Assembly: GCA_963731765.1 (NCBI GenBank) | Contig: CAVSWS010000004.1 | Coordinates: 26,670-90,669, forward strand | Direction of reading: 5' to 3' | Length of the DNA stretch: 64,000 nucleotides | Source of the DNA: an uncultured Chloroflexia bacterium | GTDB taxonomy: Bacteria > Chloroflexota > Dehalococcoidia > DSTF01 > WHTK01 | Part shown: in pieces, positions 1-64,000 of the stretch | Layout of the letters: every line of letters starts with the position of its first letter | How positions within the stretch are numbered: the first letter of the stretch is position 1 | The notes under the pieces: generated by a model | What the model was told of the DNA's origin: nothing | Databases searched by the model: none | Seen by the model: the letters and a program-made list of their open reading frames with translations, nothing else | Made by a program: the position numbers and the translations under genes

Positions 1-596
1 ATCCAGCCGTCGCAGAACTGGACGACGCGGTCGAAGGTGGTGGGTCCGTCACCGCCCATGATGATCGGCGGGTGCGGCTTCTGCACGGGCTTCGGGTTGC
101 TGTAGAGCGGGTCGAAGTCGACGTACTGGCCGTGAAAGTCGGCCTGGTCCTGGGTCCACATCGCCTTCATGGCGAGGACGCGTTCTCGCAGGACGGGGAA
201 GCGCTTCTTGAAGGAGATGCCGTGATTCTCGACCTCCTCGGCGTTCCAGGCGCCGCCGATGCCGAAGATGAATCGGCCGTTGGAGACGCGGTCCAGCGTG
301 GCGATAGTCTTGGCCGTGGTGATGGGGTCGCGCTGGACGATGAGGCAGATGCCCGTCGCGAGCTTGAGGTCGCGCGTGACCATAGCGGCGGCGGTAAGGG
401 CGATGAAGGGGTCGTAGGAGTTGTAGTACTCGCGGGGGAGGTTCGGTCCGCCGGGCCACGGCGAGCGGCGCTCGACAGGGATGTGGGTGTGTTCGGGGAA
501 CCAGATGCTTTCGAAGCCCCGCTCCTCGGCACGACGAGCGAACTCGTCCGGCTGAGCGGTGTAGTCCGTCGGGAAGATAGTCAGTCCGAAGTGCAT
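1..596 (-). CDS. LLM-class F420-dependent oxidoreductase (Rv2161c-like); 3' end runs off the window
   Basis: Manual translation from ATG 596 (SD GGAGG at 601-605): MHFGLTIFPTDY...GFESIWFPEHTHIP...DPFIALTAAA...KLATGICLIVQRDPITTAK...GRFIFGIGGAWN...PKPVQKPHPPIIMGG; no stop before the window edge, so absent from the ORF track. Confidence 0.9.
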   Translation of the reverse strand, partial: MHFGLTIFPTDYTAQPDEFARRAEERGFESIWFPEHTHIPVERRSPWPGGPNLPREYYNSYDPFIALTAAAMVTRDLKLATGICLIVQRDPITTAKTIATLDRVSNGRFIFGIGGAWNAEEVENHGISFKKRFPVLRERVLAMKAMWTQDQADFHGQYVDFDPLYSNPKPVQKPHPPIIMGGDGPTTFDRVVQFCDGW

Positions 597-724
597 GGTC
601 CCTCCATGGTGAAGCGGCGGCTAAAGGCGCGTGGTGCTTAGCCTTGGCGATTCGGGCCCGTGCGTCAAGCCATCGTTTGTAGGGCGGGAATTACGTTGCC
701 TATAGTGAGCGCAGGAGACTGACG

Positions 725-1096
725 ATGGCGAAGTCGAAAAAGGCAGAGATCGAGATGCGGGCTGATGATGACGGCGAGGCTGCATTCATTGCCGGCACCG
801 CAGTACGCGTCTCTGATGTGGCGCGTCTTTATCCCCTCATGCAGGAAAAGATCATTATCGAGCGTATGCAGCGCCTGCTGCCCAACTTGACGCAGGAACA
901 AATTGCGGCCGCGATTGATTACTGGCGCGCTCACGGCACTCAAATTCAGACTCAGGTCCACGCCAGTGAGGGAGGCCTAACGTCTAAGGAGACGCAGGCT
1001 TTCTACGACGTCTCGATGAGTGCATTCGCGGATGACTGGGAAAGTGACGAGGACGCGGTCTACGACGACATCCTGACAGATGCCGATTCACGGTAG
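725..1096 (+). CDS. DUF433-like protein with acidic antitoxin-like C-terminal tail (putative antitoxin)
   Basis: SD AGGAG; DUF433-like pattern FIAGTAVRVSDV...LPNLTQEQIAAAIDYW; tail AFADDWESDEDAVYDD; overlaps a toxin remnant. Confidence 0.6.
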   Translation: MAKSKKAEIEMRADDDGEAAFIAGTAVRVSDVARLYPLMQEKIIIERMQRLLPNLTQEQIAAAIDYWRAHGTQIQTQVHASEGGLTSKETQAFYDVSMSAFADDWESDEDAVYDDILTDADSR

Positions 1097-1332
1097 AGGG
1101 GACGTCGTAATCGTTTTATCCCTTTTCCGATGGCAGTGGCGTACCAAGCCCAGGCCCGCCGTCGTGGTGAGTTCGGATGAGACAACGAGTGGGATTACGC
1201 GCGCCTTCTCGAGTTCGTGCGAGCAGGATTGCCGCGGTTCAACTCGATAGGGTCCGCTTAAACCTCGGCCGGCTCTCGCAAGAGGATCTGATTCTTCTGG
1301 AGACTAACCTTCGCAGAGCTCTGGGGCTGTAG
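1080..1332 (+). pseudogene. Decayed PemK/MazF-family toxin
   Basis: Motifs lie in different frames: MPIHGRGDVVIV / YPFSDGSG / TKPRPAVVVSSD ... PSRVRASRIAAVQLDRVRLNLGRLSQEDLILLETNLRRALGL*; several frameshifts and the middle is missing. Confidence 0.7.
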
Positions 1333-1340
1333 CTAGCGGA

Positions 1341-2988
1341 CTAGCGCGCTTCGATGCGGACGCGGCCTTTGGTGCCGTCTACTGTGAGCGACATGCCGTC
1401 TTTGATCGTGGTGGTGCCGATGCGGGTGCCGACCACGGCCGGGAGGTTGAACTCCCGCGCGACGATGGCGCAGTGGCTGAGCACCCCACCTGAATCGGCG
1501 ACGACGGCGCCGACGGTGGCGAACAGGGGTACCCAGGTGGGCAGGGTCATCTCGCAGACCATGATGTCGCCATGCTGAAGCTTGCTCGCCTCGACGAGCG
1601 TGCGCACGACCTTGGCGGTGCCGGTGTAGGCGCCGGGCGAGGCGGCGACGCCGTTGATCACATCGGCGTCCTTGCTGGCTTCGACGGGCAGCAGGCCGAG
1701 CATCTTGTCCACGAGCGAGACGAAGAAGGGGTCGGCAAGGGCAGGCGTGGGCTCTCCGAGGTGGTCCGGCGGGACGACCCTGGCCCATTGCTCGAGGTCG
1801 GCTCGGCGCGCTGCCACGGCGTGCTTCATCTCGGTGCCGTTGGCGAGAGCGTTACGCAGCTCGTCTTTGTAGAGGAAGAAGACGTCCTCCGGCGACGCGA
1901 TCTGGCCGCGCTCGACGAGGCGGCCAGCGAGCTGGAGGGCGAATCGGCGGAAGGTGGCGATGCCCATCTGGTCGATCCAGTAGCTGTGGTCCTCGGTGAC
2001 CTGGAGGTTGTAGCGGGAGGCGGCCAGCAGCTCGTCCAGGCGCGCCAGCTTGTCGGGTTGACCGGCGAGGCGGGCCTTGGCGGTAGCAACGAGGTCCTCG
2101 CGGCGGCGGACGGCGCGGTGGAAAACGGCTTCGGGGTCGTTTTCATCGGAGAGCGTGAGGTAGCCCTGGATCGTGTTGAGGGGAATCGCCAGGTTCTCGC
2201 GCCAGGTGGCCTCGGCGATCTCGTAGATGCCGTCGCTGCGCCAGCCGAACTTGTCGAGGAACTCGCGCAGCTCGGTGAGGAAGGCAGCGCCCTCGTTCGA
2301 GAAGCCAAGGGCAACTTCGATAGCTTTGGGGTCGCCGCTCTGGAAGATCTGCGAGAGGGCTTCGCTGGCTCTTGACGATGCGGCTCAGTCGCCAGAGGCC
2401 GGCCGCGGCTTCGAGCGACTTGGTGCGGTAGCCCTGCATGAGCTCGTACGCCTCGGTGCTGTCTTCCGGCTTGAGCTCTGCGTTGTAGAACTCCGTGAGG
2501 GCGTTGGAGGGGACGAGCACGAGGTTGATCCAGCCGTGGATGGTCCAGAAGAAGACGAGGTTCTGGAGCTGCTCGTCCAGGGCGGTTAGCAGGGCATCGT
2601 CGCTCAGCGAGGTGTAGTCGGTAGTGCGCGCCTTCTCCAGCATGGGGATGAGGGAGGGCTCCCATTCGTTCACCCAGCGCTCGCCGATGTGCATGGCGTC
2701 GGTCGAGAGCATCTTCTCGTAGCGGTCCTGCAGGGCTTCGGGCGTCTCCGTTATGCCGGTGTAGTCGGGCCGGAAGGAGGAGTAGAAGTAGTTGTTGATC
2801 ATGCGGCACTTGAGAGAGAGCGGCGTGCCGAAGGCGTGCTGGGCGATCGTGAAGCCTTCGCCCATGGCCATGACAACGGCGTCTCCGGCCAGCGGTGTCA
2901 GCGGCCGAGGGGCGTGGATCTTGTCCCAGTCCCAGTAGCCGTCGATTTCATCCTGCGAAGGGAAGCCCTCCTGGGTTTGCGTGGCCAT
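1341..2988 (-). pseudogene. PEP-utilizing His-swivel phosphotransferase subunit lacking an ATP-grasp domain; one frameshift near 2370 (real or assembly indel)
   Basis: ATG 2988 with SD GGAGGAG; N-part YWDWDKIHAPRPLTPL; after a one-base shift at ~2370 the frame continues to GVAASPG...GGVLSHCAIVAREFNLPAVVG; span is 1648 nt (3n+1). Confidence 0.8.
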
Positions 2989-3193
2989 GATGCTCCTCCA
3001 GCCAGCAGCGTGCGGTCCGAAAATTTCGGGGACTCGTGTGACGTGGGCGAACGTTATCAGGTGGCGATCAGGCCCGCAAGCTGGTGGCGACACGACACCA
3101 GTTGGTGTGTGGTGGTCGGGTGGGTGTACCGCGGGCTGAAACTCGCGGCGTGTGGGAATCCGGCGCTCTGCGTCTGGTTGCGAATGGAAGCAG

Positions 3194-3220
3194 AAAGGCG
3201 AGGAACAGCTCCTCGCCTTT
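3194..3220 (-). terminator. Intrinsic terminator downstream of the 3242-3697 gene
   Basis: 11-bp inverted repeat AAAGGCGAGGA/TCCTCGCCTTT with a 5-nt loop. Confidence 0.75.
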
Positions 3221-3241
3221 TCTGCGCTGATTGCGTTTGTG

Positions 3242-3697
3242 CTACTGGTTTGGCGGGACCGGGATCATGGGGCACTCGAAGCTGTCGCTGACCGGCAGCA
3301 GGGTGGCATCCCCGGCATTGACGGCGGCTTCGATCTCCGCGGCGCTATCGAAGTCGCCGCTGTTGTTGGTGTCGTAGGCGGCGAGGGCGGCGTCGTAGTC
3401 GTTGAAGCTGACGGGGACGACCATCCAGCGACCGCCGTTGAAGTTGGGCGCACCCGGGGCTGCATCGGCCACGTTGTGGTCCTGGTAGTCCGAAAGGGCG
3501 TAGATCGTGTCGAAGCTGTGATCCGGAGCACCGGTCTTGGCGAAGTGATGGGTAGGCGTGGCAACGGTGCGATACAGGGCACCGTTGTAGTAGATAGCCG
3601 GTCCGGTAATGCCGCCCGATCCGTTGGATGCAGCGGCAATAGAGGTGATGGCGAACACCGCCACAAGGGCGGCGGCCGCACTAACAAGCCATTTCAT
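3242..3697 (-). CDS. Secreted hypothetical protein
   Basis: SD GAGGAG; signal peptide MKWLVSAAAALVAVFAITSIAAA; 151 aa; EF-hand-like loop DTNNSGDFDSAAE. Confidence 0.75.
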   Translation of the reverse strand: MKWLVSAAAALVAVFAITSIAAASNGSGGITGPAIYYNGALYRTVATPTHHFAKTGAPDHSFDTIYALSDYQDHNVADAAPGAPNFNGGRWMVVPVSFNDYDAALAAYDTNNSGDFDSAAEIEAAVNAGDATLLPVSDSFECPMIPVPPNQ

Positions 3698-4009
3698 TCT
3701 GTTTCGTTCTCCTCATGAGATTTGCCGGCCAGCAAGAGTGAGGCTACGGCTCAGTTCTGTCATGGGAGTGACGAATCTTACTTTTCCCTGACGAGTTCGG
3801 GCCTGAAGTTTGGGAGGCAGGACAGGCGACTTGCAGGGAATCAAGAGCCGGGCCGCTATAGAAAACACTCATTTAACAGTTGCTTATTGGGCACTAAGTA
3901 CCCACTGCTGATACTGACTATGTGGAGCGGGCTGCTCCTATGAGCTGTGCGGTGGGGGTGTGGTATCGTGAGTGGTATAGGTAGCAGCCCGCTTTCTCAT
4001 AATCAAATT

Positions 4010-4708
4010 ATGGCCAATACAATCCTGGTGGTTGACGATGAAAAGAATATCGTTCAGCTTGCCCGTCTCTATCTCAGCAATGAGGGCTACCAGGTAGAAG
4101 AGGCCTACGACGGCAAGCAGGCGCTGGACAAAGCCCGCACCCTGAACCCCGACCTGATCGTGCTCGACATCATGATGCCGGAACTCGATGGCATCAGCGT
4201 GTGCAAAGAGCTGCGCAAGACGTCCAACATTCCCGTAATCATCTTGACGGCGCGCGATGACGACGTGGACAAGATCGTCGGCCTGGAAGTGGGCGCGGAC
4301 GATTACGTTACGAAGCCTTTCAACCCCCGCGAGCTGGTAGCGCGTGTCAAAGCGGTGCTGCGACGTACTCAGAACTCGGTTGCACCCGACGCCGTCCTTG
4401 AAGTGGGCGACATCAAGCTGGACCCGGCTCGGCGCGAGGTGTGGGTTGCCGGCAAATCGGTGAGCCTGCGCGCGAAAGAGTTCGACCTCCTGACCGCATT
4501 CATGCGCCACGAAGGCGTTGTTCTGGACCGCGAGAGGCTTCTGAGCCTGGTCTGGGGCCAGGACTTCTACGGCGACACGCGCACGATTGACGTACACGTT
4601 GCCTGGCTGCGTGAAAAGCTGCATGGTGCGAAGGCGCGGGTCCAGACCGTATGGGGGGTGGGCTACAAACTTGTCCTGGATGAGCAGGCTACTGCCGCGA
4701 AGCCTTAG
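4010..4708 (+). CDS. OmpR/PhoB-family response regulator
   Basis: ILVVDDE, LIVLDIMMP, ILTARDD, GADDYVTKPF, RTIDVHV, QTVWGVGYK; start placed 6 nt after CATAAT (3998-4003). Confidence 0.95.
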   Translation: MANTILVVDDEKNIVQLARLYLSNEGYQVEEAYDGKQALDKARTLNPDLIVLDIMMPELDGISVCKELRKTSNIPVIILTARDDDVDKIVGLEVGADDYVTKPFNPRELVARVKAVLRRTQNSVAPDAVLEVGDIKLDPARREVWVAGKSVSLRAKEFDLLTAFMRHEGVVLDRERLLSLVWGQDFYGDTRTIDVHVAWLREKLHGAKARVQTVWGVGYKLVLDEQATAAKP

Positions 4709-6191
4709 ATTCCGCCTTATATTCTCGTTTGGCCTCCTGATTTTCGTCACGTTGTTCCTGGCGGGAAGCGCGACGGTCTACCTGCTCCGGCAGCAGCAGG
4801 AGGAGGCGGCGACGGAACGTGTCGGCCTGCTCGCGGACCCGATGTCTCGTCGCGCCGGCGAGCTGGAGTACATCGGCGGCACGCCCAAGCAGATCATCGA
4901 TATCCTCAAGTCGGAGTACTCGTACGAGGGCGTGCGCATACTCCTCGTCGATAGCAATGACGTGGTGGTCGGCGACAGCGCGAACGATGCCCTGAAGGGC
5001 CAAACCCTGTCGCAGATCTCCAGCGCGGATGGGAACTCCGAGGTTAACGAGGACCTGCAGTACCAGGTCTCGACTCTGAACCGTGGGCCGGACGACCTGC
5101 TCCTGTTTACAACCACCCGATACGGCCGGCCCGGCTACGTGATCCCGTTCACGCCGACGCTGCAGACGATTGTCGCGGTGGACCAGAGCGACATCCAGGG
5201 TGCGTGGCGGGACCTTATGCCGCGTCTCTTCCTCGCCGGCGGTATCGCGCTGTTCTTCGGGGTGATCGCGGCCGGCCTGCTGGCGCGGTCGATTACGCGG
5301 CCACTGGCACGGATCACCGCCGCGTCCGAAGAGATGGCGCAGGGCAACTACGAGCAGCAGATCCCGGCCTACGGCGGCGATGAGGTGTCGCGGCTGGCGA
5401 GCGGGTTCAACGCGATGTCGCGCCAGGTCAGCCGGTCGCACCGCACCCTGCGCGACTTCCTGGCCAACGTATCGCACGAGCTCAAGACGCCCCTTACGTC
5501 CGTGCAGGGGTTCTCGCAGGCGATGGTCGACGGGTCGCTGACACGACCGGAGGACTACGCGGAAGCCGGCCGCATCATCAACGACGAGGCGGTGCGTATG
5601 CGCGGACTGGTCGATGACCTGCTGTACCTTTCGCAGGTGGAGCAAGGCGAGTTCAGCGTGCAGCTGGACGACATGTCGCCGACGGAGCTGCTGCGGGCGA
5701 CCCAGGAGCGCTTCGAGCGCCGAGCGGAGCACGCCGGCGTGAACCTGACGATCGAGGCCGGGGATACGCCGATCATCCGGGCAGACGGGCGGCGACTGGA
5801 GCAGGCGCTGGCGAACATCGTCGATAACGCCGTGCGCCATACACCCTCCGGCGGCAGCGTGACGCTGACCTCCGTGGCAGACGATGGGCATATCCAGCTA
5901 TCGGTGCACAATACAGGTTCCGTAATCCCTCCCGAGGCGCTGCCGCACGTGTTCGATCGCTTCTTCCAGGCAGACCCGGTGGGTGCGCGCGCCGACGCGA
6001 ACACGGGCCTGGGCCTGGCGATCACGCGGGAAATCGTGCAGGCTCACGGCGGCAGCGTGGAGGTAAAAAGCTCCCCGGAGGACGGGACAAGGTTTACAAT
6101 AACGCTGCCGGCAACGCAGTCGACGTCAGCCAATGGCAATACTCCTAGGAGTAACTTAGTCTGGTCAGCTCCCGGGTCCTCCCGCCCCTGA
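4680..6191 (+). CDS. HAMP-domain sensor histidine kinase
   Basis: Two TM helices, HAMP, H-box FLANVSHELKTPLTS, N-box NIVDNA, DRFFQ, G-box TGLGLAI; overlaps the regulator end. Confidence 0.95.
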   Translation: MSRLLPRSLRFRLIFSFGLLIFVTLFLAGSATVYLLRQQQEEAATERVGLLADPMSRRAGELEYIGGTPKQIIDILKSEYSYEGVRILLVDSNDVVVGDSANDALKGQTLSQISSADGNSEVNEDLQYQVSTLNRGPDDLLLFTTTRYGRPGYVIPFTPTLQTIVAVDQSDIQGAWRDLMPRLFLAGGIALFFGVIAAGLLARSITRPLARITAASEEMAQGNYEQQIPAYGGDEVSRLASGFNAMSRQVSRSHRTLRDFLANVSHELKTPLTSVQGFSQAMVDGSLTRPEDYAEAGRIINDEAVRMRGLVDDLLYLSQVEQGEFSVQLDDMSPTELLRATQERFERRAEHAGVNLTIEAGDTPIIRADGRRLEQALANIVDNAVRHTPSGGSVTLTSVADDGHIQLSVHNTGSVIPPEALPHVFDRFFQADPVGARADANTGLGLAITREIVQAHGGSVEVKSSPEDGTRFTITLPATQSTSANGNTPRSNLVWSAPGSSRP

Positions 6192-6208
6192 TAGCCCTTG
6201 CTCTGCTC

Positions 6209-6739
6209 ATGCTCGTCGTCAGCCTGGCGCTGGTTCTCGTGCTGGCGTCGGGGGGCGACGACAACAAATCGGCCATCGCAGCGGCCACACCGACGCGGGT
6301 GACGATTGTCGCCACGCCCACGCGCATCCCGGCACCGACGGCCACGGTGCAACCGACCGCGGTGCCCACCCTGACAGCCGATGTGCTGGCGCGCGTCCAG
6401 GCGCTGCCGGAGAAGCTGCGCGGCGACACGCTGGCGGCGTACGCGAGCGGCGAGCTGAGCGTGGAGCAGCTGCAGGAGATCCTGCTGGACTACGAGAACC
6501 GCAACCCGGCCGTGCGCGTCGGGACGGTGCTCGGCGTGTCGGAGGCCAACCTGCGCTTCGAGGTGTTCACTACGGGCGACCAGGTGGAAGTCGCCACGAA
6601 CAACAAGACGCAGATCCGGCGCGGCGCCAGCAAGATCGGTCTGAGCGCGCTGACGCCGGGCGAACTGGTGATGGTCGTGTCGTCGGACGATGGCTCGACG
6701 GCGCTGACCATCGATGCGCTTGGGGTGCAGGCGCCGTAG
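6209..6739 (+). CDS. Membrane-anchored protein with Thr/Pro linker and C-terminal DUF5666-like (OB-like) domain
   Basis: Hydrophobic N-terminus, PTATVQPT linker, GTVLGVS...TQIRRG...LSALTPGELVMV; start uncertain. Confidence 0.6.
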   Translation: MLVVSLALVLVLASGGDDNKSAIAAATPTRVTIVATPTRIPAPTATVQPTAVPTLTADVLARVQALPEKLRGDTLAAYASGELSVEQLQEILLDYENRNPAVRVGTVLGVSEANLRFEVFTTGDQVEVATNNKTQIRRGASKIGLSALTPGELVMVVSSDDGSTALTIDALGVQAP

Positions 6740-6767
6740 GACCTGGCGAGGCCAGTACAGGGCAGTT

Positions 6768-6894
6768 CCCTCGCCCCGCTGGGGAGACGGCCAGGGTGAG
6801 ACCCTCTCGGAACGCGCAGGAAAGCGCTTTGTAGCGTGGGGAACCTCACCCCGCCGACCGCAGCCGGCACCCCTCTCCGACCTCGGAGAGGGGA
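6768..6894. repeat. CCCTCACCC/CCCTCTCC-type intergenic palindromic repeats (two units)
   Basis: 6768-6800 is a reverse-orientation homolog of 12235-12266; hairpin CCCCTCTCCGA-CC-TCGGAGAGGGG at 6870-6893. Confidence 0.65.
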
Positions 6895-6970
6895 AGCCTG
6901 GTACGGATTGTCGCCATCGACTCGTGCGTCGCTTGAGCCTTCAGCGACCAGCGGAAGGCTCACTGCCGCC

Positions 6971-8350
6971 CTAGCTTGTTGGGATCTCGGCCGCCGCTGC
7001 TTGCGCCTTTGCCTCCGCGAGGGGGTAGGCCTCCATCTCGACGGTCGTGGGGTCGTCCTGGGTGCCGAGCGTGCGCCAGTCTTCGCCGGGGGCGAGGATC
7101 TTCTCCGCGGAGTAGACGCGCGCCAGCTCCGGCGATGGCTGGATGGCAGGCGGCTCGATGCCCTTCTGGTCGAGGTCGCGGGCAGCCTGTAGCAGCATGC
7201 GTCGCATGTGGATGATCGCCTTGTCCGTGTTGCCGAGGTGCTCCTGCGAGCGGTTGTAGACGGCGCCCATGCTCTCTGTGGCCATGAGGTCCTGGCTGAC
7301 GAAGTTCTCGATGCCGGTGAAGAGGTCCTTGCCCTGGACACCACGGTCGATCTGGTAGTCGTTCTCGGGCAGCCACTTGCGCTCGATGAGCCCGTTCATG
7401 GCACCGGCGCCGGTGGGGCCGCCGTAAGGGAACTTGTAGGGCGTGCCGCCGGGTGTGTTCGCTTCGTAGCTGAAGGGGCGGTTGAGCATGCCGGAGCTCA
7501 CCGTGAAGCGCCAGCAGGTCTCGTCGTCGCGGGGCACGAAGGTGGTGCCGCCGGCGCGGATCGGCATGCCGGCCACGATGGTCTGGTAAGGCATGATCCA
7601 GTGCGTGACGCGGACGTGGGTGTGGCCGTTCGGCGTGGTGCGGATGCCGGCGTACTTGAAGCCGTAGAAGGTGTCTTCGACCTCGAGCCGCGGGGCGCGG
7701 TCCTGGGTCCAGAGGTACCACGACTTCGCCTGCGAGGGGTAGCCGGGCTTGTCCGTGCCGTCGTCCGGCGTGTCGAAAAGGTCGAAGTAGGCGTGGAGCC
7801 AGGAGATGTGCGAGGTATCGATGTTGCCTTCGAGGGCCTGGATCCAGTTGCAGTATGTGATCTGCTTGGCGGCACGACCGGCACCGTCCTGCATCACTTC
7901 GGTGCCGAGGTCTCGGAAGGGCGGCGTGGTCTCGGCCGGGCCCATGTAGGCCCAGACGATGCCGCCGGACTCGTGCGTGGGGTAGGCGCGGATGCGCACC
8001 TTGTTCTTGAAGTTGCTCTCGGCGGGTTCTGACGGCATGTCGACGCAGGCGCCGGTCGTGTCGAACTTCCAGCCGTGGTAGACGCAGCGCAGGCCGGCTT
8101 CCTCGTTGCGGCCGAAGAACATCGACGCGCCGCGGTGGGGGCATGCCTGGACGAAGAGACCGACCTTGCCCTCGCTGTCGCGGAAGGCGACGAGGTCCTC
8201 GCCCAGCAGGCGGACGCGGAGGGGCGGACCGTCCGCCTCCGGTAGCTCGGCGGCGAGCAGCGCGGGCGTCCAGTAGCGACGCAGCAGCTTGCCCATGATG
8301 GTCTCGGGGCCGACGCTGGTGAGGGTCTTGTTGTCTTCCGGCGATAGCAT
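6971..8350 (-). CDS. Rieske non-heme iron oxygenase alpha subunit (phthalate 4,5-dioxygenase/LigX-like), paralog 1
   Basis: Rieske motif CPHRG...CVYHGW; mononuclear Fe motif EGNIDTSHISWLH; distal QDLMATESMG. Confidence 0.93.
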   Translation of the reverse strand: MLSPEDNKTLTSVGPETIMGKLLRRYWTPALLAAELPEADGPPLRVRLLGEDLVAFRDSEGKVGLFVQACPHRGASMFFGRNEEAGLRCVYHGWKFDTTGACVDMPSEPAESNFKNKVRIRAYPTHESGGIVWAYMGPAETTPPFRDLGTEVMQDGAGRAAKQITYCNWIQALEGNIDTSHISWLHAYFDLFDTPDDGTDKPGYPSQAKSWYLWTQDRAPRLEVEDTFYGFKYAGIRTTPNGHTHVRVTHWIMPYQTIVAGMPIRAGGTTFVPRDDETCWRFTVSSGMLNRPFSYEANTPGGTPYKFPYGGPTGAGAMNGLIERKWLPENDYQIDRGVQGKDLFTGIENFVSQDLMATESMGAVYNRSQEHLGNTDKAIIHMRRMLLQAARDLDQKGIEPPAIQPSPELARVYSAEKILAPGEDWRTLGTQDDPTTVEMEAYPLAEAKAQAAAAEIPTS

Positions 8351-8515
8351 GGCATGCTCCTCAGCTTCGTTCGAAGTGTGTAAGTAGAGTCTACGAGCAT
8401 CGAAGGATTCTGTCGTGTAGGACGCGGCCGGTGCCCGCAGATAACAGAGATCTGATAGCAGTGGGCCTTGCAGAGCCTGTCCCGTGCTCTCTGTTACCTG
8501 CTACTCGTCTACTCG

Positions 8516-9298
8516 TCAGGGCATGAGGAACCACGGCGGCGCGCGGAGCCTCGATGGGACATGGGGCAGAACGAGGCGCGAGGCCCTGCACGTCGCCTCG
8601 AGGGCGCGCTGGCGGTTGGGGCCCCAGGCGAGGCCGAACTGGGACCGCAAGGGCTCCGGCAGCAGGCCGGCGGTGAGGACGCGTACCGAGTCCATGACGG
8701 GCCAGGTAAGGACGTTCGAGGCGAAGAGCGCCTCGGTGATCTCGCGGGCTTCATCCGAGACGACAAGGGTGCGGCACATGCGGTCGACGTAGGCTTCGAG
8801 GGCGTCGAGGTTCGCCGGCATGACGTCCTCCGGAATGCCCAGCAGCGAGCCGACGTGGCACATGTCGGCGTAGTAAGCGTCGCGTTCGGCAGGGTCGAGG
8901 GGGCGGACGAAGCGCTCGTGCATGAACACGGACGTGTCGATGAGGGTGGCGAGGACCCAGAGCAGCAGGTCGGGGTCCGTGGCGGCGTAGGTCGCGCCCG
9001 TGACGCGCTCGTGGATGCGGTTGATGCCGGCAGCGGCTTCGAGGGCCTGCTGCCTGGTGCCGAAGACGATGGCGAGGGTGGGCCGCAGGGTGCGGAGGAG
9101 GCGGTCGATGCGGTCGGCACGGAACCGGCTGTGCTCGGCGACGCCCTTCGCGACGGAGGGGTGGGCGATCTGCATGAGCAGCGCTCGGCCGCCGCCGAGG
9201 AGCAGTACGCCCTCACGGTGCACTCGGCGGGCCATGCAGTCGTCCGGGAAGGGGAGGAAGGCCGGTTCGAGGGACAAAACGGGGTTTGGGGTAGTCAC
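8516..9298 (-). CDS. Oxygenase MpaB/DUF2236 family protein
   Basis: LLLGGGRALLMQIAHPSVAKGVAEHSRF...DRLLRTL...IHERVTG..YAATDPDLLLWVLATL; start uncertain (GTG 9298 chosen). Confidence 0.85.
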   Translation of the reverse strand: MTTPNPVLSLEPAFLPFPDDCMARRVHREGVLLLGGGRALLMQIAHPSVAKGVAEHSRFRADRIDRLLRTLRPTLAIVFGTRQQALEAAAGINRIHERVTGATYAATDPDLLLWVLATLIDTSVFMHERFVRPLDPAERDAYYADMCHVGSLLGIPEDVMPANLDALEAYVDRMCRTLVVSDEAREITEALFASNVLTWPVMDSVRVLTAGLLPEPLRSQFGLAWGPNRQRALEATCRASRLVLPHVPSRLRAPPWFLMP

Positions 9299-9329
9299 GA
9301 TGGCTAAGTCTCTACGTATACTGTGCGGC

Positions 9330-9983
9330 ATGAGCGAAGAGGACATCCAGGAGACACCGGAACGCACGTCGATCATCATCGTCTCAGACTTCGTTTGACC
9401 GTGGTGCTACATCGGCCTAGTTGAGGTCGAACGACTACAGCAAGAGTACGACTTCGATGTACAGTTTGCGCCCTTCCTCTTGCGCCCGGAGACGCCGCGG
9501 GAAGGCATGCCCGCCCGTCGCATCGTGACGCCGGACGCGCCGCCGACGCCCCAGGAGCTGCGCGGTGAGCAGCTCGGTATCACCTTCTCCCGCGGCCGGG
9601 TGTGGTCTTCCTATTCACACCTGGCGCTGGAAGCCGCCGAGCACTCCCTGCGCACGACGGACTTCGATACGGCCTGGAATTTCCACAAGCGCATCTTCAA
9701 GAGCTACTTCACGGACCTGGAGAACATCGGCGACATCAGCGTGCTGGTGCGCCTGGCGGAGGAGATGGGCCTGGACGGCGCAGAGCTGCGGCGGGCGCTG
9801 GACGACCGGCGCTACGAGCAGGAAGTAGACGAGGGCATTAGCTGGTCCCGGGCCATCGGCGTGACGGCGATCCCGACCTTCGTGTTCAACGAGCGCATGG
9901 GGATGGTGGGTGCGCAGGAGCTACCGGCGTTTCGGGAGATGATGAGCCGGGTGGGGAATCCGCCTCGCTCGGCGAGCGAGTAG
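9330..9983 (+). CDS. DsbA/FrnE-family thiol-disulfide oxidoreductase, selenoprotein (Sec at TGA 9396-9398)
   Basis: ATG 9330 reads ...IIIVSDFV-TGA-PWCYIG and the same frame stays open to 9983 (GVTAIPTFVFN cis-Pro loop); UxxC occupies the CxxC position; SECIS-like hairpin follows. Confidence 0.85.
9412..9430 (+). promoter_or_regulatory. Bacterial SECIS-like hairpin
   Basis: TCGGCCT-AGTTG-AGGTCGA (7 bp including one G-U); loop starts 21 nt after the UGA start+2 and has G as its second base. Confidence 0.65.
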
Positions 9984-10046
9984 CCGTCAGCGATCAGCAT
10001 CAGCGCTGAGATTCGGTACCACGGCTTATCGGCGGCGTACCGCTGC

Positions 10047-10154
10047 GTCATTGCGAGAAGGCGAAAGCCGCCGTGGCAATCTCACATGTGCATGGGAGTG
10101 CCGAAAGCATTTCGTGGGATTGCCACGGCCCATTGGCAAGGGCCTCGCAATGAC
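10047..10154. repeat. GTCATTGCGAG-family palindromic repeat, copy 1
   Basis: Terminal IR GTCATTGCGAG/CTCGCAATGAC with inner GCAATC/GATTGC. Confidence 0.85.
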
Positions 10155-10227
10155 CACTCGTCCGGGCGGCATTTTCCCTGTACTGCAGAGGGCTCGTCCG
10201 CCCAGCCAGGGTGCTACTGCCAGGGTG

Positions 10228-10605
10228 CTACTGATTGATCAGGAACGTCGCGGCCTGCTCGAAGTAGTCGCGCATGTGGGTGCGGGCGGGCTCCGCAATG
10301 CCGGTTTCGTCAACGGCGGCGAGCATGTGCTTGACCCAGGCGTCGCGCTCCTTGCGGTCGATGACGAAGGGGAGGTGGCGGGCGCGCAGGCGAGGATGGC
10401 CGCGCTGCATGGAGTAATCCTGTGGGCCGCCGAAGAACTGCGACAGGAAGAGCGCCAGGTGCTTGCGTGATTCGTCCAGCGACTCGGGGTACAGGGGACG
10501 GAGCACGGGGTCCTGCTCTACGGCGTCGTAGAAGTGGTCGACCAGCTTTTCGAAGGTGGGGTAGCCGCCGACGATGTCGTGGATGTTGAGTTCGTTCTCT
10601 GCCAT
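10228..10605 (-). CDS. glbO: Group II truncated hemoglobin (trHbO)
   Basis: VGG..TFEKLVDHFY, FLSQFFGGPQDY, RGHPRLRARHLPF, RDAWVKHM. Confidence 0.93.
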   Translation of the reverse strand: MAENELNIHDIVGGYPTFEKLVDHFYDAVEQDPVLRPLYPESLDESRKHLALFLSQFFGGPQDYSMQRGHPRLRARHLPFVIDRKERDAWVKHMLAAVDETGIAEPARTHMRDYFEQAATFLINQ

Positions 10606-10767
10606 GTCTGTCCCAATAGTAGTACGCGGGGTCTCGCTGACTCGATAGCCTCATCGGGCAATCGGGCACCCCTCGACCACGGCCGGTGGGTCGGAACGCT
10701 CGGAACCGCTCGGATGCGTGACTTGGTGTGATAATGACGCCAGCTTTCGACTGAAGGGACGGGCGCC

Positions 10768-12069
10768 ATGCTGAGCAAAGAAGACAACGAGATCCTGACG
10801 CGCACGAACGCCGGGACACCGATGGGTGAGTTGTTCCGCCGCTTCTGGCTACCGGCGATGCTGCCATCGGAGCTGCCGGAGGTGGACTGCGCGCCGGTGC
10901 GTCTGCGTTTGCTCGGCGAGGACCTGGTGGCGTTCCGGGACAGCAACGGGTCGGTCGGCTTCTTCACGCAGGCGTGCCCGCATCGTGGCGCTTCCATGTT
11001 CTTCGGGCGCAACGAGGAGGAGGGGCTGCGCTGCGTCTACCACGGCTGGAAGTTCGATATCACCGGCGCGTGTGTCGACATGCCTTCGGAGCCGGCCGAG
11101 AGCAATTTCAAGAACAAGGTGCGCATCAAGGCCTACCCTTCGGCCGAGTTCGGCGGGCTGGTGTGGATCTACATGGGTCCGCCGGAGAAGGAGCCGGCCC
11201 TGCCGCACTACCAGTGGACGCTGCAGCCGAACGCGGAGGCGAGCCGCGTGACGAAGCACATGCAGGACTCCAACTACACGCAGGGCCTCGAAGGCAACAT
11301 CGACTCCGCCCACGTGACGTTTCTGCATCGGGTGTTCGGGGCGGAGACGTTCCTGCGCGGCATCCCGTACGCGGCGCCCGAGATCACGGAGTCGCGCGAG
11401 ACGGAGTTCGGTTTCGTGTACGGTGCTCGGCGGCAGACGCCGGCGCCTGATGAGTACTACTGGCGCGTGACGTCTTATGTGTTCCCGACGTTCACGTCGA
11501 TCGCGGGCACGTCGAAGGCGGGCGGGGGCATCTTCGTGCTGCCGATGGACGACGAGCACAGCTGGTGGTTCATGGTGCAGCCGCCATCGCCGGAGCCGGA
11601 GCGGACGCAGGCAGCGGTGCGGTCGCAGTCCGGGCCGTTCGCGTACGTCTCTCAGTTCGACCAGTCGACGCTGGGCCTGATCCCCGGGACGTTCCGCTAC
11701 TTCCGCAACAAGGACAATGACTACCTGATCGACCGCGAGAAGCAGAAGACGCTGAACTACACGGGGCTGCCGGGGAACCGTACCCAGGACGCAGCAGTGA
11801 CGGAATCGATGGGGGCGATCTACGACCGCTCGCAGGAGCACCTGGGGACGACGGACGTCGCGGTGATCCACATGCGCCGGGTGCTTATCGAAATGGCGCG
11901 CGACCTGCAGAACGGCATCGAGCCGTCGATTCTCAAGGCGCCGCAGAGCTTCCGGGCGATCCCGCAGGACGTCGTAACGGAGAAGCAGCATCTCGCGGAG
12001 GTGTGGGACCCGTACTGGGCCGAGTTCAAGGCCGAGGCGGGGATCGAGGCGCCGGCGATTACGGGCTAG
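10768..12069 (+). CDS. Rieske non-heme iron oxygenase alpha subunit, paralog 2
   Basis: CPHRG...CVYHGW; EGNIDSAHVTFLH; QDAAVTESMG; N-terminal third highly similar to 6971-8350. Confidence 0.93.
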   Translation: MLSKEDNEILTRTNAGTPMGELFRRFWLPAMLPSELPEVDCAPVRLRLLGEDLVAFRDSNGSVGFFTQACPHRGASMFFGRNEEEGLRCVYHGWKFDITGACVDMPSEPAESNFKNKVRIKAYPSAEFGGLVWIYMGPPEKEPALPHYQWTLQPNAEASRVTKHMQDSNYTQGLEGNIDSAHVTFLHRVFGAETFLRGIPYAAPEITESRETEFGFVYGARRQTPAPDEYYWRVTSYVFPTFTSIAGTSKAGGGIFVLPMDDEHSWWFMVQPPSPEPERTQAAVRSQSGPFAYVSQFDQSTLGLIPGTFRYFRNKDNDYLIDREKQKTLNYTGLPGNRTQDAAVTESMGAIYDRSQEHLGTTDVAVIHMRRVLIEMARDLQNGIEPSILKAPQSFRAIPQDVVTEKQHLAEVWDPYWAEFKAEAGIEAPAITG

Positions 12070-12098
12070 CTCGTAGCGGCTAAATCAGTTCGTTAAGG

Positions 12099-12191
12099 CA
12101 TCCTGAGCTTGTCGAAGGATGTCGGCGTCGCGGCGAATAACTGACTCCTTGCGCTAATGCAGCCCTGACGTGCTTCGGCAAGCTCAGCATG
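12099..12191. repeat. CTGAG..TCGAAG-family palindromic repeat doublet
   Basis: CTGAGCTTGTCGAAG (12103-12117) and inverted CTTCGGCAAGCTCAG (12173-12187). Confidence 0.8.
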
Positions 12192-12234
12192 CCGTGGTCG
12201 GCATACCGTCGACCACTTCGCAGCGCTGCTGCCC

Positions 12235-12266
12235 CTCACCCGACCCTCTCCCCAGCGGGCCGAGGG
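12235..12266. repeat. CCCTCACCC/CCCTCTCC-type repeat
   Basis: CTCACCCGACCCTCTCCCCAGCGGGCCGAGGG resembles the reverse complement of 6768-6800. Confidence 0.65.
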
Positions 12267-12324
12267 GGAATGATCTGTGCTGCTGGGGATATTCTGCAGC
12301 GCTTGGCCGCAAGACCTTGCATTC

Positions 12325-13470
12325 TTAGCCCCACACCTTCCTTGCCACTTCGCTGACGAGGCGGAGCTTGGCGAGCTGCTGCTCCTCCGTGAGCGGGTTG
12401 CCGCCCTCGGCGGAGGCGAAGCCGCACTGGGGGCTGAGGGCCAGCCGCTCCAGCGGGATGATCTCGGCGGCGGCGTGGATGCCGGCTTCGACCTCGGCGG
12501 CGGATTCGAGGGTGCCTTCCTTGGTCGTGAGCAGGCCGAGGACGACCGTGGTATCCGGCAGGATGTGGCGCAGGGGGGCGAAGTCGCCGGCGCGGGGCGT
12601 GTCGTACTCCAGTAGCAGGGTGTCGATGTTGGGGATGTGCTGGAACAGGGGCGCCAGGGGCTCGTAGCCGCCGTTGGCGCTCCAGTAGCCGCCGGGCGAG
12701 TTGCCGCGACAGACGTGCATGGCGCAGGTGACGTTGTCCAGTCCCTCGAAGAGGTAGTTGTCGACCTCGGCGTCCTCAATGAGGTTCGCGGCCATGTCCT
12801 GGGCGTCCTCGGTCTCGTAGGCGGCGCGCACCTTTGGGTCGACGTAGAACTGGCCGTAGTTCGGGGCGTCGAGCTGGATGTAGTCGCAGCCCATCTCGAG
12901 CAGGGGCTTCACGACGTACTCGCGCAGCTTGTCGGCGATGTCGTAGAGGAAGTCGCGCGAGGTGGGGTAGGCGCCCGTGGAGTAGTTGCGGTCCCAGTAG
13001 ATGCGGTGGTAGCTGGGCGACGGGAAGCAGAACTTGGTGCGGACGGACGCGTGCTGCCTGAGGAAGTCGTAGTCCGAGGTGATCTCGTTGGAGAAGGCGA
13101 TCTTGTCGACGACGACGCCGCGGGGACGGGCACCGCGTTCGATAAAGTTGCCCTGGTTGTCCCACCAGAACCGGATCCAGCCCGGCCCTGCGTCCGTGAG
13201 GATCTTGAAGCCGCTGAACGCCGAGCGATGCAGGCCTTCCACGGTCGTAGGCGCGGTGGCGATCCAGGAGACGCGTCGTAGCTCGCCGTCCGTGATCACG
13301 TCGAGGCCTGCCGCCTCCTGCAGGGTGATGGCCTCCATGACGGCGCGGTTCTCCACCTCGCGGCGCTGGGTCTGGCTGACGAAGCCGGAGCGCACACCGG
13401 CGCGCATGTCCTTCACGTAGCCGGGACGCAGCAGGCTGCCGACAACTTCAGCGCGCGGTATCGATGCCAT
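12325..13470 (-). CDS. Cobalamin-independent methionine synthase II family protein (single-barrel MetE-like)
   Basis: RAEVVGSLLRP, ITDGELRR, YIQLDAP, MHVCRGN, LLEYD, LALSPQCGFAS (Zn ligands H, C, E, C). Confidence 0.92.
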   Translation of the reverse strand: MASIPRAEVVGSLLRPGYVKDMRAGVRSGFVSQTQRREVENRAVMEAITLQEAAGLDVITDGELRRVSWIATAPTTVEGLHRSAFSGFKILTDAGPGWIRFWWDNQGNFIERGARPRGVVVDKIAFSNEITSDYDFLRQHASVRTKFCFPSPSYHRIYWDRNYSTGAYPTSRDFLYDIADKLREYVVKPLLEMGCDYIQLDAPNYGQFYVDPKVRAAYETEDAQDMAANLIEDAEVDNYLFEGLDNVTCAMHVCRGNSPGGYWSANGGYEPLAPLFQHIPNIDTLLLEYDTPRAGDFAPLRHILPDTTVVLGLLTTKEGTLESAAEVEAGIHAAAEIIPLERLALSPQCGFASAEGGNPLTEEQQLAKLRLVSEVARKVWG

Positions 13471-13566
13471 GGCGGTGCTCCTTTTGAGGTTGGGTCGTGG
13501 TATCTGCGCATGCTACAGGAAGCGTCGCATGCGCGTCCGTCCGGGAACCTCCGATATGCTGCGGCT

Positions 13567-14091
13567 ATGAGTGACCAGAACGGCGCCGTGCTGATCGTCA
13601 TGGGCGGGCTGCCCGGCACCGGCAAGACGACGATCGCGCGAGCCCTGGCACGGCGCATCGGGGCCATGCACGTGCGCATCGATAGCATCGAGCAGGCGCT
13701 GCGAGACGCGGGTGGGACGTTGGCGGTGGGCGACGAGGGCTATCGGGTGGCGTATGCGGTGGCGGAGGACAACCTGCGCCTGGGGCATACCGTGGTCGCC
13801 GATTCCGTGAACCCGCTGGTGATTACGCGCGAGGCATGGCGATCGGTGGCGTTACGAAGCGAGGCGCGGTGTATCGAGGTGGAGGTCGTGTGCTCGGATG
13901 CGGCGGAGCACCGCCGGCGTGTCGAGTCGCGTCAGGGCGATATCGAGGGCTTGAAGCTGCCGTCCTGGCAGGACGTGATCGAGCGGGAGTACGAGGTGTG
14001 GGAGCAGCCGCATCTCGTGATTGATACGGCGGTGATGGGCGTGGAGGAGGCTGCCGGCGTTATCGAGGCGGCGCTGGAGGGCGGGGCGTAG
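13567..14091 (+). CDS. AAA_33-type P-loop kinase-like protein
   Basis: Walker A GLPGTGKTT; VVADSVNP; start 6 nt after TATGCT. Confidence 0.85.
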   Translation: MSDQNGAVLIVMGGLPGTGKTTIARALARRIGAMHVRIDSIEQALRDAGGTLAVGDEGYRVAYAVAEDNLRLGHTVVADSVNPLVITREAWRSVALRSEARCIEVEVVCSDAAEHRRRVESRQGDIEGLKLPSWQDVIEREYEVWEQPHLVIDTAVMGVEEAAGVIEAALEGGA

Positions 14092-14129
14092 GCGTCGGTG
14101 CGCTTCGAGGTGTGGTGAGGCGCCGGCCT

Positions 14130-14948
14130 CTACGGTGTGGTCTTGGCGGCAGAAGCGGGTCCCCGGCTGGCGACCAGGTAGATCGCGGAGTCGGTGCCGA
14201 CCTTGCTGCCGGCGGGCGGCGTCTGCTCCATGATGATGCCCTTCGCCACCGTGTCGCTGTAGACCTGGATGATGAAGTAGTTGACGTCGTTGTCATTGAG
14301 GAACGTCATGGCGCTCGCGAGGTCAGCGCCCACGAAGTCGGAGTACTGGCCCGGACGCGCCGGTGTGATGCTCTTGCCCTGAACCGGGCTATCGCCTCCG
14401 CTGGTGGGCGGCGCCTGCACCTGGCCGCCGGCCGTGGTCGAGACGCTCTGCGAGAGGGCGGCTTGCTGGGCGGTGAGGTCCTCTGGGCTGACAGCGGGAT
14501 TGCCGCTGCCGGTGCGCATGAGGAGGACGCCCGCTCCCAGGAGGAAGATGGCGACGAGGCCCGCGACGAGCCAGTTGACGTTGATCAGTTGCTCGGGCGG
14601 CCGGGATACCGTGGGCAGAGGTGTGATATCGACTGTGAGGTCGGCGCTCGGGAAGACGCGCAGGAGCTCGTCCGGGTTGAGGCCGAGGTAGCGTGCGTAG
14701 GTACGGAGGAAGCCTCGGGCGTACACAGGCGCCGGGAAGATCGAGAAGTCTTCGTTCTCGAGCGCCTGGAGGTAACGGCGAGAGACGTGCGTATCGCGCT
14801 CAACGTCTTCGAGCGTGATCGCCCGAGCGCGTCGTGCACGTGAAAGCGTATTGCCGAGCTCGCCCATCCGTGGAGTGGGGGCGGAAGCCGGGTACGGCCG
14901 CTCGACAGCAAGCTGCAACGTAGAGTTGTCTTCTGCGGTGGTCATCAA
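14130..14948 (-). CDS. RodZ-like HTH + TM + C-terminal PASTA-like domain protein
   Basis: LGNTLSRARRARAITLEDVERDTHVSRRYLQALENEDF...YARGFLRTYARYLGL; one TM; FVGADL...YSDTVAKGIIMEQTPPAGSKV...IYLVASRGP. Confidence 0.8.
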   Translation of the reverse strand: MMTTAEDNSTLQLAVERPYPASAPTPRMGELGNTLSRARRARAITLEDVERDTHVSRRYLQALENEDFSIFPAPVYARGFLRTYARYLGLNPDELLRVFPSADLTVDITPLPTVSRPPEQLINVNWLVAGLVAIFLLGAGVLLMRTGSGNPAVSPEDLTAQQAALSQSVSTTAGGQVQAPPTSGGDSPVQGKSITPARPGQYSDFVGADLASAMTFLNDNDVNYFIIQVYSDTVAKGIIMEQTPPAGSKVGTDSAIYLVASRGPASAAKTTP

Positions 14949-15142
14949 TATTTAATTACAGGGGATCGAAAGAAGAACCCCCGCCTAGCCGGAACCAGCC
15001 TACCACATGTCTATGCAAATCTCGGAATTCTTATGTCTTTTCGGGAGGGAGGCCAGACGTGACCCCATGCTAGAATGGCGCCGCTCTGCCTAATTTTCGT
15101 TATCAAATGGCCGCGGAGAGCGGCTGGATTCGGGGCGTCTGC

Positions 15143-15901
15143 ATGGATCTGGGACTCAAGGGCAAGGTCGCTATCGTCACCGGCGGCAGTCGCGGCATCG
15201 GCCGGTCGATTGCGCTGGGGTTGGCGGCAGAGGGCGCCAACGTGGCGATCTGCGCTCGTGGCGAGGAGAAGCTGCGCGAGACGGAGGCCGAGATCAAGGC
15301 GGCAGGCGTGAAGACGTTCGCGATGCCGCTGGACGTCACGGACGGCGCCGCCATCGACGACTTCGTGGCGAAGACGGCCGCGGAGCTGGGCGGCATCGAT
15401 ATCCTCGTGAACAACGCTGGGGGCTCACGCCCGGGCGATGAGGACGAGGTCTGGCAGGGCGTGTTGGACGTCAACCTGATGGCGGCGGTGCGAGCGAGCC
15501 GGGCCGTGATACCCCACCTTCGAGAGCGTGGCGGCGGTTCCATCGTGCACATCACCTCGATCTACGGCCGGGAGAGCGGCGGCGCGGCGACCTACAACGC
15601 CGCGAAATCGGCCATGACAGCGCACGCCAAGAGCCTGGGGCTGCAGCTGGCGCGCGAAGGCATCCGGGTCAACTCGATTGCGCCGGGCTCGATCCGGTTC
15701 CCCGGTGGCGGCTGGGACCGACGCGTGCAGGCCGACCCGGCAGCGATGGAGCGGTTTGTGAACGACAACATCGCGGCGGGGCGGTTCGGCACGCCGGAGG
15801 AGGTCGCGAACGCCGTCGTCTTCCTGTGCTCCCCGGCCGCGAGCTGGGTGGTGGCCGCGTCCCTGAACGTCGACGGCGGCCAGAGCCGGTCGAACATCTA
15901 A
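15143..15901 (+). CDS. Classical SDR oxidoreductase
   Basis: TGGSRGIG, ILVNNAG, YNAAK, GIRVNSIAPG. Confidence 0.95.
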   Translation: MDLGLKGKVAIVTGGSRGIGRSIALGLAAEGANVAICARGEEKLRETEAEIKAAGVKTFAMPLDVTDGAAIDDFVAKTAAELGGIDILVNNAGGSRPGDEDEVWQGVLDVNLMAAVRASRAVIPHLRERGGGSIVHITSIYGRESGGAATYNAAKSAMTAHAKSLGLQLAREGIRVNSIAPGSIRFPGGGWDRRVQADPAAMERFVNDNIAAGRFGTPEEVANAVVFLCSPAASWVVAASLNVDGGQSRSNI

Positions 15902-15938
15902 TGCAGCTACTTTCTCGAACCTCCTACGTACAGAAATT

Positions 15939-16081
15939 GTCATTGCGAGCCAGCGCGGCAGCGAGGCGCGGCAACCTGGGGAGCACTGCATCGACTGGGC
16001 AGCTGGCCTCCGTGAGAGCCCCATCCGTACAAGAATGGCTGAACGACTGCCACGGCCCGCTAACGCGTGCCTCGCAACGAC
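15939..16081. repeat. GTCATTGCGAG-family repeat, copy 2
   Basis: GTCATTGCGAG ... CTCGCAACGAC. Confidence 0.85.
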
Positions 16082-16114
16082 AGCAGGAGGGAGCGTCCCG
16101 CCGGGGATGAAGCT

Positions 16115-17065
16115 ATGAGTAAGGTTCCCGAATACGCCGTCCGTCTTTTCCTGCACTGGCTCAACGAGCGCTACGCTCGCGGCTTCGTGCCGTCGGCGGG
16201 CGACGACGAGCTGTGGCAGGCCAGCGACCCGGAAGCCGGCAGCATCACGATGGCGACGGCGTACCTTTACGAGGGCGATGAGGCCTGGCGCGAACGCTGC
16301 GCCGACCTGGAAGAGCGCCTGAACGGCTCTCGGCCGGGCTCTTACGTGCTGTGGCAGCCCAAGGGCGGCAACTTGCCCGACGAGGAGCCGGACGAATCGG
16401 AGTGGGTGCGTCGCGTGGTGCTGACGGCTTCGAAGCTGGCGTCGGGACGCAGCGGCGAGGCGCGGTTACCCGTGAAGCTCGGCATCGGCAAGGTGCGCGA
16501 CGAGGGCGGCTATGCCAGCGTAACGGGCGGCCTCGGCCGGCACTGGCCCGACATCTCGCAGCGCCTGGAAGGCAGCTACTACCTCGATAGCCGGGGGCTG
16601 AACCGCCTGACGACGAACGAAGAAGAACGCGTCGAGCTGTTCGACCACATCGGCATGCTGAGCCAGGCCATGACGACGGGCGATTTCGTGGAGTTCGAGC
16701 ACGAGGACGCGTGGTCCTTGCAGCGGCTGGCGCGCGGCCCCGCCAGCGAAGGCATGACGGACGGCTGGGCGATCGCGGGCTGCCCGCCCGGGTTCGACCC
16801 CAGCGATGGCGGCGCGATGCGGCGGCTGCTGCGCCGGAGCCTGACGACGGCGTCCGAGAAGCTGAGCGGCGTTTCGGGCAGTACGCGGGCGCTGGTGCTC
16901 GTGGGCGCCTACGACTACATGGAGAACGAGAACGCCGGTCCCGCCCTCCGGGGCTTCGACCCCATGCTGGCGGCGAGCTTCGACGTGATCGCGCTGGTGT
17001 CGGACGCGGAGGTGAAGTCGCTGCGGCTGGCGCGCGGGCTGCCGTTCGCGCGGGAGACCGCGTAG
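16115..17065 (+). CDS. Hypothetical protein (316 aa)
   Basis: Long ORF with typical GC3-rich codon use; no family recognised. Confidence 0.75.
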   Translation: MSKVPEYAVRLFLHWLNERYARGFVPSAGDDELWQASDPEAGSITMATAYLYEGDEAWRERCADLEERLNGSRPGSYVLWQPKGGNLPDEEPDESEWVRRVVLTASKLASGRSGEARLPVKLGIGKVRDEGGYASVTGGLGRHWPDISQRLEGSYYLDSRGLNRLTTNEEERVELFDHIGMLSQAMTTGDFVEFEHEDAWSLQRLARGPASEGMTDGWAIAGCPPGFDPSDGGAMRRLLRRSLTTASEKLSGVSGSTRALVLVGAYDYMENENAGPALRGFDPMLAASFDVIALVSDAEVKSLRLARGLPFARETA

Positions 17066-17114
17066 GACGCAGCTTTTCTGACTCCGTCCATCTGTGCCCG
17101 TTGACTCGCGTTCG

Positions 17115-17133
17115 CCCTGAGCCTGTCGAAGGG
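17115..17133. repeat. CTGAG..TCGAAG-family repeat (solo)
   Basis: CCCTGAGCCTGTCGAAGGG. Confidence 0.7.
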
Positions 17134-17286
17134 TGAGGGGCGATGAGGTTTCATGCGCCAGTCGATCACCTGAGACCAGCGCTCCCTCGCTCGCGCAGGA
17201 TGCCGCCACGGGCTGGTCGGTAGCCATCGCCAGGTTTGAGGCGCAGAATGGGCGGACAGCAGGGTGCGGCTCGGGCGAAAGGGGCG

Positions 17287-17736
17287 ATGATGGCGACAGT
17301 ACAGGTGATTCTCAACGGTATGCCCGGCGGCACGGTGCACGACACGGAGCAGTATCCGGTGGTGCTGCGGTTCGAAGACGATAAGAGCGTCGAGAACGCC
17401 GTCTGGGTGATCCCGAGCTTTCCCGGCGAGATCCCGGCCGCCATGCTGTCCGAGATCCGGGTGCAGGTGGGGCCGCTGCAGGCGATGGTTGATGGGCCGG
17501 AGGGCTTTCAGTCCGGGCCGCACGACACGACGTGGATCCGCTGCGATTACCCGCGCGGCAAGCTCGTCTCGTTTCTCCAGACCGGCGGCGACACGCACAA
17601 GATGACCGGCGTCAGCGTCTCGATTGTCGAGGACTCCCTGGTGGTCGACGAAGTCACCATCGGCGGCGGCTCGAGCTCGTCGTCGGGCGGTTCCGGGTCA
17701 TCAGGCGCCGCCGGAGGCCAGAACCCCGCTTCATAG
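17287..17736 (+). CDS. Hypothetical protein with Gly/Ser-rich tail
   Basis: Purine-rich SD-like AAGGGG; coding-like codon bias; no family recognised. Confidence 0.7.
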   Translation: MMATVQVILNGMPGGTVHDTEQYPVVLRFEDDKSVENAVWVIPSFPGEIPAAMLSEIRVQVGPLQAMVDGPEGFQSGPHDTTWIRCDYPRGKLVSFLQTGGDTHKMTGVSVSIVEDSLVVDEVTIGGGSSSSSGGSGSSGAAGGQNPAS

Positions 17737-17785
17737 TCCGTCGTCCTTCCCCTAAAGGGCAGGACGGTCCAGGGCGTCCGTTGCT

Positions 17786-17907
17786 GTCGTTGCGAGAAGG
17801 CGATAGCCGACGAAGCAATCTTTCCGGGTTCTTAATACTCAAACGTCTGAGCCGATACCGAGGGCTGAAAGATTGCCGCGGCCCGCTGTCGCGTGCCTCG
17901 CAACGAC
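17786..17907. repeat. GTCATTGCGAG-family repeat, copy 3
   Basis: GTCGTTGCGAG ... CTCGCAACGAC (compensatory G-C pair). Confidence 0.85.
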
Positions 17908-18023
17908 AGTGCCGGTGCTCCCCGTCGAGATTCGTCATGAGCACGCCCCGGCATGCGGGGCACCACGGCTTCGGCCTGTCCGGGAGAGATGGGCGACGAG
18001 GCTGCGGATACGTCCTGGTGTGG

Positions 18024-18332
18024 TCAGGCGTTGGCGATGACGTCGGCGCGCACGACGAGGTCAGCACGGCCCAGCTCTCGCGTGGCGCCCGAGACGGCTT
18101 CGGCGAATGAGGGCGCATCGTCGGCGGGCATGGTGACGACGGTAGAGCGGCGGTTGAGGGCCCAGATCTCGTTCGAGATCGAGTGCAGGGCCGCTTCGGC
18201 GCTGAGGTCTTTCGCGACGCCGCTGATGGCGATGTCGGCGCCGGCCTGGGCAAGGGCGACCGCGACGCCGCGGTGGGCATCGTTGCCGCCGCCGATAACG
18301 ACCGCGACCTTGCCTTCGAGATAGCCTGCCAT
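18024..18332 (-). CDS. Half-length atypical SDR-like Rossmann protein (102 aa)
   Basis: SD AAGGAG; LEGKVAVVIGGGNDAHRGVAVALAQAGADIAI...ELGRADLVV; ends before the catalytic region. Confidence 0.7.
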   Translation of the reverse strand: MAGYLEGKVAVVIGGGNDAHRGVAVALAQAGADIAISGVAKDLSAEAALHSISNEIWALNRRSTVVTMPADDAPSFAEAVSGATRELGRADLVVRADVIANA

Positions 18333-18376
18333 GTTTGCTCCTTTAGTCTGACTGCGCCTGCCGGTAGGATGACAGG

Positions 18377-18544
18377 GTGATTATCGCTGGCTGGGCAATG
18401 ATGGCCATTGGGCTGATCTGCTATCTGTGGGCTTTCGCGCTGGGGTCGGGTCCGACGATGGGCGATTCGACGTTCCAGGCGTCGCTGTTCTCGGGCGCCA
18501 CGCTGCTGATGATTCTGGGGTTTGTCTTCGTGGTGGTCATCTAG
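18377..18544 (+). CDS. Small two-TM membrane protein (55 aa)
   Basis: GTG 6 nt after TAGGAT; VIIAGWAMMAIGLICYLWAFALG...LFSGATLLMILGFVFVVVI*. Confidence 0.6.
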   Translation: MIIAGWAMMAIGLICYLWAFALGSGPTMGDSTFQASLFSGATLLMILGFVFVVVI

Positions 18545-18613
18545 CGGGCAGTTCCCGGCCTCTTTGCACTTCGCAGGGAGTTGTTCTCAGATGGCCTGAC
18601 TTGCACCTCATCG

Positions 18614-18950
18614 TTGGCCTGCGCCTTGAGCTACGCATCCCTGGCGGGCTGCTCCGCACGGGAAATTAAGTAGAGCATTGCGAGGGGACACCCCTCGCGC
18701 TCCCCGCGCATGGGACTCCGTCCCCCGCTACCCCCTCGTGATGCCAGGCATCGCTTCCCGGGCGATAGAGTGTCGCGGCACCAGCGCTGGCCCCGTATCT
18801 CTTATGCGCCTTCTCAAGTCTTGGCCTGCGCCTTGAGCGAGGCATCCCTGGGGCGGGCTGCTCGGCACGGGACATTAAGTAGAGCATTGCGAGCGGAGAC
18901 GCCTCGCGCTCCGCGCGCAGTGACTCTGCTCCCCGCTACCCCTCTTGAGA
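18614..18950. repeat. Tandem ~128-bp imperfect direct repeat containing GTAG-tagged REP-like hairpins
   Basis: 18614-18741 vs 18821-18950; each has TTAAGTAGAGCATTGCGAG...CTCGCGCTCC and a downstream CCGCTACCCC. Confidence 0.85.
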
Positions 18951-19720
18951 CAAGGGATCGATTGAGGGCGGAGGCAGGCTTCTGTCGCATAAACCCGCTC
19001 ATCCTGAGGCTCTCGAAGGATGCGACGTCGTACGGCGTTTCGAAGCGCGGCACATCTGCGCCCGGGTGCGTTCAGGTGCTCTCGATCGCCTGGAACAGCG
19101 GCTTCGACAGCAGCGTCTTCGGTCGTGTCGGGCGCGAGCTTGATCGTGCTGACGGCGATGCCGCTGGGGGCCCATTCGCGAGCGAGCGCGGCGAGGAGGG
19201 CTTCCGCACCGGCGCGGGCTGCGAGGAGCACCGGGGAGCTCGAATCGGGATCCAGGGCCGGGAGGAGGGCGATGATGCGGCCGCGGATGCCTTCGACCGG
19301 CTCGTTGTCCGTGAGCTCTTTGGAAGCGGCGCGGGCCGCGTAGAAGTAGGCGCCGAGGTTGTAGCCGATGGCCCGAGCCCACTCCGAGTCCGTGACGCGC
19401 TCGGAGGGCTTGTCGAGGCCTTCGCCGGCAGCGATCACGACGAGGTCGAGGCGGCCGAGCTGCTTGGCGATCTGGCGCACGGCTATCTGCACGCTCGAAC
19501 CGTTCCCGAGGTCGGCGATATCGGCGATGGCCTGGCGTCCTTCGGCCTCGATGGCGCGTCGCAAGGGTCGCAGCGCGAAGGCCTCTTCGGGATCGCCGTT
19601 GGTGCTGGTAACCGCGACGTCGGCCCCGGCCTGCGCGAGGGCGCGAGCAATCGCGGCGGCGTGGGGGTCGTTGGCGCCGAGGACGAGGGCCTTACGGCCG
19701 GTGAGATCGGGTGTGTCCAT
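18875..19720 (-). CDS. Atypical SDR-like protein lacking catalytic motifs; C-terminus reads into repeats
   Basis: LTGRKALVLGANDPH...LGRLDLVVIAAG...LAREWAPSGIAV; no TGxxxGIG, NNAG or YxxxK; start 6 nt after TAGACT. Confidence 0.75.
   Translation of the reverse strand: MDTPDLTGRKALVLGANDPHAAAIARALAQAGADVAVTSTNGDPEEAFALRPLRRAIEAEGRQAIADIADLGNGSSVQIAVRQIAKQLGRLDLVVIAAGEGLDKPSERVTDSEWARAIGYNLGAYFYAARAASKELTDNEPVEGIRGRIIALLPALDPDSSSPVLLAARAGAEALLAALAREWAPSGIAVSTIKLAPDTTEDAAVEAAVPGDREHLNAPGRRCAALRNAVRRRILREPQDERVYATEACLRPQSIPCLKRGSGEQSHCARSARRLRSQCST
18995..19024. repeat. CTGAG..TCGAAG-family repeat
   Basis: CCGCTCATCCTGAGGCTCTCGAAGGATGCG; near-identical to 47074-47103. Confidence 0.8.
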
Positions 19721-19772
19721 GCGCCGAGTCTAACGCCTTGGCGCTGTTGGGCCAGTGGCGTAGCATCAGGCC

Positions 19773-21041
19773 ATGAGAGTCGAACTGCCCTACGGTCGCG
19801 AGTTGCTGAGTGTCGAGGTGCCGGATAGCGCTAACGTGCTGCTGCCGCACCCTGTCGATGCGCTGAGGGACGCGCCGGCCGCGATGCTGGCGGCGCTGCG
19901 TACACCGACAGCGGGGCCGCCGCTGCGAGAGCGGGTGCGCGCCGGCCAGAAGGTCGCCGTCGTCGTCAGCGACATCACGCGGCCCGTGCCGAACGAGCTG
20001 ATCCTGCGACCGCTGCTGGCGGAGCTCGAGGCGGTGGGCGTGCCGGTGACCGACGTGACGATCGTCAACGGCACGGGGCTACATCGGGTGAACAACGAGG
20101 CGGAGCTGCGCGAGATGCTGGGGCCGGAGATCGCGTCGCGATACCGCATCGTGCAGCACGTAGCGCGCGACCGGTCGACGCTGACGGAGGTCGGGCGCAG
20201 CAAGGGCGTACCGGCGGAGATGTGCACTGCGTACGTCGAAGCGGACGTGCGCATCGTCACCGGCTTCGTGGAGCCACACCTGTTTGCGGGCTATTCCGGC
20301 GGGCCAAAGGGGATCATGCCGGGTGTGGCGGGCGCGGAGATCGTCATGAGCAACCACGGCGCGCCGAACCTGGCGAACATGCAGGCGCGCTGGGGTGTTA
20401 CCGAGGGCAACCCTGTGTGGGAGGAGATGCGCGACATCGCCGCGATGTGTCCGCCCCACTTCCTGGTCAACGTGACGCTGGACAGCGAACGCAACGTGAC
20501 GGGCGTGTTCTCCGGCGACCTGATGCCGGCGCACGCCGCGGCCGTGGCGCAGGCCCGCAAGCAGTACCTGGTCTCGATCCCGAAGCCGTACGACGTGGTG
20601 GTGACGACGAACATGGGCTATCCGGCCGACACGTCGCTTTACCAGTCCGTGAAGGGCATGTCGGTGGCGGCGGAGGGCGTGCGCGAGGGTGGCGCCATTC
20701 TGCTCGTGGCGGGCTGTGAAGAGGGCATCGGGTCTGACGACTACGCCGAGGGCCTGCGCGCCGCCGAATCGCCGGCGGCGCTGCTGGAGCGCATCCTCCA
20801 CACGGAGCATCCGCGGCACGACCAGTGGCAGATCCAGTGCCAGGCCATGGTGCAGGCGAAGGCACGCGTGCTGGTGAAGTCACTCCTGAGCGATTCGGAC
20901 GCTCGCGCCGCGCATGTTGAGCCGGTGGAAGACGCGTCGGCCGCGGTACGGGCGCTCGTCGAGGCGGCGCAGCGAGAGGGTCGAGAAGGCTCCGTGCTGG
21001 TGCTGCCGGTCGGGCAGCTGACGGTGCCGGTGGTGGAGTAG
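19773..21041 (+). CDS. larA: Nickel-pincer-dependent LarA-family 2-hydroxyacid racemase/epimerase
   Basis: SDITRP, GTGLHR, VEPHLFAGYSGGPK, MSNH, YQSVKG. Confidence 0.9.
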   Translation: MRVELPYGRELLSVEVPDSANVLLPHPVDALRDAPAAMLAALRTPTAGPPLRERVRAGQKVAVVVSDITRPVPNELILRPLLAELEAVGVPVTDVTIVNGTGLHRVNNEAELREMLGPEIASRYRIVQHVARDRSTLTEVGRSKGVPAEMCTAYVEADVRIVTGFVEPHLFAGYSGGPKGIMPGVAGAEIVMSNHGAPNLANMQARWGVTEGNPVWEEMRDIAAMCPPHFLVNVTLDSERNVTGVFSGDLMPAHAAAVAQARKQYLVSIPKPYDVVVTTNMGYPADTSLYQSVKGMSVAAEGVREGGAILLVAGCEEGIGSDDYAEGLRAAESPAALLERILHTEHPRHDQWQIQCQAMVQAKARVLVKSLLSDSDARAAHVEPVEDASAAVRALVEAAQREGREGSVLVLPVGQLTVPVVE

Positions 21042-21115
21042 GGGCCGAGAGCGCTGCTCCAGTGTCGAGACTCGTTGGTATCGGCAGGGGCATTGGATGC
21101 TCGGTGTGGGCCTGA

Positions 21116-21140
21116 CGTGCTTCGACAGGCTCAGCATGCC
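21116..21140. repeat. CTGAG..TCGAAG-family repeat (inverted)
   Basis: CGTGCTTCGACAGGCTCAGCATGCC vs CGTGCTTCGGCAAGCTCAGCATGCC at 12169. Confidence 0.8.
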
Positions 21141-21176
21141 TTTACGGAACGCCTTGGTCTGCCGCGAGATGCAGTG

Positions 21177-21333
21177 GTCATTGCGAGCAATAGCGAAGCA
21201 ATCTCACGCCGGGGTACTGGGAGACATGCGCTGGTCTGGACTCTCGACGGGCTGCAGTGAGCGGCGTTTCGGTTCGAGGGCGGATGGGGTGTGGTTGCAC
21301 GATGTGGGATTGCCGCGCTTCGCTCGCAATGAC
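21177..21333. repeat. GTCATTGCGAG-family repeat, copy 4
   Basis: GTCATTGCGAGCAATAGCGAAGCAATC ... GATTGCCGCGCTTCGCTCGCAATGAC. Confidence 0.85.
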
Positions 21334-21345
21334 CATTTCGAACGT

Positions 21346-21377
21346 AGAAGGCCCGTACTGAGCAGTACGGGCCTTCT
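21346..21377. terminator. Strong hairpin between convergent genes (likely terminator)
   Basis: Perfect 14-bp IR AGAAGGCCCGTACT-GAGC-AGTACGGGCCTTCT. Confidence 0.8.
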
Positions 21378-21399
21378 TGATGTGCGTTGCTGAACGTTG

Positions 21400-21999
21400 C
21401 TAGTCCGGGTCCTGGGGGGCCTGTGCTGGGGACGAGGCTGCTTCGGCTTTGAGGCGCTCCAGGAGCCAGTCGTCGAGGGCGTCGGCGTATTCGCGGCGGT
21501 TCTCGATGTGGTTGCGACGGATGATCTCGTTGAGGTCGCGCTGCAGGATGGAGCGACGGCCGTAGGAGTCGTCCGCGGGGTTGTCGCCGAGCTCGGTGAC
21601 TTCGAGGACGTAGAGCGCCTGGAAGGTCTCGGTGCCTGCCGCGAACTCCTTGTTGAAGGAGGAGGCGGTCCAGCGGTAGTGGCCCAGGTGCTTCGAGGTC
21701 GCATGCAGGATGCCCACCTGCTCATTGGCGATGCGCTTGATCGCATCGAGGACGTTCTCGCCCTCGTGTACGTCGCCCTCCGGCAGGTGGCCGGCGCCGT
21801 CCTTCCAGGCGACAACGGGCCGCTCGCCCCGGTACGGGATCAGGGTGATGTGCGTGATCTTTGCGTCGGCAGGGAGGCTGCTGGTTTCCCACCAGGCCCG
21901 CCAGTCGTCGCCGATCTTCTTTTCTGTGTATGTAGAGCGTTCCGACTCTCGAGGACGGAAAAACGTCTTCGGGAGTGCGCCGCCGCCGCCGTCTTCTAT
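21400..21999 (-). CDS. NUDIX-like protein (199 aa), apparent ATA start
   Basis: Frame is open from TAA at ~22021 to 21400; AGGAGG lies 6 nt upstream of ATA 21999; degenerate Nudix box LPEGDVHEGENVLDAIKRIANEQVG. Confidence 0.65.
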   Translation of the reverse strand: MEDGGGGALPKTFFRPRESERSTYTEKKIGDDWRAWWETSSLPADAKITHITLIPYRGERPVVAWKDGAGHLPEGDVHEGENVLDAIKRIANEQVGILHATSKHLGHYRWTASSFNKEFAAGTETFQALYVLEVTELGDNPADDSYGRRSILQRDLNEIIRRNHIENRREYADALDDWLLERLKAEAASSPAQAPQDPD

Positions 22000-22177
22000 G
22001 ACGCACCTCCTGGGTGGTTGTTAGCTGTCAGTCGCAAGTTATCAGTTCTCAGTTTGATTGCTGTCTCACCGTAGTACGTCGCCCGGCCGGGCCGAGATTC
22101 GAGGGTGCCCCATCAGCGTGGCCGAACTGATGACTGATGACTCCTATTCTTGGAAACGCGTGGGCCCGGTGCAAGTA

Positions 22178-23038
22178 TCAGCCGTTCGCCTCGATGGGAA
22201 GCCACTTGCGATGGCCTTGCTCGGTACGAGTCATGTGGCCGAGGCCCGGGAAGGGCGAGTGTACACCAATGATCAGTGAGCCGTCCTCGATCGCCTGCTC
22301 CACGATGCGCTTCTTCGTCTCCATAGTGAGCAGGGGCATGATGTCGAAGGCTGAGACCCAGGCCGTGCGCTCCAGCTGCACCGCCATCTGGGCGAGGTCG
22401 CCGATGTAGATCGCCTTCTCGCCGGCCGACTGGAGGACGATGGCGCAGTGGCCGGGCGAGTGTCCCGGCGCGGGCACGATCGTCACCTCGTCCGTCACGG
22501 CGGTCTCACCGTCGACGAGGGTGAGGTGGCCCTTCTCCTCCACCGGCAGCAGGTTCTCTTCGATGTAGGTGGCGCGTGTGCGCTCGTTAGGGGCGATGGC
22601 GCCTTCCCACTCCTCCCGCACGATCATGTAGTCGGCGTTGGGGAAGGTTGGGACGAGCTCGCCATCGAGGTAGCGCGTGTTCCAGCCGCAGTGGTCGGCG
22701 TGCAGGTGTGTGTTGAGCACGACGTCGATCTCCTCGGGCCGCACGCCCAGGGCGTCGAGTTCCGTAAGCAGAGTGCCGCTTTCGGCGGGGCTGGACTGTC
22801 GCCGCCAGCCGGAGGCTTTGTCGCCCACGCCGGTCTCGATGAGTATGAGCTTGCCCTGGGAGCGCAGGAGCAGCGAGTTCAGGCCGAGGGTGACTCGATG
22901 GCGCGAATCGAGCTCGCCGGCATGCGATTCCCACATGACGCGCGGCACGATGCCGAAGGTGGCGCCGGCGTCGATATAGAAGTCGCCGTCGGAGAGGATC
23001 GCGAGGTCGAGGTTGCCGAGTCGGTGTTTAGCAGGCAC
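22178..23038 (-). CDS. MBL-fold metallo-hydrolase (YtnP/AHL-lactonase-like)
   Basis: THLHADHCGWN, PAPGHSPGH, YIGDL, GVHSPFPG; start 6 nt after TATGAT. Confidence 0.92.
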   Translation of the reverse strand: MPAKHRLGNLDLAILSDGDFYIDAGATFGIVPRVMWESHAGELDSRHRVTLGLNSLLLRSQGKLILIETGVGDKASGWRRQSSPAESGTLLTELDALGVRPEEIDVVLNTHLHADHCGWNTRYLDGELVPTFPNADYMIVREEWEGAIAPNERTRATYIEENLLPVEEKGHLTLVDGETAVTDEVTIVPAPGHSPGHCAIVLQSAGEKAIYIGDLAQMAVQLERTAWVSAFDIMPLLTMETKKRIVEQAIEDGSLIIGVHSPFPGLGHMTRTEQGHRKWLPIEANG

Positions 23039-23186
23039 GGCCCGATCATAGCGCGTGTCGACGTTAGGTTGCAGAAACCTAACGTTGAGAAAGGGCTGCT
23101 ACTATAGAACGTCATCTCCCAGCCGATAAAGCTGGAGACGGAGGCCCCGCCTGAGCTGGTTTAAGGTCGTTTCCCTGGGCGTCTTC

Positions 23187-24092
23187 GTGCTTGCCGTATT
23201 GTCGGCCGGCGCGTTCGGCATCGTCGCCATGGCGCTCCAGGACTCCGCTGAGCCCACCACCCACGTCGCAACGCAGGCCGGCATGAGCGATAGCCTGCCG
23301 AGCTTCAACACGTCGGCCAGTGGGAACAGCAAAGAGCTGGCGGGCCTGGCAGCGCTGGCCGACTTCGCCACCTCGACGCCGACCCGGACCCCAACACGCA
23401 CGCCCACGGCGACCGCGACGGCCTCCCCGACCGTGACTGACACACCCGTGCCGACCGATACGGTTGAGGCCGCGACGGCGACGGAGCCGCCTCCGACGGA
23501 CACGCCGGTCCCGGCAACCGATACGCCAATCCCGCCCACCGACACACCGGTGCCTCCCACCGATACACCGGTCCCGCCGACGGCGACGCCGGTCCCGCCT
23601 ACCCCCACGCCGGTCCCACCGACGCCGACACCGGTGCCCCCGACGGCCACGCCGACTCTCGCCGTGCCCACGAATATCCCGCTGCTGGGCGACTACGTGC
23701 CGCCAACCGCCACGCCTGTACCGCCAACGCCGACTTCCAGGGCGGCGACACCGACCGCGACGCCGAGGTCGAACCCGCCGATTAACGCGGATGGGCCGGT
23801 CTCCGGTTATGCGACGCGATACGCCGACAGCCTGGAAGGCAACACGATGGCATGCGGTGGCATTTTCAATCAGGACAACACGTTCATCGCGGCGGTCAGC
23901 TACCTGTACGACCCGGTCTGGCCCTGCGGCACTCAGCTGGAGGTGTGTGGGCCCGCGTCATGCATCAACGTCGTTCGCACGGACACCTGCCCCGGGTGTG
24001 CCGGTGCCGACATCGACATGTCGAGGTCGGGACTGGCGGCGGTGTGCGGCAATCAGGGCGGTTGCAGCGTGGTCATCCGGCGGCGCGACTGA
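23187..24092 (+). CDS. Exported Pro/Thr-stalk protein with C-terminal RlpA-like double-psi beta-barrel
   Basis: N-terminal hydrophobic anchor; PT repeats; GYATRY...MACGG...IAAV...CGTQLEV...[10 protein letters not shown]...IDMSR; start uncertain. Confidence 0.75.
23493..23660 (+). repeat. Coding tandem repeat, 8 x 21 bp (PTxTPVP)
   Basis: Units such as ccgacggacacgccggtcccg; synonymous variation between units. Confidence 0.85.
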
Positions 24093-24193
24093 GGCAGGCC
24101 CATTGATCAGTTGCTCGCGCTCGGGCACGCTCCTATAATCTGCACACCTAAGTTCACACATTATTTCAGCTGGTTCCGGAGGGCCTGACCCCA

Positions 24194-25132
24194 ATGTCGA
24201 CGCCGTATGCGTATTTTCAGAAGCAGATCGTGCCGCTGGCAGACGCCAAGATTGGCATCATGACGCACGCATTCAACTACGGCACCGGCGTATTTGAGGG
24301 CATTCGAGGCAACTGGAACGAAGCAGAAGAGACGATCTACCTCTTCAAGGTGCAAGAACACCTGAAGCGCCTGCGCAACAGCGCCAAGATCGTCCGCATC
24401 GCCATCGAAGAGAGCGACGAGCAGATCTTCGAGAACCTCCTCAAGGTCGTGCAGATGTCCGGCATCCGCGAGGACCAGTACATCCGGCCCCTCGCCTACA
24501 AGAGCTCCGAGGTGCTGGGTGTGCGCGTCCATGACCTGGACGACGACCTGCTGATCTTCGTGGCGCCCTTCGGCCCCTACCTCGACATCGAGGCCGGTAT
24601 CCGCTGCCAGACGTCGTCATGGCGCCGCGTCGAGGACGTTTCGATCCCGGCGCGCTCCAAGAACACGGGCATTTACATCAACTCCGCCCTGGCCAAGACC
24701 GAGGCGATCCTCAACGGCTTCGACGAGGCGATCATGCTGGACAACGCCGGCCACGTCTCTGAGGGCAGCGGCGAGAACATCGTCGTCGTGCGCGACGGCA
24801 AGCTGATCACGCCGGCGCCGTCCGACAACGTCCTCGAGGGCATCACGCTGGACACCGTGCTCTTCCTGGCGCAAGAGGAGTTCGGCCTCCAGGTGCAGGA
24901 GCGCTCAATCGACCGCTCTGAGCTCTACGTGGCGGACGAGGTGTTCATGACGGGCACCGCGGCTCACGTCACGCCGATCACCGAGGTCGATACCCGTTTC
25001 GTCGGCGACGGCCAGATCGGGCCGATCACCGCCAAGCTGCAGCGGGCCTACTTCGACATCATCTACGGTCGCAACAAGAAGTACATCGACTGGTGCACGC
25101 CGGTGTCGCTGAAGCAGGCCGTAACGCCTTAG
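24194..25132 (+). CDS. ilvE: Branched-chain amino acid aminotransferase
   Basis: HAFNYGTGVFEGIR, YIRPL, ARSK, EGSGEN, LEGIT, EVFMTGTAAHVTPI. Confidence 0.95.
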   Translation: MSTPYAYFQKQIVPLADAKIGIMTHAFNYGTGVFEGIRGNWNEAEETIYLFKVQEHLKRLRNSAKIVRIAIEESDEQIFENLLKVVQMSGIREDQYIRPLAYKSSEVLGVRVHDLDDDLLIFVAPFGPYLDIEAGIRCQTSSWRRVEDVSIPARSKNTGIYINSALAKTEAILNGFDEAIMLDNAGHVSEGSGENIVVVRDGKLITPAPSDNVLEGITLDTVLFLAQEEFGLQVQERSIDRSELYVADEVFMTGTAAHVTPITEVDTRFVGDGQIGPITAKLQRAYFDIIYGRNKKYIDWCTPVSLKQAVTP

Positions 25133-25610
25133 GGCTGAAGCCCCAATCCACGGGTAATCGCACTACGGCGTCGGCCGGTTGTGATGTCATACCTTGCTGC
25201 CACTTGTTCGTCGCGGGTTTTCCATAGCGCCGCGACACTCTCACGCAATTTATTTACCTCGTAATGTGGAATATGTTGCGCCTTTGTCGCGGTAAATAAT
25301 AAGCGGGAAAAGGCATCCCATTATCAGATCAAGTCTCTGATGATGCGATAAGAATCCCTCGTCCATTTTTAAGCTCCAATTCAGACCCTCTTCAGTGGAA
25401 CGTTAGCGAGCCGCGCGATAAAGAGTGAGAACAAGGGCGCGGAGAGCAACAAAGGAAATACTCGCGATTTCGAGTCGAGTTTTTCTTCATAACTGTCTGC
25501 GTTATTGCTTATGTAATAAGGCGGGATCCTTGGCTCGGAAGGGAGGTGTGTGGAGGCTCTCGCCGGATGGGATTCATAAGTGAAGAGCTAGGAGTCGCCA
25601 CAGGTCATCT

Positions 25611-26762
25611 GTGACGCGGAGGACGAAATTGAATAAGAGAATGCTTCAGCGCCTGGTGATTCTCATCCTGGGCGTTGGCTTCGGAGTAGGCAGCCTGGCA
25701 ACAGCAGCCTCTGCACGGTCCGTGGATTTCTACGTTTCTCCATCAGGTAGCGATAGCAACTCATGCAGCCAGAGCGCTCCTTGCCAGACGATTGGCCAGG
25801 CGGTCTCGGTGGCTGCACCACAAAGCCGGATTTATGTTGGTCCCGGCACCTACACGGAGAGCGTGGAGATAACGACCCCGCTCACGCTCATCGGCGACAA
25901 CGCAACCATCGATGCGACCGGCCTTGACCAGGGTGTTCACATCCATGGTCCCAGCGCTATCGGCGCTTCGGTCAGCGGATTCACCATCGAGAATGCGACC
26001 TTCGAGGGCATCCTGGTGGAGCAGACTGCCCGTGTAACGATTCAGGACAACACCATCCAGAACAACGACCAGGGCGCGTTTTCGCCGAATCCCACCGGCC
26101 TATGCGCACCAAGCGGCGAGGTGCCGGGCGACTGCGGCGAGGCGGTCCAGCTTCTGGCAGTGGCGCACTCGCGAGTCGTGGGCAACACGGTCCAGAACAA
26201 CGTCGGCGGCATCCTCCTGACCGACGATGAGGGTCCGACGTTCGATAACCTCGTCATGAGGAACACGGTCCTCAACAACCTCGAGGACTGCGGAATCACG
26301 CTGCCCTCTCACAACCCGACCGCGGCGATGAATCCGAGTACGGGTGGGGTCTACGGCAACGTCGTTATCGAAAACGACTCCGAAGGCAACGGTGGGGCAG
26401 GGATCGGCGTGTTCGCTGCACCTCCCGGCGCGTCTGCCTACAACAACCTCATCCTCAACAACACCGCGAAGGACAACGGGGAGGGTGGCATCAACATCCA
26501 CAGCCACGCCCCGAACCAGAACGTGAGCGAAAACAGGATCACCGGCAACGTGATCGCGAACAACGGAATGGACCCGGACGCCGGCAGTCCTGGTAGCAAC
26601 GGTATCTCTGTCTTCAGTGCTGTGAGCCCTCAGACGGAGATAATCGTTGGCAACCAGATCAGCAACGAAGACGTCGGCATCTTCGTCAGTGGCAGCTTCA
26701 CGCTGAAGGGCCTGCCCAGCAACCACTTCGACGCTTCGGTCGTGACGCCCATTCAGCAATAA
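25611..26762 (+). CDS. Secreted right-handed parallel beta-helix protein
   Basis: Signal peptide; YVSPSGSDSNSCS...PCQTIGQAV; IYVGPGTYTE; repeated N-rich NT(I/V)xNN coils. Confidence 0.8.
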   Translation: MTRRTKLNKRMLQRLVILILGVGFGVGSLATAASARSVDFYVSPSGSDSNSCSQSAPCQTIGQAVSVAAPQSRIYVGPGTYTESVEITTPLTLIGDNATIDATGLDQGVHIHGPSAIGASVSGFTIENATFEGILVEQTARVTIQDNTIQNNDQGAFSPNPTGLCAPSGEVPGDCGEAVQLLAVAHSRVVGNTVQNNVGGILLTDDEGPTFDNLVMRNTVLNNLEDCGITLPSHNPTAAMNPSTGGVYGNVVIENDSEGNGGAGIGVFAAPPGASAYNNLILNNTAKDNGEGGINIHSHAPNQNVSENRITGNVIANNGMDPDAGSPGSNGISVFSAVSPQTEIIVGNQISNEDVGIFVSGSFTLKGLPSNHFDASVVTPIQQ

Positions 26763-26783
26763 AGTACGGAGCAATCGTGTAAA

Positions 26784-26811
26784 AGAGGAGGCGGATTTGT
26801 CCGCCTCCTCT
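26784..26811 (+). terminator. Intrinsic terminator
   Basis: 12-bp IR AGAGGAGGCGGA-TTTG-TCCGCCTCCTCT. Confidence 0.8.
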
Positions 26812-26920
26812 TCTGTATGCACCTCGTCTTCCAGATACCCGGCGTCGACTCTCGGTGAATTTCGAAGCTGCGGAGGCGTGCGCCTGAGTCCGTAAGGCGC
26901 TCTCGCCGTACAATCCCATC

Positions 26921-27820
26921 ATGCCTTCGTTCACGGCATTCCGACCGGCCAACGCAACGGGCACGTTGTACGGCCTGGCGATCTCGGTCGTGGCATTGCT
27001 TGTCGGCGGAGGCCTGCTCTACCGCGGCCTGACGATGGACCCTCAGCTGGTGCAGATCCTGCCGTTGCTGGCGGGCGCTCTGTGGCTCGGCATCGGGCTG
27101 CTGTTCGCGTACTGGACGTGGGGCTGCAGCTCTATGCGCTACATCGTGGACCGCAACGCGCTCTCGATTCGCTGGGGCAACGTGCAGCAGATCGTGCCGC
27201 TATCGAGCATCGAAAAGCTGATCCCGGCGAACGCGGACCCGGTTCAGATCGCCGGCGTGAACTGGACGGGCCATCACGTAGGCCGGGGCGATGTCGATGA
27301 CGTGGGCGAGGTGCTGTTCTATTCAGCCCATCGCAACCCCAACGAGGTCCTGTACGTGGTGACGCCGACGGAGACGTACGGGATCTCGGTGCTGGACCAC
27401 GTGTTCTTTGCCCAGACCGTGCAGTCCAACCAGTCGCGCGGGCCGCTGTTCGAGCAACGCCAGGCGGTGCGGCGCTGGGGCATCGCGGCGCAGTCGTTCT
27501 GGCTGGACCCGGTGGCGCGGGTGCTCTCGCTGGTGATGCTGGGTGCGTTCATCGCCGTGCTGGCGTACGTGCTGGACATGTACCCCGGGCTGACGCAGAG
27601 CGTGGCGTTGCGCTTCCCATCGCTGGGCGGCGTCGTGCGCGTGACCGACAAGTCGGAGCTGCTGGATATCCCGCGCTCGGCCTTCGGGTTCCTGGCCGTG
27701 GACCTCGTGCTGGCGGCGATGCTGCATAGCTGGGAGCGCATGGTGGGCTACGTCCTGCTGCTGGCGGGCGTGGCGATCCAGGTCATGCTACTCATCGCCG
27801 CGGCCGTGGCGGTGGCGTAG
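26921..27820 (+). CDS. Membrane protein with bacterial PH-like domain
   Basis: Two TM, then MRYIVDRNALSIRWG...VPLSSI, VVTPTETYGIS, then two TM; start 6 nt after TACAAT. Confidence 0.75.
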   Translation: MPSFTAFRPANATGTLYGLAISVVALLVGGGLLYRGLTMDPQLVQILPLLAGALWLGIGLLFAYWTWGCSSMRYIVDRNALSIRWGNVQQIVPLSSIEKLIPANADPVQIAGVNWTGHHVGRGDVDDVGEVLFYSAHRNPNEVLYVVTPTETYGISVLDHVFFAQTVQSNQSRGPLFEQRQAVRRWGIAAQSFWLDPVARVLSLVMLGAFIAVLAYVLDMYPGLTQSVALRFPSLGGVVRVTDKSELLDIPRSAFGFLAVDLVLAAMLHSWERMVGYVLLLAGVAIQVMLLIAAAVAVA

Positions 27821-27892
27821 GGCCCGCGGCAATCGAGTGCCCGCGCATGGCGGACTAGTGTAATTCGAGCCACCGGTTCTTAACATCGAGCC

Positions 27893-28840
27893 ATGAATCG
27901 CCGTGGCAGGCCGAGGACGGCGGACGTGCTGACACCTCGCGAGTACGAGGTGCTAGCGCTGATCCGGGACGGGCTGTCGAACCGGGAGATCGCGGAGCGT
28001 CTGGGCATCTCGCTGGCCGGGGCGAAGTTCCACGTCTCGGAGATCATCAGCAAGCTCGGCGTTTCGAACCGGGAAGAGGCGGCGCAGTGGCGGGGAGAGC
28101 GTGGGCTGCCGGTGTTGTTGCCCCTGTTCTGGCTAAAGCGCAGCCTGGGCCATGGGCTGATTCGGATAGTATCGCTGGTTGCGTTTGCGACTGCGTCCTT
28201 GCTGGTACTCGCCCTCGTCGTAGCGCACGCTCGCGGACCAGGAAGCTCGGCATTGTCGTCCGACAAGGATGACGCGGACCTTGGGGCGGTAATGCAAGGT
28301 CTCCTGCCGCCCAGCGATGAGCGCTACGTGGGTCCCATCGGCCGCCTCGCGGCGATGGATGGGGACGTGCTGACCATTGTCGATGGTGAAGGTGATCACC
28401 TGGTAGTGGCGGACGATGCGACGATCCTGAGCCGGCCCAGCGGGCATCAGTGGGCAACCGACCGCGATCTTTCGCGTCTCCGGATAGGAGATTCCGTTGC
28501 GGTCGCGGGTCATCGCCAGCCGGATGGATCTCTGCTTGCCGTCGTGCTCAGCGCAAACGCCTTCGTGACGCACGACGGCATCATCACGTCCCGCGCGCAG
28601 GACTACATGGACGTGCGTCTGCGGCTGGACCGGCTGTCTACGGAGTACGCGGAGGACTCGACGCGCGTATGGTTTGCTCCCGGCCTGAATGTCGAACAAC
28701 TAAGGCCCCTGGGTGGGAAAGAGCCGAGAAGTGTAGGTGATCTGCAGGTCGGAACGTGGGTTTCGTTCCAAGGCTTCTTTGCGGACAACGGCGATTGGGT
28801 GGCACTCTACGTGTACGTCACTGACCGCAGCGGTCCCTAG
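27893..28840 (+). CDS. Membrane-spanning LuxR-HTH regulator with two extracytoplasmic DUF5666-like domains
   Basis: LTPREYEVLALIRDGLSNREIAERLGIS...KFHVSEIISKLGV; TM IVSLVAFATASLLVLALVVA; two G..LT...L.(I/V)G..V...G....G repeats. Confidence 0.8.
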   Translation: MNRRGRPRTADVLTPREYEVLALIRDGLSNREIAERLGISLAGAKFHVSEIISKLGVSNREEAAQWRGERGLPVLLPLFWLKRSLGHGLIRIVSLVAFATASLLVLALVVAHARGPGSSALSSDKDDADLGAVMQGLLPPSDERYVGPIGRLAAMDGDVLTIVDGEGDHLVVADDATILSRPSGHQWATDRDLSRLRIGDSVAVAGHRQPDGSLLAVVLSANAFVTHDGIITSRAQDYMDVRLRLDRLSTEYAEDSTRVWFAPGLNVEQLRPLGGKEPRSVGDLQVGTWVSFQGFFADNGDWVALYVYVTDRSGP

Positions 28841-28908
28841 TGATCCATTTGGCCGCACCGGCCCGGTTTTGCTTCGCTCTAAGGACGTGGCGTTGCTAGA
28901 CTTAGAGC

Positions 28909-30123
28909 GTGGCGGGATTTGACGTTGCAATCGTAGGCGCTGGGCCTTCGGGTAGCACTGCTGCGTACCATTTGGCGCGCGCGGGCGCCCGTGTCGTCAT
29001 TCTCGACCGTGCTGAATTCCCGCGCGAGAAGCCCTGCGGCGGCGGCGTTACTGCGAGAGCGTTCGAGCGCGCACCGGTCGACATCACGCCCGTCGTGGAG
29101 CAGATCGTCACAAAGGTGCGCTTCAGCTACAAGCTGGGTAAGTTCTTCGACTACGAGTACAACGTCGGCCTGCCCGGCGCGGAAGAGCCCCAGAACCTCG
29201 TGTACATGACCCAGCGGGTTCGACTCGACGAGTTTCTCCTCAACAACGCGTGCGAGGCGGGCGCGGAGTTCCGGGGCGGCGCGATAGTGCGCGGCGTGCA
29301 GATGGACCGCGACAGCGTCACGGTCGAGGTCGATGGTGAGGACGTCGAGGCTTCGGTGCTGATCGGCGCCGACGGCGCGAACGGCATCGTGGCGCGCAGC
29401 GTGGGGCTCAAGCCCGTGACCGACCCGCCCGTGGCCCTGGAAGCGCAGTTCCCGTACTCGACCGATGACATCCCGGACGAATGGTCGCACGTGCTGGCGC
29501 TGGAGCTCGGCAGCATGTCGGGCGGGTACGGCTGGTCGTTCCCCAAGGCGGACCACTTCAACGTGGGGTGCGGCGGCTACCACAGCGAGGGCGGCAAGCT
29601 GCGCCAGCACCTTTACGAGTTGCAGAACCACTACCGGCTGGGCGCGCTGCCGACGCGAAACATCCGCGGCCACCACCTGCCGACACGCGATGAAGGTGCG
29701 CCTATCGTGCGCGGCCGGACGTTGCTGGTCGGCGATGCAGCGGGCCTCGTGGACCCGATGTCGGGCGAGGGCATCTACTCGGCGTTCGTGAGCGGCCACC
29801 TGGCGGCGGCGCGACTGCTGCGCTTCCTCGACGGCAAGGACCCCGACCTGTGGTCCTACGAGGCGGCGATCGAGCGCGAAATCATGTCGGACATTCGCGC
29901 GGCCAAGGTGCTGCGAGACGCCTACCACTACACGCCCTGGCCCAGCTACTTCATGCTCAAGCGCAGCGAGAAGATGCGCGAGATGCTCTGCCAGCTGATC
30001 ACGGGCGAGCGGACGTACCGGGGCTTCTTCCGCCAGCTCGGGCCGCTCGCGTACGTGCTGCGCTACTGGGCATCTCGCGGCCGCAAGGCGCACCTGGCGG
30101 CTGAGGCAGCCGCCGCGAACTGA
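28909..30123 (+). CDS. Geranylgeranyl reductase-family FAD oxidoreductase
   Basis: IVGAGPSGS, REKPCGGG, IGADGANG, GYGWSFPK, LVGDAAGLVDPMSGEGIY. Confidence 0.93.
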   Translation: MAGFDVAIVGAGPSGSTAAYHLARAGARVVILDRAEFPREKPCGGGVTARAFERAPVDITPVVEQIVTKVRFSYKLGKFFDYEYNVGLPGAEEPQNLVYMTQRVRLDEFLLNNACEAGAEFRGGAIVRGVQMDRDSVTVEVDGEDVEASVLIGADGANGIVARSVGLKPVTDPPVALEAQFPYSTDDIPDEWSHVLALELGSMSGGYGWSFPKADHFNVGCGGYHSEGGKLRQHLYELQNHYRLGALPTRNIRGHHLPTRDEGAPIVRGRTLLVGDAAGLVDPMSGEGIYSAFVSGHLAAARLLRFLDGKDPDLWSYEAAIEREIMSDIRAAKVLRDAYHYTPWPSYFMLKRSEKMREMLCQLITGERTYRGFFRQLGPLAYVLRYWASRGRKAHLAAEAAAAN

Positions 30124-30167
30124 ACTCAAACCTTCATCATGGACTGGAGTACTGGGCATAGCATGCC

Positions 30168-30183
30168 ATACACTGTTGTGTAT
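30168..30183. promoter_or_regulatory. Probable RHH antitoxin operator
   Basis: Inverted repeat ATACAC-TGTT-GTGTAT just upstream of the antitoxin SD. Confidence 0.55.
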
Positions 30184-30198
30184 ACAGGAGTGTGTGCC

Positions 30199-30453
30199 AT
30201 GACCACCGAACGGCTTGCGGTCAGATTAGATCGGGAGCACAAGCGGAAACTGAGTGAACTCGCCGAGCGTGAAGGAGTCCCCATCTCAGAGGTAGTTCGA
30301 CGCCTGATCGACAATGCATGGGAGATCGACAGACGGTCGTATCTCTTGAAGCTTGTAGACGAGATGGCGACACTGAACATCGAGGATGTTCCTGATCCGG
30401 ATGAACTCTCGCGAGAGCTTGCAGTGAAGTATGACTTCGAGCACCTTTGTTGA
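30199..30453 (+). CDS. Ribbon-helix-helix antitoxin (VapB/CopG-like)
   Basis: SD AGGAG; RLAVRLDREHKRKLSELAEREGVPISEVVRRLI; overlaps the PIN gene by 23 nt. Confidence 0.85.
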   Translation: MTTERLAVRLDREHKRKLSELAEREGVPISEVVRRLIDNAWEIDRRSYLLKLVDEMATLNIEDVPDPDELSRELAVKYDFEHLC

Positions 30454-30877
30454 TACCAACGTTCCGATTTATGCCTCGGGCTCCGCGCATCCTTTGAAGG
30501 CACCGTGCCTTGAGATACTACGAATCATCATCGACAATGAGTCCGCATTCGTGACTGATGCGGAGGTCTTGCAAGAAATTCTCCACCGATATCTCGGCAT
30601 TCGTCGCCTGGAGAATGGCATTCGAACACTTGCCGACTTCTCCGAAGTAATGCGAGGCCGGATCGAATCCATTGTTGCCGTCGACGTTCTGACAGCTGGC
30701 GCATTGGCACCACAATTCATTCGCCTCAGCGCGCGTGACCTCATACACCTCGCTGTCATGCGCCGCATTGGCGTAACGCGCATCGTGTCTGCGGACGGTG
30801 GCTTCGATGGCGTTTCCGGTATCGAGCGACTGGACCCGGCTCGGCTGGATGAGTGGCGCGACAGAGTTACCGACTGA
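30431..30877 (+). CDS. vapC: PIN-domain toxin
   Basis: FVDTNV, VLQEI, ARDLIH, IVSADGGFD acidic tetrad. Confidence 0.9.
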   Translation: MTSSTFVDTNVPIYASGSAHPLKAPCLEILRIIIDNESAFVTDAEVLQEILHRYLGIRRLENGIRTLADFSEVMRGRIESIVAVDVLTAGALAPQFIRLSARDLIHLAVMRRIGVTRIVSADGGFDGVSGIERLDPARLDEWRDRVTD

Positions 30878-30884
30878 CCGGCTC

Positions 30885-31352
30885 TTACTTCTGCTTCACC
30901 GGCCAGTAGACGATGGTCTGGGTCTGCTCCGGCGGCGCCTCCGGGCCGGTAAGGTATTCCTCCCACATCGGCGCGCCCATCTCGATCGCTTCGCCCAACG
31001 CTTCAGTCTGCTCCGCAAGGGCGGCGTAGGCCTCCGGCAGGGTCTCGTAAGGGCCGACATGCGTCGTAGTGGCGACGCGGCCGGCGGGCAGTTCGAAGGG
31101 CAGGACGGTGCCGTTGCCTTCGATGGGCGCAGCGAGGATGAAGCCGGCTCGGACGTCGAAGCGCTCATCGCCGAGCTGCTCGTAGTAGCCGATGGCGGGG
31201 CCGGCGATCTGCGCGTTCGTCTCGGTTACGTATTGCATGACGGCGGCGAAGGCCTCTCCTATCTTCTGGCCCATCTCCGGTACGCCGGCAGTGAAGAGGA
31301 CGACCGCCGCGGTCTTCGCGGCGACTTCCTTGATTTCGACTTTGTACGGCAT
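30885..31352 (-). CDS. GyrI-like small-molecule-binding protein
   Basis: LPAGRVATTTHVGPYETLPEAY...WEEYLTGP...TIVYWPV. Confidence 0.85.
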   Translation of the reverse strand: MPYKVEIKEVAAKTAAVVLFTAGVPEMGQKIGEAFAAVMQYVTETNAQIAGPAIGYYEQLGDERFDVRAGFILAAPIEGNGTVLPFELPAGRVATTTHVGPYETLPEAYAALAEQTEALGEAIEMGAPMWEEYLTGPEAPPEQTQTIVYWPVKQK

Positions 31353-31500
31353 CGTGGTTCCTCCTCACTGAGAGTAGCCGTGCGTGGTTTGGCCTGACAG
31401 GGCCATTAGGGCCGAACGCCTCATCACGGGTCCGCCAGGACAGGTGTCGGCGGAAGGTCTGGAGCATGTCGCGGCTCTGCAGCCTCGCTTTGGGCAACAA

Positions 31501-31529
31501 GAAGGGCCGGTCATCATGACCGGCCCTTC
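31501..31529 (-). terminator. rpoBC terminator
   Basis: 14-bp IR GAAGGGCCGGTCAT/ATGACCGGCCCTTC followed by TTGTTG on the minus strand. Confidence 0.85.
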
Positions 31530-31563
31530 TCTATGAACTAACTACGAACGAACGACTGGAGGA

Positions 31564-35952
<4,389 letters not shown>

Positions 35953-36030
35953 TGGATCCTCCCTTGTAAACCCGATAAGCCCCATGCTGCCCCGGAACCG
36001 ATCGTCCGGGGCAGTCGGTAGTAGTTGTTG

Positions 36031-39000
36031 TTAGAGAACGCCTCGTTCGCTCATGACGTCCTCGTTCTCGAACCCGCTGAGGTTGATGCCGAGGCGAGGC
36101 GTGTCGTCGTCGAGACCTTCGTCCGCAAACAGGACCTCCTCTTCGTCCTCGTTGAGCACTTCGACCGAGAGGCCGAGGCTCTGCAGCTCCTTCACGAGTA
36201 CCTTGAACGATTCCGGAATGCCGGGTTCGAGTACGTCGTCGCCCTTGACGATGGCTTCGTAGGTCTTGACGCGACCGACAACGTCGTCGCTCTTGACCGT
36301 GAGCAGCTCTTGCAGCGTGTGAGCGGCGCCGTAGGCTTCCAGAGCCCAGACCTCCATCTCACCGAAGCGCTGGCCACCCATCTGTGCCTTACCACCCAGC
36401 GGCTGCTGCGTGATGAGGGAGTACGGGCCCGTGCTGCGGGCGTGAATCTTCTCTTCCACCAGGTGGACGAGCTTCAGCATGTAAATCTGACCGATGGTCA
36501 CGGCCTGGTCGAACGGCTCACCGGTGCGGCCATCGAAGATGATCTGGCGGCCGTAGACGGGGGCGGCGAGGCGTCGCTTCATCGACACTTCGTCGGCCAG
36601 CTTCTCCAGCTCGCCAAGGTTCTTGGCGTCCTTGACCTTCTCGCCGATGCTCTCGAGCCAGATGGCGAGGCAGACACGCTTGCCTTCCTCGGGGTGGGAC
36701 TCATCGAACACCTTGTTGAAGTCGTAGCCGCGTTCCTTGAGCCAGTCCTCCATGACCGGTACGTCCAGGTTTTCGCCCCAGTTCGGTGCGTTGACGCTGA
36801 TGCCGGCGTGAATCGCGTCGGCCTCCTGCGCCATCCAGGCCCGGCCGAGAGCGCCTTCGATGCTGATGTCGTCGGCGCCGTCGAACACTGGTGTGACGGC
36901 TCGGAAGCCGAGTACACCGGCGGCCCAACCGAGGTGGGTCTCCAGCACCTGACCAACGTTCATACGGCTAGGAACGCCGATGGGGTTGAGGATGATGTCG
37001 ACCGGCGTGCCGTCCGAGAGGTACGGCATGTCTTCGATGGGCAGGATGCGGGCGATGACGCCCTTGTTGCCGTGACGGCCCGCCATCTTGTCGCCTTCCG
37101 CCAGCTTGCGCTTCTGGGCGATGGAGACTCGCACCAGCTCGTTGACGCCGGCGGGCAACTCGTCGTGGTCTTCGCGGCGGAAGACACGCACGTCGATTAC
37201 CTTGCCGTGCTGGCCGTGCGGCACTCGCAGCGAGGTGTCCTTCACTTCGCGGGCCTTCTCACCGAAGATTGCGCGAAGCAGCTTCTCCTCTGCCGTGAGC
37301 TCCGTTTCACCCTTCGGGGTGATCTTGCCGACGAGGATGTCGCCGGCCTGGACCTCGGCGCCGATGCGGATGATGCCCTCTTCGTCGAGGTCCTTCAGCG
37401 ACTCGTCGCCGACGTTCGGGATGTCGCGCGTGATCTCCTCCGGACCCAGCTTGGTGTCGCGGGCTTCGATCTCGTGCTTCTCGATGTGAATCGAAGAGAA
37501 CTTGTCCTGACGGACGAGCTCCTCAGACAGGATGATGGCGTCCTCGAAGTTGTAGCCCTCCCAGCTCATGAAGGCACACACCACGCTCTGGCCAAGGGCC
37601 AGCTCGCCGTGCTCCGTCGAAGAGCTGTCGATGAGGGTGCTGCCGGCGCTGACGCGGTCGCCCTTGGTCACCAGCGGTCGCTGGTTGAGGCAGGTTGCCG
37701 CGTTGGAACGCAGGAACTTCATCACCGGGTAGGACTCCACGCGTCCGTCGTCGTAGCGCACGTCGACGGAGCGGGCGGTAGAGCTGATCACTTCACCGGG
37801 GCCGTCCGCGATGATCACCTGACCGGAGTCGACAGCGACCTGGCGCTCCGTACCGGTGCCGACCAGCGGGCGCTCCGGGCGCAGCAGAGGCACTGCCTGG
37901 CGCTGCATGTTGGAGCCCATGAGGGCGCGAGGCGCGTCGTCGTGCTCCAGGAACGGGATGAGCGACGTCGCGGTGCTGAGGATCTGCTTCGGCGAGACGT
38001 CCATGAAGTCGATGTTCTCGGGCTCCGTGAACTCGAACTTGTCGCCGTCCCGGACCTCGATCTCGTCGCCGACGAAGTGACCGCGCTCGTCAACGACGGC
38101 GTTGGCCTGGGCAACGATGTAGTTGTCCTCTTCGTCAGCGGAGAGGTAGATGATGTCAAACGAAGCCCACGGCACCACCTGAACATGGCGGGCGCCGTAA
38201 GGCTGCAGGGTCTTCGCCAGCTCCGGCGTGATTTCCTCACCGGCCTTGACGATGACCTTGCCATCGACCTCGAAGTCGTCCCGCACGATGCGGCCCACGA
38301 GGTCCTCTGAGTCTGCCGTCAGCTCCTTGATTACGCGGCGGTAGGGCGTCTCGATGAAGCCGTACTCGTTAATCACGGCGAAGGACGCCAGCGAGACGAT
38401 CAGGCCGATGTTCGGGCCTTCAGGCGTCTCGATGGGGCAGATACGGCCGTAGTGGCTGTGGTGAACGTCTCGCACGTCGAAGCCTGCGTGGTCGCGGGAA
38501 AGACCGCCCGGGCCCAGGGCTGAGAGCTTGCGCTTGTGCGTGAGCTCCGCCAGCGGGTTGGTCTGGTCCATGAACTGCGAGAGCTGCGAACCGCCGAAGA
38601 ACTCCTTCATGGCGGCGACGACGGGCCGGATGTTGATCAGGGCGCTCGGCGTTGCCTGGTCCGGGTCCGTAATCGTCATGCGCTCGCGTACCACGCGCTC
38701 CATGCGCAGGAGGCCGATGCGGAACTGGTTCTGGATCAGCTCGCCGACGGCACGCACGCGGCGGTTGCCGAGGTGGTCGATCTCGTCCGTCTCACCGATG
38801 CCGTTGTTGAGGCGTACGAGCTCCTCCACGATTGCCTTGATGTCGGCGATCGTGAGGGTGCGGTCGCTCAGGTCCGTGTCCTGCTTGAGGCGGCGGTTGA
38901 TCTTGTAGCGGCCGACCTTCAGGAGGTCGTAGCGGCGCGGGTTGAAGAACAGCGAGTTGACCAGCGTGCGGGCGTTCTCCAGCGTTGGCGGGTCGCCCGG

Positions 39001-39798
39001 GCGCATGCGCTTGTAGAAGTCTTCCAGAGCGCGGAGCTTGTTGCCGGTCTTGACCTCCGGCGTCTCCTTGTCGAGGGTCGTGGCGATGTAGTGGTGGTCC
39101 GGGTTGACGTCGACGTCCTGGTACCACTCGAGCATGCGCTCGGCGGTGCCCAGCTCCTGGTCCTTGACGCCTTCGACGGTGTCGATGGCGCGGAGCAGGG
39201 TGGTCACCGGGATCTTGCGCTTGCGGTCGACCTTGACCGAGATCACGTCACGGTTGGAAGTCTCGAACTCCAGCCAGGCGCCGCGGTTCGGGATCACCTT
39301 CGCGAAGGCGAGGCCACGACCGGTGGTCGGGTCCTTCTCCAGCGTGAAGTAGACGCCGGGGGAGCGCACGAGCTGGGACACAACCACGCGCTCGGCGCCG
39401 TTGATGATGAAGGTGCCGGTGGGGGTCATGAGCGGGAAGTCGCCCATGAACAGCTCCTGCTCCTTGACCTCGCCGGTCTCCTTGACGATGAGCTCCACCT
39501 TGACACGCAGCGGCGCGGCGTACGTGGCGTCACGTTCGCGGCACTCTCGTTCGCCGTACTTGGGCTCTCCGAAGGAGTAATCGCCGAAGCGAAGCTCCAT
39601 CTTGGAACCGGTGAAGTCCTGGATGGGCGAAATCTCGTCCAGTAGCTCTCGCAGGCCTTCGCGCAGGAACCAATCGTAGGAGTCCAGCTGGACCTTGATC
39701 AGGTTCGGCATCTCCATGATTTGCGGGATCTTCGAATACCATTTCTCGGAGGCGGGAATGTAATCGCCGAACCGCACAACGTCTCGCGCAAGCGTCAT
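36031..39798 (-). CDS. rpoB: RNA polymerase beta subunit
   Basis: [43 protein letters not shown]. Confidence 0.99.
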
Positions 39799-39905
39799 TG
39801 TTTGTCGCTCCTCAGCAGGCTCTAGAAATACAGACAGACTGGTTTAAGGGTCGGGCCCTTAGGGGGATGTTGGTGGTGGGGGTAGATTCTGGACAGGATG
39901 AAATG

Positions 39906-39934
39906 AGTATACAATCAGCCCCGGAAGCTGTCAA
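39906..39934 (-). promoter_or_regulatory. Consensus sigma70/sigmaA promoter for rpoBC
   Basis: TTGACA-N17-TATACT about 100 nt upstream of rpoB. Confidence 0.85.
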
Positions 39935-40044
39935 CGGAGCAAATGAGAACGATACCACATTCTGTCAATATGTTCCGGGACACCAGTGAAGGCGAAGCCC
40001 TCGTGACTGGTGCCCCGGAGTGCGACGAACTGCCCGCGGGTCTG

Positions 40045-40434
40045 CTACGCCTCCGTGGCGCCGAAGTCGATGACCTCCCAGCCCTCCACGGCACGTCCGT
40101 CCTGGAAGCGGGCGAGCCAGAAGCCGGTTGCAGTCTCCTGCTTTCCGGTCGGTTGGCGGCCCAGGAAGGCGGCCCGGAGCGTACCCGTGCTACTCCAGCG
40201 CACAGCGACCCTATCACCCTCGGCTATCACGTCGTAGACGGTTGCCTTGCGGTCCGGGTACGCGGCGAGGATGGCTGCCGCGGCTTGCTTCACCTCGTTG
40301 CGCCGCAGGTCCCCGGTGAAGTTGGCGTGGTGCACGTAATCGGGTGAAAAGATCTCGTCCACGACTTCGGGTTTGCGACCATTGATCACCTCATCGAACC
40401 AACGACGTGCGATTGCTTTGTTCTGATCTGACAT
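40045..40434 (-). CDS. SnoaL-like/ester cyclase (NTF2-like) protein
   Basis: NKAIARRWFDEVING...AYPD...IAEGDRVAVRW..TGT...FLGRQPTGK. Confidence 0.88.
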   Translation of the reverse strand: MSDQNKAIARRWFDEVINGRKPEVVDEIFSPDYVHHANFTGDLRRNEVKQAAAAILAAYPDRKATVYDVIAEGDRVAVRWSSTGTLRAAFLGRQPTGKQETATGFWLARFQDGRAVEGWEVIDFGATEA

Positions 40435-40560
40435 TTCGTCCTCCTTCTGCGAGTAATTTCGGTCCGGGAGGATCGCGTGCCATCACAACGTCTGGTAGTT
40501 CTGGACGGCTCAGTCGCCGGGCGCGGCTCAGCCGTATAGCAAGGTCTCTGTAGAAAGGGC

Positions 40561-41580
40561 CTAGATGAGGCGGTTGCGGGAGGCGAAGGCTGTTGCCTCG
40601 GCGCGATTGGCGGCGCCGGTCTTGTCGTAGACGTTGCTGAGGTGGCGCGCCACTGTGTTGCTGCTGATGACTAGCTTATCTGCGATTTCCTGGTTGCTGC
40701 GTCCCGAAGCCACGAGCCGCAGGACTTCCAGCTCTCGCCTCGAAAGCCTCGGCAACGGATGGGGCCTGTCTGCATCGTCCCCTGCCAGGCCCGTCAGAAA
40801 CTCCGAGATCGCCGTGAAGGCTGGCGGTATGTCGTGGTCCTGAGAGCTTGTTGCGGCAAAGGGGTCGAGAATGCGTAGCCGTGCACCCGGAATCGAGGCG
40901 GCCAGCTTCTGTGCTTCGGCGACCATGGGAAAGTTGGGGATGCGTTCGGCCAGGATGAGAGCGGGCAATTGCAGCTTCTCCGCGTCTGCCGCGATCGAGA
41001 GCCGGGTGGCTGCCTGGACTCGCATCGCGAAGTCGGGGCGTTCCACCGAGAGACGCGCCATCTCCGTGGCGATGGAGGCGTCGTCCAGCGGGAAGTAGGC
41101 GCGTCCGGTGGTTGCCAGGAAGTACTCCCAATGGGTACGTGACAGCTCCAGGTGGGCGTGGGCGAAGGAGTCGCGGTAGTCGAGCTGTGGGTTCCAGAGG
41201 ACGAGTGCCTCGACGCGCTCCGGGTGAGCGAGGGCGTACTTCACAGCGATGGAAGCGCTCGTAATTCGGCCGACCAGAACGGCGCGATGGAGGCCCAGCG
41301 TGTCCAGAACGCAATCCAGGTCGATGGCGTAATCCAGTATCGAGAAGTCTTCCGGCAGCCCACGTGAGGACATGCCAGAGCCGCGGTTGTCGAACCGAAC
41401 CAGCCGGTAGTTACGCGACATCGCCTCGAGCAAGGGGCCGTACGTCGCGGAGCCCCATTCGATGCCGATGTGGTTGACGGGCTGAGGCATCAATACCAGG
41501 GGACGTCCTTCACCCGACACCGCATACGCGATGTCGAAGCCATCAGGCGTTCTGAGGTATCGAACAGGTGGAGTATCCAT
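40561..41580 (-). CDS. Alpha/beta-hydrolase-fold sensor fused to LuxR HTH
   Basis: RFDNRGSGMS; nucleophile elbow degenerate (VGRITSAS); C-terminal LSRRELEVLRLVASGRSNQEIADKLVISSNTVARHLSNVYDK. Confidence 0.88.
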   Translation of the reverse strand: MDTPPVRYLRTPDGFDIAYAVSGEGRPLVLMPQPVNHIGIEWGSATYGPLLEAMSRNYRLVRFDNRGSGMSSRGLPEDFSILDYAIDLDCVLDTLGLHRAVLVGRITSASIAVKYALAHPERVEALVLWNPQLDYRDSFAHAHLELSRTHWEYFLATTGRAYFPLDDASIATEMARLSVERPDFAMRVQAATRLSIAADAEKLQLPALILAERIPNFPMVAEAQKLAASIPGARLRILDPFAATSSQDHDIPPAFTAISEFLTGLAGDDADRPHPLPRLSRRELEVLRLVASGRSNQEIADKLVISSNTVARHLSNVYDKTGAANRAEATAFASRNRLI

Positions 41581-41662
41581 TGCAGCGCGCTTCCGGTGGG
41601 ATCAGAGACGCTGGCCCCACTATAGCCGGGCTGTCCAGGTCTCGAGATCTCTCAGGCATCCT

Positions 41663-42514
41663 CTACGCGGCAGCCACGTCCATCTCGAAGCGGGACAGGG
41701 CGCTCGCCAGCTCCGGTGACGGCGAGCGGCCCGAGGTGTAGACGAAGCGCGTGGAGCCACGGTCCGTGCTCTGAGGCGCCCCGAGCAGATCGACGACGCG
41801 CCGGGCTATCGCTTCTGCCGGGTCGACCCACTGCACGGACCAGGGAGCGATGCGCTGGAGCTGCTCCAGCAGCAGCGGGTAGTGGGTGCAGGCGAGCACG
41901 ACCACGTCCGTGCGCCGGCCGTTCTGCTCCTGGAAGCACTCGGCGACTTCGCTGGCGAGCAGCGCTTCGTCGATGGCCTCGCCGTTAAGGGAAGCTTCGG
42001 CCATAGATGCCAGGCGGTCTGAGCCGACGAGCGTGAGGCTGCAGTCCTGAGCGAAGTCGCGGATCAGGCCCTGGGTGTACTCGCGGGTAACGGTGGCGTC
42101 GGTGCCGAGCACGCTGACGAGGCGGCTCTGCGACAGGGCGCAGGCGGGCTTGATCGCGGGGACTGTGCCCACGAACGGTACCTGAAATCGGGCGCGCAGG
42201 GCGGGCAGCACGATGGTCGAGGCCGTGTTGCAGGCGATGACCACGAGGTCGGGTCCGTGCGTTTCGATGAGCTGGCCTACGACGTCGAGGATGCGAGCCG
42301 TCAGCGTGTCTTCGTCGTGGTCTGAGTAGGGGAAGAAGACGTCGTCGGCGGCGTAGACGTAGTCGGCATCGGGGCGGGCGCGCCGGATCTCCCGGAAGAC
42401 CGTGAGACCGCCGAGGCCGGAATCGAAGACGAGGATGCGGGGCTGCGCGCCACCGCGTGTTGAAATGCCCTGCATCGAAGCCTTAGCCGGCGCTCCTTCC
42501 TGGTCTGAGGTCAC
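41663..42514 (-). CDS. murI: Glutamate racemase
   Basis: FDSGLGGLTV, FFPY, IACNTAS, LACTHYP (both catalytic Cys); GTGA overlap with the upstream gene. Confidence 0.93.
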   Translation of the reverse strand: MTSDQEGAPAKASMQGISTRGGAQPRILVFDSGLGGLTVFREIRRARPDADYVYAADDVFFPYSDHDEDTLTARILDVVGQLIETHGPDLVVIACNTASTIVLPALRARFQVPFVGTVPAIKPACALSQSRLVSVLGTDATVTREYTQGLIRDFAQDCSLTLVGSDRLASMAEASLNGEAIDEALLASEVAECFQEQNGRRTDVVVLACTHYPLLLEQLQRIAPWSVQWVDPAEAIARRVVDLLGAPQSTDRGSTRFVYTSGRSPSPELASALSRFEMDVAAA

Positions 42515-43665
42515 GCGGTTAGCACCTCGCGCAGGCGCCGGGCGACGATCTCGGCCTCGCCGTCCTGCAGGAAGCCGACGGAGACGTTGACGCGGTCGGC
42601 TTCGATGCGTACCCAGACGCTGGGATCGCCGTCACGCAGCGCTTCGAACACGGCATCGGGCGACTTCGACCCGCTGAGAAGGATGCGCACACCATCGCGT
42701 GTGGTGGCAGACGGCGTTTCGACGTCGGAGATGCGGAACGCCTTGATGCCTTCGATGCCGCGGAGGGCGCCCAGGATAGTCTCGCTGTCGGCGGCGTAGC
42801 GAGAGAGCCGGCCTTCGTGGTCCATGGCGAGCCATTCGCGCAGAGCGACCACGCAGGCGAAGATCTCCTGGCGGTCGACTTTCATGGCGCGGCCGATGGT
42901 GTAGGTGCCGCTGGTCTCGAAGCCGACGAAGCCGTTGATCGCTGCGACCTCGACGAGGTCCTTGCGCCCGACGATCAGTCCTGTGGAATGGGGGCCGTCG
43001 AAGTACTTGGCGGCGTAGCAGACGAGGTCGGCGCCGGCGCGGGCGAATCGGCGCAGGTTGTCGATGGGGTAGGTGAGGCCGGCGGCGTCGACGATGACGG
43101 GCTTGCCGGCTGCGTGCGCCGTTTCGACCACGGCTTCGATGCTCGGCGTGCCGGGCGAGACGCTCTGGGCGAAGTAGTGCACGGCCGCCGTTTCGGGGCT
43201 GATGGCCGCGGCGAGCTGCTGTGTGGTCAGGCCGTTGGCGTCACCGACCTCCACGATGCGAGCGCCGGGGAAGCGCAGGCACTGGTCGTACTTCTGGCGG
43301 CTGTTCTGCTGCACCAGCACCCGGTTCGGGATGCCCTCGGTGTCGGGCAGGCGTTCCAGGTAATCGCGGTGGTCGTGGGTAAGGCAGGCGGCCATCGAGA
43401 GCGAGAGGGCGGAAGCAGCGCCGGCCGTGATGTAGGCGGCTTCGGCGTCGAGCATCTCGGCGATGAGGCGGCCGCTGCTTTCGAGCAGGCTCTTCATGTC
43501 CGCGTAGGAGTGGTTGGCCAGCTCCATGGCCTCGCGTACGCCGGGGGAGAGGCGCGAGCCGCCGAGGATGGTCAGGGCGCCTGCCGCGTTGATCACAGGC
43601 CGGGCGCCGAGCGAGGCGTACAGCGCGTCGGAGTCGACGAGGCCGGCGTCTTCGGTTTCGAGCAT
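42511..43665 (-). CDS. SelA-like PLP-dependent enzyme (DgaE/selA_rel type)
   Basis: RPVINAAG.LT.LGGS, VIVDAAG, GADLVCYAAKYFDGP, IGRAMKV; 384 aa; start 7 nt after TACAAT. Confidence 0.82.
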   Translation of the reverse strand: MLETEDAGLVDSDALYASLGARPVINAAGALTILGGSRLSPGVREAMELANHSYADMKSLLESSGRLIAEMLDAEAAYITAGAASALSLSMAACLTHDHRDYLERLPDTEGIPNRVLVQQNSRQKYDQCLRFPGARIVEVGDANGLTTQQLAAAISPETAAVHYFAQSVSPGTPSIEAVVETAHAAGKPVIVDAAGLTYPIDNLRRFARAGADLVCYAAKYFDGPHSTGLIVGRKDLVEVAAINGFVGFETSGTYTIGRAMKVDRQEIFACVVALREWLAMDHEGRLSRYAADSETILGALRGIEGIKAFRISDVETPSATTRDGVRILLSGSKSPDAVFEALRDGDPSVWVRIEADRVNVSVGFLQDGEAEIVARRLREVLTA

Positions 43666-43922
43666 CGGTCTGATTGTAGTGGGTCGGGGGGCTTCGCGCA
43701 GATAACAGGGGCAGACAACAGCAGGCGGTTCGAGGCGACCGAGGCGGGCAAACACTGCTGGATGAATCCTGCAGCTTGCGTTTAGTGTCCAGTCGGTCGT
43801 AGCTGCGGGTTTCAACCCGCAGTGTCGTAAACAGCTCAGGGTTTCGGCGGGCAATGAGTCTTTTGGGTCAGGTCGAACGGTTCGTGCAGTCCGCACCGTG
43901 CACTCTGTACTCTGTAAGAGAC

Positions 43923-45128
43923 ATGGCTGACTTCAACCCCTTCGACCCACGTCTGCGCACCGACCCGTACGAGGTCTATCGCGAGCTGCGCGAGGAGGCG
44001 CCGGTGTTCTGGAGCCAGATGATGCACGTGTGGGTACTGACCCGCTACGACGACATCTTCGAGGCGCTGAAGGACCACAGGCGCTACTCCTCCGAGCGAA
44101 CGCGGTCGACGAACCCGCTGGTGCAGCAGCTGGAGAACTACCGCATGAGCTCGGGGCCGCTGGGCACGACGCCGACGATGCTGAGCATCGACCCGCCCGA
44201 CCACACCCGCATGCGCAGCCTGGTGAGCAAGGCGTTCACGCCGCGACAGGTCGAGCGCGTGCGGCCGCACATGCAGGAGATCGCCGAGGAGCTGCTGGAC
44301 GCGCTGCCGGAGCCGGGTCGCATGGACGTCATGGCAGACTTCGCGGTGCCTTTCCCGATCATCGTCATCGCCGAGATGCTGGGCGTGCCGGCGGGAGACC
44401 GAGCGCAGTTCAAGGCATGGTCGACCGACATTGCGGCGACGCTGGGCGGTCCGTTCCAGCCGCAGGAGGTGCTCGAACGCTCCGTGCGGGCTTCGAACGA
44501 GCTGGCGGATTACTTCCGGGGTCAGATCGCCCAGCGGCGAGCCGAGCCGCGCGACGACCTGCTCAGCGCCCTCTGCGCCGTCGAGGAGCAGGGCGACCTG
44601 CTGAGTGAGGACGAGCTAATCGCCACCTGCATTCTGCTGCTGGTGGCGGGCAACGAGACGACGACGAACCTGATCGGCTCCGGCATGCTGACGCTGCTGA
44701 AGAACCCGGACGAGCGTCGCAGGCTGCAGGCCGACCTCTCGCTGATGCCGAGCGCCATCGAGGAGATGCTGCGCTACGAGCCGCCCGCCCAGATGACCTC
44801 GCGCATCGCCGTCGAGGAGATCGAGCTGCGCGGCAGTCACTTCGAGCCGGGGCAGGTGGTGTTGACGGCGCTGGCGGCGGCGAACCGCGACCCGGAGGTC
44901 TTCCCGGACCCGGACCGCTTCGACATCACGCGCCAGCCGAACCGGCACCTGGCGTTCGGGCACGGTATCCACTACTGCCTCGGTGCGCCGCTGGCCGTGG
45001 TCGAGGCACGCATCGGCTTCGAATCGCTGCTGCGCCGCATGCCGGAGCCGGAAGCCGCCTTCGAGGCGCCGGCATGGGGTCAGTCGTTCGTGCTGCGGGG
45101 GCTGAAGTCGCTGCCTGTGACGTACTGA
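43923..45128 (+). CDS. Cytochrome P450
   Basis: DPPDHTRMR, I-helix VAGNETT, EEMLR, heme motif FGHGIHYCLG. Confidence 0.97.
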   Translation: MADFNPFDPRLRTDPYEVYRELREEAPVFWSQMMHVWVLTRYDDIFEALKDHRRYSSERTRSTNPLVQQLENYRMSSGPLGTTPTMLSIDPPDHTRMRSLVSKAFTPRQVERVRPHMQEIAEELLDALPEPGRMDVMADFAVPFPIIVIAEMLGVPAGDRAQFKAWSTDIAATLGGPFQPQEVLERSVRASNELADYFRGQIAQRRAEPRDDLLSALCAVEEQGDLLSEDELIATCILLLVAGNETTTNLIGSGMLTLLKNPDERRRLQADLSLMPSAIEEMLRYEPPAQMTSRIAVEEIELRGSHFEPGQVVLTALAAANRDPEVFPDPDRFDITRQPNRHLAFGHGIHYCLGAPLAVVEARIGFESLLRRMPEPEAAFEAPAWGQSFVLRGLKSLPVTY

Positions 45129-45185
45129 GGTTCTAGCAACCCAGCCCACGAGCAAACAAAGATCGGGCTAAGAACCAGAGCGCCC

Positions 45186-45908
45186 TTAGAGCTTCGGACC
45201 GCCAGGCCTTCGTGACAGCTCCGCGAGGTGCTCCCAGTCGTGCTCCAGGATGCGGCGGAGGCCCTTGCGTAGCGTGCGCAGGTCGTTGGGGCGTTGGACG
45301 ACAACGCTTCGTTGCTCTGCGGTGGCTGCGTGCAGCCGTTCGGCCACGATGGCGGTCGATCGCCGGAGAGCCTCCGCGATGGGGAGCTGACCGCGCTCTG
45401 CCTGCGTGTGAAGGCTGGAAATGCCGGAGATGGTGCCGAGCACGGGCGAGAGGAAACCGCCTGTTGGCCCGAGGACGTGCAGCAGGATGGTCGTTGCACT
45501 GCGACTGCTGCCCGGCACCATCGCATCGAGAATGGCGGCATCGGCGGCTTCGGCCCAGACAGCGATCTCCTCGCGCAGGCAGGTCATGCGACTCGTAAGC
45601 ACGCCCAGCTCAGCCTCCGAGACGGGCTCGTAGTCCGGCGTGAATATGAGGTACGGGGAGCCGTTGCCCAGCCAGTCGCCCTGTGTGATGTGCTCCTCGA
45701 CATGCGTCGTGAAAGGCGCGTCAGGATCGACGCCTTCGCCGCAGCGCCGGAGGAACCGCAGGTACGCCGCGATGGCCTCGGGCGCGTTCTCGATCGCCTC
45801 TTCCGTAGTGGGGCCGACCGCGACGCAGCCCAGCAGGTCGAGGGCGTGCACCATCGTCTTGCGACGCTTCGGGCCCGACTCGAGATAGAGGGCGTAATCG
45901 GTGGTCAC
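45186..45908 (-). CDS. HicB-like N-terminal domain fused to DinB-like C-terminal domain
   Basis: LDLLGCVAVGPTTEEAIENAPEAIAAY; ILLHVL ... ILEHDWEHLAEL. Confidence 0.65.
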   Translation of the reverse strand: MTTDYALYLESGPKRRKTMVHALDLLGCVAVGPTTEEAIENAPEAIAAYLRFLRRCGEGVDPDAPFTTHVEEHITQGDWLGNGSPYLIFTPDYEPVSEAELGVLTSRMTCLREEIAVWAEAADAAILDAMVPGSSRSATTILLHVLGPTGGFLSPVLGTISGISSLHTQAERGQLPIAEALRRSTAIVAERLHAATAEQRSVVVQRPNDLRTLRKGLRRILEHDWEHLAELSRRPGGPKL

Positions 45909-45928
45909 GTTGCGCTTCTTCGGTTGTG

Positions 45929-46351
45929 TCAGCTCGCCCAGGGACCGACGCCGCCGAAGCGGGTCGGCGTGATGTGAGTGATAAAACCGGGGGGCATCGG
46001 GTTGTCGCCGGGCGGGAACTTGCCCACGTCCGGGCCGAGGTAGAGGTAGGCAAGCTGCTGCAGGAGCTCGGCCGCGCCGCCTTCCGTGATGCGCGCGGTG
46101 CCGTGCACGACGAGGTACTCCTGCAGGCCGGCGGCGTTCACGTTCTCGGTCTCGATCGAGAGGCTGACGTTCGGGTTGCGGCGGATGTTCTTGATCTTCT
46201 GGTACTCGCCGAAGCTGGCGACGACGATCTCGTCACCATCGAGGCCGCCCCAGACCAGGCTGACCTGCGGCGTGCCGTCCCGATTGAGGGTGACGAGGTG
46301 CACGAGCCGGGGTGACTCGATGACTTTGCGGGCGGACTCGGGAATCTCCAT
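45929..46351 (-). CDS. PPOX-class F420-dependent oxidoreductase
   Basis: LVTLNRDGTPQVSLVW, KIKNIRRNPNVSL, YLVVHGTARI. Confidence 0.88.
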   Translation of the reverse strand: MEIPESARKVIESPRLVHLVTLNRDGTPQVSLVWGGLDGDEIVVASFGEYQKIKNIRRNPNVSLSIETENVNAAGLQEYLVVHGTARITEGGAAELLQQLAYLYLGPDVGKFPPGDNPMPPGFITHITPTRFGGVGPWAS

Positions 46352-46379
46352 CGATGCTCCTCCGATGTGAATCTGTAGC

Positions 46380-47027
46380 TCAGGTTGCCCAGTCTAGGCC
46401 ATCGCCGTCGTGCAGCTCCTGCCAGCAGCGGGTGATGGTGCTGCGGGCGATGCCGTAGCCGAAGCCGCGGCTGGCCAGAAAGCTGCCGAGCCGGCGCTCG
46501 AAGGTCTGCTTGTCGGCGTCTCGCAGGGCTCGGAGACGGCGCTGGGCGGCCTCGTAGGCGGACTCGGCGTCCGAGTGCTCTTCCAGGGCCGTTTCGACGT
46601 GCTGCTTGTCGATGCCCTTGCGGGAAAGCTCGAAGGCCAGGGCGCGCTTCGAGCGGGGCGATGCCTGACGGGCTTCCACGTAGTAGCGCGCGAAGCTGGC
46701 ATCGTTCAGGTAGCCGAGCTCCTTCATGCGCCGAACAGCGTGCTCGGTGGCCTCGGATGTGAAGCCGCGGCGCCCCTTGAGGCGGTCGCGCAGGTCGTGT
46801 TCGCTGCGGGGCCCCATGGCCAGCAGCTTGAGCGCCGCCTCGACCGCACCGAGTCGCTGGTCCTCCGCCTCCAGTTCCCTCCTGCGTTTCGGCTCCACCT
46901 CAAGCCCAACCTCGAGGCGGGCGAGAGTGATGACATCGAGGCGCAGGCTGAAGGCGTACTCACCGTCCAGGAAGACGTTGGCGCGAGGGCGCCTCGGTTG
47001 CTTCTCGAGGGCGGTGATCGTGGGCAT
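46380..47027 (-). CDS. recX: Regulatory protein RecX
   Basis: ITALEKQ...ANVFLDGEYAF; RSEHDLRDRL; GYLNDASFA; LASRGFGY; directly downstream of recA. Confidence 0.92.
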   Translation of the reverse strand: MPTITALEKQPRRPRANVFLDGEYAFSLRLDVITLARLEVGLEVEPKRRRELEAEDQRLGAVEAALKLLAMGPRSEHDLRDRLKGRRGFTSEATEHAVRRMKELGYLNDASFARYYVEARQASPRSKRALAFELSRKGIDKQHVETALEEHSDAESAYEAAQRRLRALRDADKQTFERRLGSFLASRGFGYGIARSTITRCWQELHDGDGLDWAT

Positions 47028-47073
47028 CAGGAGGCTGGCTCCGTTGCAAACGAGTCGAACGCGCCCTTAACCA

Positions 47074-47103
47074 CCGCTCGTCCTGAGGCTCTCGAAGGAC
47101 GAG
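47074..47103. repeat. CTGAG..TCGAAG-family repeat between recA and recX
   Basis: CCGCTCGTCCTGAGGCTCTCGAAGGACGAG. Confidence 0.8.
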
Positions 47104-47159
47104 GCTCGACCTTGCTCTGGAGTGACTCGACCAGACGTCATGCGAGAGATCGGGGTCCT

Positions 47160-48239
47160 TTACTCGTCTTCCGGCTCTTCGTCGTCCTCTTCTTCGACCA
47201 CCTTGACCTTGGGCTTTGAGCCGGGGGTGATGGCGGCGGCCTTGGCGGCGGCACGAATCTCCAGCTCGATCTGGGTGGCCAGCTCCGGGTTCTCGATGAG
47301 GAAGTCGCGAGCCTTTTCGCGGCCCTGGCCCAGGCGCTGATCGCCGTAGCTGTAGAAGGCGCCCAGCTTCTTGAGGATTTCGTACTCGACACCGAGGTCG
47401 AGGATGTCGCCTTCGCGGCTGATGCCGGTGGTCTTGCCGGTGAAGAGGAGGTCGAACTCGGCCTGGCGGAAGGGCGCGGCGACCTTGTTCTTGACGACGC
47501 GGGTGCGTACGCGGTTGCCGACCACCTGCTGGCCCTGCTTGAGGGATTCAATGCGGCGGATGTCGATGCGTACGGAGCTGTAGAACTTGAGCGCGCGGCC
47601 GCCGGGGGTGGTCTCAGGGTTGCCGAAGACGACGCCGATCTTCTCGCGTAGCTGGTTGACGAAGATCACGGCCGTGCGCGACTTGGAGATGGAGCCGGTG
47701 AGCTTGCGCAGGGCCTGCGACATCAGGCGCGCCTGCAGGCCGGGCAGTGAGTCGCCCATGTCGCCTTCGATTTCAGCGCGCGGCACCAGGGCGGCGACGC
47801 TGTCGACCACGACGACGTCCACGGCGTTGGAGCGCACGAGGGCTTCGGCGATCTCGAGGGCCTGCTCGCCCGTGTCGGGCTGAGAGACCAGCATGTCGTC
47901 AACGTTGACGCCGATCGCGCGCGCGAATGCCGGGTCCAGGGCGTGCTCGACGTCGATGTAAGCGGCGAGCCCGCCGAGCTTCTGAGCTTCGGCGATGATG
48001 TGCTGACAGAGGGTCGACTTGCCGGAGGACTCGGGGCCGAAGAGCTCGGTGATGCGGCCGCGTGGCACGCCGCCGATACCGAGAGCGAGGTCCAGGGAGA
48101 GCGAGCCGGTAGGGATGGCCTCGATTTCGAGGTTCTTCTGGTCGCCCATGCGCATGATGGCGCCGCGGCCAAACTGCTTTTCGATTTGCCCGATGGCGAG
48201 GTCGACTGCGCGAGTGCGGTCTTCAGTCATTGTGGTCAT
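47160..48239 (-). CDS. recA: Recombinase RecA
   Basis: [48 protein letters not shown]. Confidence 0.99.
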
Positions 48240-48366
48240 CAGTATCTCCGTTCCGTATGAGCCCGTCGAGTGGGCCGGATGCTGGGAGCTGCCCTCGCCA
48301 TCAGCCGTATAGTGTTAGCCAGGCTCAGCAATTGTTCGAGGCGAACTCGTTGTTGAGCACAGTCGC

Positions 48367-48394
48367 AGTTTAGAACGCATGTACGATCTGTCAA
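48367..48394 (-). promoter_or_regulatory. recA promoter with LexA box in the spacer
   Basis: TTGACA-N16-TAAACT; GAAC-GCAT-GTAC at 48373-48384. Confidence 0.8.
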
Positions 48395-48410
48395 GTCCCT
48401 GGTTTGCGCG

Positions 48411-48674
48411 ATGGATTCCTGCCTGATCCGCGTACGGGTGACGCCGCGCTCCGGTCGCGACGAAGTGATCGGCTGGCAGGACGGCGAGCTGCGGGTGCGC
48501 GTGCGTGCGGCGCCGGTGGAGGGGCAAGCCAACGAAGCGCTGTGCCGCCTGATCGCGAAGCAGGCCGGCGTGCCATATTCAGCCGTCGAGGTCGTCAGCG
48601 GCGGGACAGCTCGCGTGAAGACGCTGCGGGTCTCGGGGATAAGTGAGGCTGAGGTGCGGTCGAGACTGGGGTAA
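48411..48674 (+). CDS. yggU: DUF167/YggU family protein
   Basis: RVRVTPRSGRDEV...VRVRAAPVEGQANEAL...GGTARVKTL. Confidence 0.9.
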   Translation: MDSCLIRVRVTPRSGRDEVIGWQDGELRVRVRAAPVEGQANEALCRLIAKQAGVPYSAVEVVSGGTARVKTLRVSGISEAEVRSRLG

Positions 48675-48681
48675 GCGCTTC

Positions 48682-48792
48682 GCCGGCTCTGATGAGATCA
48701 GGGCGCCGAAACCCCGGTGGGTAGCCCTTGGTTCAACAGCCGTAGCTGCAGGTTGGAACCCGCGGTGTCCTGGCGCCCGTGGTAGAGCTGGT
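48682..48792. ncRNA. Candidate structured RNA of unknown family
   Basis: Nested pairings GCCGGCTCT/AGAGCTGGT, GGGCGCC/GGCGCCC, GGTTC/GAACC, CAGC/GCTG, found by eye. Confidence 0.35.
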
Positions 48793-49040
48793 CAGGCGTT
48801 GGCGGCGATGATGCGGGCGAGGACGTTAAGCAGCAGGATGGCGAGCATGGGCGAAAAGTCGAACATCATGCGCGGCATGAGGCTGCGGATGGGGGCGAGG
48901 ATGGGCTCCGTGACCGTGATGAGGAACTCGGCGATCGGCCCTCGCGGATCGATGATGCCGGGGACCCAGGAGATGATCGCCCGGATGAAGATGAGGATGG
49001 AGAGGACGGTGAGGGTAGTCGAGGCGATCTCGGCGATCAT
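48792..49040 (-). CDS. yggT: YggT family membrane protein
   Basis: IFIRAIISW...TEPILAPIRSLMP...DFSPMLAILLL. Confidence 0.92.
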   Translation of the reverse strand: MIAEIASTTLTVLSILIFIRAIISWVPGIIDPRGPIAEFLITVTEPILAPIRSLMPRMMFDFSPMLAILLLNVLARIIAANA

Positions 49041-49852
49041 TACTTGCTTTGTTCTCCCAGCGCCCTCGACTTCTCGTAGGCCGCAATGACTGCTTCCAGG
49101 ACGTCGGCGCGCAGATTGCCGTGCTCCAGCGCCTTGAGCCCTTCTGCCGTTGTGCCACCCGGCGAGGTGACCTGGTTGCGTAGTTCGGCCGGGTGCTTAC
49201 CTGTTTTTTCGGCGTAAAGAGCGGAGCCGATAACCGTCTGCAGCGCCATCGTGGCGGCAATGTCGCGCGGAAGCCCGACGTGTACGCCGGCGTCCGTCAG
49301 GGCTTCGATGAAGAGGAAGACGTAGGCGGGGCCGGAGCCGGAGAGGCCCGTGACCATGTCGATGTATTTCTCGTCCGGCACGTAGGCTTCTTTGCCCATG
49401 GCGCCGAAGATTTTGCGGGCGCCTTCGCGGGCAGCGTCGGTGACAGAGGGCGTGGCGGTCCAGCCCGTCATGCCCTGGCCGATCTGGGCCGGCGTGTTCG
49501 GCATGGCGCGCACGATGTTGTCGGACTGCAGCACGCGGCTGAGGCGGGGCATCGTGACGCCCGCCATGATCGAGAGCGCCGTAGTGTTGGCGAGCTTGCC
49601 GGCGATGGGCGCGACGGCCTTTTCAAAGTCCTGAGGCTTGACGGATAGCAGGACGAAATCGGTGTCGCCGACGAGGTCCTCGGTGGTCAGCGCGGCTTCG
49701 ATGCCGTAGGTGTCGACCAGGGACTGCACGCGCGGTGCGGCGATGTCGTAGAGGCGAATGTCCGTCGAACTGGCGACAGGCGAATCGCCGGAGGTGATGG
49801 CGGCGATGATCGCCTCGCCCATGGCACCACCGCCCAGGAAGCCAATCTTCAT
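49040..49852 (-). CDS. proC: Pyrroline-5-carboxylate reductase
   Basis: [34 protein letters not shown]. Confidence 0.97.
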
Positions 49853-50526
49853 GTGGGTCTCCCTCCGAAGATGGCGCGGCCGACGCGGATCATCGTGGCG
49901 CCTTCCTCAATCGCGACCTCGAAGTCCTCCGTCATCCCCATCGAGAGCTCTGGCAGCTCGTGCTGCCGGGCGAGCTCGCATAGCTGACGGAAATAGGGCC
50001 GGACTGCTTCCGGGTCGTCCACCTGCGGCGCGATCGTCATGAGGCCGATGAGATCGAGGTTGGGCAGGGGACGGATGGCATCGATCGCTTCCGCGACCTC
50101 GGTGGGCGCGAAGCCAGACTTCGAGGTCTCTCCGGCAATATTAACTTCCAGCAAGATCGGTTTCGGTGCAGCAGCCCGGCGGCTGATCTGCTCTGCCAGG
50201 CGAACGGAATCGACGGTCTGGAGTATATCAAAGCAGTCGAGGGCGTCCCGGACCTTGTTGGTCTGGAGGTGGCCGATGAGGTGCCAGGTCGCGTCGTGAG
50301 CGGCGGGGCCAAGGGCTTCGATGTGGGCTTCGGCCTCCTGCACGCGGTTCTCTCCGAAGTCGCGCACACCGGCTGCGAGGGCCTGCTGGATCTGGTCGAC
50401 TGTGACGCCCTTGAAGGCCGCGGAGGCGCCGATAAGGCGAATCGATGCCGGATCGCGCCCGGCGCGGCCAGCGGCGGCCTCGATCCGGCTACGTAAGGCG
50501 GCGACGTTCTGGGCGACGGCGTTCAT
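49849..50526 (-). CDS. yggS: PLP homeostasis protein (YggS/PLPBP)
   Basis: [58 protein letters not shown]; note ASAAFK where AVSK is usual. Confidence 0.95.
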
Positions 50527-50560
50527 GACGTGCCCAGCATAGCGTTTGTGTTCTAACGGG

Positions 50561-50851
50561 TCACCGCGTCCGCGGATCGATGCGATCGCTGTCGTCCGGG
50601 GGCGGCAGGCCATGCTTGCTGCGCTGGTACTCCCATTTCGAGAGAAGGGTGAGGACGGCGATGGTGGCAAGAATGACGGCGAACCCCAGCCACATGCTGG
50701 CGGCAAAGGCGTAGAGCGCGACGATTACGCAGACGACGCCGCCGAGAATGAGCAGCATTGGCACCAGGAGAATGCGCGCGATCATGCGCGAGATTACGAG
50801 AGCCTGCAAACAGCCGTTGGGCTCCTTCGGGGGCGGTATGCGGTGCTGCAT
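50561..50851 (-). CDS. Small two-TM membrane protein (96 aa)
   Basis: Two hydrophobic helices flanked by Pro-rich charged ends. Confidence 0.7.
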   Translation of the reverse strand: MQHRIPPPKEPNGCLQALVISRMIARILLVPMLLILGGVVCVIVALYAFAASMWLGFAVILATIAVLTLLSKWEYQRSKHGLPPPDDSDRIDPRTR

Positions 50852-50886
50852 GTTTCCCGAAGGATAACGCCGGGCGCGCCGTGCTC

Positions 50887-51009
50887 CTAGCGCCGGCGGG
50901 TGCCGCCGCAGATCACGCAGCGGAACCAGCTCTCGCCTCGCACGACAGGGCCGCCACAGTCGGGGCAGCGTGCGCCGTTGGGTCGCTGAATGATGCGTCG
51001 TCGGGTCAT
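50887..51009 (-). CDS. 40-aa zinc-ribbon micro-protein
   Basis: SD GGAGG; MTRRRIIQRPNGARCPDCGGPVVRGESWFRCVICGGTRRR*; below the ORF-track cutoff. Confidence 0.7.
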   Translation of the reverse strand: MTRRRIIQRPNGARCPDCGGPVVRGESWFRCVICGGTRRR

Positions 51010-51031
51010 CTGAGTGCCTCCACGTCCTTAA

Positions 51032-51079
51032 GGACGTTTGTTCTAATGTCAGATTATGTTTGCATTAGAACGGGCGTTC
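51032..51079 (-). promoter_or_regulatory. Two LexA (SOS) boxes upstream of the zinc-ribbon gene
   Basis: GAAC-GGGC-GTTC at 51068-51079 (overlapping TTGACG on the minus strand) and GGAC-GTTT-GTTC at 51032-51043. Confidence 0.72.
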
Positions 51080-51123
51080 GTCAAGCGATCCGGTGAGGAA
51101 TTTAGAACAAAATAGCTAAGAGG

Positions 51124-51240
51124 TTATTCGGCGAGCCAGGCGGAGAAGTCGCGGATGCGGTCGAGCACGCGCTGCAGGCGCTCCGGGTCGGAGATGAAGA
51201 GGACGGACGTGATCAGGACGGCGACAAGAACCTCAGCCAT
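51124..51240 (-). CDS. 38-aa single-TM micro-protein
   Basis: MAEVLVAVLITSVLFISDPERLQRVLDRIRDFSAWLAE*; ATG 6 nt after TAAACT; GC3-rich codons. Confidence 0.6.
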   Translation of the reverse strand: MAEVLVAVLITSVLFISDPERLQRVLDRIRDFSAWLAE

Positions 51241-51302
51241 AAGCGCAGTTTAGCACCAGGCTCAATGCCCGATTCTGCGCGATGCCCTTTATGATGCGGA
51301 CG

Positions 51303-51488
51303 ATGGGCGGTCTGATCCTGCTGATGCTGGCCAGCTTCGTGGTCCTTTTGCCGTTTGTGTGGCTGCGCAAGCCCTGGGCCGTTGCGATCTGGCGCAGGGC
51401 CAAGCTGATCGGCATGCTTTACGCGCTGATCATCCTGCTCTCCGCCATCGTCCGGCTCGCGTTCAACTGGAATGACATCTACGGCTAG
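51303..51488 (+). CDS. Small two-TM protein (61 aa)
   Basis: ATG 7 nt after TATGAT; MGGLILLMLASFVVLLPFVW...LYALIILLSAIVRLAF. Confidence 0.65.
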   Translation: MGGLILLMLASFVVLLPFVWLRKPWAVAIWRRAKLIGMLYALIILLSAIVRLAFNWNDIYG

Positions 51489-52635
51489 TCGACGGGTCCT
51501 CGTGGCGCCCCAGGAGTTGAAGGGGACGCTGACGGCCGTCGAAGCGGCGCAGGCCGTCGAGGCCGGGCTGCGCGCTGCGTATCCAGACTGGCAGTTCGAC
51601 CTGCTGCCCATGGCGGACGGTGGGCCCGGCACGACTGATGCCCTGCTGGCGGCGCTCGGCGGGGAAGGGCGTTCGACGCCGGCACACGACCCGCTGATGC
51701 GCGTGATCGATGCGCCGTGGGGCGTGCTGCCGGGGGGCCGTGGCGTGATCGAGTGCGCGGCGGCGTCCGGCCTGCTGCGACTACGTCCCGATGAGCTGGA
51801 CCCGCGACGGGCAACGAGCTACGGCACCGGGGAGTTGATCGCCGCGGCGCTGGATGAAGGCATCGAGGAGCTGATCGTTGGCCTCGGCGGCAGCGCCACG
51901 AACGACGGCGGCGCGGGCATGGCCCAGGCACTGGGGTTTCGGCTGCTGGATGCGGCGGGCCGGGACATCGAGCCCGGCGGCGCGTCGCTGGCTGGCCTCG
52001 ACCGTATCGATGCCGGTGGGGCGCATGAGGGACTGCAGAGGCTTCGCTGCTTCGGCGCCACGGACGTGACGAATCCGTTGTGCGGGCCGACGGGCGCATC
52101 GGCCGTTTACGGGCCGCAGAAGGGCGCCGACGCCGCGGCGATCGAGGAGCTGGATGCGGCGCTGTCGCATTTCGCCGGCATCCTGAAGCGTGATCTGGGC
52201 GTGGATGTGTTGGAGATGCCGGGCGCGGGTGCGGCCGGCGGCCTGGGCGCAGGGATCATCGCGTTTCTTGGGGCGAAACTGCAGAGCGGCGCCGAGGTGG
52301 TGGGCGAGGCTGCCGGGATAGCGGCGCGTATCGCTCAGGCAGACGTCGTGATCACGGGTGAGGGGCGGCTGGACGGCCAGACGGCGTACGGCAAGACGCC
52401 GCAGTACGTGGCAAAGCTGGCGCAATCGGCCGGCAAGCCCGTGCTCTGCATCGCCGGAGCGCTGGGCGAGGGCTACGAGACCTCCGCGGCGCTGTTCGGC
52501 GCGGTCGAGGCGCTGAGCGATGGTACCGGGCCGCTGCCGACGCGGGCGGAAGCAGCGCGACAGGTGGGCGTTGCGTCAGTGCGAGGCGTCCAGGCCCTCA
52601 TCGACCGAGGTCTGCTCATCGTGCCAGGCGCCTGA
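51472..52635 (+). CDS. glxK: Glycerate kinase (GlxK/GarK class)
   Basis: VAPQELKGTL, PMADGGPGT, SYGTGELI, GLGGSATNDGG, YGPQKGA, GAGAAGGLG, ITGEGRLDGQT. Confidence 0.95.
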   Translation: MTSTASRRVLVAPQELKGTLTAVEAAQAVEAGLRAAYPDWQFDLLPMADGGPGTTDALLAALGGEGRSTPAHDPLMRVIDAPWGVLPGGRGVIECAAASGLLRLRPDELDPRRATSYGTGELIAAALDEGIEELIVGLGGSATNDGGAGMAQALGFRLLDAAGRDIEPGGASLAGLDRIDAGGAHEGLQRLRCFGATDVTNPLCGPTGASAVYGPQKGADAAAIEELDAALSHFAGILKRDLGVDVLEMPGAGAAGGLGAGIIAFLGAKLQSGAEVVGEAAGIAARIAQADVVITGEGRLDGQTAYGKTPQYVAKLAQSAGKPVLCIAGALGEGYETSAALFGAVEALSDGTGPLPTRAEAARQVGVASVRGVQALIDRGLLIVPGA

Positions 52636-53103
52636 GGCCCTGTCGGCTTCCTGCGCGTCGAGCTTGGCCTTCGCCACCGCGCGCTGCTCCGTAATCCAGA
52701 TGAAGGCGAGTAGCCCCAGGAAGATCGCGCTGACCGCGACGGGCAGGATGCCATCGCTGACGCCGATGGTGCTGGAGAGCATGCTGTAGCCCACGGCGAG
52801 GAACACGGCGAGCTGCCCGCCGAAGGGGACCCAGTGCAGCATGGGGTAGCGCTCCGGATGCCAGGCAATGAGCACGTAGATGGGCACCAGCAGCAGCATG
52901 TGGGCGCCGACCAGGCGTTGACCGGCTGTGTCTTCCACGCCGGCGCCCAGCGCACCGGTCGAGGCGTCGTGGAAGAAGGCGAGGACGATGCCGTAGACGA
53001 GGCTCCACGCCGCGATCAGGCCGACGATGATCCGGGTGAGGATGCGCGTGCTGATCTGCGTATCGAGGGCCTCGATCTCGACTTCGTCAGGCACGGCTAC
53101 CAC
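52576..53103 (-). CDS. Four-TM hypothetical membrane protein
   Basis: Four hydrophobic segments; overlaps the upstream gene by 17 nt. Confidence 0.7.
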   Translation of the reverse strand: MVAVPDEVEIEALDTQISTRILTRIIVGLIAAWSLVYGIVLAFFHDASTGALGAGVEDTAGQRLVGAHMLLLVPIYVLIAWHPERYPMLHWVPFGGQLAVFLAVGYSMLSSTIGVSDGILPVAVSAIFLGLLAFIWITEQRAVAKAKLDAQEADRASGAWHDEQTSVDEGLDASH

Positions 53104-53503
53104 CGTGGGGCATGTTGACGATGAGCAGGGCCAGGAAGAACACGGACACCACGATCGTGAGGACGGCGCCTTCGACCTTCAGGTCGTTCGAGGCGACGTA
53201 GTAGAGGCTGGCGATGATGGCGGCAGACTGCTCGACGACGCCGACCCAGAGCACGCCGGGATGACGTATGGGGTTACGGACGAGGCCGTAGAAGTAGACA
53301 GCCACGGGAATGAGGCCTGCGCCGCTAAATGAGGCTTTGGCCCCCATGAAGCCCCCGATTTCGGTGCCATCGATCTTCATGAGGACGCTGCCGAAGGAGA
53401 AGGCGGCGAGTACGGTGATCAGATCCCAGAGCAGCATGAGCACCAGCAGAGTCTGAAGTCGGCGCAGGTGCGTGGACGACGGGCGGCCTTCGATCGCGCT
53501 CAT
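53087..53503 (-). CDS. Four-TM hypothetical membrane protein
   Basis: Four hydrophobic segments; coupled to the next gene. Confidence 0.7.
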   Translation of the reverse strand: MSAIEGRPSSTHLRRLQTLLVLMLLWDLITVLAAFSFGSVLMKIDGTEIGGFMGAKASFSGAGLIPVAVYFYGLVRNPIRHPGVLWVGVVEQSAAIIASLYYVASNDLKVEGAVLTIVVSVFFLALLIVNMPHGGSRA

Positions 53504-53700
53504 GTGTGCCCGATCTTACGGGTAGCGGGGGCGTTTATCACGTCGAGGACCGTCGATTTGCGTAGATTAGGCCGTTCGGACCGTCGACTTGGTCAAGGGC
53601 TCTGAAGCGCGGGCCGCAGCTGCACCTCGAAGCGCCGCTAGCGCAGCCGGGGTTGCTTCGCCTCCGCGTTCGCGGATGCTCTCGTAACAAGTAGCGGCGC

Positions 53701-54075
53701 CTACTGCACTTTCGTGCCGTGAAGGCCTTCTTCATCGATGCCGAAGTGGTGGGCGATCTCGTGGTGGAGGGTGTTCTTGACCTGCTCTGCCAGCTCATCG
53801 TCATCCGGGAAGTCACGCAGGAGGGGACCCCAGTAGATCGTGATGCGGTCGGGGAGGACGCGGTCGTAGCCGGATCCGCGCTCGGTGAGTGGGACGCCTT
53901 CGTAGAGTCCGTAAAGGGTGGCGTTGCCGAGATGGAGGCGACGGCGGGCGCGAGGAAGAATGGCGCGCTCGACGCGGATGACGACGTTGTCCAGGGCTTT
54001 GGCGTACTGCTCCGGTAACGCTTCGAGGGCCTCTGCGATCAGGCGATAGACGAGAACGGCGCGAGGCCGGGGCAT
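53701..54075 (-). CDS. Zincin-like metallopeptidase family protein
   Basis: LYGLYEGVPLTER, PDRITIY, LHHEIAHHFG (HExxH). Confidence 0.9.
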   Translation of the reverse strand: MPRPRAVLVYRLIAEALEALPEQYAKALDNVVIRVERAILPRARRRLHLGNATLYGLYEGVPLTERGSGYDRVLPDRITIYWGPLLRDFPDDDELAEQVKNTLHHEIAHHFGIDEEGLHGTKVQ

Positions 54076-54085
54076 GCAGTCGCGA

Positions 54086-54526
54086 TCAGGTGGCGGTGCG
54101 CTGCCAGACGGTCTGGAAGCCTTCGCCGACGATGGCGTTGCGGATCTCTCGTTTTTCGAGCTTCAGGAGCTCGTTAATCACCTCGTTGCATTGGCGGGTG
54201 CTGTCTTCGTGACCGGATGCGGTGATGCGTTGCACGATGGCGCTCCATACGCCCGTGCTCTGCAGCGTGGTGACGTACTTCGGCCACATGATCGCCGTCA
54301 TCTTCTCCGGCAAGGGGAAGCGCGGGCGCAGTCGCTTCAGGCTGCGGAAGCTCTCTTCCGAGGAGCCGGCGCGGTTGACGACCTTGACCATGGGGCCTTC
54401 GTACTCGCTGAAGCGGTTATCGATGAGCAAGCGCTTATCGAGGAGGCCAAATCGTATACGCACCACTTCTGCGGTTTCGACAGTATGGAGAATTTCGTCC
54501 AGGTTCAGTATGTAATCGTTATCCAT
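54086..54526 (-). CDS. Hypothetical protein (146 aa)
   Basis: Clean ORF directly upstream of the zincin gene; family not recognised. Confidence 0.75.
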   Translation of the reverse strand: MDNDYILNLDEILHTVETAEVVRIRFGLLDKRLLIDNRFSEYEGPMVKVVNRAGSSEESFRSLKRLRPRFPLPEKMTAIMWPKYVTTLQSTGVWSAIVQRITASGHEDSTRQCNEVINELLKLEKREIRNAIVGEGFQTVWQRTAT

Positions 54527-54739
54527 GGGGGTGACTCACTCATGTTATCAGGCCGGCGCCTGGTGTCCAAAGGCAAAGAGGCGCGGGAAATCGAGAATCT
54601 CGCAGAATCGTTGCACTTCGTTACAGGGTGATTGCCCGCTGACTGAGAGGCGGAGAGATGGCTCGACAACGTCCCGCCATTTCGGAGGCAACAGCCAGGA
54701 GCATCGTCGCGGAGAACATCCTGGACTACTAACGTGAGG

Positions 54740-55537
54740 CTAGCCTGGCACCCGCGTACGCCATGGCGTTCGTGCCCGAGTCCAGCGCCGGTAGCTGACC
54801 GTCGCCGTCAGTGCTGTCAGCGCAACGATTAGTCCCAGCACGCCATCGAGGAACCAGTGGTTGCCCGTGACGACCGTCGCGGTCGCCATCATTACGGGCA
54901 TGGCAAACGCGAGCCAGCGCCAACGCGTCTTCGGCAGGGCCAGGGTTAGCGAAACGGCAAGCAAGAACGTCCAGCCGATGTGCATGCTGGGCAGCGCGGC
55001 GTAGTGGTTCACGCCGGGGATATCGCTGTAGGTGGGCGTCAGGCCGGAGTTCAACGTATCGACAAAGCCGACCCCGAGTAGTCTCGGCGGCGCCGTGGGT
55101 AGGGCGAGGAAGAAGCACACGGCGATTGCACCGGAGGTCAGGAAGGCCGTGCGCGCCAGGGCATAGACCTCCGGGTGCTTCCAGAACAACCACGCCGCGA
55201 TGGGGATGAGCATGGGGAAGAAGGCGTAGAAGTAGAACACATTGAAAACGTCCAGCAGGGCCGTGTGGGGCAGGATCCAGCGCTGGACCGAAAGCTCGCC
55301 GTAGATGCCGAGGCTCTTCTCAATGTTAACGATGTGTCGCGCGTTGCCCATCGCGTCTGAGACGCGTCCGCTGGCGAGGCCCCGCACCTGAGAGTAGACA
55401 AGGTAACCCAGCCCGACGAGAAGAAGCTCGCGGAGCAATCGCTTTGGGATCGAGTGCTCTGCGGTTCGTGTGGCGGGAAGCGTTAGGGATGAGCCGTCGA
55501 CACGGACATCCGCTGCTTCGACGAGTTCCTGAGCCAA
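54740..55537 (-). CDS. PAP2-family (Aur1/Ipt1-like) membrane phosphotransferase
   Basis: PTAPPR, YAALPSMHIGW, TGNHWFLD; start tentatively TTG 55537, 7 nt after TATAAT. Confidence 0.85.
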   Translation of the reverse strand: MAQELVEAADVRVDGSSLTLPATRTAEHSIPKRLLRELLLVGLGYLVYSQVRGLASGRVSDAMGNARHIVNIEKSLGIYGELSVQRWILPHTALLDVFNVFYFYAFFPMLIPIAAWLFWKHPEVYALARTAFLTSGAIAVCFFLALPTAPPRLLGVGFVDTLNSGLTPTYSDIPGVNHYAALPSMHIGWTFLLAVSLTLALPKTRWRWLAFAMPVMMATATVVTGNHWFLDGVLGLIVALTALTATVSYRRWTRARTPWRTRVPG

Positions 55538-55574
55538 GACTCTAATTATAGCCCCTACCGCTATGCGCGCCTCA

Positions 55575-56327
55575 TCAGCGGAACATATCGAGCTCGGCCG
55601 CGCGCACAATCTCCTTCGCCGAACCATCGCCGCGCGGGATGGCATAGCCCCGGATCAGGGCGACTGGCACACGGTTCATCTTGCCCGTGACGAGCTCGGC
55701 GGAAGATGCAAGCTCATCGGCGATGCAGATCCACGTTGCCTTGAGCTCGCGGCCGTGCGTGTCCACCTGTCCGACGTAGTCGAGGATGGGCAGCATGCCC
55801 GCGACGCCGATAGCGACTTCCGTGTAGCCGGCGCGCCACGGCCGCCCAAAGGTGTCCGAGATGATCACGGCCACGTCGGCGCCGGTGTGCTGCTTCACGG
55901 AGGCGCGAATGCGGGCAGCGGAGGCGTCGGGGTCGATGGGCAGGAGCATGAGCTTGCCGTCCGGCACGTTGGAGGCATCGACGCCGGCGTTGGCGCAGAC
56001 GAGGCCGTGCCGGGTCTCGCAGATCATGACGCCGCGGTCCATGCGCACGAAGCGCTTCGTCTCGCGCAGGACGACCTCGACGTGCCGGGGGTCCTTGTCG
56101 CCCGCCTGGGCCAGCTCGATCGCGAGGGGTGATGGCTCGATGGTGTTGAGGTCGACGCCACGGTCCTCCGACTTCGAGACGGCCTTCTGGGTGACGACGA
56201 GCACGTCGTTGTCCTGCAGCGTGACGTCCTGCGCCGCGCAGGCGTCCGCGATGAAGCGCCCGAGGTCATCGCCGGGGTTGATCTCGGGGATGCCTTCGAT
56301 GCCGAGGATGGTCACTGGCTGGGCCAT
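55575..56327 (-). CDS. cofE: Coenzyme F420-0:L-glutamate ligase
   Basis: GIPEINPGDDL, VVTQKAVSKSE, ETRHGLVCANAGVDASN, IISDTFGRPWR, IADELAS. Confidence 0.95.
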   Translation of the reverse strand: MAQPVTILGIEGIPEINPGDDLGRFIADACAAQDVTLQDNDVLVVTQKAVSKSEDRGVDLNTIEPSPLAIELAQAGDKDPRHVEVVLRETKRFVRMDRGVMICETRHGLVCANAGVDASNVPDGKLMLLPIDPDASAARIRASVKQHTGADVAVIISDTFGRPWRAGYTEVAIGVAGMLPILDYVGQVDTHGRELKATWICIADELASSAELVTGKMNRVPVALIRGYAIPRGDGSAKEIVRAAELDMFR

Positions 56328-56381
56328 TGGGGCTGCCTTTCCGTATCCCGGCCAGAGGCCAGGATTGATGTCGCATCGATG

Positions 56382-56476
56382 TTTGTGCTCGTAAACCCGG
56401 CGTTCGAGGGCATTCGTGACGTCGGTGTAAAGCACGGTCGAGAGTTGTTGGAGAGAATGTACACGTAGTAGGGCAT
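56382..56476 (-). pseudogene. Truncated, frameshifted GIY-YIG (YhbQ-like) nuclease remnant
   Basis: MPYYVYILSNNSR / VLYTDVTNALERRVYEHK in two frames; the catalytic-motif Gly is replaced by Asp; homology stops after EHK. Confidence 0.75.
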
Positions 56477-56488
56477 CACGAACCCTGC

Positions 56489-56512
56489 AGATTCTTCATT
56501 CCTCAGACTGAC
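56489..56512 (-). repeat. GTCA..CTGAG..GAAG-type repeat directly upstream of the GIY-YIG remnant
   Basis: Minus strand GTCAGTCTGAGGAATGAAGAATCT ends 12 nt before the ATG. Confidence 0.6.
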
Positions 56513-56574
56513 AAAAGGGGCTCATCGGGCAATCCCTTTGTCAGCTCCCGCGCCCTTGAGGGAGAGGTATCTAC

Positions 56575-57225
56575 CTACACCCCGACGATCTTGATCGACG
56601 TCTCCGTCTTGTAGTTGCGGTTGATGTGGACGAGAAGCGTCGTAATGCCTTCGACGAAGTGACTGGTGGCGAGGGGGCCGCCGTTGACGCCTCGCAGGCC
56701 GGGGATCTGCTCCGTGAGCCAGATCACCTCTCGAAGCGCTTCCTTGTCGTCAGAGCTGACGATGACGTCGGCGTCAAGCTCGTGCTCCACGTCGAAGAGC
56801 TTGCGGGCGGCGAGGTTCTGGTAGGCGGCGACAACGCGGGCTTCGGGCAGGAGTCGCTGCATCTCCTGGGCGGCGGAGCCGTCTTCGACCATGAGCATTT
56901 CGACCTTGCCGGGACTGAACTGCATCGGCACGACGGAAGAGACAACGATCTTGTTGCCGATATCGTCCTTCAGCGCCGCCAGCGTGTCGGCCTGGCCCGA
57001 GTAGGGCAGGGTGACGACGATGATCTCGGCGGTGCGGACAGCGTCGGCGTTGGCGGCGCCGCGCACGTTACCGCCGGCGCGCTCTCGTACGTCCTGGGCG
57101 GCCTCTTCCCCGCGCTCGGCGGAGCGAGAACCGATGAGCACCTCCATGCCGGCGCGGGCGAAGCGGGCAGCGAGCCCTTTGCCTTCGGGTCCGGTGCCAC
57201 CGATGATGCCGATTGTCTTGGCCAA
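56575..57225 (-). CDS. npdG: NADPH-dependent F420 reductase (FNO)
   Basis: TTG start after GAGGAG; IGIIGGTGPEGKGLA, IGSRS, NGGPLATSHFVEGIT. Confidence 0.92.
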   Translation of the reverse strand: MAKTIGIIGGTGPEGKGLAARFARAGMEVLIGSRSAERGEEAAQDVRERAGGNVRGAANADAVRTAEIIVVTLPYSGQADTLAALKDDIGNKIVVSSVVPMQFSPGKVEMLMVEDGSAAQEMQRLLPEARVVAAYQNLAARKLFDVEHELDADVIVSSDDKEALREVIWLTEQIPGLRGVNGGPLATSHFVEGITTLLVHINRNYKTETSIKIVGV

Positions 57226-57293
57226 TGAGCGCTCCTCTGTCAGTCGCGGGGAAGGGTTATGATCTGCGCCAAGAGTAAGGCTGCGGGGCAAGC

Positions 57294-58085
57294 GTGAGCA
57301 ACGACGCGGACATTCACATCGCCGTTTCTGGTGTAGACGTGGTCTACAAGGGCAACCGGCGGCCTTTGCAGGCGCTCGCCGCCATCGACCTCTCGATACG
57401 GCGGGGCGAATTCGTCTCGATCATCGGCCCCAGCGGCTGCGGCAAGTCCACGTTGCTGCGGGTGATCGGCGGGCTGCAGGACGCATCGACCGGCAGCGTG
57501 CTGCTGGACGGCCGGGTGCCGCGCGAGGCCCAACGTCAGAAGCAAATCGGCGTCGTGTTCCAGGACCCTTCGCTGATGCCGTGGCGCAGCGTGATCGACA
57601 ACGTGCGATTGCCCCTGCAGGTGAACGGCGGCGGCCACGTCGGCGAGAGTCCGGAGCGCATGGTCGACCTCGTGGGGCTGGGGGAGTTTCGGGGCTACTA
57701 CCCGCATCAGCTCTCCGGCGGCATGCAGCAGCGCGTCGCCATCGCTCGCTCGTTCGTCACGGCGCCGTCCCTGCTGCTGATGGACGAGCCCTTCGGCGCC
57801 CTGGACGAGATTACGCGCACGTCGATGCGCTACGAGCTGATGCGGATCTGGCGCTCCGAGGCGGCCGAGCGCGCCTGCACCGTGCTGTTCGTGACGCACA
57901 GCATCGCGGAGGCCGTGCTGCTGTCCGACCGCGTAATCGTGATGACGCCGCAGCCGGGACGCATTGCAGCCTCCCTCGACATCGACCTGCCGCGGCCGCG
58001 CGACGAGGAGGTCGAGCTGCTGCCGGCGTTCATCGAGTACACGCACAGGCTGCGAGGTCTGCTGCGGGAGCACGCGCTGGTATGA
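57294..58085 (+). CDS. NitT/TauT-family ABC transporter ATP-binding protein
   Basis: GPSGCGKST, LSGGMQQR, LLMDEPFGALD, FVTHS. Confidence 0.95.
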   Translation: MSNDADIHIAVSGVDVVYKGNRRPLQALAAIDLSIRRGEFVSIIGPSGCGKSTLLRVIGGLQDASTGSVLLDGRVPREAQRQKQIGVVFQDPSLMPWRSVIDNVRLPLQVNGGGHVGESPERMVDLVGLGEFRGYYPHQLSGGMQQRVAIARSFVTAPSLLLMDEPFGALDEITRTSMRYELMRIWRSEAAERACTVLFVTHSIAEAVLLSDRVIVMTPQPGRIAASLDIDLPRPRDEEVELLPAFIEYTHRLRGLLREHALV

Positions 58086-58945
58086 GCACGGAGCAGCTGA
58101 AGCAGGACCGCGAGTGGTCCGAGCCGCCGTCGGAGTCGATGACGTTCCTCATGTGGTGGGGCGGGATCGGGCCACGGCTACGCCAGACGGGGTCGCTCCT
58201 GTTGCCCGCCGTCCTGGGCCTCGTGCTGCTGTTCGGCGCGTGGCAAGCCTGGGTGGAGCTGAAAGACGTCAAGCCGTACCTCGTGCCGGCGCCCACTGCG
58301 GTGTTCGAGCGGCTGTACCAGGACCCGTGGCTGTTCATTCACGAGGGGCTGAGGACGCTGGAAGGCGCTCTGCTTGGCTTCGTCATGGGTGGCGGCGTGG
58401 CGCTCCTGCTCGCCGTGATCATGTCGCAGACCCGCTTCCTGGAGCGCATGATTTTCCCGATCGCGATCCTGGTGAAGGTGACGCCGATCGTCGCCATCGC
58501 GCCGCTGCTGACGATCTGGTTCGGGTTCGGGATCTGGCCGAAGGTGTTCATCGCAGCGCTAATCGTCTTCTTCCCGATCATGGTCAACGCCCTGATCGGC
58601 TTCCGGTCCGTGAATCCGAACGCCCTGGCGCTGATGGAGTCCCTGTCGGCCAGCCGGTTCGAGGTGTTCTACCGCCTGCGACTGCCTTCGTCGCTGCCGT
58701 ACCTGTTCGCAGCGTTTCGGTTCTCGATACCCCTGAGCGTGATCGGCGCCGTGGTGGCCGAGTGGTTCAGCGGCGACCGCGGACTGGGCGGCGTGATTTT
58801 CGTGGCGAATGGCAACCTCGACATGGCGACGGCGTTTGCGGGCATCCTCATGCTCGCCATCATGGGCGTCGGCCTGTTCCTGATCACGGCGGCTATCGAG
58901 CGGCGCTGCCTGTTCTGGCACGAGTCGACGTGGGACGTGAGATAG
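58082..58945 (+). CDS. NitT/TauT-family ABC transporter permease
   Basis: TPIVAIAPLLTIWFG, RLPSSLPYLF, GAVVAEW, GLGG; ATGA overlap with the ATPase gene. Confidence 0.93.
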   Translation: MSTEQLKQDREWSEPPSESMTFLMWWGGIGPRLRQTGSLLLPAVLGLVLLFGAWQAWVELKDVKPYLVPAPTAVFERLYQDPWLFIHEGLRTLEGALLGFVMGGGVALLLAVIMSQTRFLERMIFPIAILVKVTPIVAIAPLLTIWFGFGIWPKVFIAALIVFFPIMVNALIGFRSVNPNALALMESLSASRFEVFYRLRLPSSLPYLFAAFRFSIPLSVIGAVVAEWFSGDRGLGGVIFVANGNLDMATAFAGILMLAIMGVGLFLITAAIERRCLFWHESTWDVR

Positions 58946-58981
58946 CCCGGAGGGCCTGGTAGCAAGCAAGGATCGGGTGCG

Positions 58982-59470
58982 GTGAACGAGCAAGCGGACC
59001 TTGTCGATTCTTTCGTGCGCATGCGGGAGACGCTGCTTCGAGAGGCGGACGCGGTGCCGCCGGAGATGCGCGAGACGCCGTTCGTGGGGCACTGGGACCT
59101 GATGGACGTGCTGGCCCATCTCGTCGGGTGGGACTACACGAACCTGCGCGCCATCGAGGAGTTCAGACAGGGCCAGACGCCCGAGTTCTACCGCCACTAC
59201 GACTCCGGATGGGCTTCCTACAACCAGCAGCTCATCGACCACTACGGCAGCAGCGACTGGGTGGCGCTGCGGTCGGCGCTGGAGAAGTCGCAGGCGGCGG
59301 TGGTGGGCGTGTTGCGGGGATTGAGTTCCGAGGAGCTGACGCGGGAGCTGTCGAATGCGGGACGTCGCCGGCCCGTGACGATCGCGGCGATTTTGCGCGC
59401 GGCGGTGCAGGACGAGCAGGAGCACATCGAACAGATCAGGTCGTTCATGGCCGGCCAGGCGCTGCGGTAG
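58982..59470 (+). CDS. DinB/ClbS/DfsB-like four-helix-bundle protein
   Basis: WDLMDVLAHLVGWD...EHIEQI. Confidence 0.75.
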   Translation: MNEQADLVDSFVRMRETLLREADAVPPEMRETPFVGHWDLMDVLAHLVGWDYTNLRAIEEFRQGQTPEFYRHYDSGWASYNQQLIDHYGSSDWVALRSALEKSQAAVVGVLRGLSSEELTRELSNAGRRRPVTIAAILRAAVQDEQEHIEQIRSFMAGQALR

Positions 59471-59602
59471 CGCATCGGTCCATCGACGCCACTCCGGGCT
59501 GAACCGTGGGGCATGGCTTGCCTCGGTCTCGAAAGGCTGAGCGCTGAGAGCTGATGGCTCTCCTGCTTGCGGCTTGTCGCTTCAGGCCCGAAGCTAGATT
59601 CG

Positions 59603-60529
59603 ATGGCGACGGCGTACGCGTTTGAGGGTGAGCGGCTGCGAGGGCTGGACTGGGAGCCGCAGCGCACGTTGCGATGGTTGAGCTGGCGTCCCGATGGCGG
59701 TGTCGTGCTGGGCGTGGGCAACGGAGGCTACGCGGTGCTCTCCGACGGGCGGCGGCTGGATACGGTGGAGACGCGCACGCGTCAGAACCTGCGTGGCGCT
59801 GCCTGGTCCGCGGACGGCTCGAGGGCGCTGCTGGTGGGGAACCGAGGGCTCGTGCTGCGGCTGCGTGGCGAGTCGATCGAAGAAGTGCCGTCGGCGACGA
59901 GCGAGAACCTGCGCCGTGTGGCCTGGCATCCCAGCGGCGCCTATGCGCTGATCACGGGCAACGGCGGCACGGTGCTGCGCTACGACGCGCGTGACGAGCT
60001 GCTCGTGGCGCTGCCGGGGGACCGGGCGCATACCCTCCGCTCGATTGCCTTCCGGTCGGACGGGGCTTACGCGCTGGTGGGGGCGTACGCCAGCCGGTTC
60101 GCCGGTTATCCGAAGCCGCATCCGCTGTATCGCTGCGACGGCCGGTACCTGCTCAGCTTCCTCTCGACGGACGACGAGGACGACTTCGTCTCGGTCGACT
60201 GGTCCAGGTCTTCACGGGCGTTGGTGTGCGGCTATGCGTGGATGCAGGACGGCACGCTGGTGAACAAGGCGCTGGTGTACGACGGCTCGGCCTGGCAGAC
60301 GGTGCGCTGGCCGTCGCGGGGCATCGTCCTCGGCGGCGCCTGGCGGCCGGGGTCGGAAGACGCGCTGATGGTGGGAGAGAGCGGCCTGCTAATGCGACTG
60401 ACCGGCGGCGTGGCCCTGGAGCCACTCAGCAGCAGCACGAACGACAACCTCATCGGCCCGTTCTGGCGACCCGATGGCACCGAAGCGCTGATGCTCAAGG
60501 GCCCGGACGAGAAGGTCTACACGGTTTAG
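59603..60529 (+). CDS. WD40/YVTN-like beta-propeller protein
   Basis: Repeats such as LRGAAWSADGSRALLVG, LRRVAWHPSGAYALITG, LRSIAFRSDGAYALVG. Confidence 0.8.
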   Translation: MATAYAFEGERLRGLDWEPQRTLRWLSWRPDGGVVLGVGNGGYAVLSDGRRLDTVETRTRQNLRGAAWSADGSRALLVGNRGLVLRLRGESIEEVPSATSENLRRVAWHPSGAYALITGNGGTVLRYDARDELLVALPGDRAHTLRSIAFRSDGAYALVGAYASRFAGYPKPHPLYRCDGRYLLSFLSTDDEDDFVSVDWSRSSRALVCGYAWMQDGTLVNKALVYDGSAWQTVRWPSRGIVLGGAWRPGSEDALMVGESGLLMRLTGGVALEPLSSSTNDNLIGPFWRPDGTEALMLKGPDEKVYTV

Positions 60530-60594
60530 GCACAAAGAAACCGCCCTGGGAGAGGCGGTCTCAGGTTGCTTCTAGGAGTACCGGATCTGTGCTG

Positions 60595-60732
60595 TTAGTC
60601 CCCGGCGAATGGGTACAGAAAAAGCAGCGCCAGGAAACCCAGCAGGCCAATGCCGCCCGCGATCCCGAACATGAGCCAGGCAGGGTTCTCAAGGACCTTG
60701 TCTACTTGAGCGAGTATGTCCAGTACCGGCAT
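60595..60732 (-). CDS. 45-aa single-TM micro-protein
   Basis: SD GGGAG; MPVLDILAQVDKVLENPAWLMFGIAGGIGLLGFLALLFLYPFAGD*. Confidence 0.6.
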   Translation of the reverse strand: MPVLDILAQVDKVLENPAWLMFGIAGGIGLLGFLALLFLYPFAGD

Positions 60733-60818
60733 TTCAGTTCTCCCATCTCCGGCGAGTGCTAATTCGTCCCGAATGCTAGCAGACGAGCGCGTTTGGGTCA
60801 CACGCCGATGCAAGTGCG

Positions 60819-61499
60819 CTACGCGCTGACTTTGACGTCCTCCGGTCGCTTCAACCAGGCTTCGTGGAGCGCGGCAGCGAGGGCTTCGGTCGCGGCCTTG
60901 CGGTCGGCGGCTCCGGCGATGCCTGTGGCGACAGCGATGCCCGCAGCGCCCGTCTGGACGACCTCGGCGATGTTTTCCGTCGTGATGCCGCCGATGGCGA
61001 TGACGGGGATCGAGGTGTCTTCGACGATGTCGGAGATCAGCTTCGGACCCACCGGCTTTTCGTCGGGCGCCTTGGAGCTCTTGTAGATCGGGCCCGCGAG
61101 CACCCATTCGGCGCCCTCGGCCGTGGCCTGGAGGGCGGCAGCGTGGTCGTCGGCGCTGCGGCCGAGGACCGTGTACTTGCCCATGAGACCACGGGCGGCG
61201 CGAGTGGGCAGGCCGTCCTCGGCCAGCTGCACGCCGTCGGCCTCGACGGCCTGAGCCACATCGATGCGGTCGTGAATGACGAGCAGCGCCTTGCCGCGGG
61301 TAATCGCCTTCACGCGCGTGGCGAGCTCCGCCAGCTTGCCGGCTGCCATGCCGGGCTCCCTGAGCATGACCATGGTCACGCCGCCGGCGACGGCGTCGGT
61401 AACGGCGGCTTCGACGTTGCCGTCTTTGAGGTCTGCTGAGTTGGCCACGAAACAGAGGACGGGCAGTCTCAACCGTCCAATTCGAGTAGGCAGCGCCAT
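60819..61499 (-). CDS. Divergent thiamine-phosphate synthase/TenI-family protein
   Basis: GGVTMVMLREP, IHDRID, GRS, GPIY, PVIAIGGI; several ThiE active-site residues substituted. Confidence 0.8.
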   Translation of the reverse strand: MALPTRIGRLRLPVLCFVANSADLKDGNVEAAVTDAVAGGVTMVMLREPGMAAGKLAELATRVKAITRGKALLVIHDRIDVAQAVEADGVQLAEDGLPTRAARGLMGKYTVLGRSADDHAAALQATAEGAEWVLAGPIYKSSKAPDEKPVGPKLISDIVEDTSIPVIAIGGITTENIAEVVQTGAAGIAVATGIAGAADRKAATEALAAALHEAWLKRPEDVKVSA

Positions 61500-61644
61500 G
61501 TCGTTCTCCCTCTGTGCTTATCCTGGATCGGCCGTGAGCATCGCGTCCTGCGGCTGCGCCGGCCGGTCAATTTGCCCCATTCGAATCACAGTGTCTAGTG
61601 CCTACGATACGCCTCTGCGTTGCGATGAGCGAGCGCTCCAGCGG

Positions 61645-62406
61645 CTATGAGGCACTGGGTTGCCAGTAGCGATAGAAATGATGCATCGCCCGCACGCCGC
61701 CCAGGTCGTAGGTGCTCTGGAGGGCTTTCGTGACGTAAGCCTTGCCCGCCGCAACGGAGTGCTCAATGGTCTCGCCCTTGGCCAGCGTGGCCGCGACAGC
61801 GGCTGCGAAGGTGGTGCCGGCGCCCCGGACGTCCATCATGTCGACGCGCTCGGCGGTGTAGTCCCGGTAGTCCTGGCCGTCGAACAGGAGGTCCGTCACC
61901 AGCTTGCCCTCATGCTTGCCGCCCTTGATCACCACATTGGCGACGCCCATTGCCGCAATCGCGCGCGCCGCATCGCGCATTTCGTCCCAGGACTCGACTT
62001 GCATGCCCGTCAGCGCGAAGGCTTCGGGAACGTTAGGTGTGGCGAGGTAGGCGAGGGGTAGCAGGCGCGTCTTCAGGAGCGCGGCCGTGTCCGGGTCCTG
62101 GGCCGCATCGGCCGGGTCGAGCACGACGAACTGCACGTCCTGCCGCTTGAGGGCATCGGCGATGACCTCGAGGTGTGCGGCGCTGGCGGGGCAGACGACC
62201 TTCACGGCATCGACGCGGATGGCGCCAAACACGGATGAAAGCTGCGATGCGAGGGCCGATGCGTCGATAAGGCCGTCGCCGGTGGTCGTGACGGCGGCAG
62301 CGGCGTGCAGCCCCAGGGCGGAGAATGCTTTGACGTCTACCAGGACGCCGTCCTGACCCCGTGGATCCAGGGGCCCAATTGTCAGTGCGGTGAGCGCTCT
62401 AGCCAT
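61645..62406 (-). CDS. Divergent ThiD-like HMP(-P) kinase (ribokinase fold)
   Basis: ATPNVPEA, IKGG, RGAGTTFAAA, MHHF; substrate-side motifs degenerate. Confidence 0.8.
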   Translation of the reverse strand: MARALTALTIGPLDPRGQDGVLVDVKAFSALGLHAAAAVTTTGDGLIDASALASQLSSVFGAIRVDAVKVVCPASAAHLEVIADALKRQDVQFVVLDPADAAQDPDTAALLKTRLLPLAYLATPNVPEAFALTGMQVESWDEMRDAARAIAAMGVANVVIKGGKHEGKLVTDLLFDGQDYRDYTAERVDMMDVRGAGTTFAAAVAATLAKGETIEHSVAAGKAYVTKALQSTYDLGGVRAMHHFYRYWQPSAS

Positions 62407-62501
62407 ATCGAAAATGCTAGGGGCTGAGCAGGAGACCGTCCAGACACGGTGCGCTATCTTGATGAAGTCGATTTCATCTTTCGGTCCGGAGCCCTACCAA
62501 C

Positions 62502-63332
62502 TTGAAGCAACCTCGTCTGTCATTCCCGGGTCTACTCATGGCCCTGATTCTGCTCGTGACGGCCTGCGGTGGTGGCAGCTCGGCAACCCCCGAGCCGTCA
62601 CCTGAAGCCTCAGCCACGACCGCACCGGCGGCGTCCGATGCCACAGCTGTGCCGACCGTCGTCGCTTCGACAGGAGCGGAGGCCGATGCTGCCCTGCAGC
62701 CCGGACCACAGCCCGGCACGGCATGTCCGGTGGCGCTCGGTATCTGTCAGTTCGCCGTGGACATGGAGTCCGTGATCAAGACGGGCAACGTCGATGGCTT
62801 CTTCATGCATGCGACGCCGGTACAGGTCGCGTGCTCCGGCGAAGCGACGACGGCGGGCGTCTCGCTGGCGGTGTGCCAGGGGGCTGCGGCGAACGAGGTG
62901 CGGCAGGGCTACTGGGCGTTGCAGGGCGGCACCGGCCTCGTTGTGTCGGAGGCCGAGCTGCGCGAGGGTCTTTCGCGCTGGTTCGATGCGGCCTCGCGCG
63001 CAGGCGGCAGCAGCGATGTCTACGGGCCGGGCGCGGTACGGATCGGCTCCTTGAGCTGCACCCGACGCCCGGACCAGGCGAGCGGTACCTGCATCGGCAA
63101 CTCGATCCAGGTGCACTTCACGTTCATCAACCCGGAGAACGTGCAGGGCACCGGCGCAACCGGCGAGCGAGTGACCTTCCATGTCTCGGCCAGCGTGGTG
63201 GACGGCGTGGCAAGCGCCAACGGCCTCGGTACAGTCTCGCCGCCGAACCGGGTGCTGGCGGCAAACAGACTCGACATCCAGGACGCACAAGGCAACCCGC
63301 TGGTCCTCGAAGTCTATCCCTGGACGCACTGA
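62502..63332 (+). CDS. Hypothetical lipoprotein
   Basis: Lipobox LVTAC followed by GGGSS and an Ala/Pro/Thr linker; four additional Cys. Confidence 0.8.
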   Translation: MKQPRLSFPGLLMALILLVTACGGGSSATPEPSPEASATTAPAASDATAVPTVVASTGAEADAALQPGPQPGTACPVALGICQFAVDMESVIKTGNVDGFFMHATPVQVACSGEATTAGVSLAVCQGAAANEVRQGYWALQGGTGLVVSEAELREGLSRWFDAASRAGGSSDVYGPGAVRIGSLSCTRRPDQASGTCIGNSIQVHFTFINPENVQGTGATGERVTFHVSASVVDGVASANGLGTVSPPNRVLAANRLDIQDAQGNPLVLEVYPWTH

Positions 63333-63352
63333 CGCCTCGCTAAGATGCGAGG

Positions 63353-63862
63353 GTGACCACCGACAGGTTCCCGTCCGACGAGGTCCTGCTCTCTCAATGC
63401 GAGGTCGATACGTATCGCGCATCGGGGCCGGGCGGCCAGAAGCGCAACAAAACCGAATCGGCCGTGCGACTGCGCCACAAGCCCAGCGGACTGATCGTCA
63501 TCGCGGAGGAAAGCCGGTCGCAGCCGGAAAACAAGGCGCGGGCGCTACGGCGGTTGCGCAAGGCGCTGGCCGTGAAGCTGCGTCACGCCGCCGATATCGA
63601 GCGCGTGCCCGAGGCGGTGCTGGCGTGCATCGACAAGCGTGGGCGCCTCGATGTGGGGCAACGGGACGCGCGCTATCTGCCGGCCGTCGCGGCTGTCCTC
63701 GACGTCTTCGTGGCGTGCCGGGGCAGCGTGGCTGATGCAGCGCGGCATCTCGGCATCACGACGGGCAACCTCTCGTCCTTCCTCACCGACGACGAGGACG
63801 TCTACGTCGAGGCGAACCGGTTGCGTTCGAGCTTCAAGCTGAAGCCGCTGCGACGGGGTTAG
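63353..63862 (+). CDS. Class I release-factor-like (GGQ) protein with C-terminal HTH-like extension
   Basis: RASGPGGQKRNKTESAVRLRH...SRSQPENK; then GSVADAARHLGITTGNLSSFL; GTG 6 nt after TAAGAT. Confidence 0.85.
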   Translation: MTTDRFPSDEVLLSQCEVDTYRASGPGGQKRNKTESAVRLRHKPSGLIVIAEESRSQPENKARALRRLRKALAVKLRHAADIERVPEAVLACIDKRGRLDVGQRDARYLPAVAAVLDVFVACRGSVADAARHLGITTGNLSSFLTDDEDVYVEANRLRSSFKLKPLRRG

Positions 63863-63887
63863 ATGCCCTGATTGTTCCAAGTCAAAG

Positions 63888-63907
63888 CTGCGGGATTCAT
63901 CCCGCAG
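63888..63907. terminator. Hairpin between convergent genes
   Basis: CTGCGGGAT-TC-ATCCCGCAG. Confidence 0.65.
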
Positions 63908-63943
63908 TGTCTTCAGAACGAGACGCGTTGTACTGACGTCTAA

Positions 63944-64000
63944 CTAGTGACCTACAGCCAGGCGTGAGGCGAGGGCTTCCGGCAGGCCGGCGGCGCGGAT
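63944..64000 (-). CDS. 3' end of a gene entering from the right edge (possibly a metallophosphoesterase)
   Basis: IRAAGLPEALASRLAVGH* resembles the AGLP..LA.RL..G tail of metallophosphoesterases; only 19 codons visible. Confidence 0.45.
   Translation of the reverse strand: MRAAGLPEALASRLAVGH

Follow-up and report, generated by a model that had tools for sequence, protein, structure and literature searches.

The 64,000-nucleotide stretch of Chloroflexota DNA analysed in this work (hereafter the window, 64.9% G+C) carries on its forward strand what we consider, with a probability of about 90%, a genuine selenocysteine-decoding gene, predicted to place one UGA-encoded selenocysteine (Sec) in the active site of a DsbA/FrnE-like protein (Table 1). 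The frame that starts at the ATG in 9330 reads MSEEDIQETPERTSIIIVSDFV, reaches a TGA at 9396–9398 and follows with PWCYIGLVEVERL, so that the codon context is MSEED...SDFV-[TGA]-PWCYIG. Past this codon the frame continues PWCYIGLVEVERLQQEYDF, with 194 sense codons up to the TAG at 9981–9983. A mechanical list of open reading frames (ORFs) splits the gene at the TGA into one ORF at 9000–9398 and a second one, in frame, at 9480–9983. The sequence-only reading of this DNA had suspected a hidden gene broken in precisely this manner, with the frame SDFV-U-PWC running across position 9396, and the frame is indeed there.

Cys26 is the sole cysteine of the protein, which has an acidic N-terminus, no signal peptide, and ends in ...GNPPRSASE at residue 217. 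Given that TGA is the ordinary stop of 11 of the 36 confident ORFs in the window, the codon is not reassigned in this genome. A crude scan of the window for further TGAs lying in frame between two stretches of coding signal gave no convincing second selenoprotein, with a filter that has to be considered weak because it also missed the true TGA at 9396.

Table 1. Features of the predicted selenoprotein gene, in window coordinates
Feature	Position	Strand	Details and basis
Complete coding sequence of predicted DsbA/FrnE-like selenoprotein	9330..9983	+	217 residues including Sec23; translation, Pfam
In-frame TGA, predicted selenocysteine codon (residue 23)	9396..9398	+	Aligned with first Cys of CPWC homologs
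Redox motif U-P-W-C (predicted Sec23, and Cys26)	9396..9407	+	Translation; CPWC invariant in homolog alignment
Codon of Pro182 (IPTF), expected cis-Pro loop position	9873..9875	+	P182, T183 and F184 invariant in homolog alignment
Predicted SECIS hairpin	9412..9430	+	Stem 9412–9418/9424–9430; minimum-free-energy fold, conservation
-10 promoter box TATACT	9317..9322	+	7 nt upstream of ATG; conserved position in relatives

Fold and likely function of the product

With U written as C, the window protein matches the Pfam family DSBA (PF01323) over residues 15–203 with an E-value of 8.6e-26 and a score of 91.3 bits, for a cut-off of 25.6. The closest solved relatives by sequence are FrnE of Deinococcus radiodurans (5cnw, E-value 7.4e-16, residues 11–206) and then SCO1869 of Streptomyces. 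A structure model of a homolog with cysteine at the critical position (P0001, 75% identical to the window protein), with pLDDT 91.6 and pTM 0.86, has a strand at residues 20–25 after which the first Cys of CPWC stands at the N-terminal end of a helix (30–43). Compared with the PDB, its best five fold matches were all FrnE (TM 0.73–0.79), followed by SCO1869, YjbH, kappa-class glutathione S-transferases, DsbM, and HCCA isomerases. The invariant Pro182 would sit in the cis-Pro loop typical of thioredoxin-fold oxidoreductases.

All this points to a small DsbA/FrnE-type thiol-disulfide oxidoreductase, presumably located in the cytoplasm, judging by the missing signal peptide and the acidic N-terminus. 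Its chemistry would most likely be a cycle between selenenylsulfide and selenol/thiol acting on cytoplasmic disulfides. Upstream of it, in divergent orientation, lies a gene for an MpaB-type oxygenase, and downstream, in convergent orientation, one for a truncated globin, with Rieske oxygenase genes flanking on either side. The arrangement with MpaB-type oxygenase upstream and truncated globin downstream is common only to the closest relatives (L001–L006 and L084), and since it is conserved only among them, the neighbourhood gives no firm clue to the function.

Predicted selenocysteine forms, cysteine forms, and the hairpin 3' of the codon

A protein search with the window protein retrieved 347 relatives, of which the best 120 were inspected. 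Among these 120, the full-length ones (51) have cysteine at the critical position within the motif SDF[VI]-C-PWCY[IV]G (SDFVCPWCYIG, aligned with SDFV-TGA-PWCYIG of the window). At the DNA level, a scan with one genome per species provided 80 related loci, mostly from metagenome-assembled genomes (MAGs) of Dehalococcoidia and other Chloroflexota, with identities to the window protein going from 85% down to ca. 35%. The motif was readable in 63 of them, with conserved SDF[VI] and PWCY[IV]G in frame before and after the critical codon, which was TGA in 50 and TGC or TGT in the other 13. The Sec/Cys pair proposed from the sequence alone is therefore present in large numbers. In a neighbor-joining tree the Sec and Cys forms appear interspersed, and the window protein clusters with the TGA forms L001–L005, adjoining a Cys clade (P0001, P0005, and P0013).

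Thirteen nucleotides downstream of the UGA begins a stem of 7 bp, UCGGCCU/AGGUCGA, one of them a G.U pair, closed by the apical loop AGUUG (9419–9423). This is the SECIS-like hairpin that the sequence-only reading had pointed out next to the codon. It forms the core of the minimum-free-energy fold, and its values fall within the four criteria published for bacterial SECIS elements, all four as summarised in the review listed in Table 2. Most relatives carry C-G-U-G-G as the loop, whose N1 and N2 are able to pair in the way foreseen by the SECIS model. N1 is A, and not C, in the window and in L001, and the closing pair of N1-G-U-N-N2 is there an A.G mismatch. Rfam gave no match, either for the whole window at gathering thresholds or for 9250–10260 at E ≤ 1, a result that says little because no bacterial SECIS match was found in Rfam.

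Table 2. Bacterial SECIS model (bSECISearch; Zhang & Gladyshev 2005), following the part of PMC13188914 that summarises it, and the hairpin of the window
Property	Required	Window hairpin
Apical loop and upper stem	3–9 nt and 4–16 bp	5 nt and 7 bp
Loop G	Within first two loop positions	G at loop position 2, then U
UGA to loop	16–37 nt	20 nt (9399–9418)
Minimum free energy	≤ -7.5 kcal/mol	-9.3 kcal/mol (hairpin alone)

Folded as a single sequence, the 60 nt are no more stable than chance (z = -0.31 against shuffles), and the weight of the predicted hairpin, as well as that of the promoter box described below, comes only from the comparison with relatives. This comparison is quite telling. The stem shows 99.4% pairing across the 46 distinct sequences of TGA form, and five of its pairs, G.U included, are invariant. 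A single compensatory double change, C-G to U-A, was seen among the TGA forms, in L006, and the covariation is thin, resting on that one sequence, because the stem hardly varies at all. The synonymous sites can be read at the third codon positions of the TGA-form alignment, with columns numbered from the T of TGA. Those within the stem (columns 18, 21, 24, 30, and 33) have entropies of 0, 0.14, 0.48, 0, and 0 bit, and the remaining fifteen degenerate ones from column 6 to column 66 lie between 0.46 and 1.72 bit, with 1.42 bit at column 27 in the loop. When the twenty entropies were ranked by hand, the stem positions took ranks 1–4 and 6, a placement that only 2 of the 15,504 possible subsets reach. 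At the protein level, the TGA forms show a near-fixed G-L-V-E-V-E, and the same residues read GLSEVE, GLMEIE, GLKELE, GLEVID, GYAEVQ, and others in the Cys forms.

The hairpin has been lost in most Cys forms, and its energy averages -11.1 kcal/mol in the TGA forms (from -11.5 to -8.2) versus -5.6 kcal/mol in the Cys forms. The loss can be followed in detail in a syntenic Cys ortholog (P0001, at locus L084), which shares with the window the MpaB and Rieske genes on its upstream side. It reads AUCGGGCUGCUUGAAGUCGAG where the window has AUCGGCCUAGUUGAGGUCGAA, and the synonymous changes GGC to GGG and GAG to GAA break two stem pairs, besides which a change of GUU to CUU removes the loop G. One Cys form, L007, has the hairpin still intact, as expected after a recent conversion from Sec to Cys. 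At the other extreme, the most distant TGA forms (L062, from an Isosphaeraceae MAG, and L063) still have the core AUCGGCC/GGUCGAU, though their loop differs. Taken together, the comparison argues that the predicted hairpin is under selection at the RNA level, and only where the codon is TGA. Because the TGA forms share the hairpin sequence, we infer a single origin of the Sec form followed by repeated replacement of Sec by Cys.

Start of the gene and alternative readings of the codon

The start of the gene seems to be of the leaderless type, as the sequence-only reading had also suggested. There is no Shine-Dalgarno sequence between the TATACT box and the ATG, and a hexamer TATACT (31 loci), TACACT (10), TATAAT (3), or similar precedes an in-frame ATG or GTG in 48 of 64 related loci, compared with 12 hits in 2560 (0.5%) for the same test at random positions of the same loci. 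The spacer between box and start in those 48 loci is 6 nt (42), 7 nt (4), or 8 nt (2), and from these starts the frame stays open as far as the Sec/Cys codon. In the Cys ortholog L084 the TATACT box recurs with a 7-nt spacer, and the N-terminus MSE is common to the window protein, L001, L004–L008, and L059. A minority of lineages, Sec and Cys forms alike, has a GGAGG-type ribosome-binding site instead. A scan with the two-hexamer sigma-70 consensus found no -35/-10 pair at the gene, only the -10 box being conserved. An upstream ATG at 9300 was rejected as the start, since it lacks conservation and the -10 box would then fall within the gene itself. The mRNA is probably leaderless, starting at or beside the ATG in 9330.

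The inserted amino acid cannot be told from the sequence, and the alternative that survives best is that the UGA is recoded to something other than Sec, either Cys, by way of a variant tRNA dependent on SelB and SECIS, or Trp, through near-cognate readthrough. Variant tRNAs of the first kind were reportedly found to insert Cys in some bacteria by Mukai and co-workers (2016, in Angew Chem). The genes for Sec synthesis were not seen within the stretches searched. ARAGORN detected no tRNA-Sec in the window, which is devoid of any tRNA, or in 60 related loci, and phmmer searches with approximate Escherichia coli queries for SelA, SelB, and SelD (E ≤ 1e-3) gave no match among all ORFs of at least 80 aa in the 64-kb window and 80 related loci of 20 kb. 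About 10 kb of a sister contig continuing past the end of the window also contained no recognizable selA, selB, selD, or tRNA-Sec. ORFs with AIRS/AIRS_C domains past the window end were considered as SelD and discarded, their N-terminal motifs and their thiD/thiE/tsaE neighbourhood being ThiL-like, a call made by motifs and neighbourhood only, without a family scan. However, an enzyme with Trp as its nucleophilic residue would be inactive, and the single homolog recorded with Trp there (P0117, seemingly full-length) has TGA in its DNA and was called with genetic code 4. Moreover, the repeated passage from TGA to ordinary Cys codons accompanied by decay of the hairpin is the standard pattern of Sec families, and Dehalococcoidia are documented as rich in selenoproteins, with two of their MAGs, holding 49 and 46 selenoprotein genes, among the top ten organisms of BSepDB (PMC13326102). 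Recoding to another residue is, in our opinion, very improbable.

Even less probable is that the short ORF of the annotation represents the true gene, with a start beyond the TGA such as Met60 (9507), no CxxC, and the 22 upstream codons being a separate peptide or untranslated. This is certainly how gene callers annotate the family. The catalogued product of the window gene is a fragment of 158 aa (P0002), and 68 of the best 120 relatives are N-truncated, which agrees with the truncation by standard pipelines foreseen by the sequence-only reading. Yet these truncated starts are inconsistent among relatives, scattered just 3' of the motif (MPARR 36 times, VEVER 7 times, also LQQEY, VHFAP, and others). 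Such scatter is what gene callers usually leave behind when they stop at a TGA within the frame. Protein-level conservation extends over the nine codons that precede the TGA and over the stretch from the TGA to those starts, catalytic motif included, and the conserved -10 box directly precedes the upstream ATG and not the internal starts. In addition, going by the P0001 model, a DSBA domain deprived of strand 1 and of the active-site helix would not fold. The NCBIfam search of the window protein produced no model at cut-off (only NF041057, with 46 bits of the 190 required), which explains why the NCBI and JGI records hold truncated products.

Finally, that the TGA is a nonsense mutation in a pseudogene, or a sequencing or assembly error hiding a true TGC or TGT, can be set aside as extremely improbable, for although the assembly quality is imperfect, given the many small indels in comparison with the sister assembly (47 gap openings in 18.8 kb), the assemblies differ by indels rather than by A/C or A/T substitutions in a single codon, and the same TGA, with both flanks conserved in frame, recurs in 50 loci belonging to distinct species-level genomes, with protein identities of 44–85%. 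It is also found, together with the hairpin, in an independent ENA assembly 98.8% identical to the window (ERZ25039495, contig_47491, our L081), which answers in part the check proposed in the sequence-only reading, namely whether the reads have TGC or TGT at 9396.

Proposed Sec decoding in the clade and comparison with known systems

Under the preferred reading of a Sec-decoding gene, the mRNA would begin at or next to the ATG, and when the ribosome arrives at the UGA in codon 23, SelB carrying Sec-tRNA(Sec) would bind the hairpin 13 nt downstream, whose apical loop with its G-U lies 20 nt past the UGA. Sec would then be inserted with no termination, and translation would proceed through the DSBA domain. 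The product would cycle between the selenol/thiol and the selenenylsulfide formed by Sec23 and Cys26, and it could reduce, oxidise, or isomerise disulfides in the cytoplasm, like FrnE of Deinococcus. If the leaderless reading is true, SelB must engage a SECIS situated at most ca. 100 nt from where the transcript begins, with no leader ahead of the coding sequence.

A wider scenario, to which we would give slightly less than even odds, covers the whole Chloroflexota clade. In it the Sec form would be ancestral, with an almost invariant SECIS (UCGGCCUCGUNGAGGUCGA) kept across proteins that are 44–85% identical, and Cys forms would have arisen many separate times, each origin being followed by decay of the hairpin. 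The scenario also includes the recoding of codon 23 on a leaderless mRNA, with the SECIS engaged by SelB so close to the 5' end.

The most immediate value of these data lies in annotation. This gene and dozens of its relatives are catalogued as N-truncated fragments without active site, one relative passes as a "Trp" form through the wrong genetic code, and automatic pipelines will keep missing the family because no NCBIfam model reaches the cut-off. Soil Dehalococcoidia would gain one more thiol-oxidoreductase selenoprotein. The clade would also provide a natural experiment, with many Sec/Cys switches and a frozen SECIS, that can be used to study the recognition of SECIS by SelB and the costs and benefits of Sec versus Cys. 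The knowledge of Sec decoding itself is unchanged by this gene.

Among characterized proteins, the nearest is FrnE of D. radiodurans (5cnw, 5co3, 5coh, 5cp1, and 5xwh), a cytoplasmic disulfide oxidoreductase/isomerase with the same fold, an xPWC active-site motif, and no signal peptide. The identity is only ca. 25%, and the first residue of the active site is Cys in FrnE and predicted Sec in the window protein. FrnE is also longer (260 aa compared with 217 residues), with a C-terminal Cys239 (mutated in C239S, 5cp1). The C-terminal tail of FrnE carries a second Cys motif that communicates with the active site. No such Cys-bearing tail is present in the full translation of the window protein, and for this reason we consider that it resembles FrnE in fold and motif without being, in this respect, its ortholog.

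As for the RNA element, it resembles the SECIS of E. coli fdhF and the bacterial consensus in being a hairpin located directly 3' of the UGA within the coding sequence, with a small apical loop containing G-U. It differs from the fdhF element in having no sequence similarity to it and no evident bulged U.

The closest known system is the family of DsbA-like selenoproteins with UxxC. It was described (as COG2761, the COG of FrnE) from the Sargasso Sea metagenome by Zhang, Fomenko & Gladyshev in 2005, with nine sequences and predicted SECIS elements (PMC1088965). A DsbA-like selenoprotein was reported in 2006 from Anaeromyxobacter, Desulfovibrio, and Desulfotomaculum (PMC1794560), and the family had grown to 45 genes in 41 organisms by 2016 (PMC5029168). 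In a review of 2026 it appears under the name "DsbA-like protein form 1, PF01323, UxxC" (PMC13188914). Neither the almost invariant SECIS of a clade nor a leaderless-type promoter was found described in the papers on the family that were compared here. What seems modestly new here is thus the near-frozen predicted SECIS across the clade, the apparent repeated replacement of Sec by Cys with decay of the hairpin, and the conserved promoter of putative leaderless type. In everything else the window gene is, by every sequence-level criterion, a predicted member of this family, sharing with it PF01323, the position of Sec in UxxC, the widespread Cys homologs, and a bacterial SECIS right after the UGA whose small apical loop contains a G. 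Nothing essential separates the two, and we are very probably dealing with an ordinary selenoprotein gene of a family known since 2005, in a class already known for its heavy use of Sec, represented here by a member from a soil or terrestrial-type lineage of Dehalococcoidia/Chloroflexota.

Surroundings of the DsbA-like gene

The spacer between the DsbA-like gene, a predicted selenoprotein, and the convergent globin gene is occupied by a nested palindrome with a fold of -62 kcal/mol (z = -5.4 vs shuffles), and related copies were found in at least three further intergenic places in the window. The copies follow the pattern GTCATTGCGAGAAGGCGA.AGCCG...GCAATC ... GATTGCC.CGGCCC...CCTCGCAATGAC. Judging by sequence, the palindrome and its copies look like a dispersed REP/MITE-like repeat; no Rfam family matched the palindrome, either with the whole window at gathering thresholds or with positions 9250-10260 at E<=1. 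Its predicted role is perhaps that of a bidirectional terminator.

The trio of MpaB, DsbA-like and globin genes is bracketed by two paralogous Rieske/LigXa_C-type oxygenase genes. Since these flanking paralogs are inverted in orientation and about 80% identical in nucleotides (across about 275 nt), they suggest an inverted duplication around the DsbA-like locus.

Features located in the window
Feature	Position	Strand	Remark
Palindrome	10047-10154		
Palindrome, outer arms	10047-10057/10144-10154		
Palindrome, inner arms	10070-10085/10114-10129		
Palindrome-related copy	about 15933-16083		
Palindrome-related copy	about 17786-17909		
Palindrome-related copy	about 21160-21339		
Rieske/LigXa_C-type oxygenase, paralog 1	6971-8350	-	
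Rieske/LigXa_C-type oxygenase, paralog 2	10768-12069	+	
PEP-utilizer/Rph-type gene, ORF pieces	about 1341-1967 and 2143-3093	-	
rpoC	31567-36030	-	Pfam confirmed
rpoB	36034-39843	-	Pfam confirmed

Comparison with the sister assembly

Only one contig is recorded for the proteins of the window, L081 (ena:ERZ25039495:contig_47491) from an independent sister assembly. It is not identical to the window: comparison with window positions 1-19000 gives 98.8% identity, and over 18.8 kb the alignment opens 47 gaps. The PEP-utilizer/Rph-type gene, for example, is whole in L081 (548 aa) and broken into two ORFs in the window. Such discrepancies reflect either variation between strains or indels introduced by mistake when the long reads were assembled.

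Gene calls in and around the locus

About 0.7-1.8 kb past the window end, two overlapping ORFs were called in the sister assembly (L082 11373-12399) for the probable thiamine-monophosphate kinase gene thiL (AIRS + AIRS_C), a split that probably stems from a frameshift. Their identity as selD was rejected, as they resemble thiL in their N-terminal motifs and adjoin thiD, thiE and tsaE.

The database homolog P0117 (L083 264-1013) seemingly carries Trp at the Sec/Cys position, the first residue of the U/C-P-W-C motif. This Trp form was also discarded, its DNA being the TGA form translated with a genetic code in which TGA is sense; the gene call also runs past the true TGA stop, producing a spurious C-terminal extension.

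At the related locus L056, ARAGORN called a 'tRNA-Ile(GAT)' of 92 nt (8109-8200, minus strand; anticodon at position 33), unusually long for an Ile tRNA. Within the window, rpoB and rpoC (31567-39843) lie in one reading frame with a single TAA between them, so that the pair resembles one 2,760-codon frame containing a stop, an ordinary arrangement.

Follow-up and report, generated by a model that had tools for sequence, protein, structure and literature searches.

Ssn nucleases are GIY-YIG proteins of about 95 amino acids whose genes are flanked by NTS/SRM hairpins (Chenal et al. 2025, Nat Commun 16:2388, PMC11893778). The hairpin must be single-stranded for Ssn to bind it, and cleavage falls a few nucleotides 5' of it on the same strand; the intact enzyme reads nucleotides upstream of the palindrome together with the C that follows it, and in Neisseria these head and 3' C positions matter most for both cleavage and binding (PMC11893778). 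The biochemistry has been established solely for the Neisseria and Wolbachia homologs, and the function described for Ssn of N. meningitidis is single-strand DNA restriction, or modulation of recombination (PMC11893778).

The elements described below share with the Ssn/SRM system a single-domain GIY-YIG protein of about 95 amino acids with conserved Y6, Y17 and E64 (at the family level), a gene placed between inverted hairpins (GTCA head, stem of 5-8 bp, C after the palindrome), numerous additional hairpin copies between genes, and a spread over many phyla. They differ in that the gene of the window (by which we mean the whole analysed stretch of 64,000 nucleotides) is dead and partly deleted, and that half of the window hairpins carry neither the GTCA head nor the 3' C. 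The window stems are ATTGC, ATTCT and ATCCT with GAG..GAA loops, whereas the Neisseria hairpins are of the ATTCCCGC type.

There are also similarities to other known elements. As in REP/BIME sequences with their RAYTs and in the IS200/IS605 family, we find short hairpins between genes, frequently arranged as inverted pairs, a small nuclease recognising single-stranded hairpins and an autonomous gene flanked by the repeats, but the enzyme is a GIY-YIG protein and not an HUH tyrosine transposase. Free-standing homing endonucleases of the I-TevI type are encoded by selfish-looking genes and likewise have a GIY-YIG catalytic domain. Homing endonucleases bind DNA through a separate domain and cleave double-stranded targets, whereas Ssn consists of the bare domain and acts on hairpins in single-stranded DNA. 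GIY-YIG nucleases are not known to form a covalent intermediate or to join strands, and a peel-and-paste cycle therefore cannot be assumed for them.

With a probability of roughly three in four, the window holds the remains of an Ssn/SRM system, i.e. a decayed cassette accompanied by solo and paired relatives of its hairpins (Table 1). Since the hairpins are of the known Ssn kind and the cassette is dead, this would be a fossil member of the system published in 2025 and not a new one.

Table 1. Position and structure of the ssn remnant and of the hairpins in the window (L092, L093, L217 and L218 are relatives)
Feature	Position	Strand	Sequence and structure	Relatives and remarks
Class A mini-pair	10047..10154	.	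GTCATTGCGAG...GCAATCTC, 38-nt spacer, GGGATTGCC...CTCGCAATGAC	kept in L218
Class B hairpin	12099..12121	+	CATCCT-GAGCTTGTCGA-AGGATG; left arm of 93-bp inverted pair; head GGC, not GTC	orthologous site occupied in L093 and L218; best covariance-model match of the window (27.7 bits, E = 2.6e-5)
Class B hairpin	12169..12191 (inner 12171-12189)	-	CATGCT-GAGCTTGCCGA-AGCACG; right arm of 93-bp inverted pair	orthologous copies in L093 and L218
Class A mini-pair	15939..16081	.	GTCATTGCGAGCC...GCAACC and ...CCTCGCAACGAC; both arms slightly decayed	kept in L093
Class B hairpin	17115..17133	+	CCCT-GAGCCTGTCGA-AGGG; head GTTCG	between two + strand genes; identical in L093
Class B hairpin	19000..19022	+	CATCCT-GAGGCTCTCGA-AGGATG; head GCTC	inside a short-chain dehydrogenase ORF, in its non-homologous 3' tail; kept in L093
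Class B hairpin	21118..21136	-	TGCT-GAGCCTGTCGA-AGCA; head GGCA	in L217; entire intergenic region replaced in L093
Class A mini-pair	21177..21333	.	GTCATTGCGAGCAATAGCGAAGCAATCTC and GGGATTGCCGCGCTTCGCTCGCAATGAC; 157 bp	in L217, not in L093
Class B hairpin	47077..47103	+	CTCGTCCT-GAGGCTCTCGA-AGGACGAG	between recA and recX; kept in the orthologous recA-recX spacer of L092
ssn pseudogene remnant	56380..56476	-	codons 1-34 of a GIY-YIG nuclease of Ssn type (~95 aa when complete)	
SRM hairpin at the left end of the dead cassette	56489..56512	-	GTCAGTCTGAGGAATGAAGAATCT; separated from the ATG by exactly 12 nt; one mutated stem position (ATTCT -> AGTCT)	L092 ortholog is the canonical GTCATTCTGAGGAACGAAGAATCT; covariance-model match of 13.8 bits

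The ssn remnant reads MPYYVYILSNNSR and, after a -1 frameshift near codon 13, TVLYTDVTNALERRVYEHKHR. It was recognised by tblastn (E = 5.7e-9), and its score against Pfam PF01541 (E = 2e-4, 22.0 bits) lies just below the cut-off of 22.6 because only 34 codons are left. The codons for Y6 and Y17 are present with the frameshift between them, and E64 (Neisseria SsnA numbering) is deleted. Comparison with the orthologous locus of the related genome L092 revealed that about 270 bp are missing at the 3' side (the gene from codon 35 onwards, the right-hand hairpin and a short piece of flank), so that only the left of the two flanking hairpins is present; it is the GTCA-headed unit that had been noticed 12 nt upstream of a frameshifted GIY-YIG gene. 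The same intergenic site in L092 is occupied by a full-length hairpin-ssn-hairpin cassette, whose gene is also frameshifted and carries the substitution Y17H. The ssn gene is thus dead in both genomes.

Read through its frameshift, the L092 gene comprises about 100 codons and matches 829 proteins at E <= 1e-8; the 120 matches that were listed are mostly 92-100 amino acids long and contain PF01541. Membership of cd10448 was judged by proxy, by comparing the invariant columns of our own protein alignment with the residues mutated by Chenal et al. 2025 (PMC11893778): Y6, Y17 and E64 are invariant and are exactly those mutated in Neisseria SsnA. The closest intact homologs, L219 and L220, have the same cassette of about 350 bp with both hairpins, as does L092, and with perfect inverted ends of 28-29 bp (GTCATTCTGAGGRACGAAGAATCTGCAGG). 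Their homology to L092 begins and ends exactly at TGTCA...TGACA, the flanks being unrelated, and the left end of the dead cassette recurs in both of them. The earlier suggestion that the locus is a fossil of an autonomous element is supported by the full cassette at the same site in L092 and by these intact copies in unrelated contexts.

These comparisons suggest the following history. An ancestral cassette of about 350 bp, in which a hairpin and a 12-nt spacer preceded an ssn gene for a GIY-YIG protein of 95 aa, followed by an inverted hairpin, would have inserted between the F420 genes npdG and cofE, and would then have died by a frameshift and Y17H in the L092 lineage and by a frameshift and the deletion of about 270 bp in that of the window. 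The cassette is probably, or was formerly, a discrete mobile unit with TGTCA...TGACA as its boundaries. The other twelve window hairpins may belong to the same hairpin superfamily as solo or paired copies: the three GTCATTGCGAG pairs as putative gene-less miniature derivatives of the cassette, and the six CTGAG-N5-CGAAG copies as old, drifting relatives that appear to have lost the canonical recognition head.

The six canonical hairpins of the GTCATTGCGAG type (class A), overlooked in the preliminary description, form three inverted mini-pairs, and GTCATTGCGAG itself occurs five times in the window against 0.10 expected. All six, as well as the hairpin of the remnant, have a GTC(A/T) head directly 5' of the palindrome and a C directly 3' of it (GCAATC, GAATC). 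Two of the class A pairs occupy orthologous positions in relatives.

The remaining six hairpins (class B) are those listed in the preliminary description; every one was found, with an offset of at most a few bases. They have the tight core CTGAGNNNNNCGAAG (CTGAG-N5-CGAAG), which has six matches in the window against 0.32 +/- 0.60 expected, a count reached in none of 100 shuffles. The family had been defined as CTGAG..GAAG, and in this loose form (gap of 2-30 nt) the pattern is at chance level, with 22 matches against 17.9 +/- 4.2 in shuffled sequences. The stems of the window hairpins are 4-8 bp long. The compensatory change reported between two copies (CATCCT/AGGATG at 19000, CGTCCT/AGGACG at 47079) was confirmed, and across ten copies three of the six stem pairs show changes on both sides, 91% of stem cells being paired as against 35-48% with the partner slid. 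The GTCA head and the 3' C are absent from all six class B copies (heads GGC, GCTC, GTTCG); the base 3' of the palindrome is G in five of them and T in the copy at 17115. Judging from the published mutagenesis, a canonical Ssn should therefore cut and bind them poorly. Five of the six occupy the same sites in relatives and must therefore be old. They lie 9-44 kb from the ssn remnant; physical linkage to the GIY-YIG gene, which had been proposed for the whole repeat family, thus does not apply to these copies, and holds for the GTCA-headed hairpin 12 nt upstream of the gene.

The association of such hairpins with ssn genes extends well beyond this lineage. We surveyed 68 GIY-YIG loci drawn from many phyla. 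In 44 of them the 120 nt upstream of the gene contain a GTC-headed hairpin on the gene's own strand, in 44 the 120 nt downstream contain one on the opposite strand, and 31 have both. Hairpin density at these loci is 5.2-5.3 per kb in the flanks and about 0.95 per kb farther out, a 5-6 fold enrichment, and the median hairpin-ssn-hairpin unit measures 416 bp. The similarity of left and right hairpins within a locus (0.68) is only slightly above that between loci (0.60), which speaks against the history proposed above. The proposed link had been staked on an enrichment of flanking repeats at intact GIY-YIG copies; since the repeats are enriched there, this test does not refute it, and the link proves real and general. 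As an idea, the pairing of nuclease and repeats is not new, because the association, the biochemistry and the analogy with IS elements and REP/RAYT had already been published by Chenal et al. 2025 (PMC11893778). Spreading of the hairpins by the nuclease is at most a candidate role. The published degenerate SRM motif, as transcribed here, has no match in the window, which says little since it matches within 200 nt of ssn in only 4 of the 68 loci.

It is improbable, in our judgement, that class B is a separate REP-like family with a host role (3' mRNA stabilisation, attenuation or protein binding) and that the dead ssn gene lies nearby by coincidence. Such a role would agree with the location of all copies between genes or at the 3' end of a gene (convergent genes flank three of the sites), with their missing GTCA head and 3' C and with their conserved positions among relatives. 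Class B cores in metagenomes are, moreover, mostly preceded by non-GTC heads (CGTTCGCC, the head of the copy at 17115, is common among them), and 119 of 120 metagenome loci with such a core have no ssn gene. Nevertheless, a covariance model (R1) trained solely on hairpins adjoining ssn genes of other genomes ranks class B first: its top nine window matches, four at E <= 0.025 and five at E 0.18-0.89, are the six class B copies, the hairpin of the remnant and two of class A. Near ssn of L048 and of L055 the identical 15-nt core CTGAGCCTGTCGAAG is preceded by a GTCA head, and at one metagenome locus (L102) headless hairpins of class B shape form the inverted ends of a divergent GIY-YIG gene. No T-run follows the class B hairpins, which are therefore not intrinsic terminators. 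In the 12099/12171 pair, 13-17% of positions are substituted relative to L093, a rate not below that of the surrounding spacer, so that purifying selection on this pair is not visible.

The hairpins might instead still be used: an intact Ssn from another locus of the genome would act on them in trans (in single-strand DNA restriction or recombination modulation) and render the dead cassette redundant. The function published for N. meningitidis, the presence of several ssn copies in many genomes, the hairpin clusters around intact genes and the fact that the window covers 64 kb of a 124-kb contig speak for this, but we consider it rather unlikely: in a protein collection that includes this assembly the closest intact protein to the cassette read-through has 69% identity, no second ssn was found in the approximately 120 kb of the lineage searched, and several hairpins have stem mismatches. 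It is very improbable that we are dealing with classical REPs mobilised by an IS200/IS605-type RAYT, as the general resemblance of the hairpins to short intergenic palindromes in frequent BIME-like inverted pairs might suggest. A tblastn search with E. coli RayT, which reaches BLAST-visible relatives, gave no match in the window or in L092-L094 and one match in 120 metagenome loci, 2 kb from a hairpin; direct reading revealed no GTAG-type REP head, and the gene bracketed by hairpins is a GIY-YIG gene.

As the pairing of Ssn with hairpins has already been published, the window opens no new field. What is new here is the orthologous full cassette in L092, the exact inverted ends of its intact relatives, the class A mini-pairs, the headless character and the age of class B, and the L102 locus. 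Together with L092, the window provides a dated example of cassette decay, with a common insertion and independent inactivating lesions. The exact ends (TGTCA...TGACA) in unrelated contexts are sequence-level evidence for a discrete unit, and bear on the question of whether Ssn cassettes are mobile. Hairpins lacking the GTCA head offer a further lead: they abound in soil metagenomes and may belong to the same system via divergent nucleases; if so, the published motif greatly undercounts such elements.

We tentatively raise the possibility that the hairpin-ssn-hairpin cassette represents a new enzymatic class of transposable element, with a bare GIY-YIG single-strand nuclease as its sole encoded protein and the gene-less pairs as its MITEs, and that the headless CTGAG..CGAAG superfamily (heads CCGTTCG.., CCGCTCAT..) is serviced by divergent GIY-YIG clades such as that of L102. 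This headless superfamily would then fall outside the published SRM definition. With IS elements and MITEs the cassettes share a discrete length of 350-420 bp, inverted ends and occurrence in unrelated contexts, as well as the gene-less inverted mini-pairs of 93-157 bp. They differ from them in having no known transposase fold, no visible target-site duplication at any cassette or mini-pair, and no clean hairpin insertion or empty-site polymorphism among the close relatives compared. The last two points also weigh against the main explanation given above. Copies of three of the four mini-pairs exist in relatives, and the sole difference is shown by the class A pair at 21177-21333, which L217 has and L093 does not. 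Likewise, the intact ssn gene P0034 was found in the same context in at least ten places, these being all that were listed (24 contigs read).

The window carries a decayed Ssn/SRM system, in which a GIY-YIG single-strand DNA nuclease of ~95 aa (Ssn, gene ssn) is associated with hairpin repeats (SRM or NTS). On the minus strand, from position 56476, the gene remnant reads MPYYVYILSNNSR and, after a -1 frameshift, TVLYTDVTNALERRVYEHKHR, where homology ends. As 34 codons are left, its match to the Pfam GIY-YIG profile (E = 2e-4) is slightly below the cut-off; tblastn with 120 family members gave E = 5.7e-9. The same tblastn search revealed no second ssn copy in the window, the weak matches at 18779-18862 and 47017-47106 (E = 0.03-0.09) being noise on inspection, and a protein search with the 50-aa fragment returned a single match (E-values scaled to 5.8 billion sequences). 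The hairpin GTCAGTCTGAGGAATGAAGAATCT stops 12 nt ahead of the remnant ATG, in agreement with the preliminary description.

Homologs of the remnant are ~95-aa single-domain GIY-YIG proteins found across bacteria. Their flanks were inspected at 80 fetched genomic loci, and counts were made over 68 loci. Most of the genes lie between two hairpins: one with a GTCA head precedes the gene by 10-40 nt on its own strand, and an inverted counterpart lies at or just past the stop codon; this downstream hairpin often provides the ssn stop, giving tails such as ...SLRSE* and ...SLRSG*. A hairpin was present within 120 nt upstream on the gene strand at 44/68 loci, within 120 nt downstream on the opposite strand at 44/68, and on both sides at 31/68, with a density of 5.2-5.3 per kb in the flanks versus about 0.95 per kb farther out and a median unit length of 416 bp. 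Across the 68 loci, intact GIY-YIG copies therefore show strong enrichment for flanking hairpins, the lack of which the preliminary description had named as the result that would count against its proposal. A strict terminal inverted repeat reading has to be tempered, as left and right hairpins are 0.68 identical within a locus and 0.60 between loci. One of the proteins (P0034) had the same neighbours in 10/10 places listed (24 contigs), and thus gave no sign of movement.

For the 94-aa SsnA (cd10448) of Neisseria meningitidis, Chenal et al. (2025, PMC11893778) showed that it binds the NTS hairpin (CGTCATTCCCGCG..GCGGGAATC) solely in single-stranded DNA; the cut falls a few nucleotides 5' of the hairpin, on the strand with the GTCA orientation. 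At least one SRM was reported near 71% of homologs and SRMs on both sides of 42%, and NTS-ssnA-NTS was likened in the discussion to insertion sequences and REP/RAYT (PMC11893778). The residues mutated in SsnA, i.e. Y6, Y17 and E64 (PMC11893778), are among the invariant columns of the family alignment made here. The published SRM pattern, as transcribed here, had no match in the window and matched just 4/68 ssn loci, and was judged uninformative. The preliminary proposal, in which a small GIY-YIG nuclease spreads palindromes as RAYT (REP-associated tyrosine transposase) does REPs, is essentially the published one (PMC11893778). The observation behind it is confirmed and its interpretation partly supported: the link of nuclease to repeats and the fossil reading are borne out, but the novelty is not.

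The orthologous npdG-cofE spacer of a relative (L092) carries, at the same site, the full unit, comprising GTCATTCTGAGGAACGAAGAATCT, the identical 12-nt spacer, an ssn of ~100 codons and GATCCTTCGTATCTCAGAATGAC. This ssn is dead (Y17H, Y to C in RRVYEH, frameshift after codon 37), and the window cassette lacks a further ~270 bp, a stretch that spans codon 35 onwards and includes the right hairpin. A full but dead cassette at the same site, with differing lesions, indicates that the insertion was ancestral and that decay proceeded independently in each lineage. The closest intact proteins are 66-69% identical to that of the cassette, and at their loci (L219 and L220) this cassette recurs, its inverted ends, GTCATTCTGAGGRACGAAGAATCTGCAGG, matching perfectly over 28-29 bp. 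In a three-way alignment the limits of homology are exactly TGTCA...TGACA, the flanks and neighbour genes are unrelated, and no target-site duplication was seen at the cassettes. Judged from the sequences, such exact limits in unrelated flanks are the apparent signature of a discrete, once-mobile unit. The full dead cassette in L092 and the intact ones in unrelated contexts support the earlier claim that the remnant is the fossil of an autonomous element. At L091 (2960-3270), the locus of the protein nearest the window fragment (P0001), ssn is internally deleted and both GTCATTGCGAG-type ends are kept, which makes it a putative intermediate between the full cassette and a gene-less pair of inverted hairpins (mini-pair). 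Another candidate for comparison, L094, was set aside as paralogous and non-syntenic. The sequences CTGACAAAAGGGG..CCCTTTGTCAG (56508-56544) make up an imperfect inverted repeat of 11-12 bp that abuts and overlaps the GTCA head of the left hairpin of the window cassette; it includes GGGATTGCC, the inner part of a class A right arm, and may thus be the leftover of an adjoining hairpin.

Given the inverted ends, Ssn would cut just outside the cassette, once per strand, when each strand is single-stranded, as might happen during replication, repair or uptake. Such paired outside cuts could release the cassette or mark it for copying by host repair. To our knowledge GIY-YIG enzymes do not rejoin DNA, so a peel-and-paste cycle in the style of IS200/IS605 should not be assumed.

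Two hairpin classes occur in the window: canonical GTCA-headed class A (GTCATTGCGAG...GCAATCTC) and class B, the CTGAG-N5-CGAAG hairpins (variants GGCATCCTGAG.., GCTCATCCTGAG.. and GTTCGCCCTGAG..). All repeat copies listed in the preliminary description were found.

Repeats, ssn remnant and neighbouring features in the window and in orthologous loci
Feature	Position	Strand	Length
Class B copy	12099-12121	+	
Class B copy	12171-12189	-	
Class B copy	17115-17133	+	
Class B copy	19000-19022	+	
Class B copy	21118-21136	-	
Class B copy	47077-47103	+	
Class A mini-pair	10047-10154		108 bp
Class A mini-pair	15939-16081		143 bp
Class A mini-pair	21177-21333		157 bp
Class B mini-pair	12099-12191		
ssn remnant	56380..56476	-	
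Left hairpin of ssn remnant	56512..56489		
Second repeat family	12226-12272		
Second repeat family	56553-56572		
Second repeat family, L092	6650-6690		
Second repeat family, L217	about 4800-4850		
rpoB (1255 aa) and rpoC (1473 aa), products of unusual length	31564-39798		
recA and recX, hairpin in between	46380-48239		
F420 genes cofE and npdG	55575-57291		

In this DNA of 65% G+C, the loose pattern of CTGAG and GAAG with any gap is not enriched (22 matches versus 17.9 +/- 4.2 by chance); the core with fixed spacing, CTGAGNNNNNCGAAG, has 6 matches versus 0.32 expected, a number reached in no shuffle. All six class B copies have an 11-nt loop, GAG-SYTSYC-GA, closed by a 4-8 bp stem, and the compensatory A-T to G-C change reported between the 19000 and 47077 copies is genuine. 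Among ten copies (the six of the window with two orthologs, plus both ends of locus L102), 91% of stem cells are paired, versus 35-48% with a slid partner, and 3/6 stem pairs show changes on both sides. The copies have no common sequence beyond the ~25-nt hairpin. Rfam at gathering thresholds gave no family match on the window and, on 20 ssn loci, solely an unrelated c-di-GMP riboswitch; no tRNAs were found in the window. The long RpoB and RpoC, together with the F420 genes, would fit Chloroflexota or a comparable soil lineage.

GTCATTGCGAG is present in five copies versus 0.10 expected which, together with one GTCGTTGCGAG arm, form three inverted mini-pairs missed in the preliminary description; a fourth is of class B. 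All resemble gene-less cassette derivatives. No target-site duplication was seen at mini-pairs 10047-10154 and 21177-21333. A second repeat family, CCCTCACCC..CCCTCTCCCC..GGGAGAGGG, often adjoins Ssn-type hairpins; its L217 copy lies within a ~220-bp insertion missing from the window.

With a covariance model trained on 23 hairpins, all from ssn loci of other genomes, the top nine window matches were the six class B copies, the remnant hairpin and two class A hairpins (E 2.6e-5 to 0.9), no other window sequence ranking above them. Two ssn loci of other phyla contain the identical 15-nt class B core, in the forms GTCATGCTGAGCCTGTCGAAGCATCT and GTCAGTCTGAGCCTGTCGAAGACTGAG. All six class B copies lack the GTC head (having GGC, GCTC or GTTCG) and the C after the stem. 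Next to the model matches and the shared core, the reading of class B as a separate REP-like family that serves the host, which the missing head and C might suggest, seems unlikely. Propagation by RAYT was rejected, as tblastn with E. coli RayT found no homolog in the window or in L092-L094 and the hairpins have no GTAG head, and so was a role as intrinsic terminators, as no T-runs follow the class B hairpins. A metagenome scan for the core yielded 147 copies at 120 loci, with heads GTC(A/G) (17), GTTC(A/G) (27), SCTC(A/G) (20), CCTG of tandem type (23) or others (60). An ssn-like gene was present at 1/120 of these loci, L102. This GIY-YIG gene is divergent (98.5% probability to the Ssn profile in hhalign) and has inverted headless CATCCTGAGCCYGTCGAAGGACGCACG hairpins on either side, which share an A.C mismatch with window copies 12171 and 21118. 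From this resemblance and this one locus we conclude that class B probably belongs to the same hairpin superfamily, having either drifted or become suited to another nuclease specificity; headless variants are the lead that this window offers. At three metagenome loci (L117, L149, L163) copies of the 15-nt core CTGAGCCTGTCGAAG follow one another head to tail, with a period of 24 or 48 nt (GGGCCTGCC CTGAGCCTGTCGAAG ...), an arrangement unlike that of the hairpin copies. A search of sequencing runs gave low word shares only, in soil, wetland, sediment and salt-marsh metagenomes.

Exact look-ups placed the window in a 124-kb contig and located related assemblies, in which 5/6 class B copies recur at orthologous positions, as do two of the class A pairs (10047-10154 and 15939-16081). 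One relative (L217) keeps the copy at 21118 together with the 21177-21333 pair; in another (L093) unrelated sequence has taken the place of the entire spacer, so the difference is not a clean insertion. The 12099/12171 hairpins diverge by 13-17%, no less than the surrounding spacer, and several hairpins have stem mismatches. Neither the orthologous sites nor this divergence gave a sign of recent movement or purifying selection, and the window hairpins are, by all appearance, old copies. As the window covers only 64 kb, an intact Ssn elsewhere in the genome might act on them in trans, a reading that we consider rather unlikely.

In the spacer that separates the lactate racemase gene from its neighbour (21041-21400, versus L093 10497-11029), the ~530 bp of L093 are unrelated and may contain a small ORF; L217 has the window version. 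A perfect 13-bp stem there, GAAGGCCCGTACTG AGC AGTACGGGCCTTC followed by TTG (21349-21378), is unrelated to the repeat family and looks like a terminator for convergent genes. At 18614-18919 a ~100-nt unit is present twice, the copies being 207-209 nt apart and 94% identical over a 31-nt block and 91% over a 68-nt block. The unit holds the hairpin GCGAGGGGACACCCCTCGC preceded by AGCATTGCGAGG; L093 has a single copy, so the window has gained 206 bp by insertion or duplication. Of the 281 residues of the short-chain dehydrogenase ORF at 18875-19720 (-), only 1-223 match its family (positions 10-203 of the Pfam profile), and the tail of the ORF (..RRILREPQDE..) is translated across the 19000 hairpin, so that its true C-terminus looks replaced or frameshifted.

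Follow-up and report, generated by a model that had tools for sequence, protein, structure and literature searches.

A conserved zinc-ribbon micro-gene behind predicted LexA-type operators near recA in uncultured Chloroflexota

The genes considered here lie within a 64-kb window, the whole stretch of DNA that was analysed, and centre on zr40, which encodes a 40-amino acid C4 zinc-ribbon micro-protein (MTRRRIIQRPNGARCPDCGGPVVRGESWFRCVICGGTRRR; 50887-51009, minus strand, from the ORF list). Next on the same strand come tm96, for a 96-amino acid two-helix membrane protein (50561-50851), and then yggS (49849-50526), a PLP-binding protein (Pfam PF01168) and the first gene of yggS-proC-yggT, just as an earlier sequence-only reading of this DNA had described. 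On the other side of zr40 lie orf38 (51124-51240, minus strand; 38 amino acids) and orf61 (51303-51488, plus strand), a two-helix membrane protein that would have 68 amino acids if its start were at 51282. All four micro-ORFs (38, 40, 61 and 96 amino acids) are kept in relatives with coding-type substitution patterns, a check that the earlier reading had named, and none of the four micro-proteins matches a known family, in agreement with its view of them as undescribed. It had further called them invisible to annotation, which applies to zr40, left uncalled in the source genome, but not to its three neighbours, which were called, nor to orthologues elsewhere, which are entered as hypothetical proteins.

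For comparison we used 17 related loci from uncultured Chloroflexota, which represent about 13 distinct lineages. The zr40 orthologues in these loci are 63-95% identical, their pairwise differences are distributed 359/212/689 over the three codon positions with 533 synonymous codon differences, and the four cysteines and the motif RCPDCGGP are all invariant. Sequence comparison therefore marks zr40 as a real conserved gene under clear purifying selection. The 40-residue ORF with its strong Shine-Dalgarno sequence stands as first read (GGAGG at 51017-51021, minus strand; conserved, 7 nt ahead of the ATG at 51009), whereas the spacing given for its cysteines does not: the pattern is CxxC-x12-CxxC and not x13. 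The protein is hydrophilic and basic, has no hydrophobic segment, and carries a net charge of +8 with arginine-rich ends around the zinc ribbon. Its AlphaFold2 model consists of four short strands (pLDDT 72.6). Nothing reached any family cut-off when zr40 was compared with Pfam, NCBIfam, PADLOC and PDB sequences; in a Foldseek search of the PDB the nearest matches, which are non-significant, were zinc ribbons through which ribosomes and RNA polymerases contact nucleic acids, and the zinc ribbons of DNA ligase, PriA and SprT gave weak, sub-threshold profile matches. Phage and plasmid sequences searched with zr40 gave no matches, and in soil metatranscriptome contigs matches were confined to conserved proC and yggS pieces of other organisms, with none to zr40; the region was found in DNA metagenomes only.

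Within the locus zr40 is the sole gene with operators, a leader and a ribosome-binding site. The 17 loci keep its -35, box 1, -10, box 2, 5'UTR hairpin, ribosome-binding site and start codon, while the remaining spacer diverges to a mean column identity of 42%. The -35 hexamer, TTGACG (51079-51084, minus strand), of which TTGAC is invariant in alignment A3 and in further loci, ends in a G that, read from 51084 to 51079 on the minus strand, is also the first base of box 1. Box 1 (GAACGGGCGTTC, 51068-51079), inside the 17-nt promoter spacer, is a perfect LexA-type operator of the form GAAC-N4-GTTC, so the overlap of such a site with the -35 had been correctly noticed; its orthologues are perfect in all loci but L002, which has GTAC. 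The -10 hexamer AAACAT (51056-51061, minus strand) is weak here, but the xAxxAT columns are invariant in A3 and at equal spacing the orthologues have TATAAT, TATACT, GATAAT or GACAAT (TATAAT in L017 and TATACT in L011). A consensus promoter scan of the window flagged neither the zr40 promoter nor its AAACAT, and an alternative -10, CATAAT, lies 3 nt further downstream and would give a 20-nt spacer. Box 2 (51032-51043), the second, one-mismatch site that had been placed upstream of the ORF, reads GGACGTTTGTTC, or GAACAAACGTCC on the minus strand, and occupies about +7 to +18 of a transcript predicted to start near 51049. Its TAGAACA..CGT is invariant across loci, and in L015 and L016 the whole box is perfect (GAACAGACGTTC). 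In the predicted promoter, box 1 thus fills the spacer between TTGAC and xAxxAT and box 2 lies just past the -10, and the two boxes accompany zr40 in all 17 loci, which was the other conservation check named beforehand.

About 20 nt upstream of the -35 there is also a conserved half-site, box 3 (TTTTGTTCTAA, 51097-51108), which is present in the window and in L003, L004, L005, L008, L010, L011 and L015 and absent from L001, L006 and L007; in L003 and L005 it is one mismatch off a full box. From its sequence it may be either a degenerate third operator or an UP-like element rich in A+T. Downstream, a palindrome scan located a 5'UTR hairpin, ACGUCC-UUAA-GGACGU (51022-51037, minus strand), which has its anchor in the right half of box 2 and extends to the ribosome-binding site. 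A hairpin is predicted at the equivalent place in 11 of 12 loci, with differing stem sequences, and no known RNA element was found in the leader or nearby.

The recA promoter (48367-48394, minus strand) is built in a similar way, with TTGACA and TAAACT on either side of a 16-nt spacer that holds GTACATGCGTTC (48373-48384). The claim that the motif recurs at recA, 2.7 kb away, is borne out, although the copy in this window carries one mismatch. The orthologous recA operators are GTACATTCGTTC in L003, AAACACTTGTTC in L001 and a perfect GAACAGTCGTTC in L004, the site falls within the -35/-10 spacer of recA in four loci or lineages, and the distance from zr40 to recA-recX is 2.7 kb in most loci that extend that far.

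Counted across the window, such boxes are not conspicuous. The perfect GAAC-N4-GTTC occurs once in 64 kb against 0.82 expected, and since 58 of 100 shuffles contained at least one copy, a single box is not above chance; nor are one-mismatch boxes enriched (13 seen, 21.8 expected). The conserved flank, GTTCTAA / TTAGAAC, is longer than the classical 12-mer, and all five GTTCTAA heptamers of the window, where 1.4 are expected, lie in the recA promoter or between 50550 and 51108; five were reached by 2 of 100 shuffles. A scoring matrix trained on box 1 alone and applied with a threshold of 10 bits exceeded it at just three sites in the 64 kb, namely box 1, box 2 (rank 2, 15.5 bits) and the recA promoter (rank 3, 13.6 bits). 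Box 2 and the recA promoter were again the only other sites above 10 bits in L001 and L003, and the scan of L004 returned the recA promoter and an operator ahead of an inserted orf101 gene; in L004 a third perfect copy of the box precedes an inserted dCTP-deaminase-like gene. Besides these two results, it is their conservation at one and the same position across the 17 related loci that raises the boxes above chance. Three candidate extra boxes were rejected: a fourth GTTCTAA, at 50550 before yggS, which is not kept in other loci; the box-like GTACTGAGGTTCTAG at 45122, which is located between convergent genes; and a perfect box at position 3775 of L003, which is within a coding region.

The neighbouring genes have start signals of a different kind, and by their sequence orf38, tm96, orf61 and yggS each possess their own conserved -10 of leaderless type. 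For tm96 this is TATCCT at 50861-50866, 9 nt before the start, with TATCCT or TATGCT kept 6-10 nt ahead of the start in all loci, and for yggS it is TATGCT at 50536-50541, with TATGCT or TATCCT kept 8-10 nt ahead of the ATG. The extended -10 of orf38, TGcTAAACT (51247-51255), is only 6 nt before its ATG (TGnTAnnnT is kept 6-9 nt ahead of the start), and its mRNA is therefore probably leaderless; for orf61, TATGAT (51290-51295) stands 7 nt before the ATG at 51303. These conserved elements fit the earlier description of the 38- and 61-residue membrane ORFs as leaderless. They do not fit the notion of one SOS-controlled cluster of four genes, given that orf38 lies upstream of the operators, that orf61 is divergent, is not behind the boxes and is coupled to glycerate kinase, whose start (51472) its 3' end overlaps, and that tm96, which had been counted as part of the cluster, has a -10 of its own.

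In the orf38 product a single hydrophobic helix at the N-terminus is accompanied by a conserved helix that ends in WLAE (alignment A7). Pairwise differences in orf38 are 382/111/538 by codon position, and the gene still adjoins zr40 in L016, where other neighbours have changed. An assignment of orf38 to TatA/E, as a mini-TatA with the membrane helix, hinge and amphipathic helix of that family, was rejected (hhalign probability 0.4% against B. subtilis TatAd, and no Pfam match). In orf61 the differences are 987/505/1131 by codon position, and PFV.LRRPWAV and NWDDIYG are conserved. The tm96 protein has an N-terminal KEPxGC motif, a proline in helix 1 and RWE past helix 2, and is modelled by AlphaFold2 as a helical hairpin with charged ends, both predicted inside; a Foldseek search with it found nothing, and its family has 34 representatives among 1.84 billion proteins. 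PspM was rejected as an identity for tm96 (scores of 19.8 and 17.2 bits fall short of the NCBIfam or Pfam cut-offs of 80 and 27.7, and 1 of 26 family members matches), as were other family matches, including holin-X, which are scattered and sub-threshold.

The order zr40-tm96-yggS-proC-yggT is conserved and stable among housekeeping genes in most lineages examined, and a terminator scan found none in the 34-nt gap between tm96 and yggS and none from zr40 to yggT. However, the link between zr40 and tm96 is, on sequence grounds, not obligatory: the two are about 1 kb apart in L004 and L009, and tm96 is absent beside zr40 in L015 and L016, where the boxed zr40 unit persists without yggS-proC-yggT. 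Conserved gene order in a narrow clade is in any case weak evidence for shared function.

The site reportedly bound by the LexA of Dehalococcoides, according to Fernandez de Henestrosa and co-workers in the Journal of Bacteriology in 2002, is also GAAC-N4-GTTC. The sequence comparison supports reading boxes 1 and 2 as a conserved double operator of the Gram-positive/Chloroflexi LexA type, set in a canonical promoter and common to recA. LexA recognises GAAC-N4-GTTC in B. subtilis and M. tuberculosis and, by extension, in Gram-positive bacteria (PMC3323433). We hold with good confidence that the regulatory core of zr40 comprises predicted LexA operators at its promoter, and it is somewhat probable that the LexA (SOS) regulon of this uncultured soil and sediment Chloroflexota lineage includes zr40 as a genuine member specific to the clade. 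The gene is a strong candidate for a part in the DNA-damage response that is particular to the lineage.

If LexA acts here as it is established to do elsewhere, its dimers on boxes 1 and 2 would keep RNA polymerase from binding and from escaping the promoter, and would also stop transcription that runs in from orf38, whose constitutive, leaderless promoter lies immediately upstream. Upon DNA damage, RecA-stimulated self-cleavage of LexA would free the zr40 promoter. With two or three operators at zr40, of which one is perfect, and a lone imperfect one at recA, zr40 is predicted to be more tightly repressed and to be induced later than recA, a combination that is usual for products harmful when mistimed. 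As no terminator follows zr40, induced transcripts should enter tm96-yggS-proC-yggT, where they would add to basal expression from the leaderless-type promoters of these genes; since tm96 has its own -10, its induction in the SOS response would be possible by read-through only.

This predicted arrangement is close to that of the Cheo-box SOS promoters of B. subtilis (recA and the multi-box lexA-yneA), which have the same palindrome core, likewise place operators within the -35/-10 spacer and across the point where transcription begins, and likewise combine a tightly repressed gene that has several boxes with the same box at recA. In contrast to lexA-yneA, zr40 has a one-sided conserved GTTCTAA flank and, with no lexA within 64 kb, is not lexA-divergent. 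YneA (B. subtilis), ChiZ (M. tuberculosis), DivS (C. glutamicum), SosA (S. aureus) and SidA (Caulobacter) resemble zr40 in being small, clade-restricted and without wider homologues, LexA repression is common to them and (as predicted) to zr40, and the locus resembles them in its small membrane proteins and in adjoining the division-associated genes ylmE/yggS and ylmG/yggT. However, these are single-pass membrane proteins, some with LysM (YneA and ChiZ), that act outside the membrane, whereas zr40 is soluble, basic and predicted to bind zinc, and lacks the membrane pass, the extracytoplasmic effector part and the divergent lexA of the group; tm96 also departs from it, being a two-helix hairpin whose termini are both predicted to lie inside and having its own promoter. 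We found no similarity of zr40 to SulA, YneA, ChiZ, SosA or SidA, and profile searches detected no LysM or other domain in zr40 or tm96.

Cytoplasmic action would have precedents in the FtsZ inhibitors SulA, of the E. coli SOS response, and MciZ, of B. subtilis sporulation, both small, soluble and inducible; SulA has a strong box through which LexA represses it and MciZ, a 40-amino acid peptide, is the size of zr40, although neither is a zinc ribbon or homologous to it. As a protein, zr40 resembles the small C4 zinc-ribbon proteins of PF06677 / UPF0148, the HVO_0416-type archaeal micro-proteins and FmdB, in each of which 40-60 residues form one zinc ribbon with paired CxxC knuckles, but it remains below the cut-offs (21.3 bits against the Pfam gathering cut-off of 24.1 for PF06677, and 17.1 against 80 for HVO_0416). 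Identification as PF06677 / UPF0148 was rejected on that score; one orthologue is labelled UPF0148 by JGI. We know of no link between any of these families and the SOS response. For tm96 the nearest comparison is with actinobacterial proteins of the PspM (Rv2743c) and CrgA type, which share its size class and two-helix hairpin topology, but the PspM match covers the membrane helices only and CrgA is not matched at all. The locus does not look like a type I SOS toxin of the TisB, DinQ or Hok kind, a class of hydrophobic peptides of under 60 amino acids that an antisense RNA represses: the boxed product is hydrophilic and basic, and neither an RNA family nor an antisense promoter was detected.

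What zr40 does is a matter for speculation, and any specific effector function assigned to it is at best tentative. Our leading guess is a damage-induced factor that puts division or nucleoid handling on hold, possibly together with orf38 and tm96, and we give about the same odds to an accessory role in repair or recombination through direct nucleic-acid binding. Hints of the former are the position of zr40 directly upstream of yggS/ylmE and yggT/ylmG and next to ScpB in L015; YlmG/SepG is tied to division and nucleoid organisation (PMC4852450, PMC2923531), and proteins that inhibit division in the SOS response are as a rule small and restricted to a clade (PMC6051672, PMC6851548). Against it, the sequences show zr40 to be better conserved than such inhibitors usually appear to be, and it has no membrane segment. 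In its full form, with zr40 as the founding soluble zinc-ribbon SOS cell-cycle effector that, unrelated to SulA, YneA or SidA, halts division or segregation with orf38 and/or tm96, this reading is unlikely. An SOS-controlled accessory that binds nucleic acid in repair or recombination, without inhibiting the cell cycle and with no relation to the membrane micro-proteins, is possible but doubtful. Such a protein might coat damaged DNA or serve to mark it, or it might act on RecA or LexA as a modulator, like DinI, RecX or phage gp7. The charge of +8 and the arginine-rich ends would suit it, as would the non-significant structural and sub-threshold profile matches described above, the proximity of recA-recX and the neighbours' own promoters. 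Yet none of those matches reaches a family cut-off, the two or three operators point to a product whose expression must be held firmly in check, as would be unusual for a repair accessory that does no harm, and orf38 stays adjacent even where other neighbours change.

Tight repression would also fit a toxic product, and tm96, a small hairpin with charged ends, might then be the effector of an SOS-induced membrane-toxin or holin-like module (depolarisation, dormancy or lysis; compare TisB, DinQ and holins) with zr40 as its regulator or partner; 4 of 26 tm96 family members weakly match an actinobacterial holin family (best E 9e-4). We regard this as improbable: the Pfam matches are scattered and below cut-off, the conserved constitutive-type -10 of tm96 would not suit a toxin, a search for antisense RNA, a phage gene or a plasmid or phage homologue found none, in most lineages examined the genes keep their order amid housekeeping genes, and zr40 does without an adjoining tm96 in L015 and L016. 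Equally improbable is that the palindromes serve some repressor that is not LexA, in which case zr40 would not respond to DNA damage; in favour of this it may be said that a motif scan and tblastn (with an E. coli LexA query) located no lexA in the 64-kb window or the fetched loci and that the conserved flank exceeds the classical 12-mer. We know of no other regulator family that uses GAAC-N4-GTTC for recA; the same site occupies the recA promoter spacer in four lineages, a perfect copy also precedes the dCTP-deaminase-like gene in L004, and the core is identical to the established LexA site (PMC3323433). Lastly, the absence of a terminator from zr40 to yggT and the conserved gene order would allow the boxed promoter to serve mainly yggS-proC-yggT, with zr40 an incidental small upstream ORF, but this is very improbable indeed, given the purifying selection on zr40, its invariant cysteines and own ribosome-binding site, the separate promoters of yggS and tm96, and the boxed zr40 of L015 and L016, which is kept without yggS-proC-yggT.

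To our knowledge the SOS response of the Chloroflexota has hardly been studied, and the phylum has no known checkpoint effector. In zr40, a predicted LexA-controlled gene, there is a compact and well-defined candidate, a synthesisable peptide of 40 residues behind a promoter of roughly 90 bp with two or three operators, and this promoter should work in B. subtilis or mycobacteria, where the same LexA box is used. The gene further illustrates how a conserved micro-gene can escape a gene caller, as it did in its source genome. Should zr40 prove a minor DNA-binding accessory, it would be a routine addition to the LexA regulon of one clade; if a function is found for it, a zinc-ribbon micro-protein would join the known SOS effectors.

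The upstream region of zr40, a 40-aa C4 zinc-ribbon gene (51009-50887, minus strand), is a 114-bp spacer that separates it from orf38, a small membrane-protein gene on the same strand (51240-51124). Read on the minus strand, this spacer incorporates three LexA-type operator sites or half-sites among the promoter elements, in the order box 3 (TTTTGTTCTAA), -35 (TTGACG), box 1 (GAACGCCCGTTC, a perfect GAAC-N4-GTTC), -10 (AAACAT, 17-nt spacer from the -35), box 2 (GAACAAACGTCC), a 5'UTR palindrome (ACGTCCTTAAGGACGT, 51022-51037) and a GGAGG ribosome-binding site 7 nt before the ATG. The sequence-only reading had described a 40-aa ORF preceded by a perfect box, a -35, a second box and a strong ribosome-binding site, all of which were located; its cysteine spacing of CxxC-x13-CxxC is corrected here to CxxC-x12-CxxC.

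Genome, metagenome and contig look-ups yielded 17 related loci (L001-L017). In the aligned orf38-zr40 spacers mean column identity is 42%, and TTGAC, (G)AC-N4-GTTC, the A..AT of the -10, TAGAACA..CGT, GGAGG and ATG are invariant or nearly so. Orthologous -10 hexamers, 16-18 nt from the -35, include TATAAT (L017), TATACT (L011), GATAAT (L007) and GACAAT (L008, L010); the window's AAACAT stands at the weak end of this range and was not flagged by a consensus promoter scan. In L015 and L016 both boxes are perfect. About two-thirds of lineages have box 3, which suggests that it is an UP-like A+T tract or else a degenerate operator. Of 12 loci, 11 are predicted to form a hairpin anchored in the CGTC of box 2, with stems as different as ACGUCC/GGACGU, GCGUCUCA/UGAGGCGC and CCGUAUG/CAUACGG, and its retention despite these differing sequences points to selection on structure; the hairpin may affect how stable the mRNA is or how it is translated, or serve as a further protein site. 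In L011 and L013 the hairpin pairs with the ribosome-binding site.

The evidence for operators is their placement and conservation, not the box count, as the single perfect GAAC-N4-GTTC in 64 kb is at chance level (0.82 expected from shuffles) and one-mismatch boxes in the window are rarer than expected (13 versus 21.8). The window contains five GTTCTAA heptamers (1.4 expected), every one of them in the recA promoter or at 50550-51108. A weight matrix built solely from orthologous box 1 sites (threshold 10 bits) scored above threshold at three places in the window, namely box 1 (26.0), box 2 (15.5) and the recA promoter (13.6); it again retrieves box 2 and the recA promoter in L001 and L003, and in L004 the recA promoter and an operator preceding an inserted gene, orf101. 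A further box-like sequence, GTACTGAGGTTCTAG (45122-45136), overlaps a cytochrome P450 stop codon. The convergent gene that it faces (45186-45908) matches a HicB-like domain below threshold, and the sequence is probably a chance match.

The recA gene (48239-47160, minus, followed by recX) has a promoter composed of TTGACA, a 16-nt spacer and TAAACT, and the operator GTACATGCGTTC lies within the spacer, in agreement with the earlier claim that this box type recurs there. Orthologous recA operators are GTACATTCGTTC (L003), GAACAGTCGTTC (L004, perfect) and AAACACTTGTTC (L001), and these matching sites suggest that recA and zr40 are controlled by one operator type. Dehalococcoides LexA reportedly binds GAAC-N4-GTTC. 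No lexA gene was found in the window or related loci. The motif is a LexA site documented in B. subtilis as well as M. tuberculosis, and is extended from these to Gram-positive bacteria (PMC3323433). The recA -35 and the yggU start (DUF167; 48411, plus strand, between yggT and recA) lie 17 nt apart, with the recA operator about 27 nt from that start, and LexA bound there could affect yggU transcription too. The recA leader, about 120 nt after the -10 (48240-48366), is mostly shared with L003 (e.g., CTGGCTAACACTATA..CGGCTGATGGCGAGGGCAGC) and matches no Rfam family.

Codon patterns and conserved motifs indicate that all four micro-ORFs are genes, in keeping with the conservation that the sequence-only reading had proposed to look for. 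Pairwise differences at codon positions 1/2/3 are 359/212/689 for zr40, with 533 synonymous codon differences, 382/111/538 for orf38 and 987/505/1131 for orf61; tm96 (50851-50561, minus) conserves a KEPxGC motif, a proline in helix 1 and RWE after helix 2. The zr40 product, MTRRRIIQRPNGARCPDCGGPVVRGESWFRCVICGGTRRR (net charge +8), has RCPDCGGP and all four cysteines invariant. It falls below every family cut-off (best PF06677, 21.3 versus 24.1 bits; HVO_0416, 17.1 versus 80), has weak zinc-finger matches among PDB sequences and none in PADLOC, phage or plasmid searches; its AlphaFold2 model is a four-strand zinc ribbon (pLDDT 72.6), closest to ribosomal and RNA-polymerase zinc ribbons (E 0.38 or worse). 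The tm96 product is a predicted helical hairpin without Foldseek matches, its family having scattered sub-threshold matches to PspM (1 of 26 members) and holin-X (4 of 26). In a profile comparison with B. subtilis TatAd, orf38 was not TatA-like. The cluster had been called invisible to annotation, which holds for zr40 in the window's own assembly, whose record lacks the exact product, but not for orf38, orf68 (orf61 from the alternative start) and tm96, which are called there, nor for zr40 orthologues elsewhere, annotated as hypothetical proteins and once as "UPF0148 family".

The claim that the whole cluster is SOS-controlled is supported for zr40, which is boxed, but not for the small membrane-protein genes. 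TAnnnT is conserved 6-10 nt before the start codons of orf38 (TGnTAnnnT, 51247-51255), orf61 (TATGAT or TATCAT, 51290-51295, before M8 at 51303), tm96 (TATCCT or TATGCT, 50861-50866) and yggS (TATGCT or TATCCT, 50536-50541), with no ribosome-binding site at any of them, and these neighbours therefore appear to be separately promoted. TAnnnT signals in high-GC bacteria are a signature of leaderless transcription (PMC3160421); the 38-aa and 61-aa ORFs, earlier read as leaderless, do look so, starts include GTG (orf38 in L006, L007 and L010), and leaderless mRNAs seem to be common in this clade. Among these genes zr40 alone has a leader, ribosome-binding site and operators; orf38 precedes the operators, and orf61 is transcribed divergently (51303 or 51282 to 51488, plus, its end overlapping the glycerate kinase start at 51472). 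Gaps of 35 bp and 34 bp separate zr40 from tm96 and tm96 from yggS (50526-49849, minus, then proC and yggT), and since a scan of the window found no terminator after zr40 or tm96, induced transcripts probably continue into tm96-yggS-proC-yggT.

Protein searches gave few zr40 homologues (seven clusters, each 40-41 aa), and for tm96 17 word-index matches and 34 representatives among 1.84 billion proteins. The loci come from soil, sediment, sludge and wetland metagenomes, two of the 17 being labelled Chloroflexota MAGs ("uncultured Chloroflexia bacterium", "Dehalococcoidia bacterium"), and one orthologue is on a 2.48-Mb contig; no zr40 transcripts were found among the soil metatranscriptome contigs searched. 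Most loci keep the order glyK, orf61 / orf38, zr40, tm96, yggS, proC, yggT / yggU / recA, recX, which may stem from ancestry rather than function because the clade is narrow and uncultured. L002 is without orf38, and L011 and L012 have a called 39-aa ORF between yggS and proC (11156-11275 in both). In L015 (279-2400) and L016 (1605-3747), from GCA_041484565.1, orf38 and boxed zr40 are retained with an aldo-keto reductase upstream, followed by a MiaB-N fragment, a 232-aa gene, scpB and DUF503, and tm96 and yggS are missing from the neighbourhood. In L004 (4989-5957) and identically in L009, an insertion of about 1 kb between zr40 and tm86 carries the 101-aa ORF, of no known family, and a dCTP-deaminase-like gene (PF22769, E 5e-34). 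Immediately upstream of these two are a ribosome-binding site and a separate perfect operator, CGAACGAGTGTTCTAA, so that this lineage seems to have brought a nucleotide-pool enzyme under the zr40-type operator.

We propose that LexA on boxes 1 and 2, and perhaps box 3, would keep RNA polymerase out and stop read-through from orf38, and that DNA damage, through RecA-stimulated LexA cleavage, would derepress zr40. As zr40 has several operators, one of them perfect, versus one imperfect operator at recA, its induction is predicted to be tighter and later. More speculatively, this basic zinc ribbon may work in the cytoplasm either as a nucleic-acid-binding accessory or as a "hold" factor for division or the nucleoid; the latter is suggested by its position beside ylmE/yggS and ylmG/yggT, and scpB in L015, and by the persistence of orf38 beside it where other neighbours change. 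The aligned loci display the anatomy of the zr40 promoter and operators, their conservation and an operator common to recA, and this comparative evidence supports zr40 as a genuine micro-protein gene, not characterised before, with probable LexA-type regulation as part of the SOS regulon.
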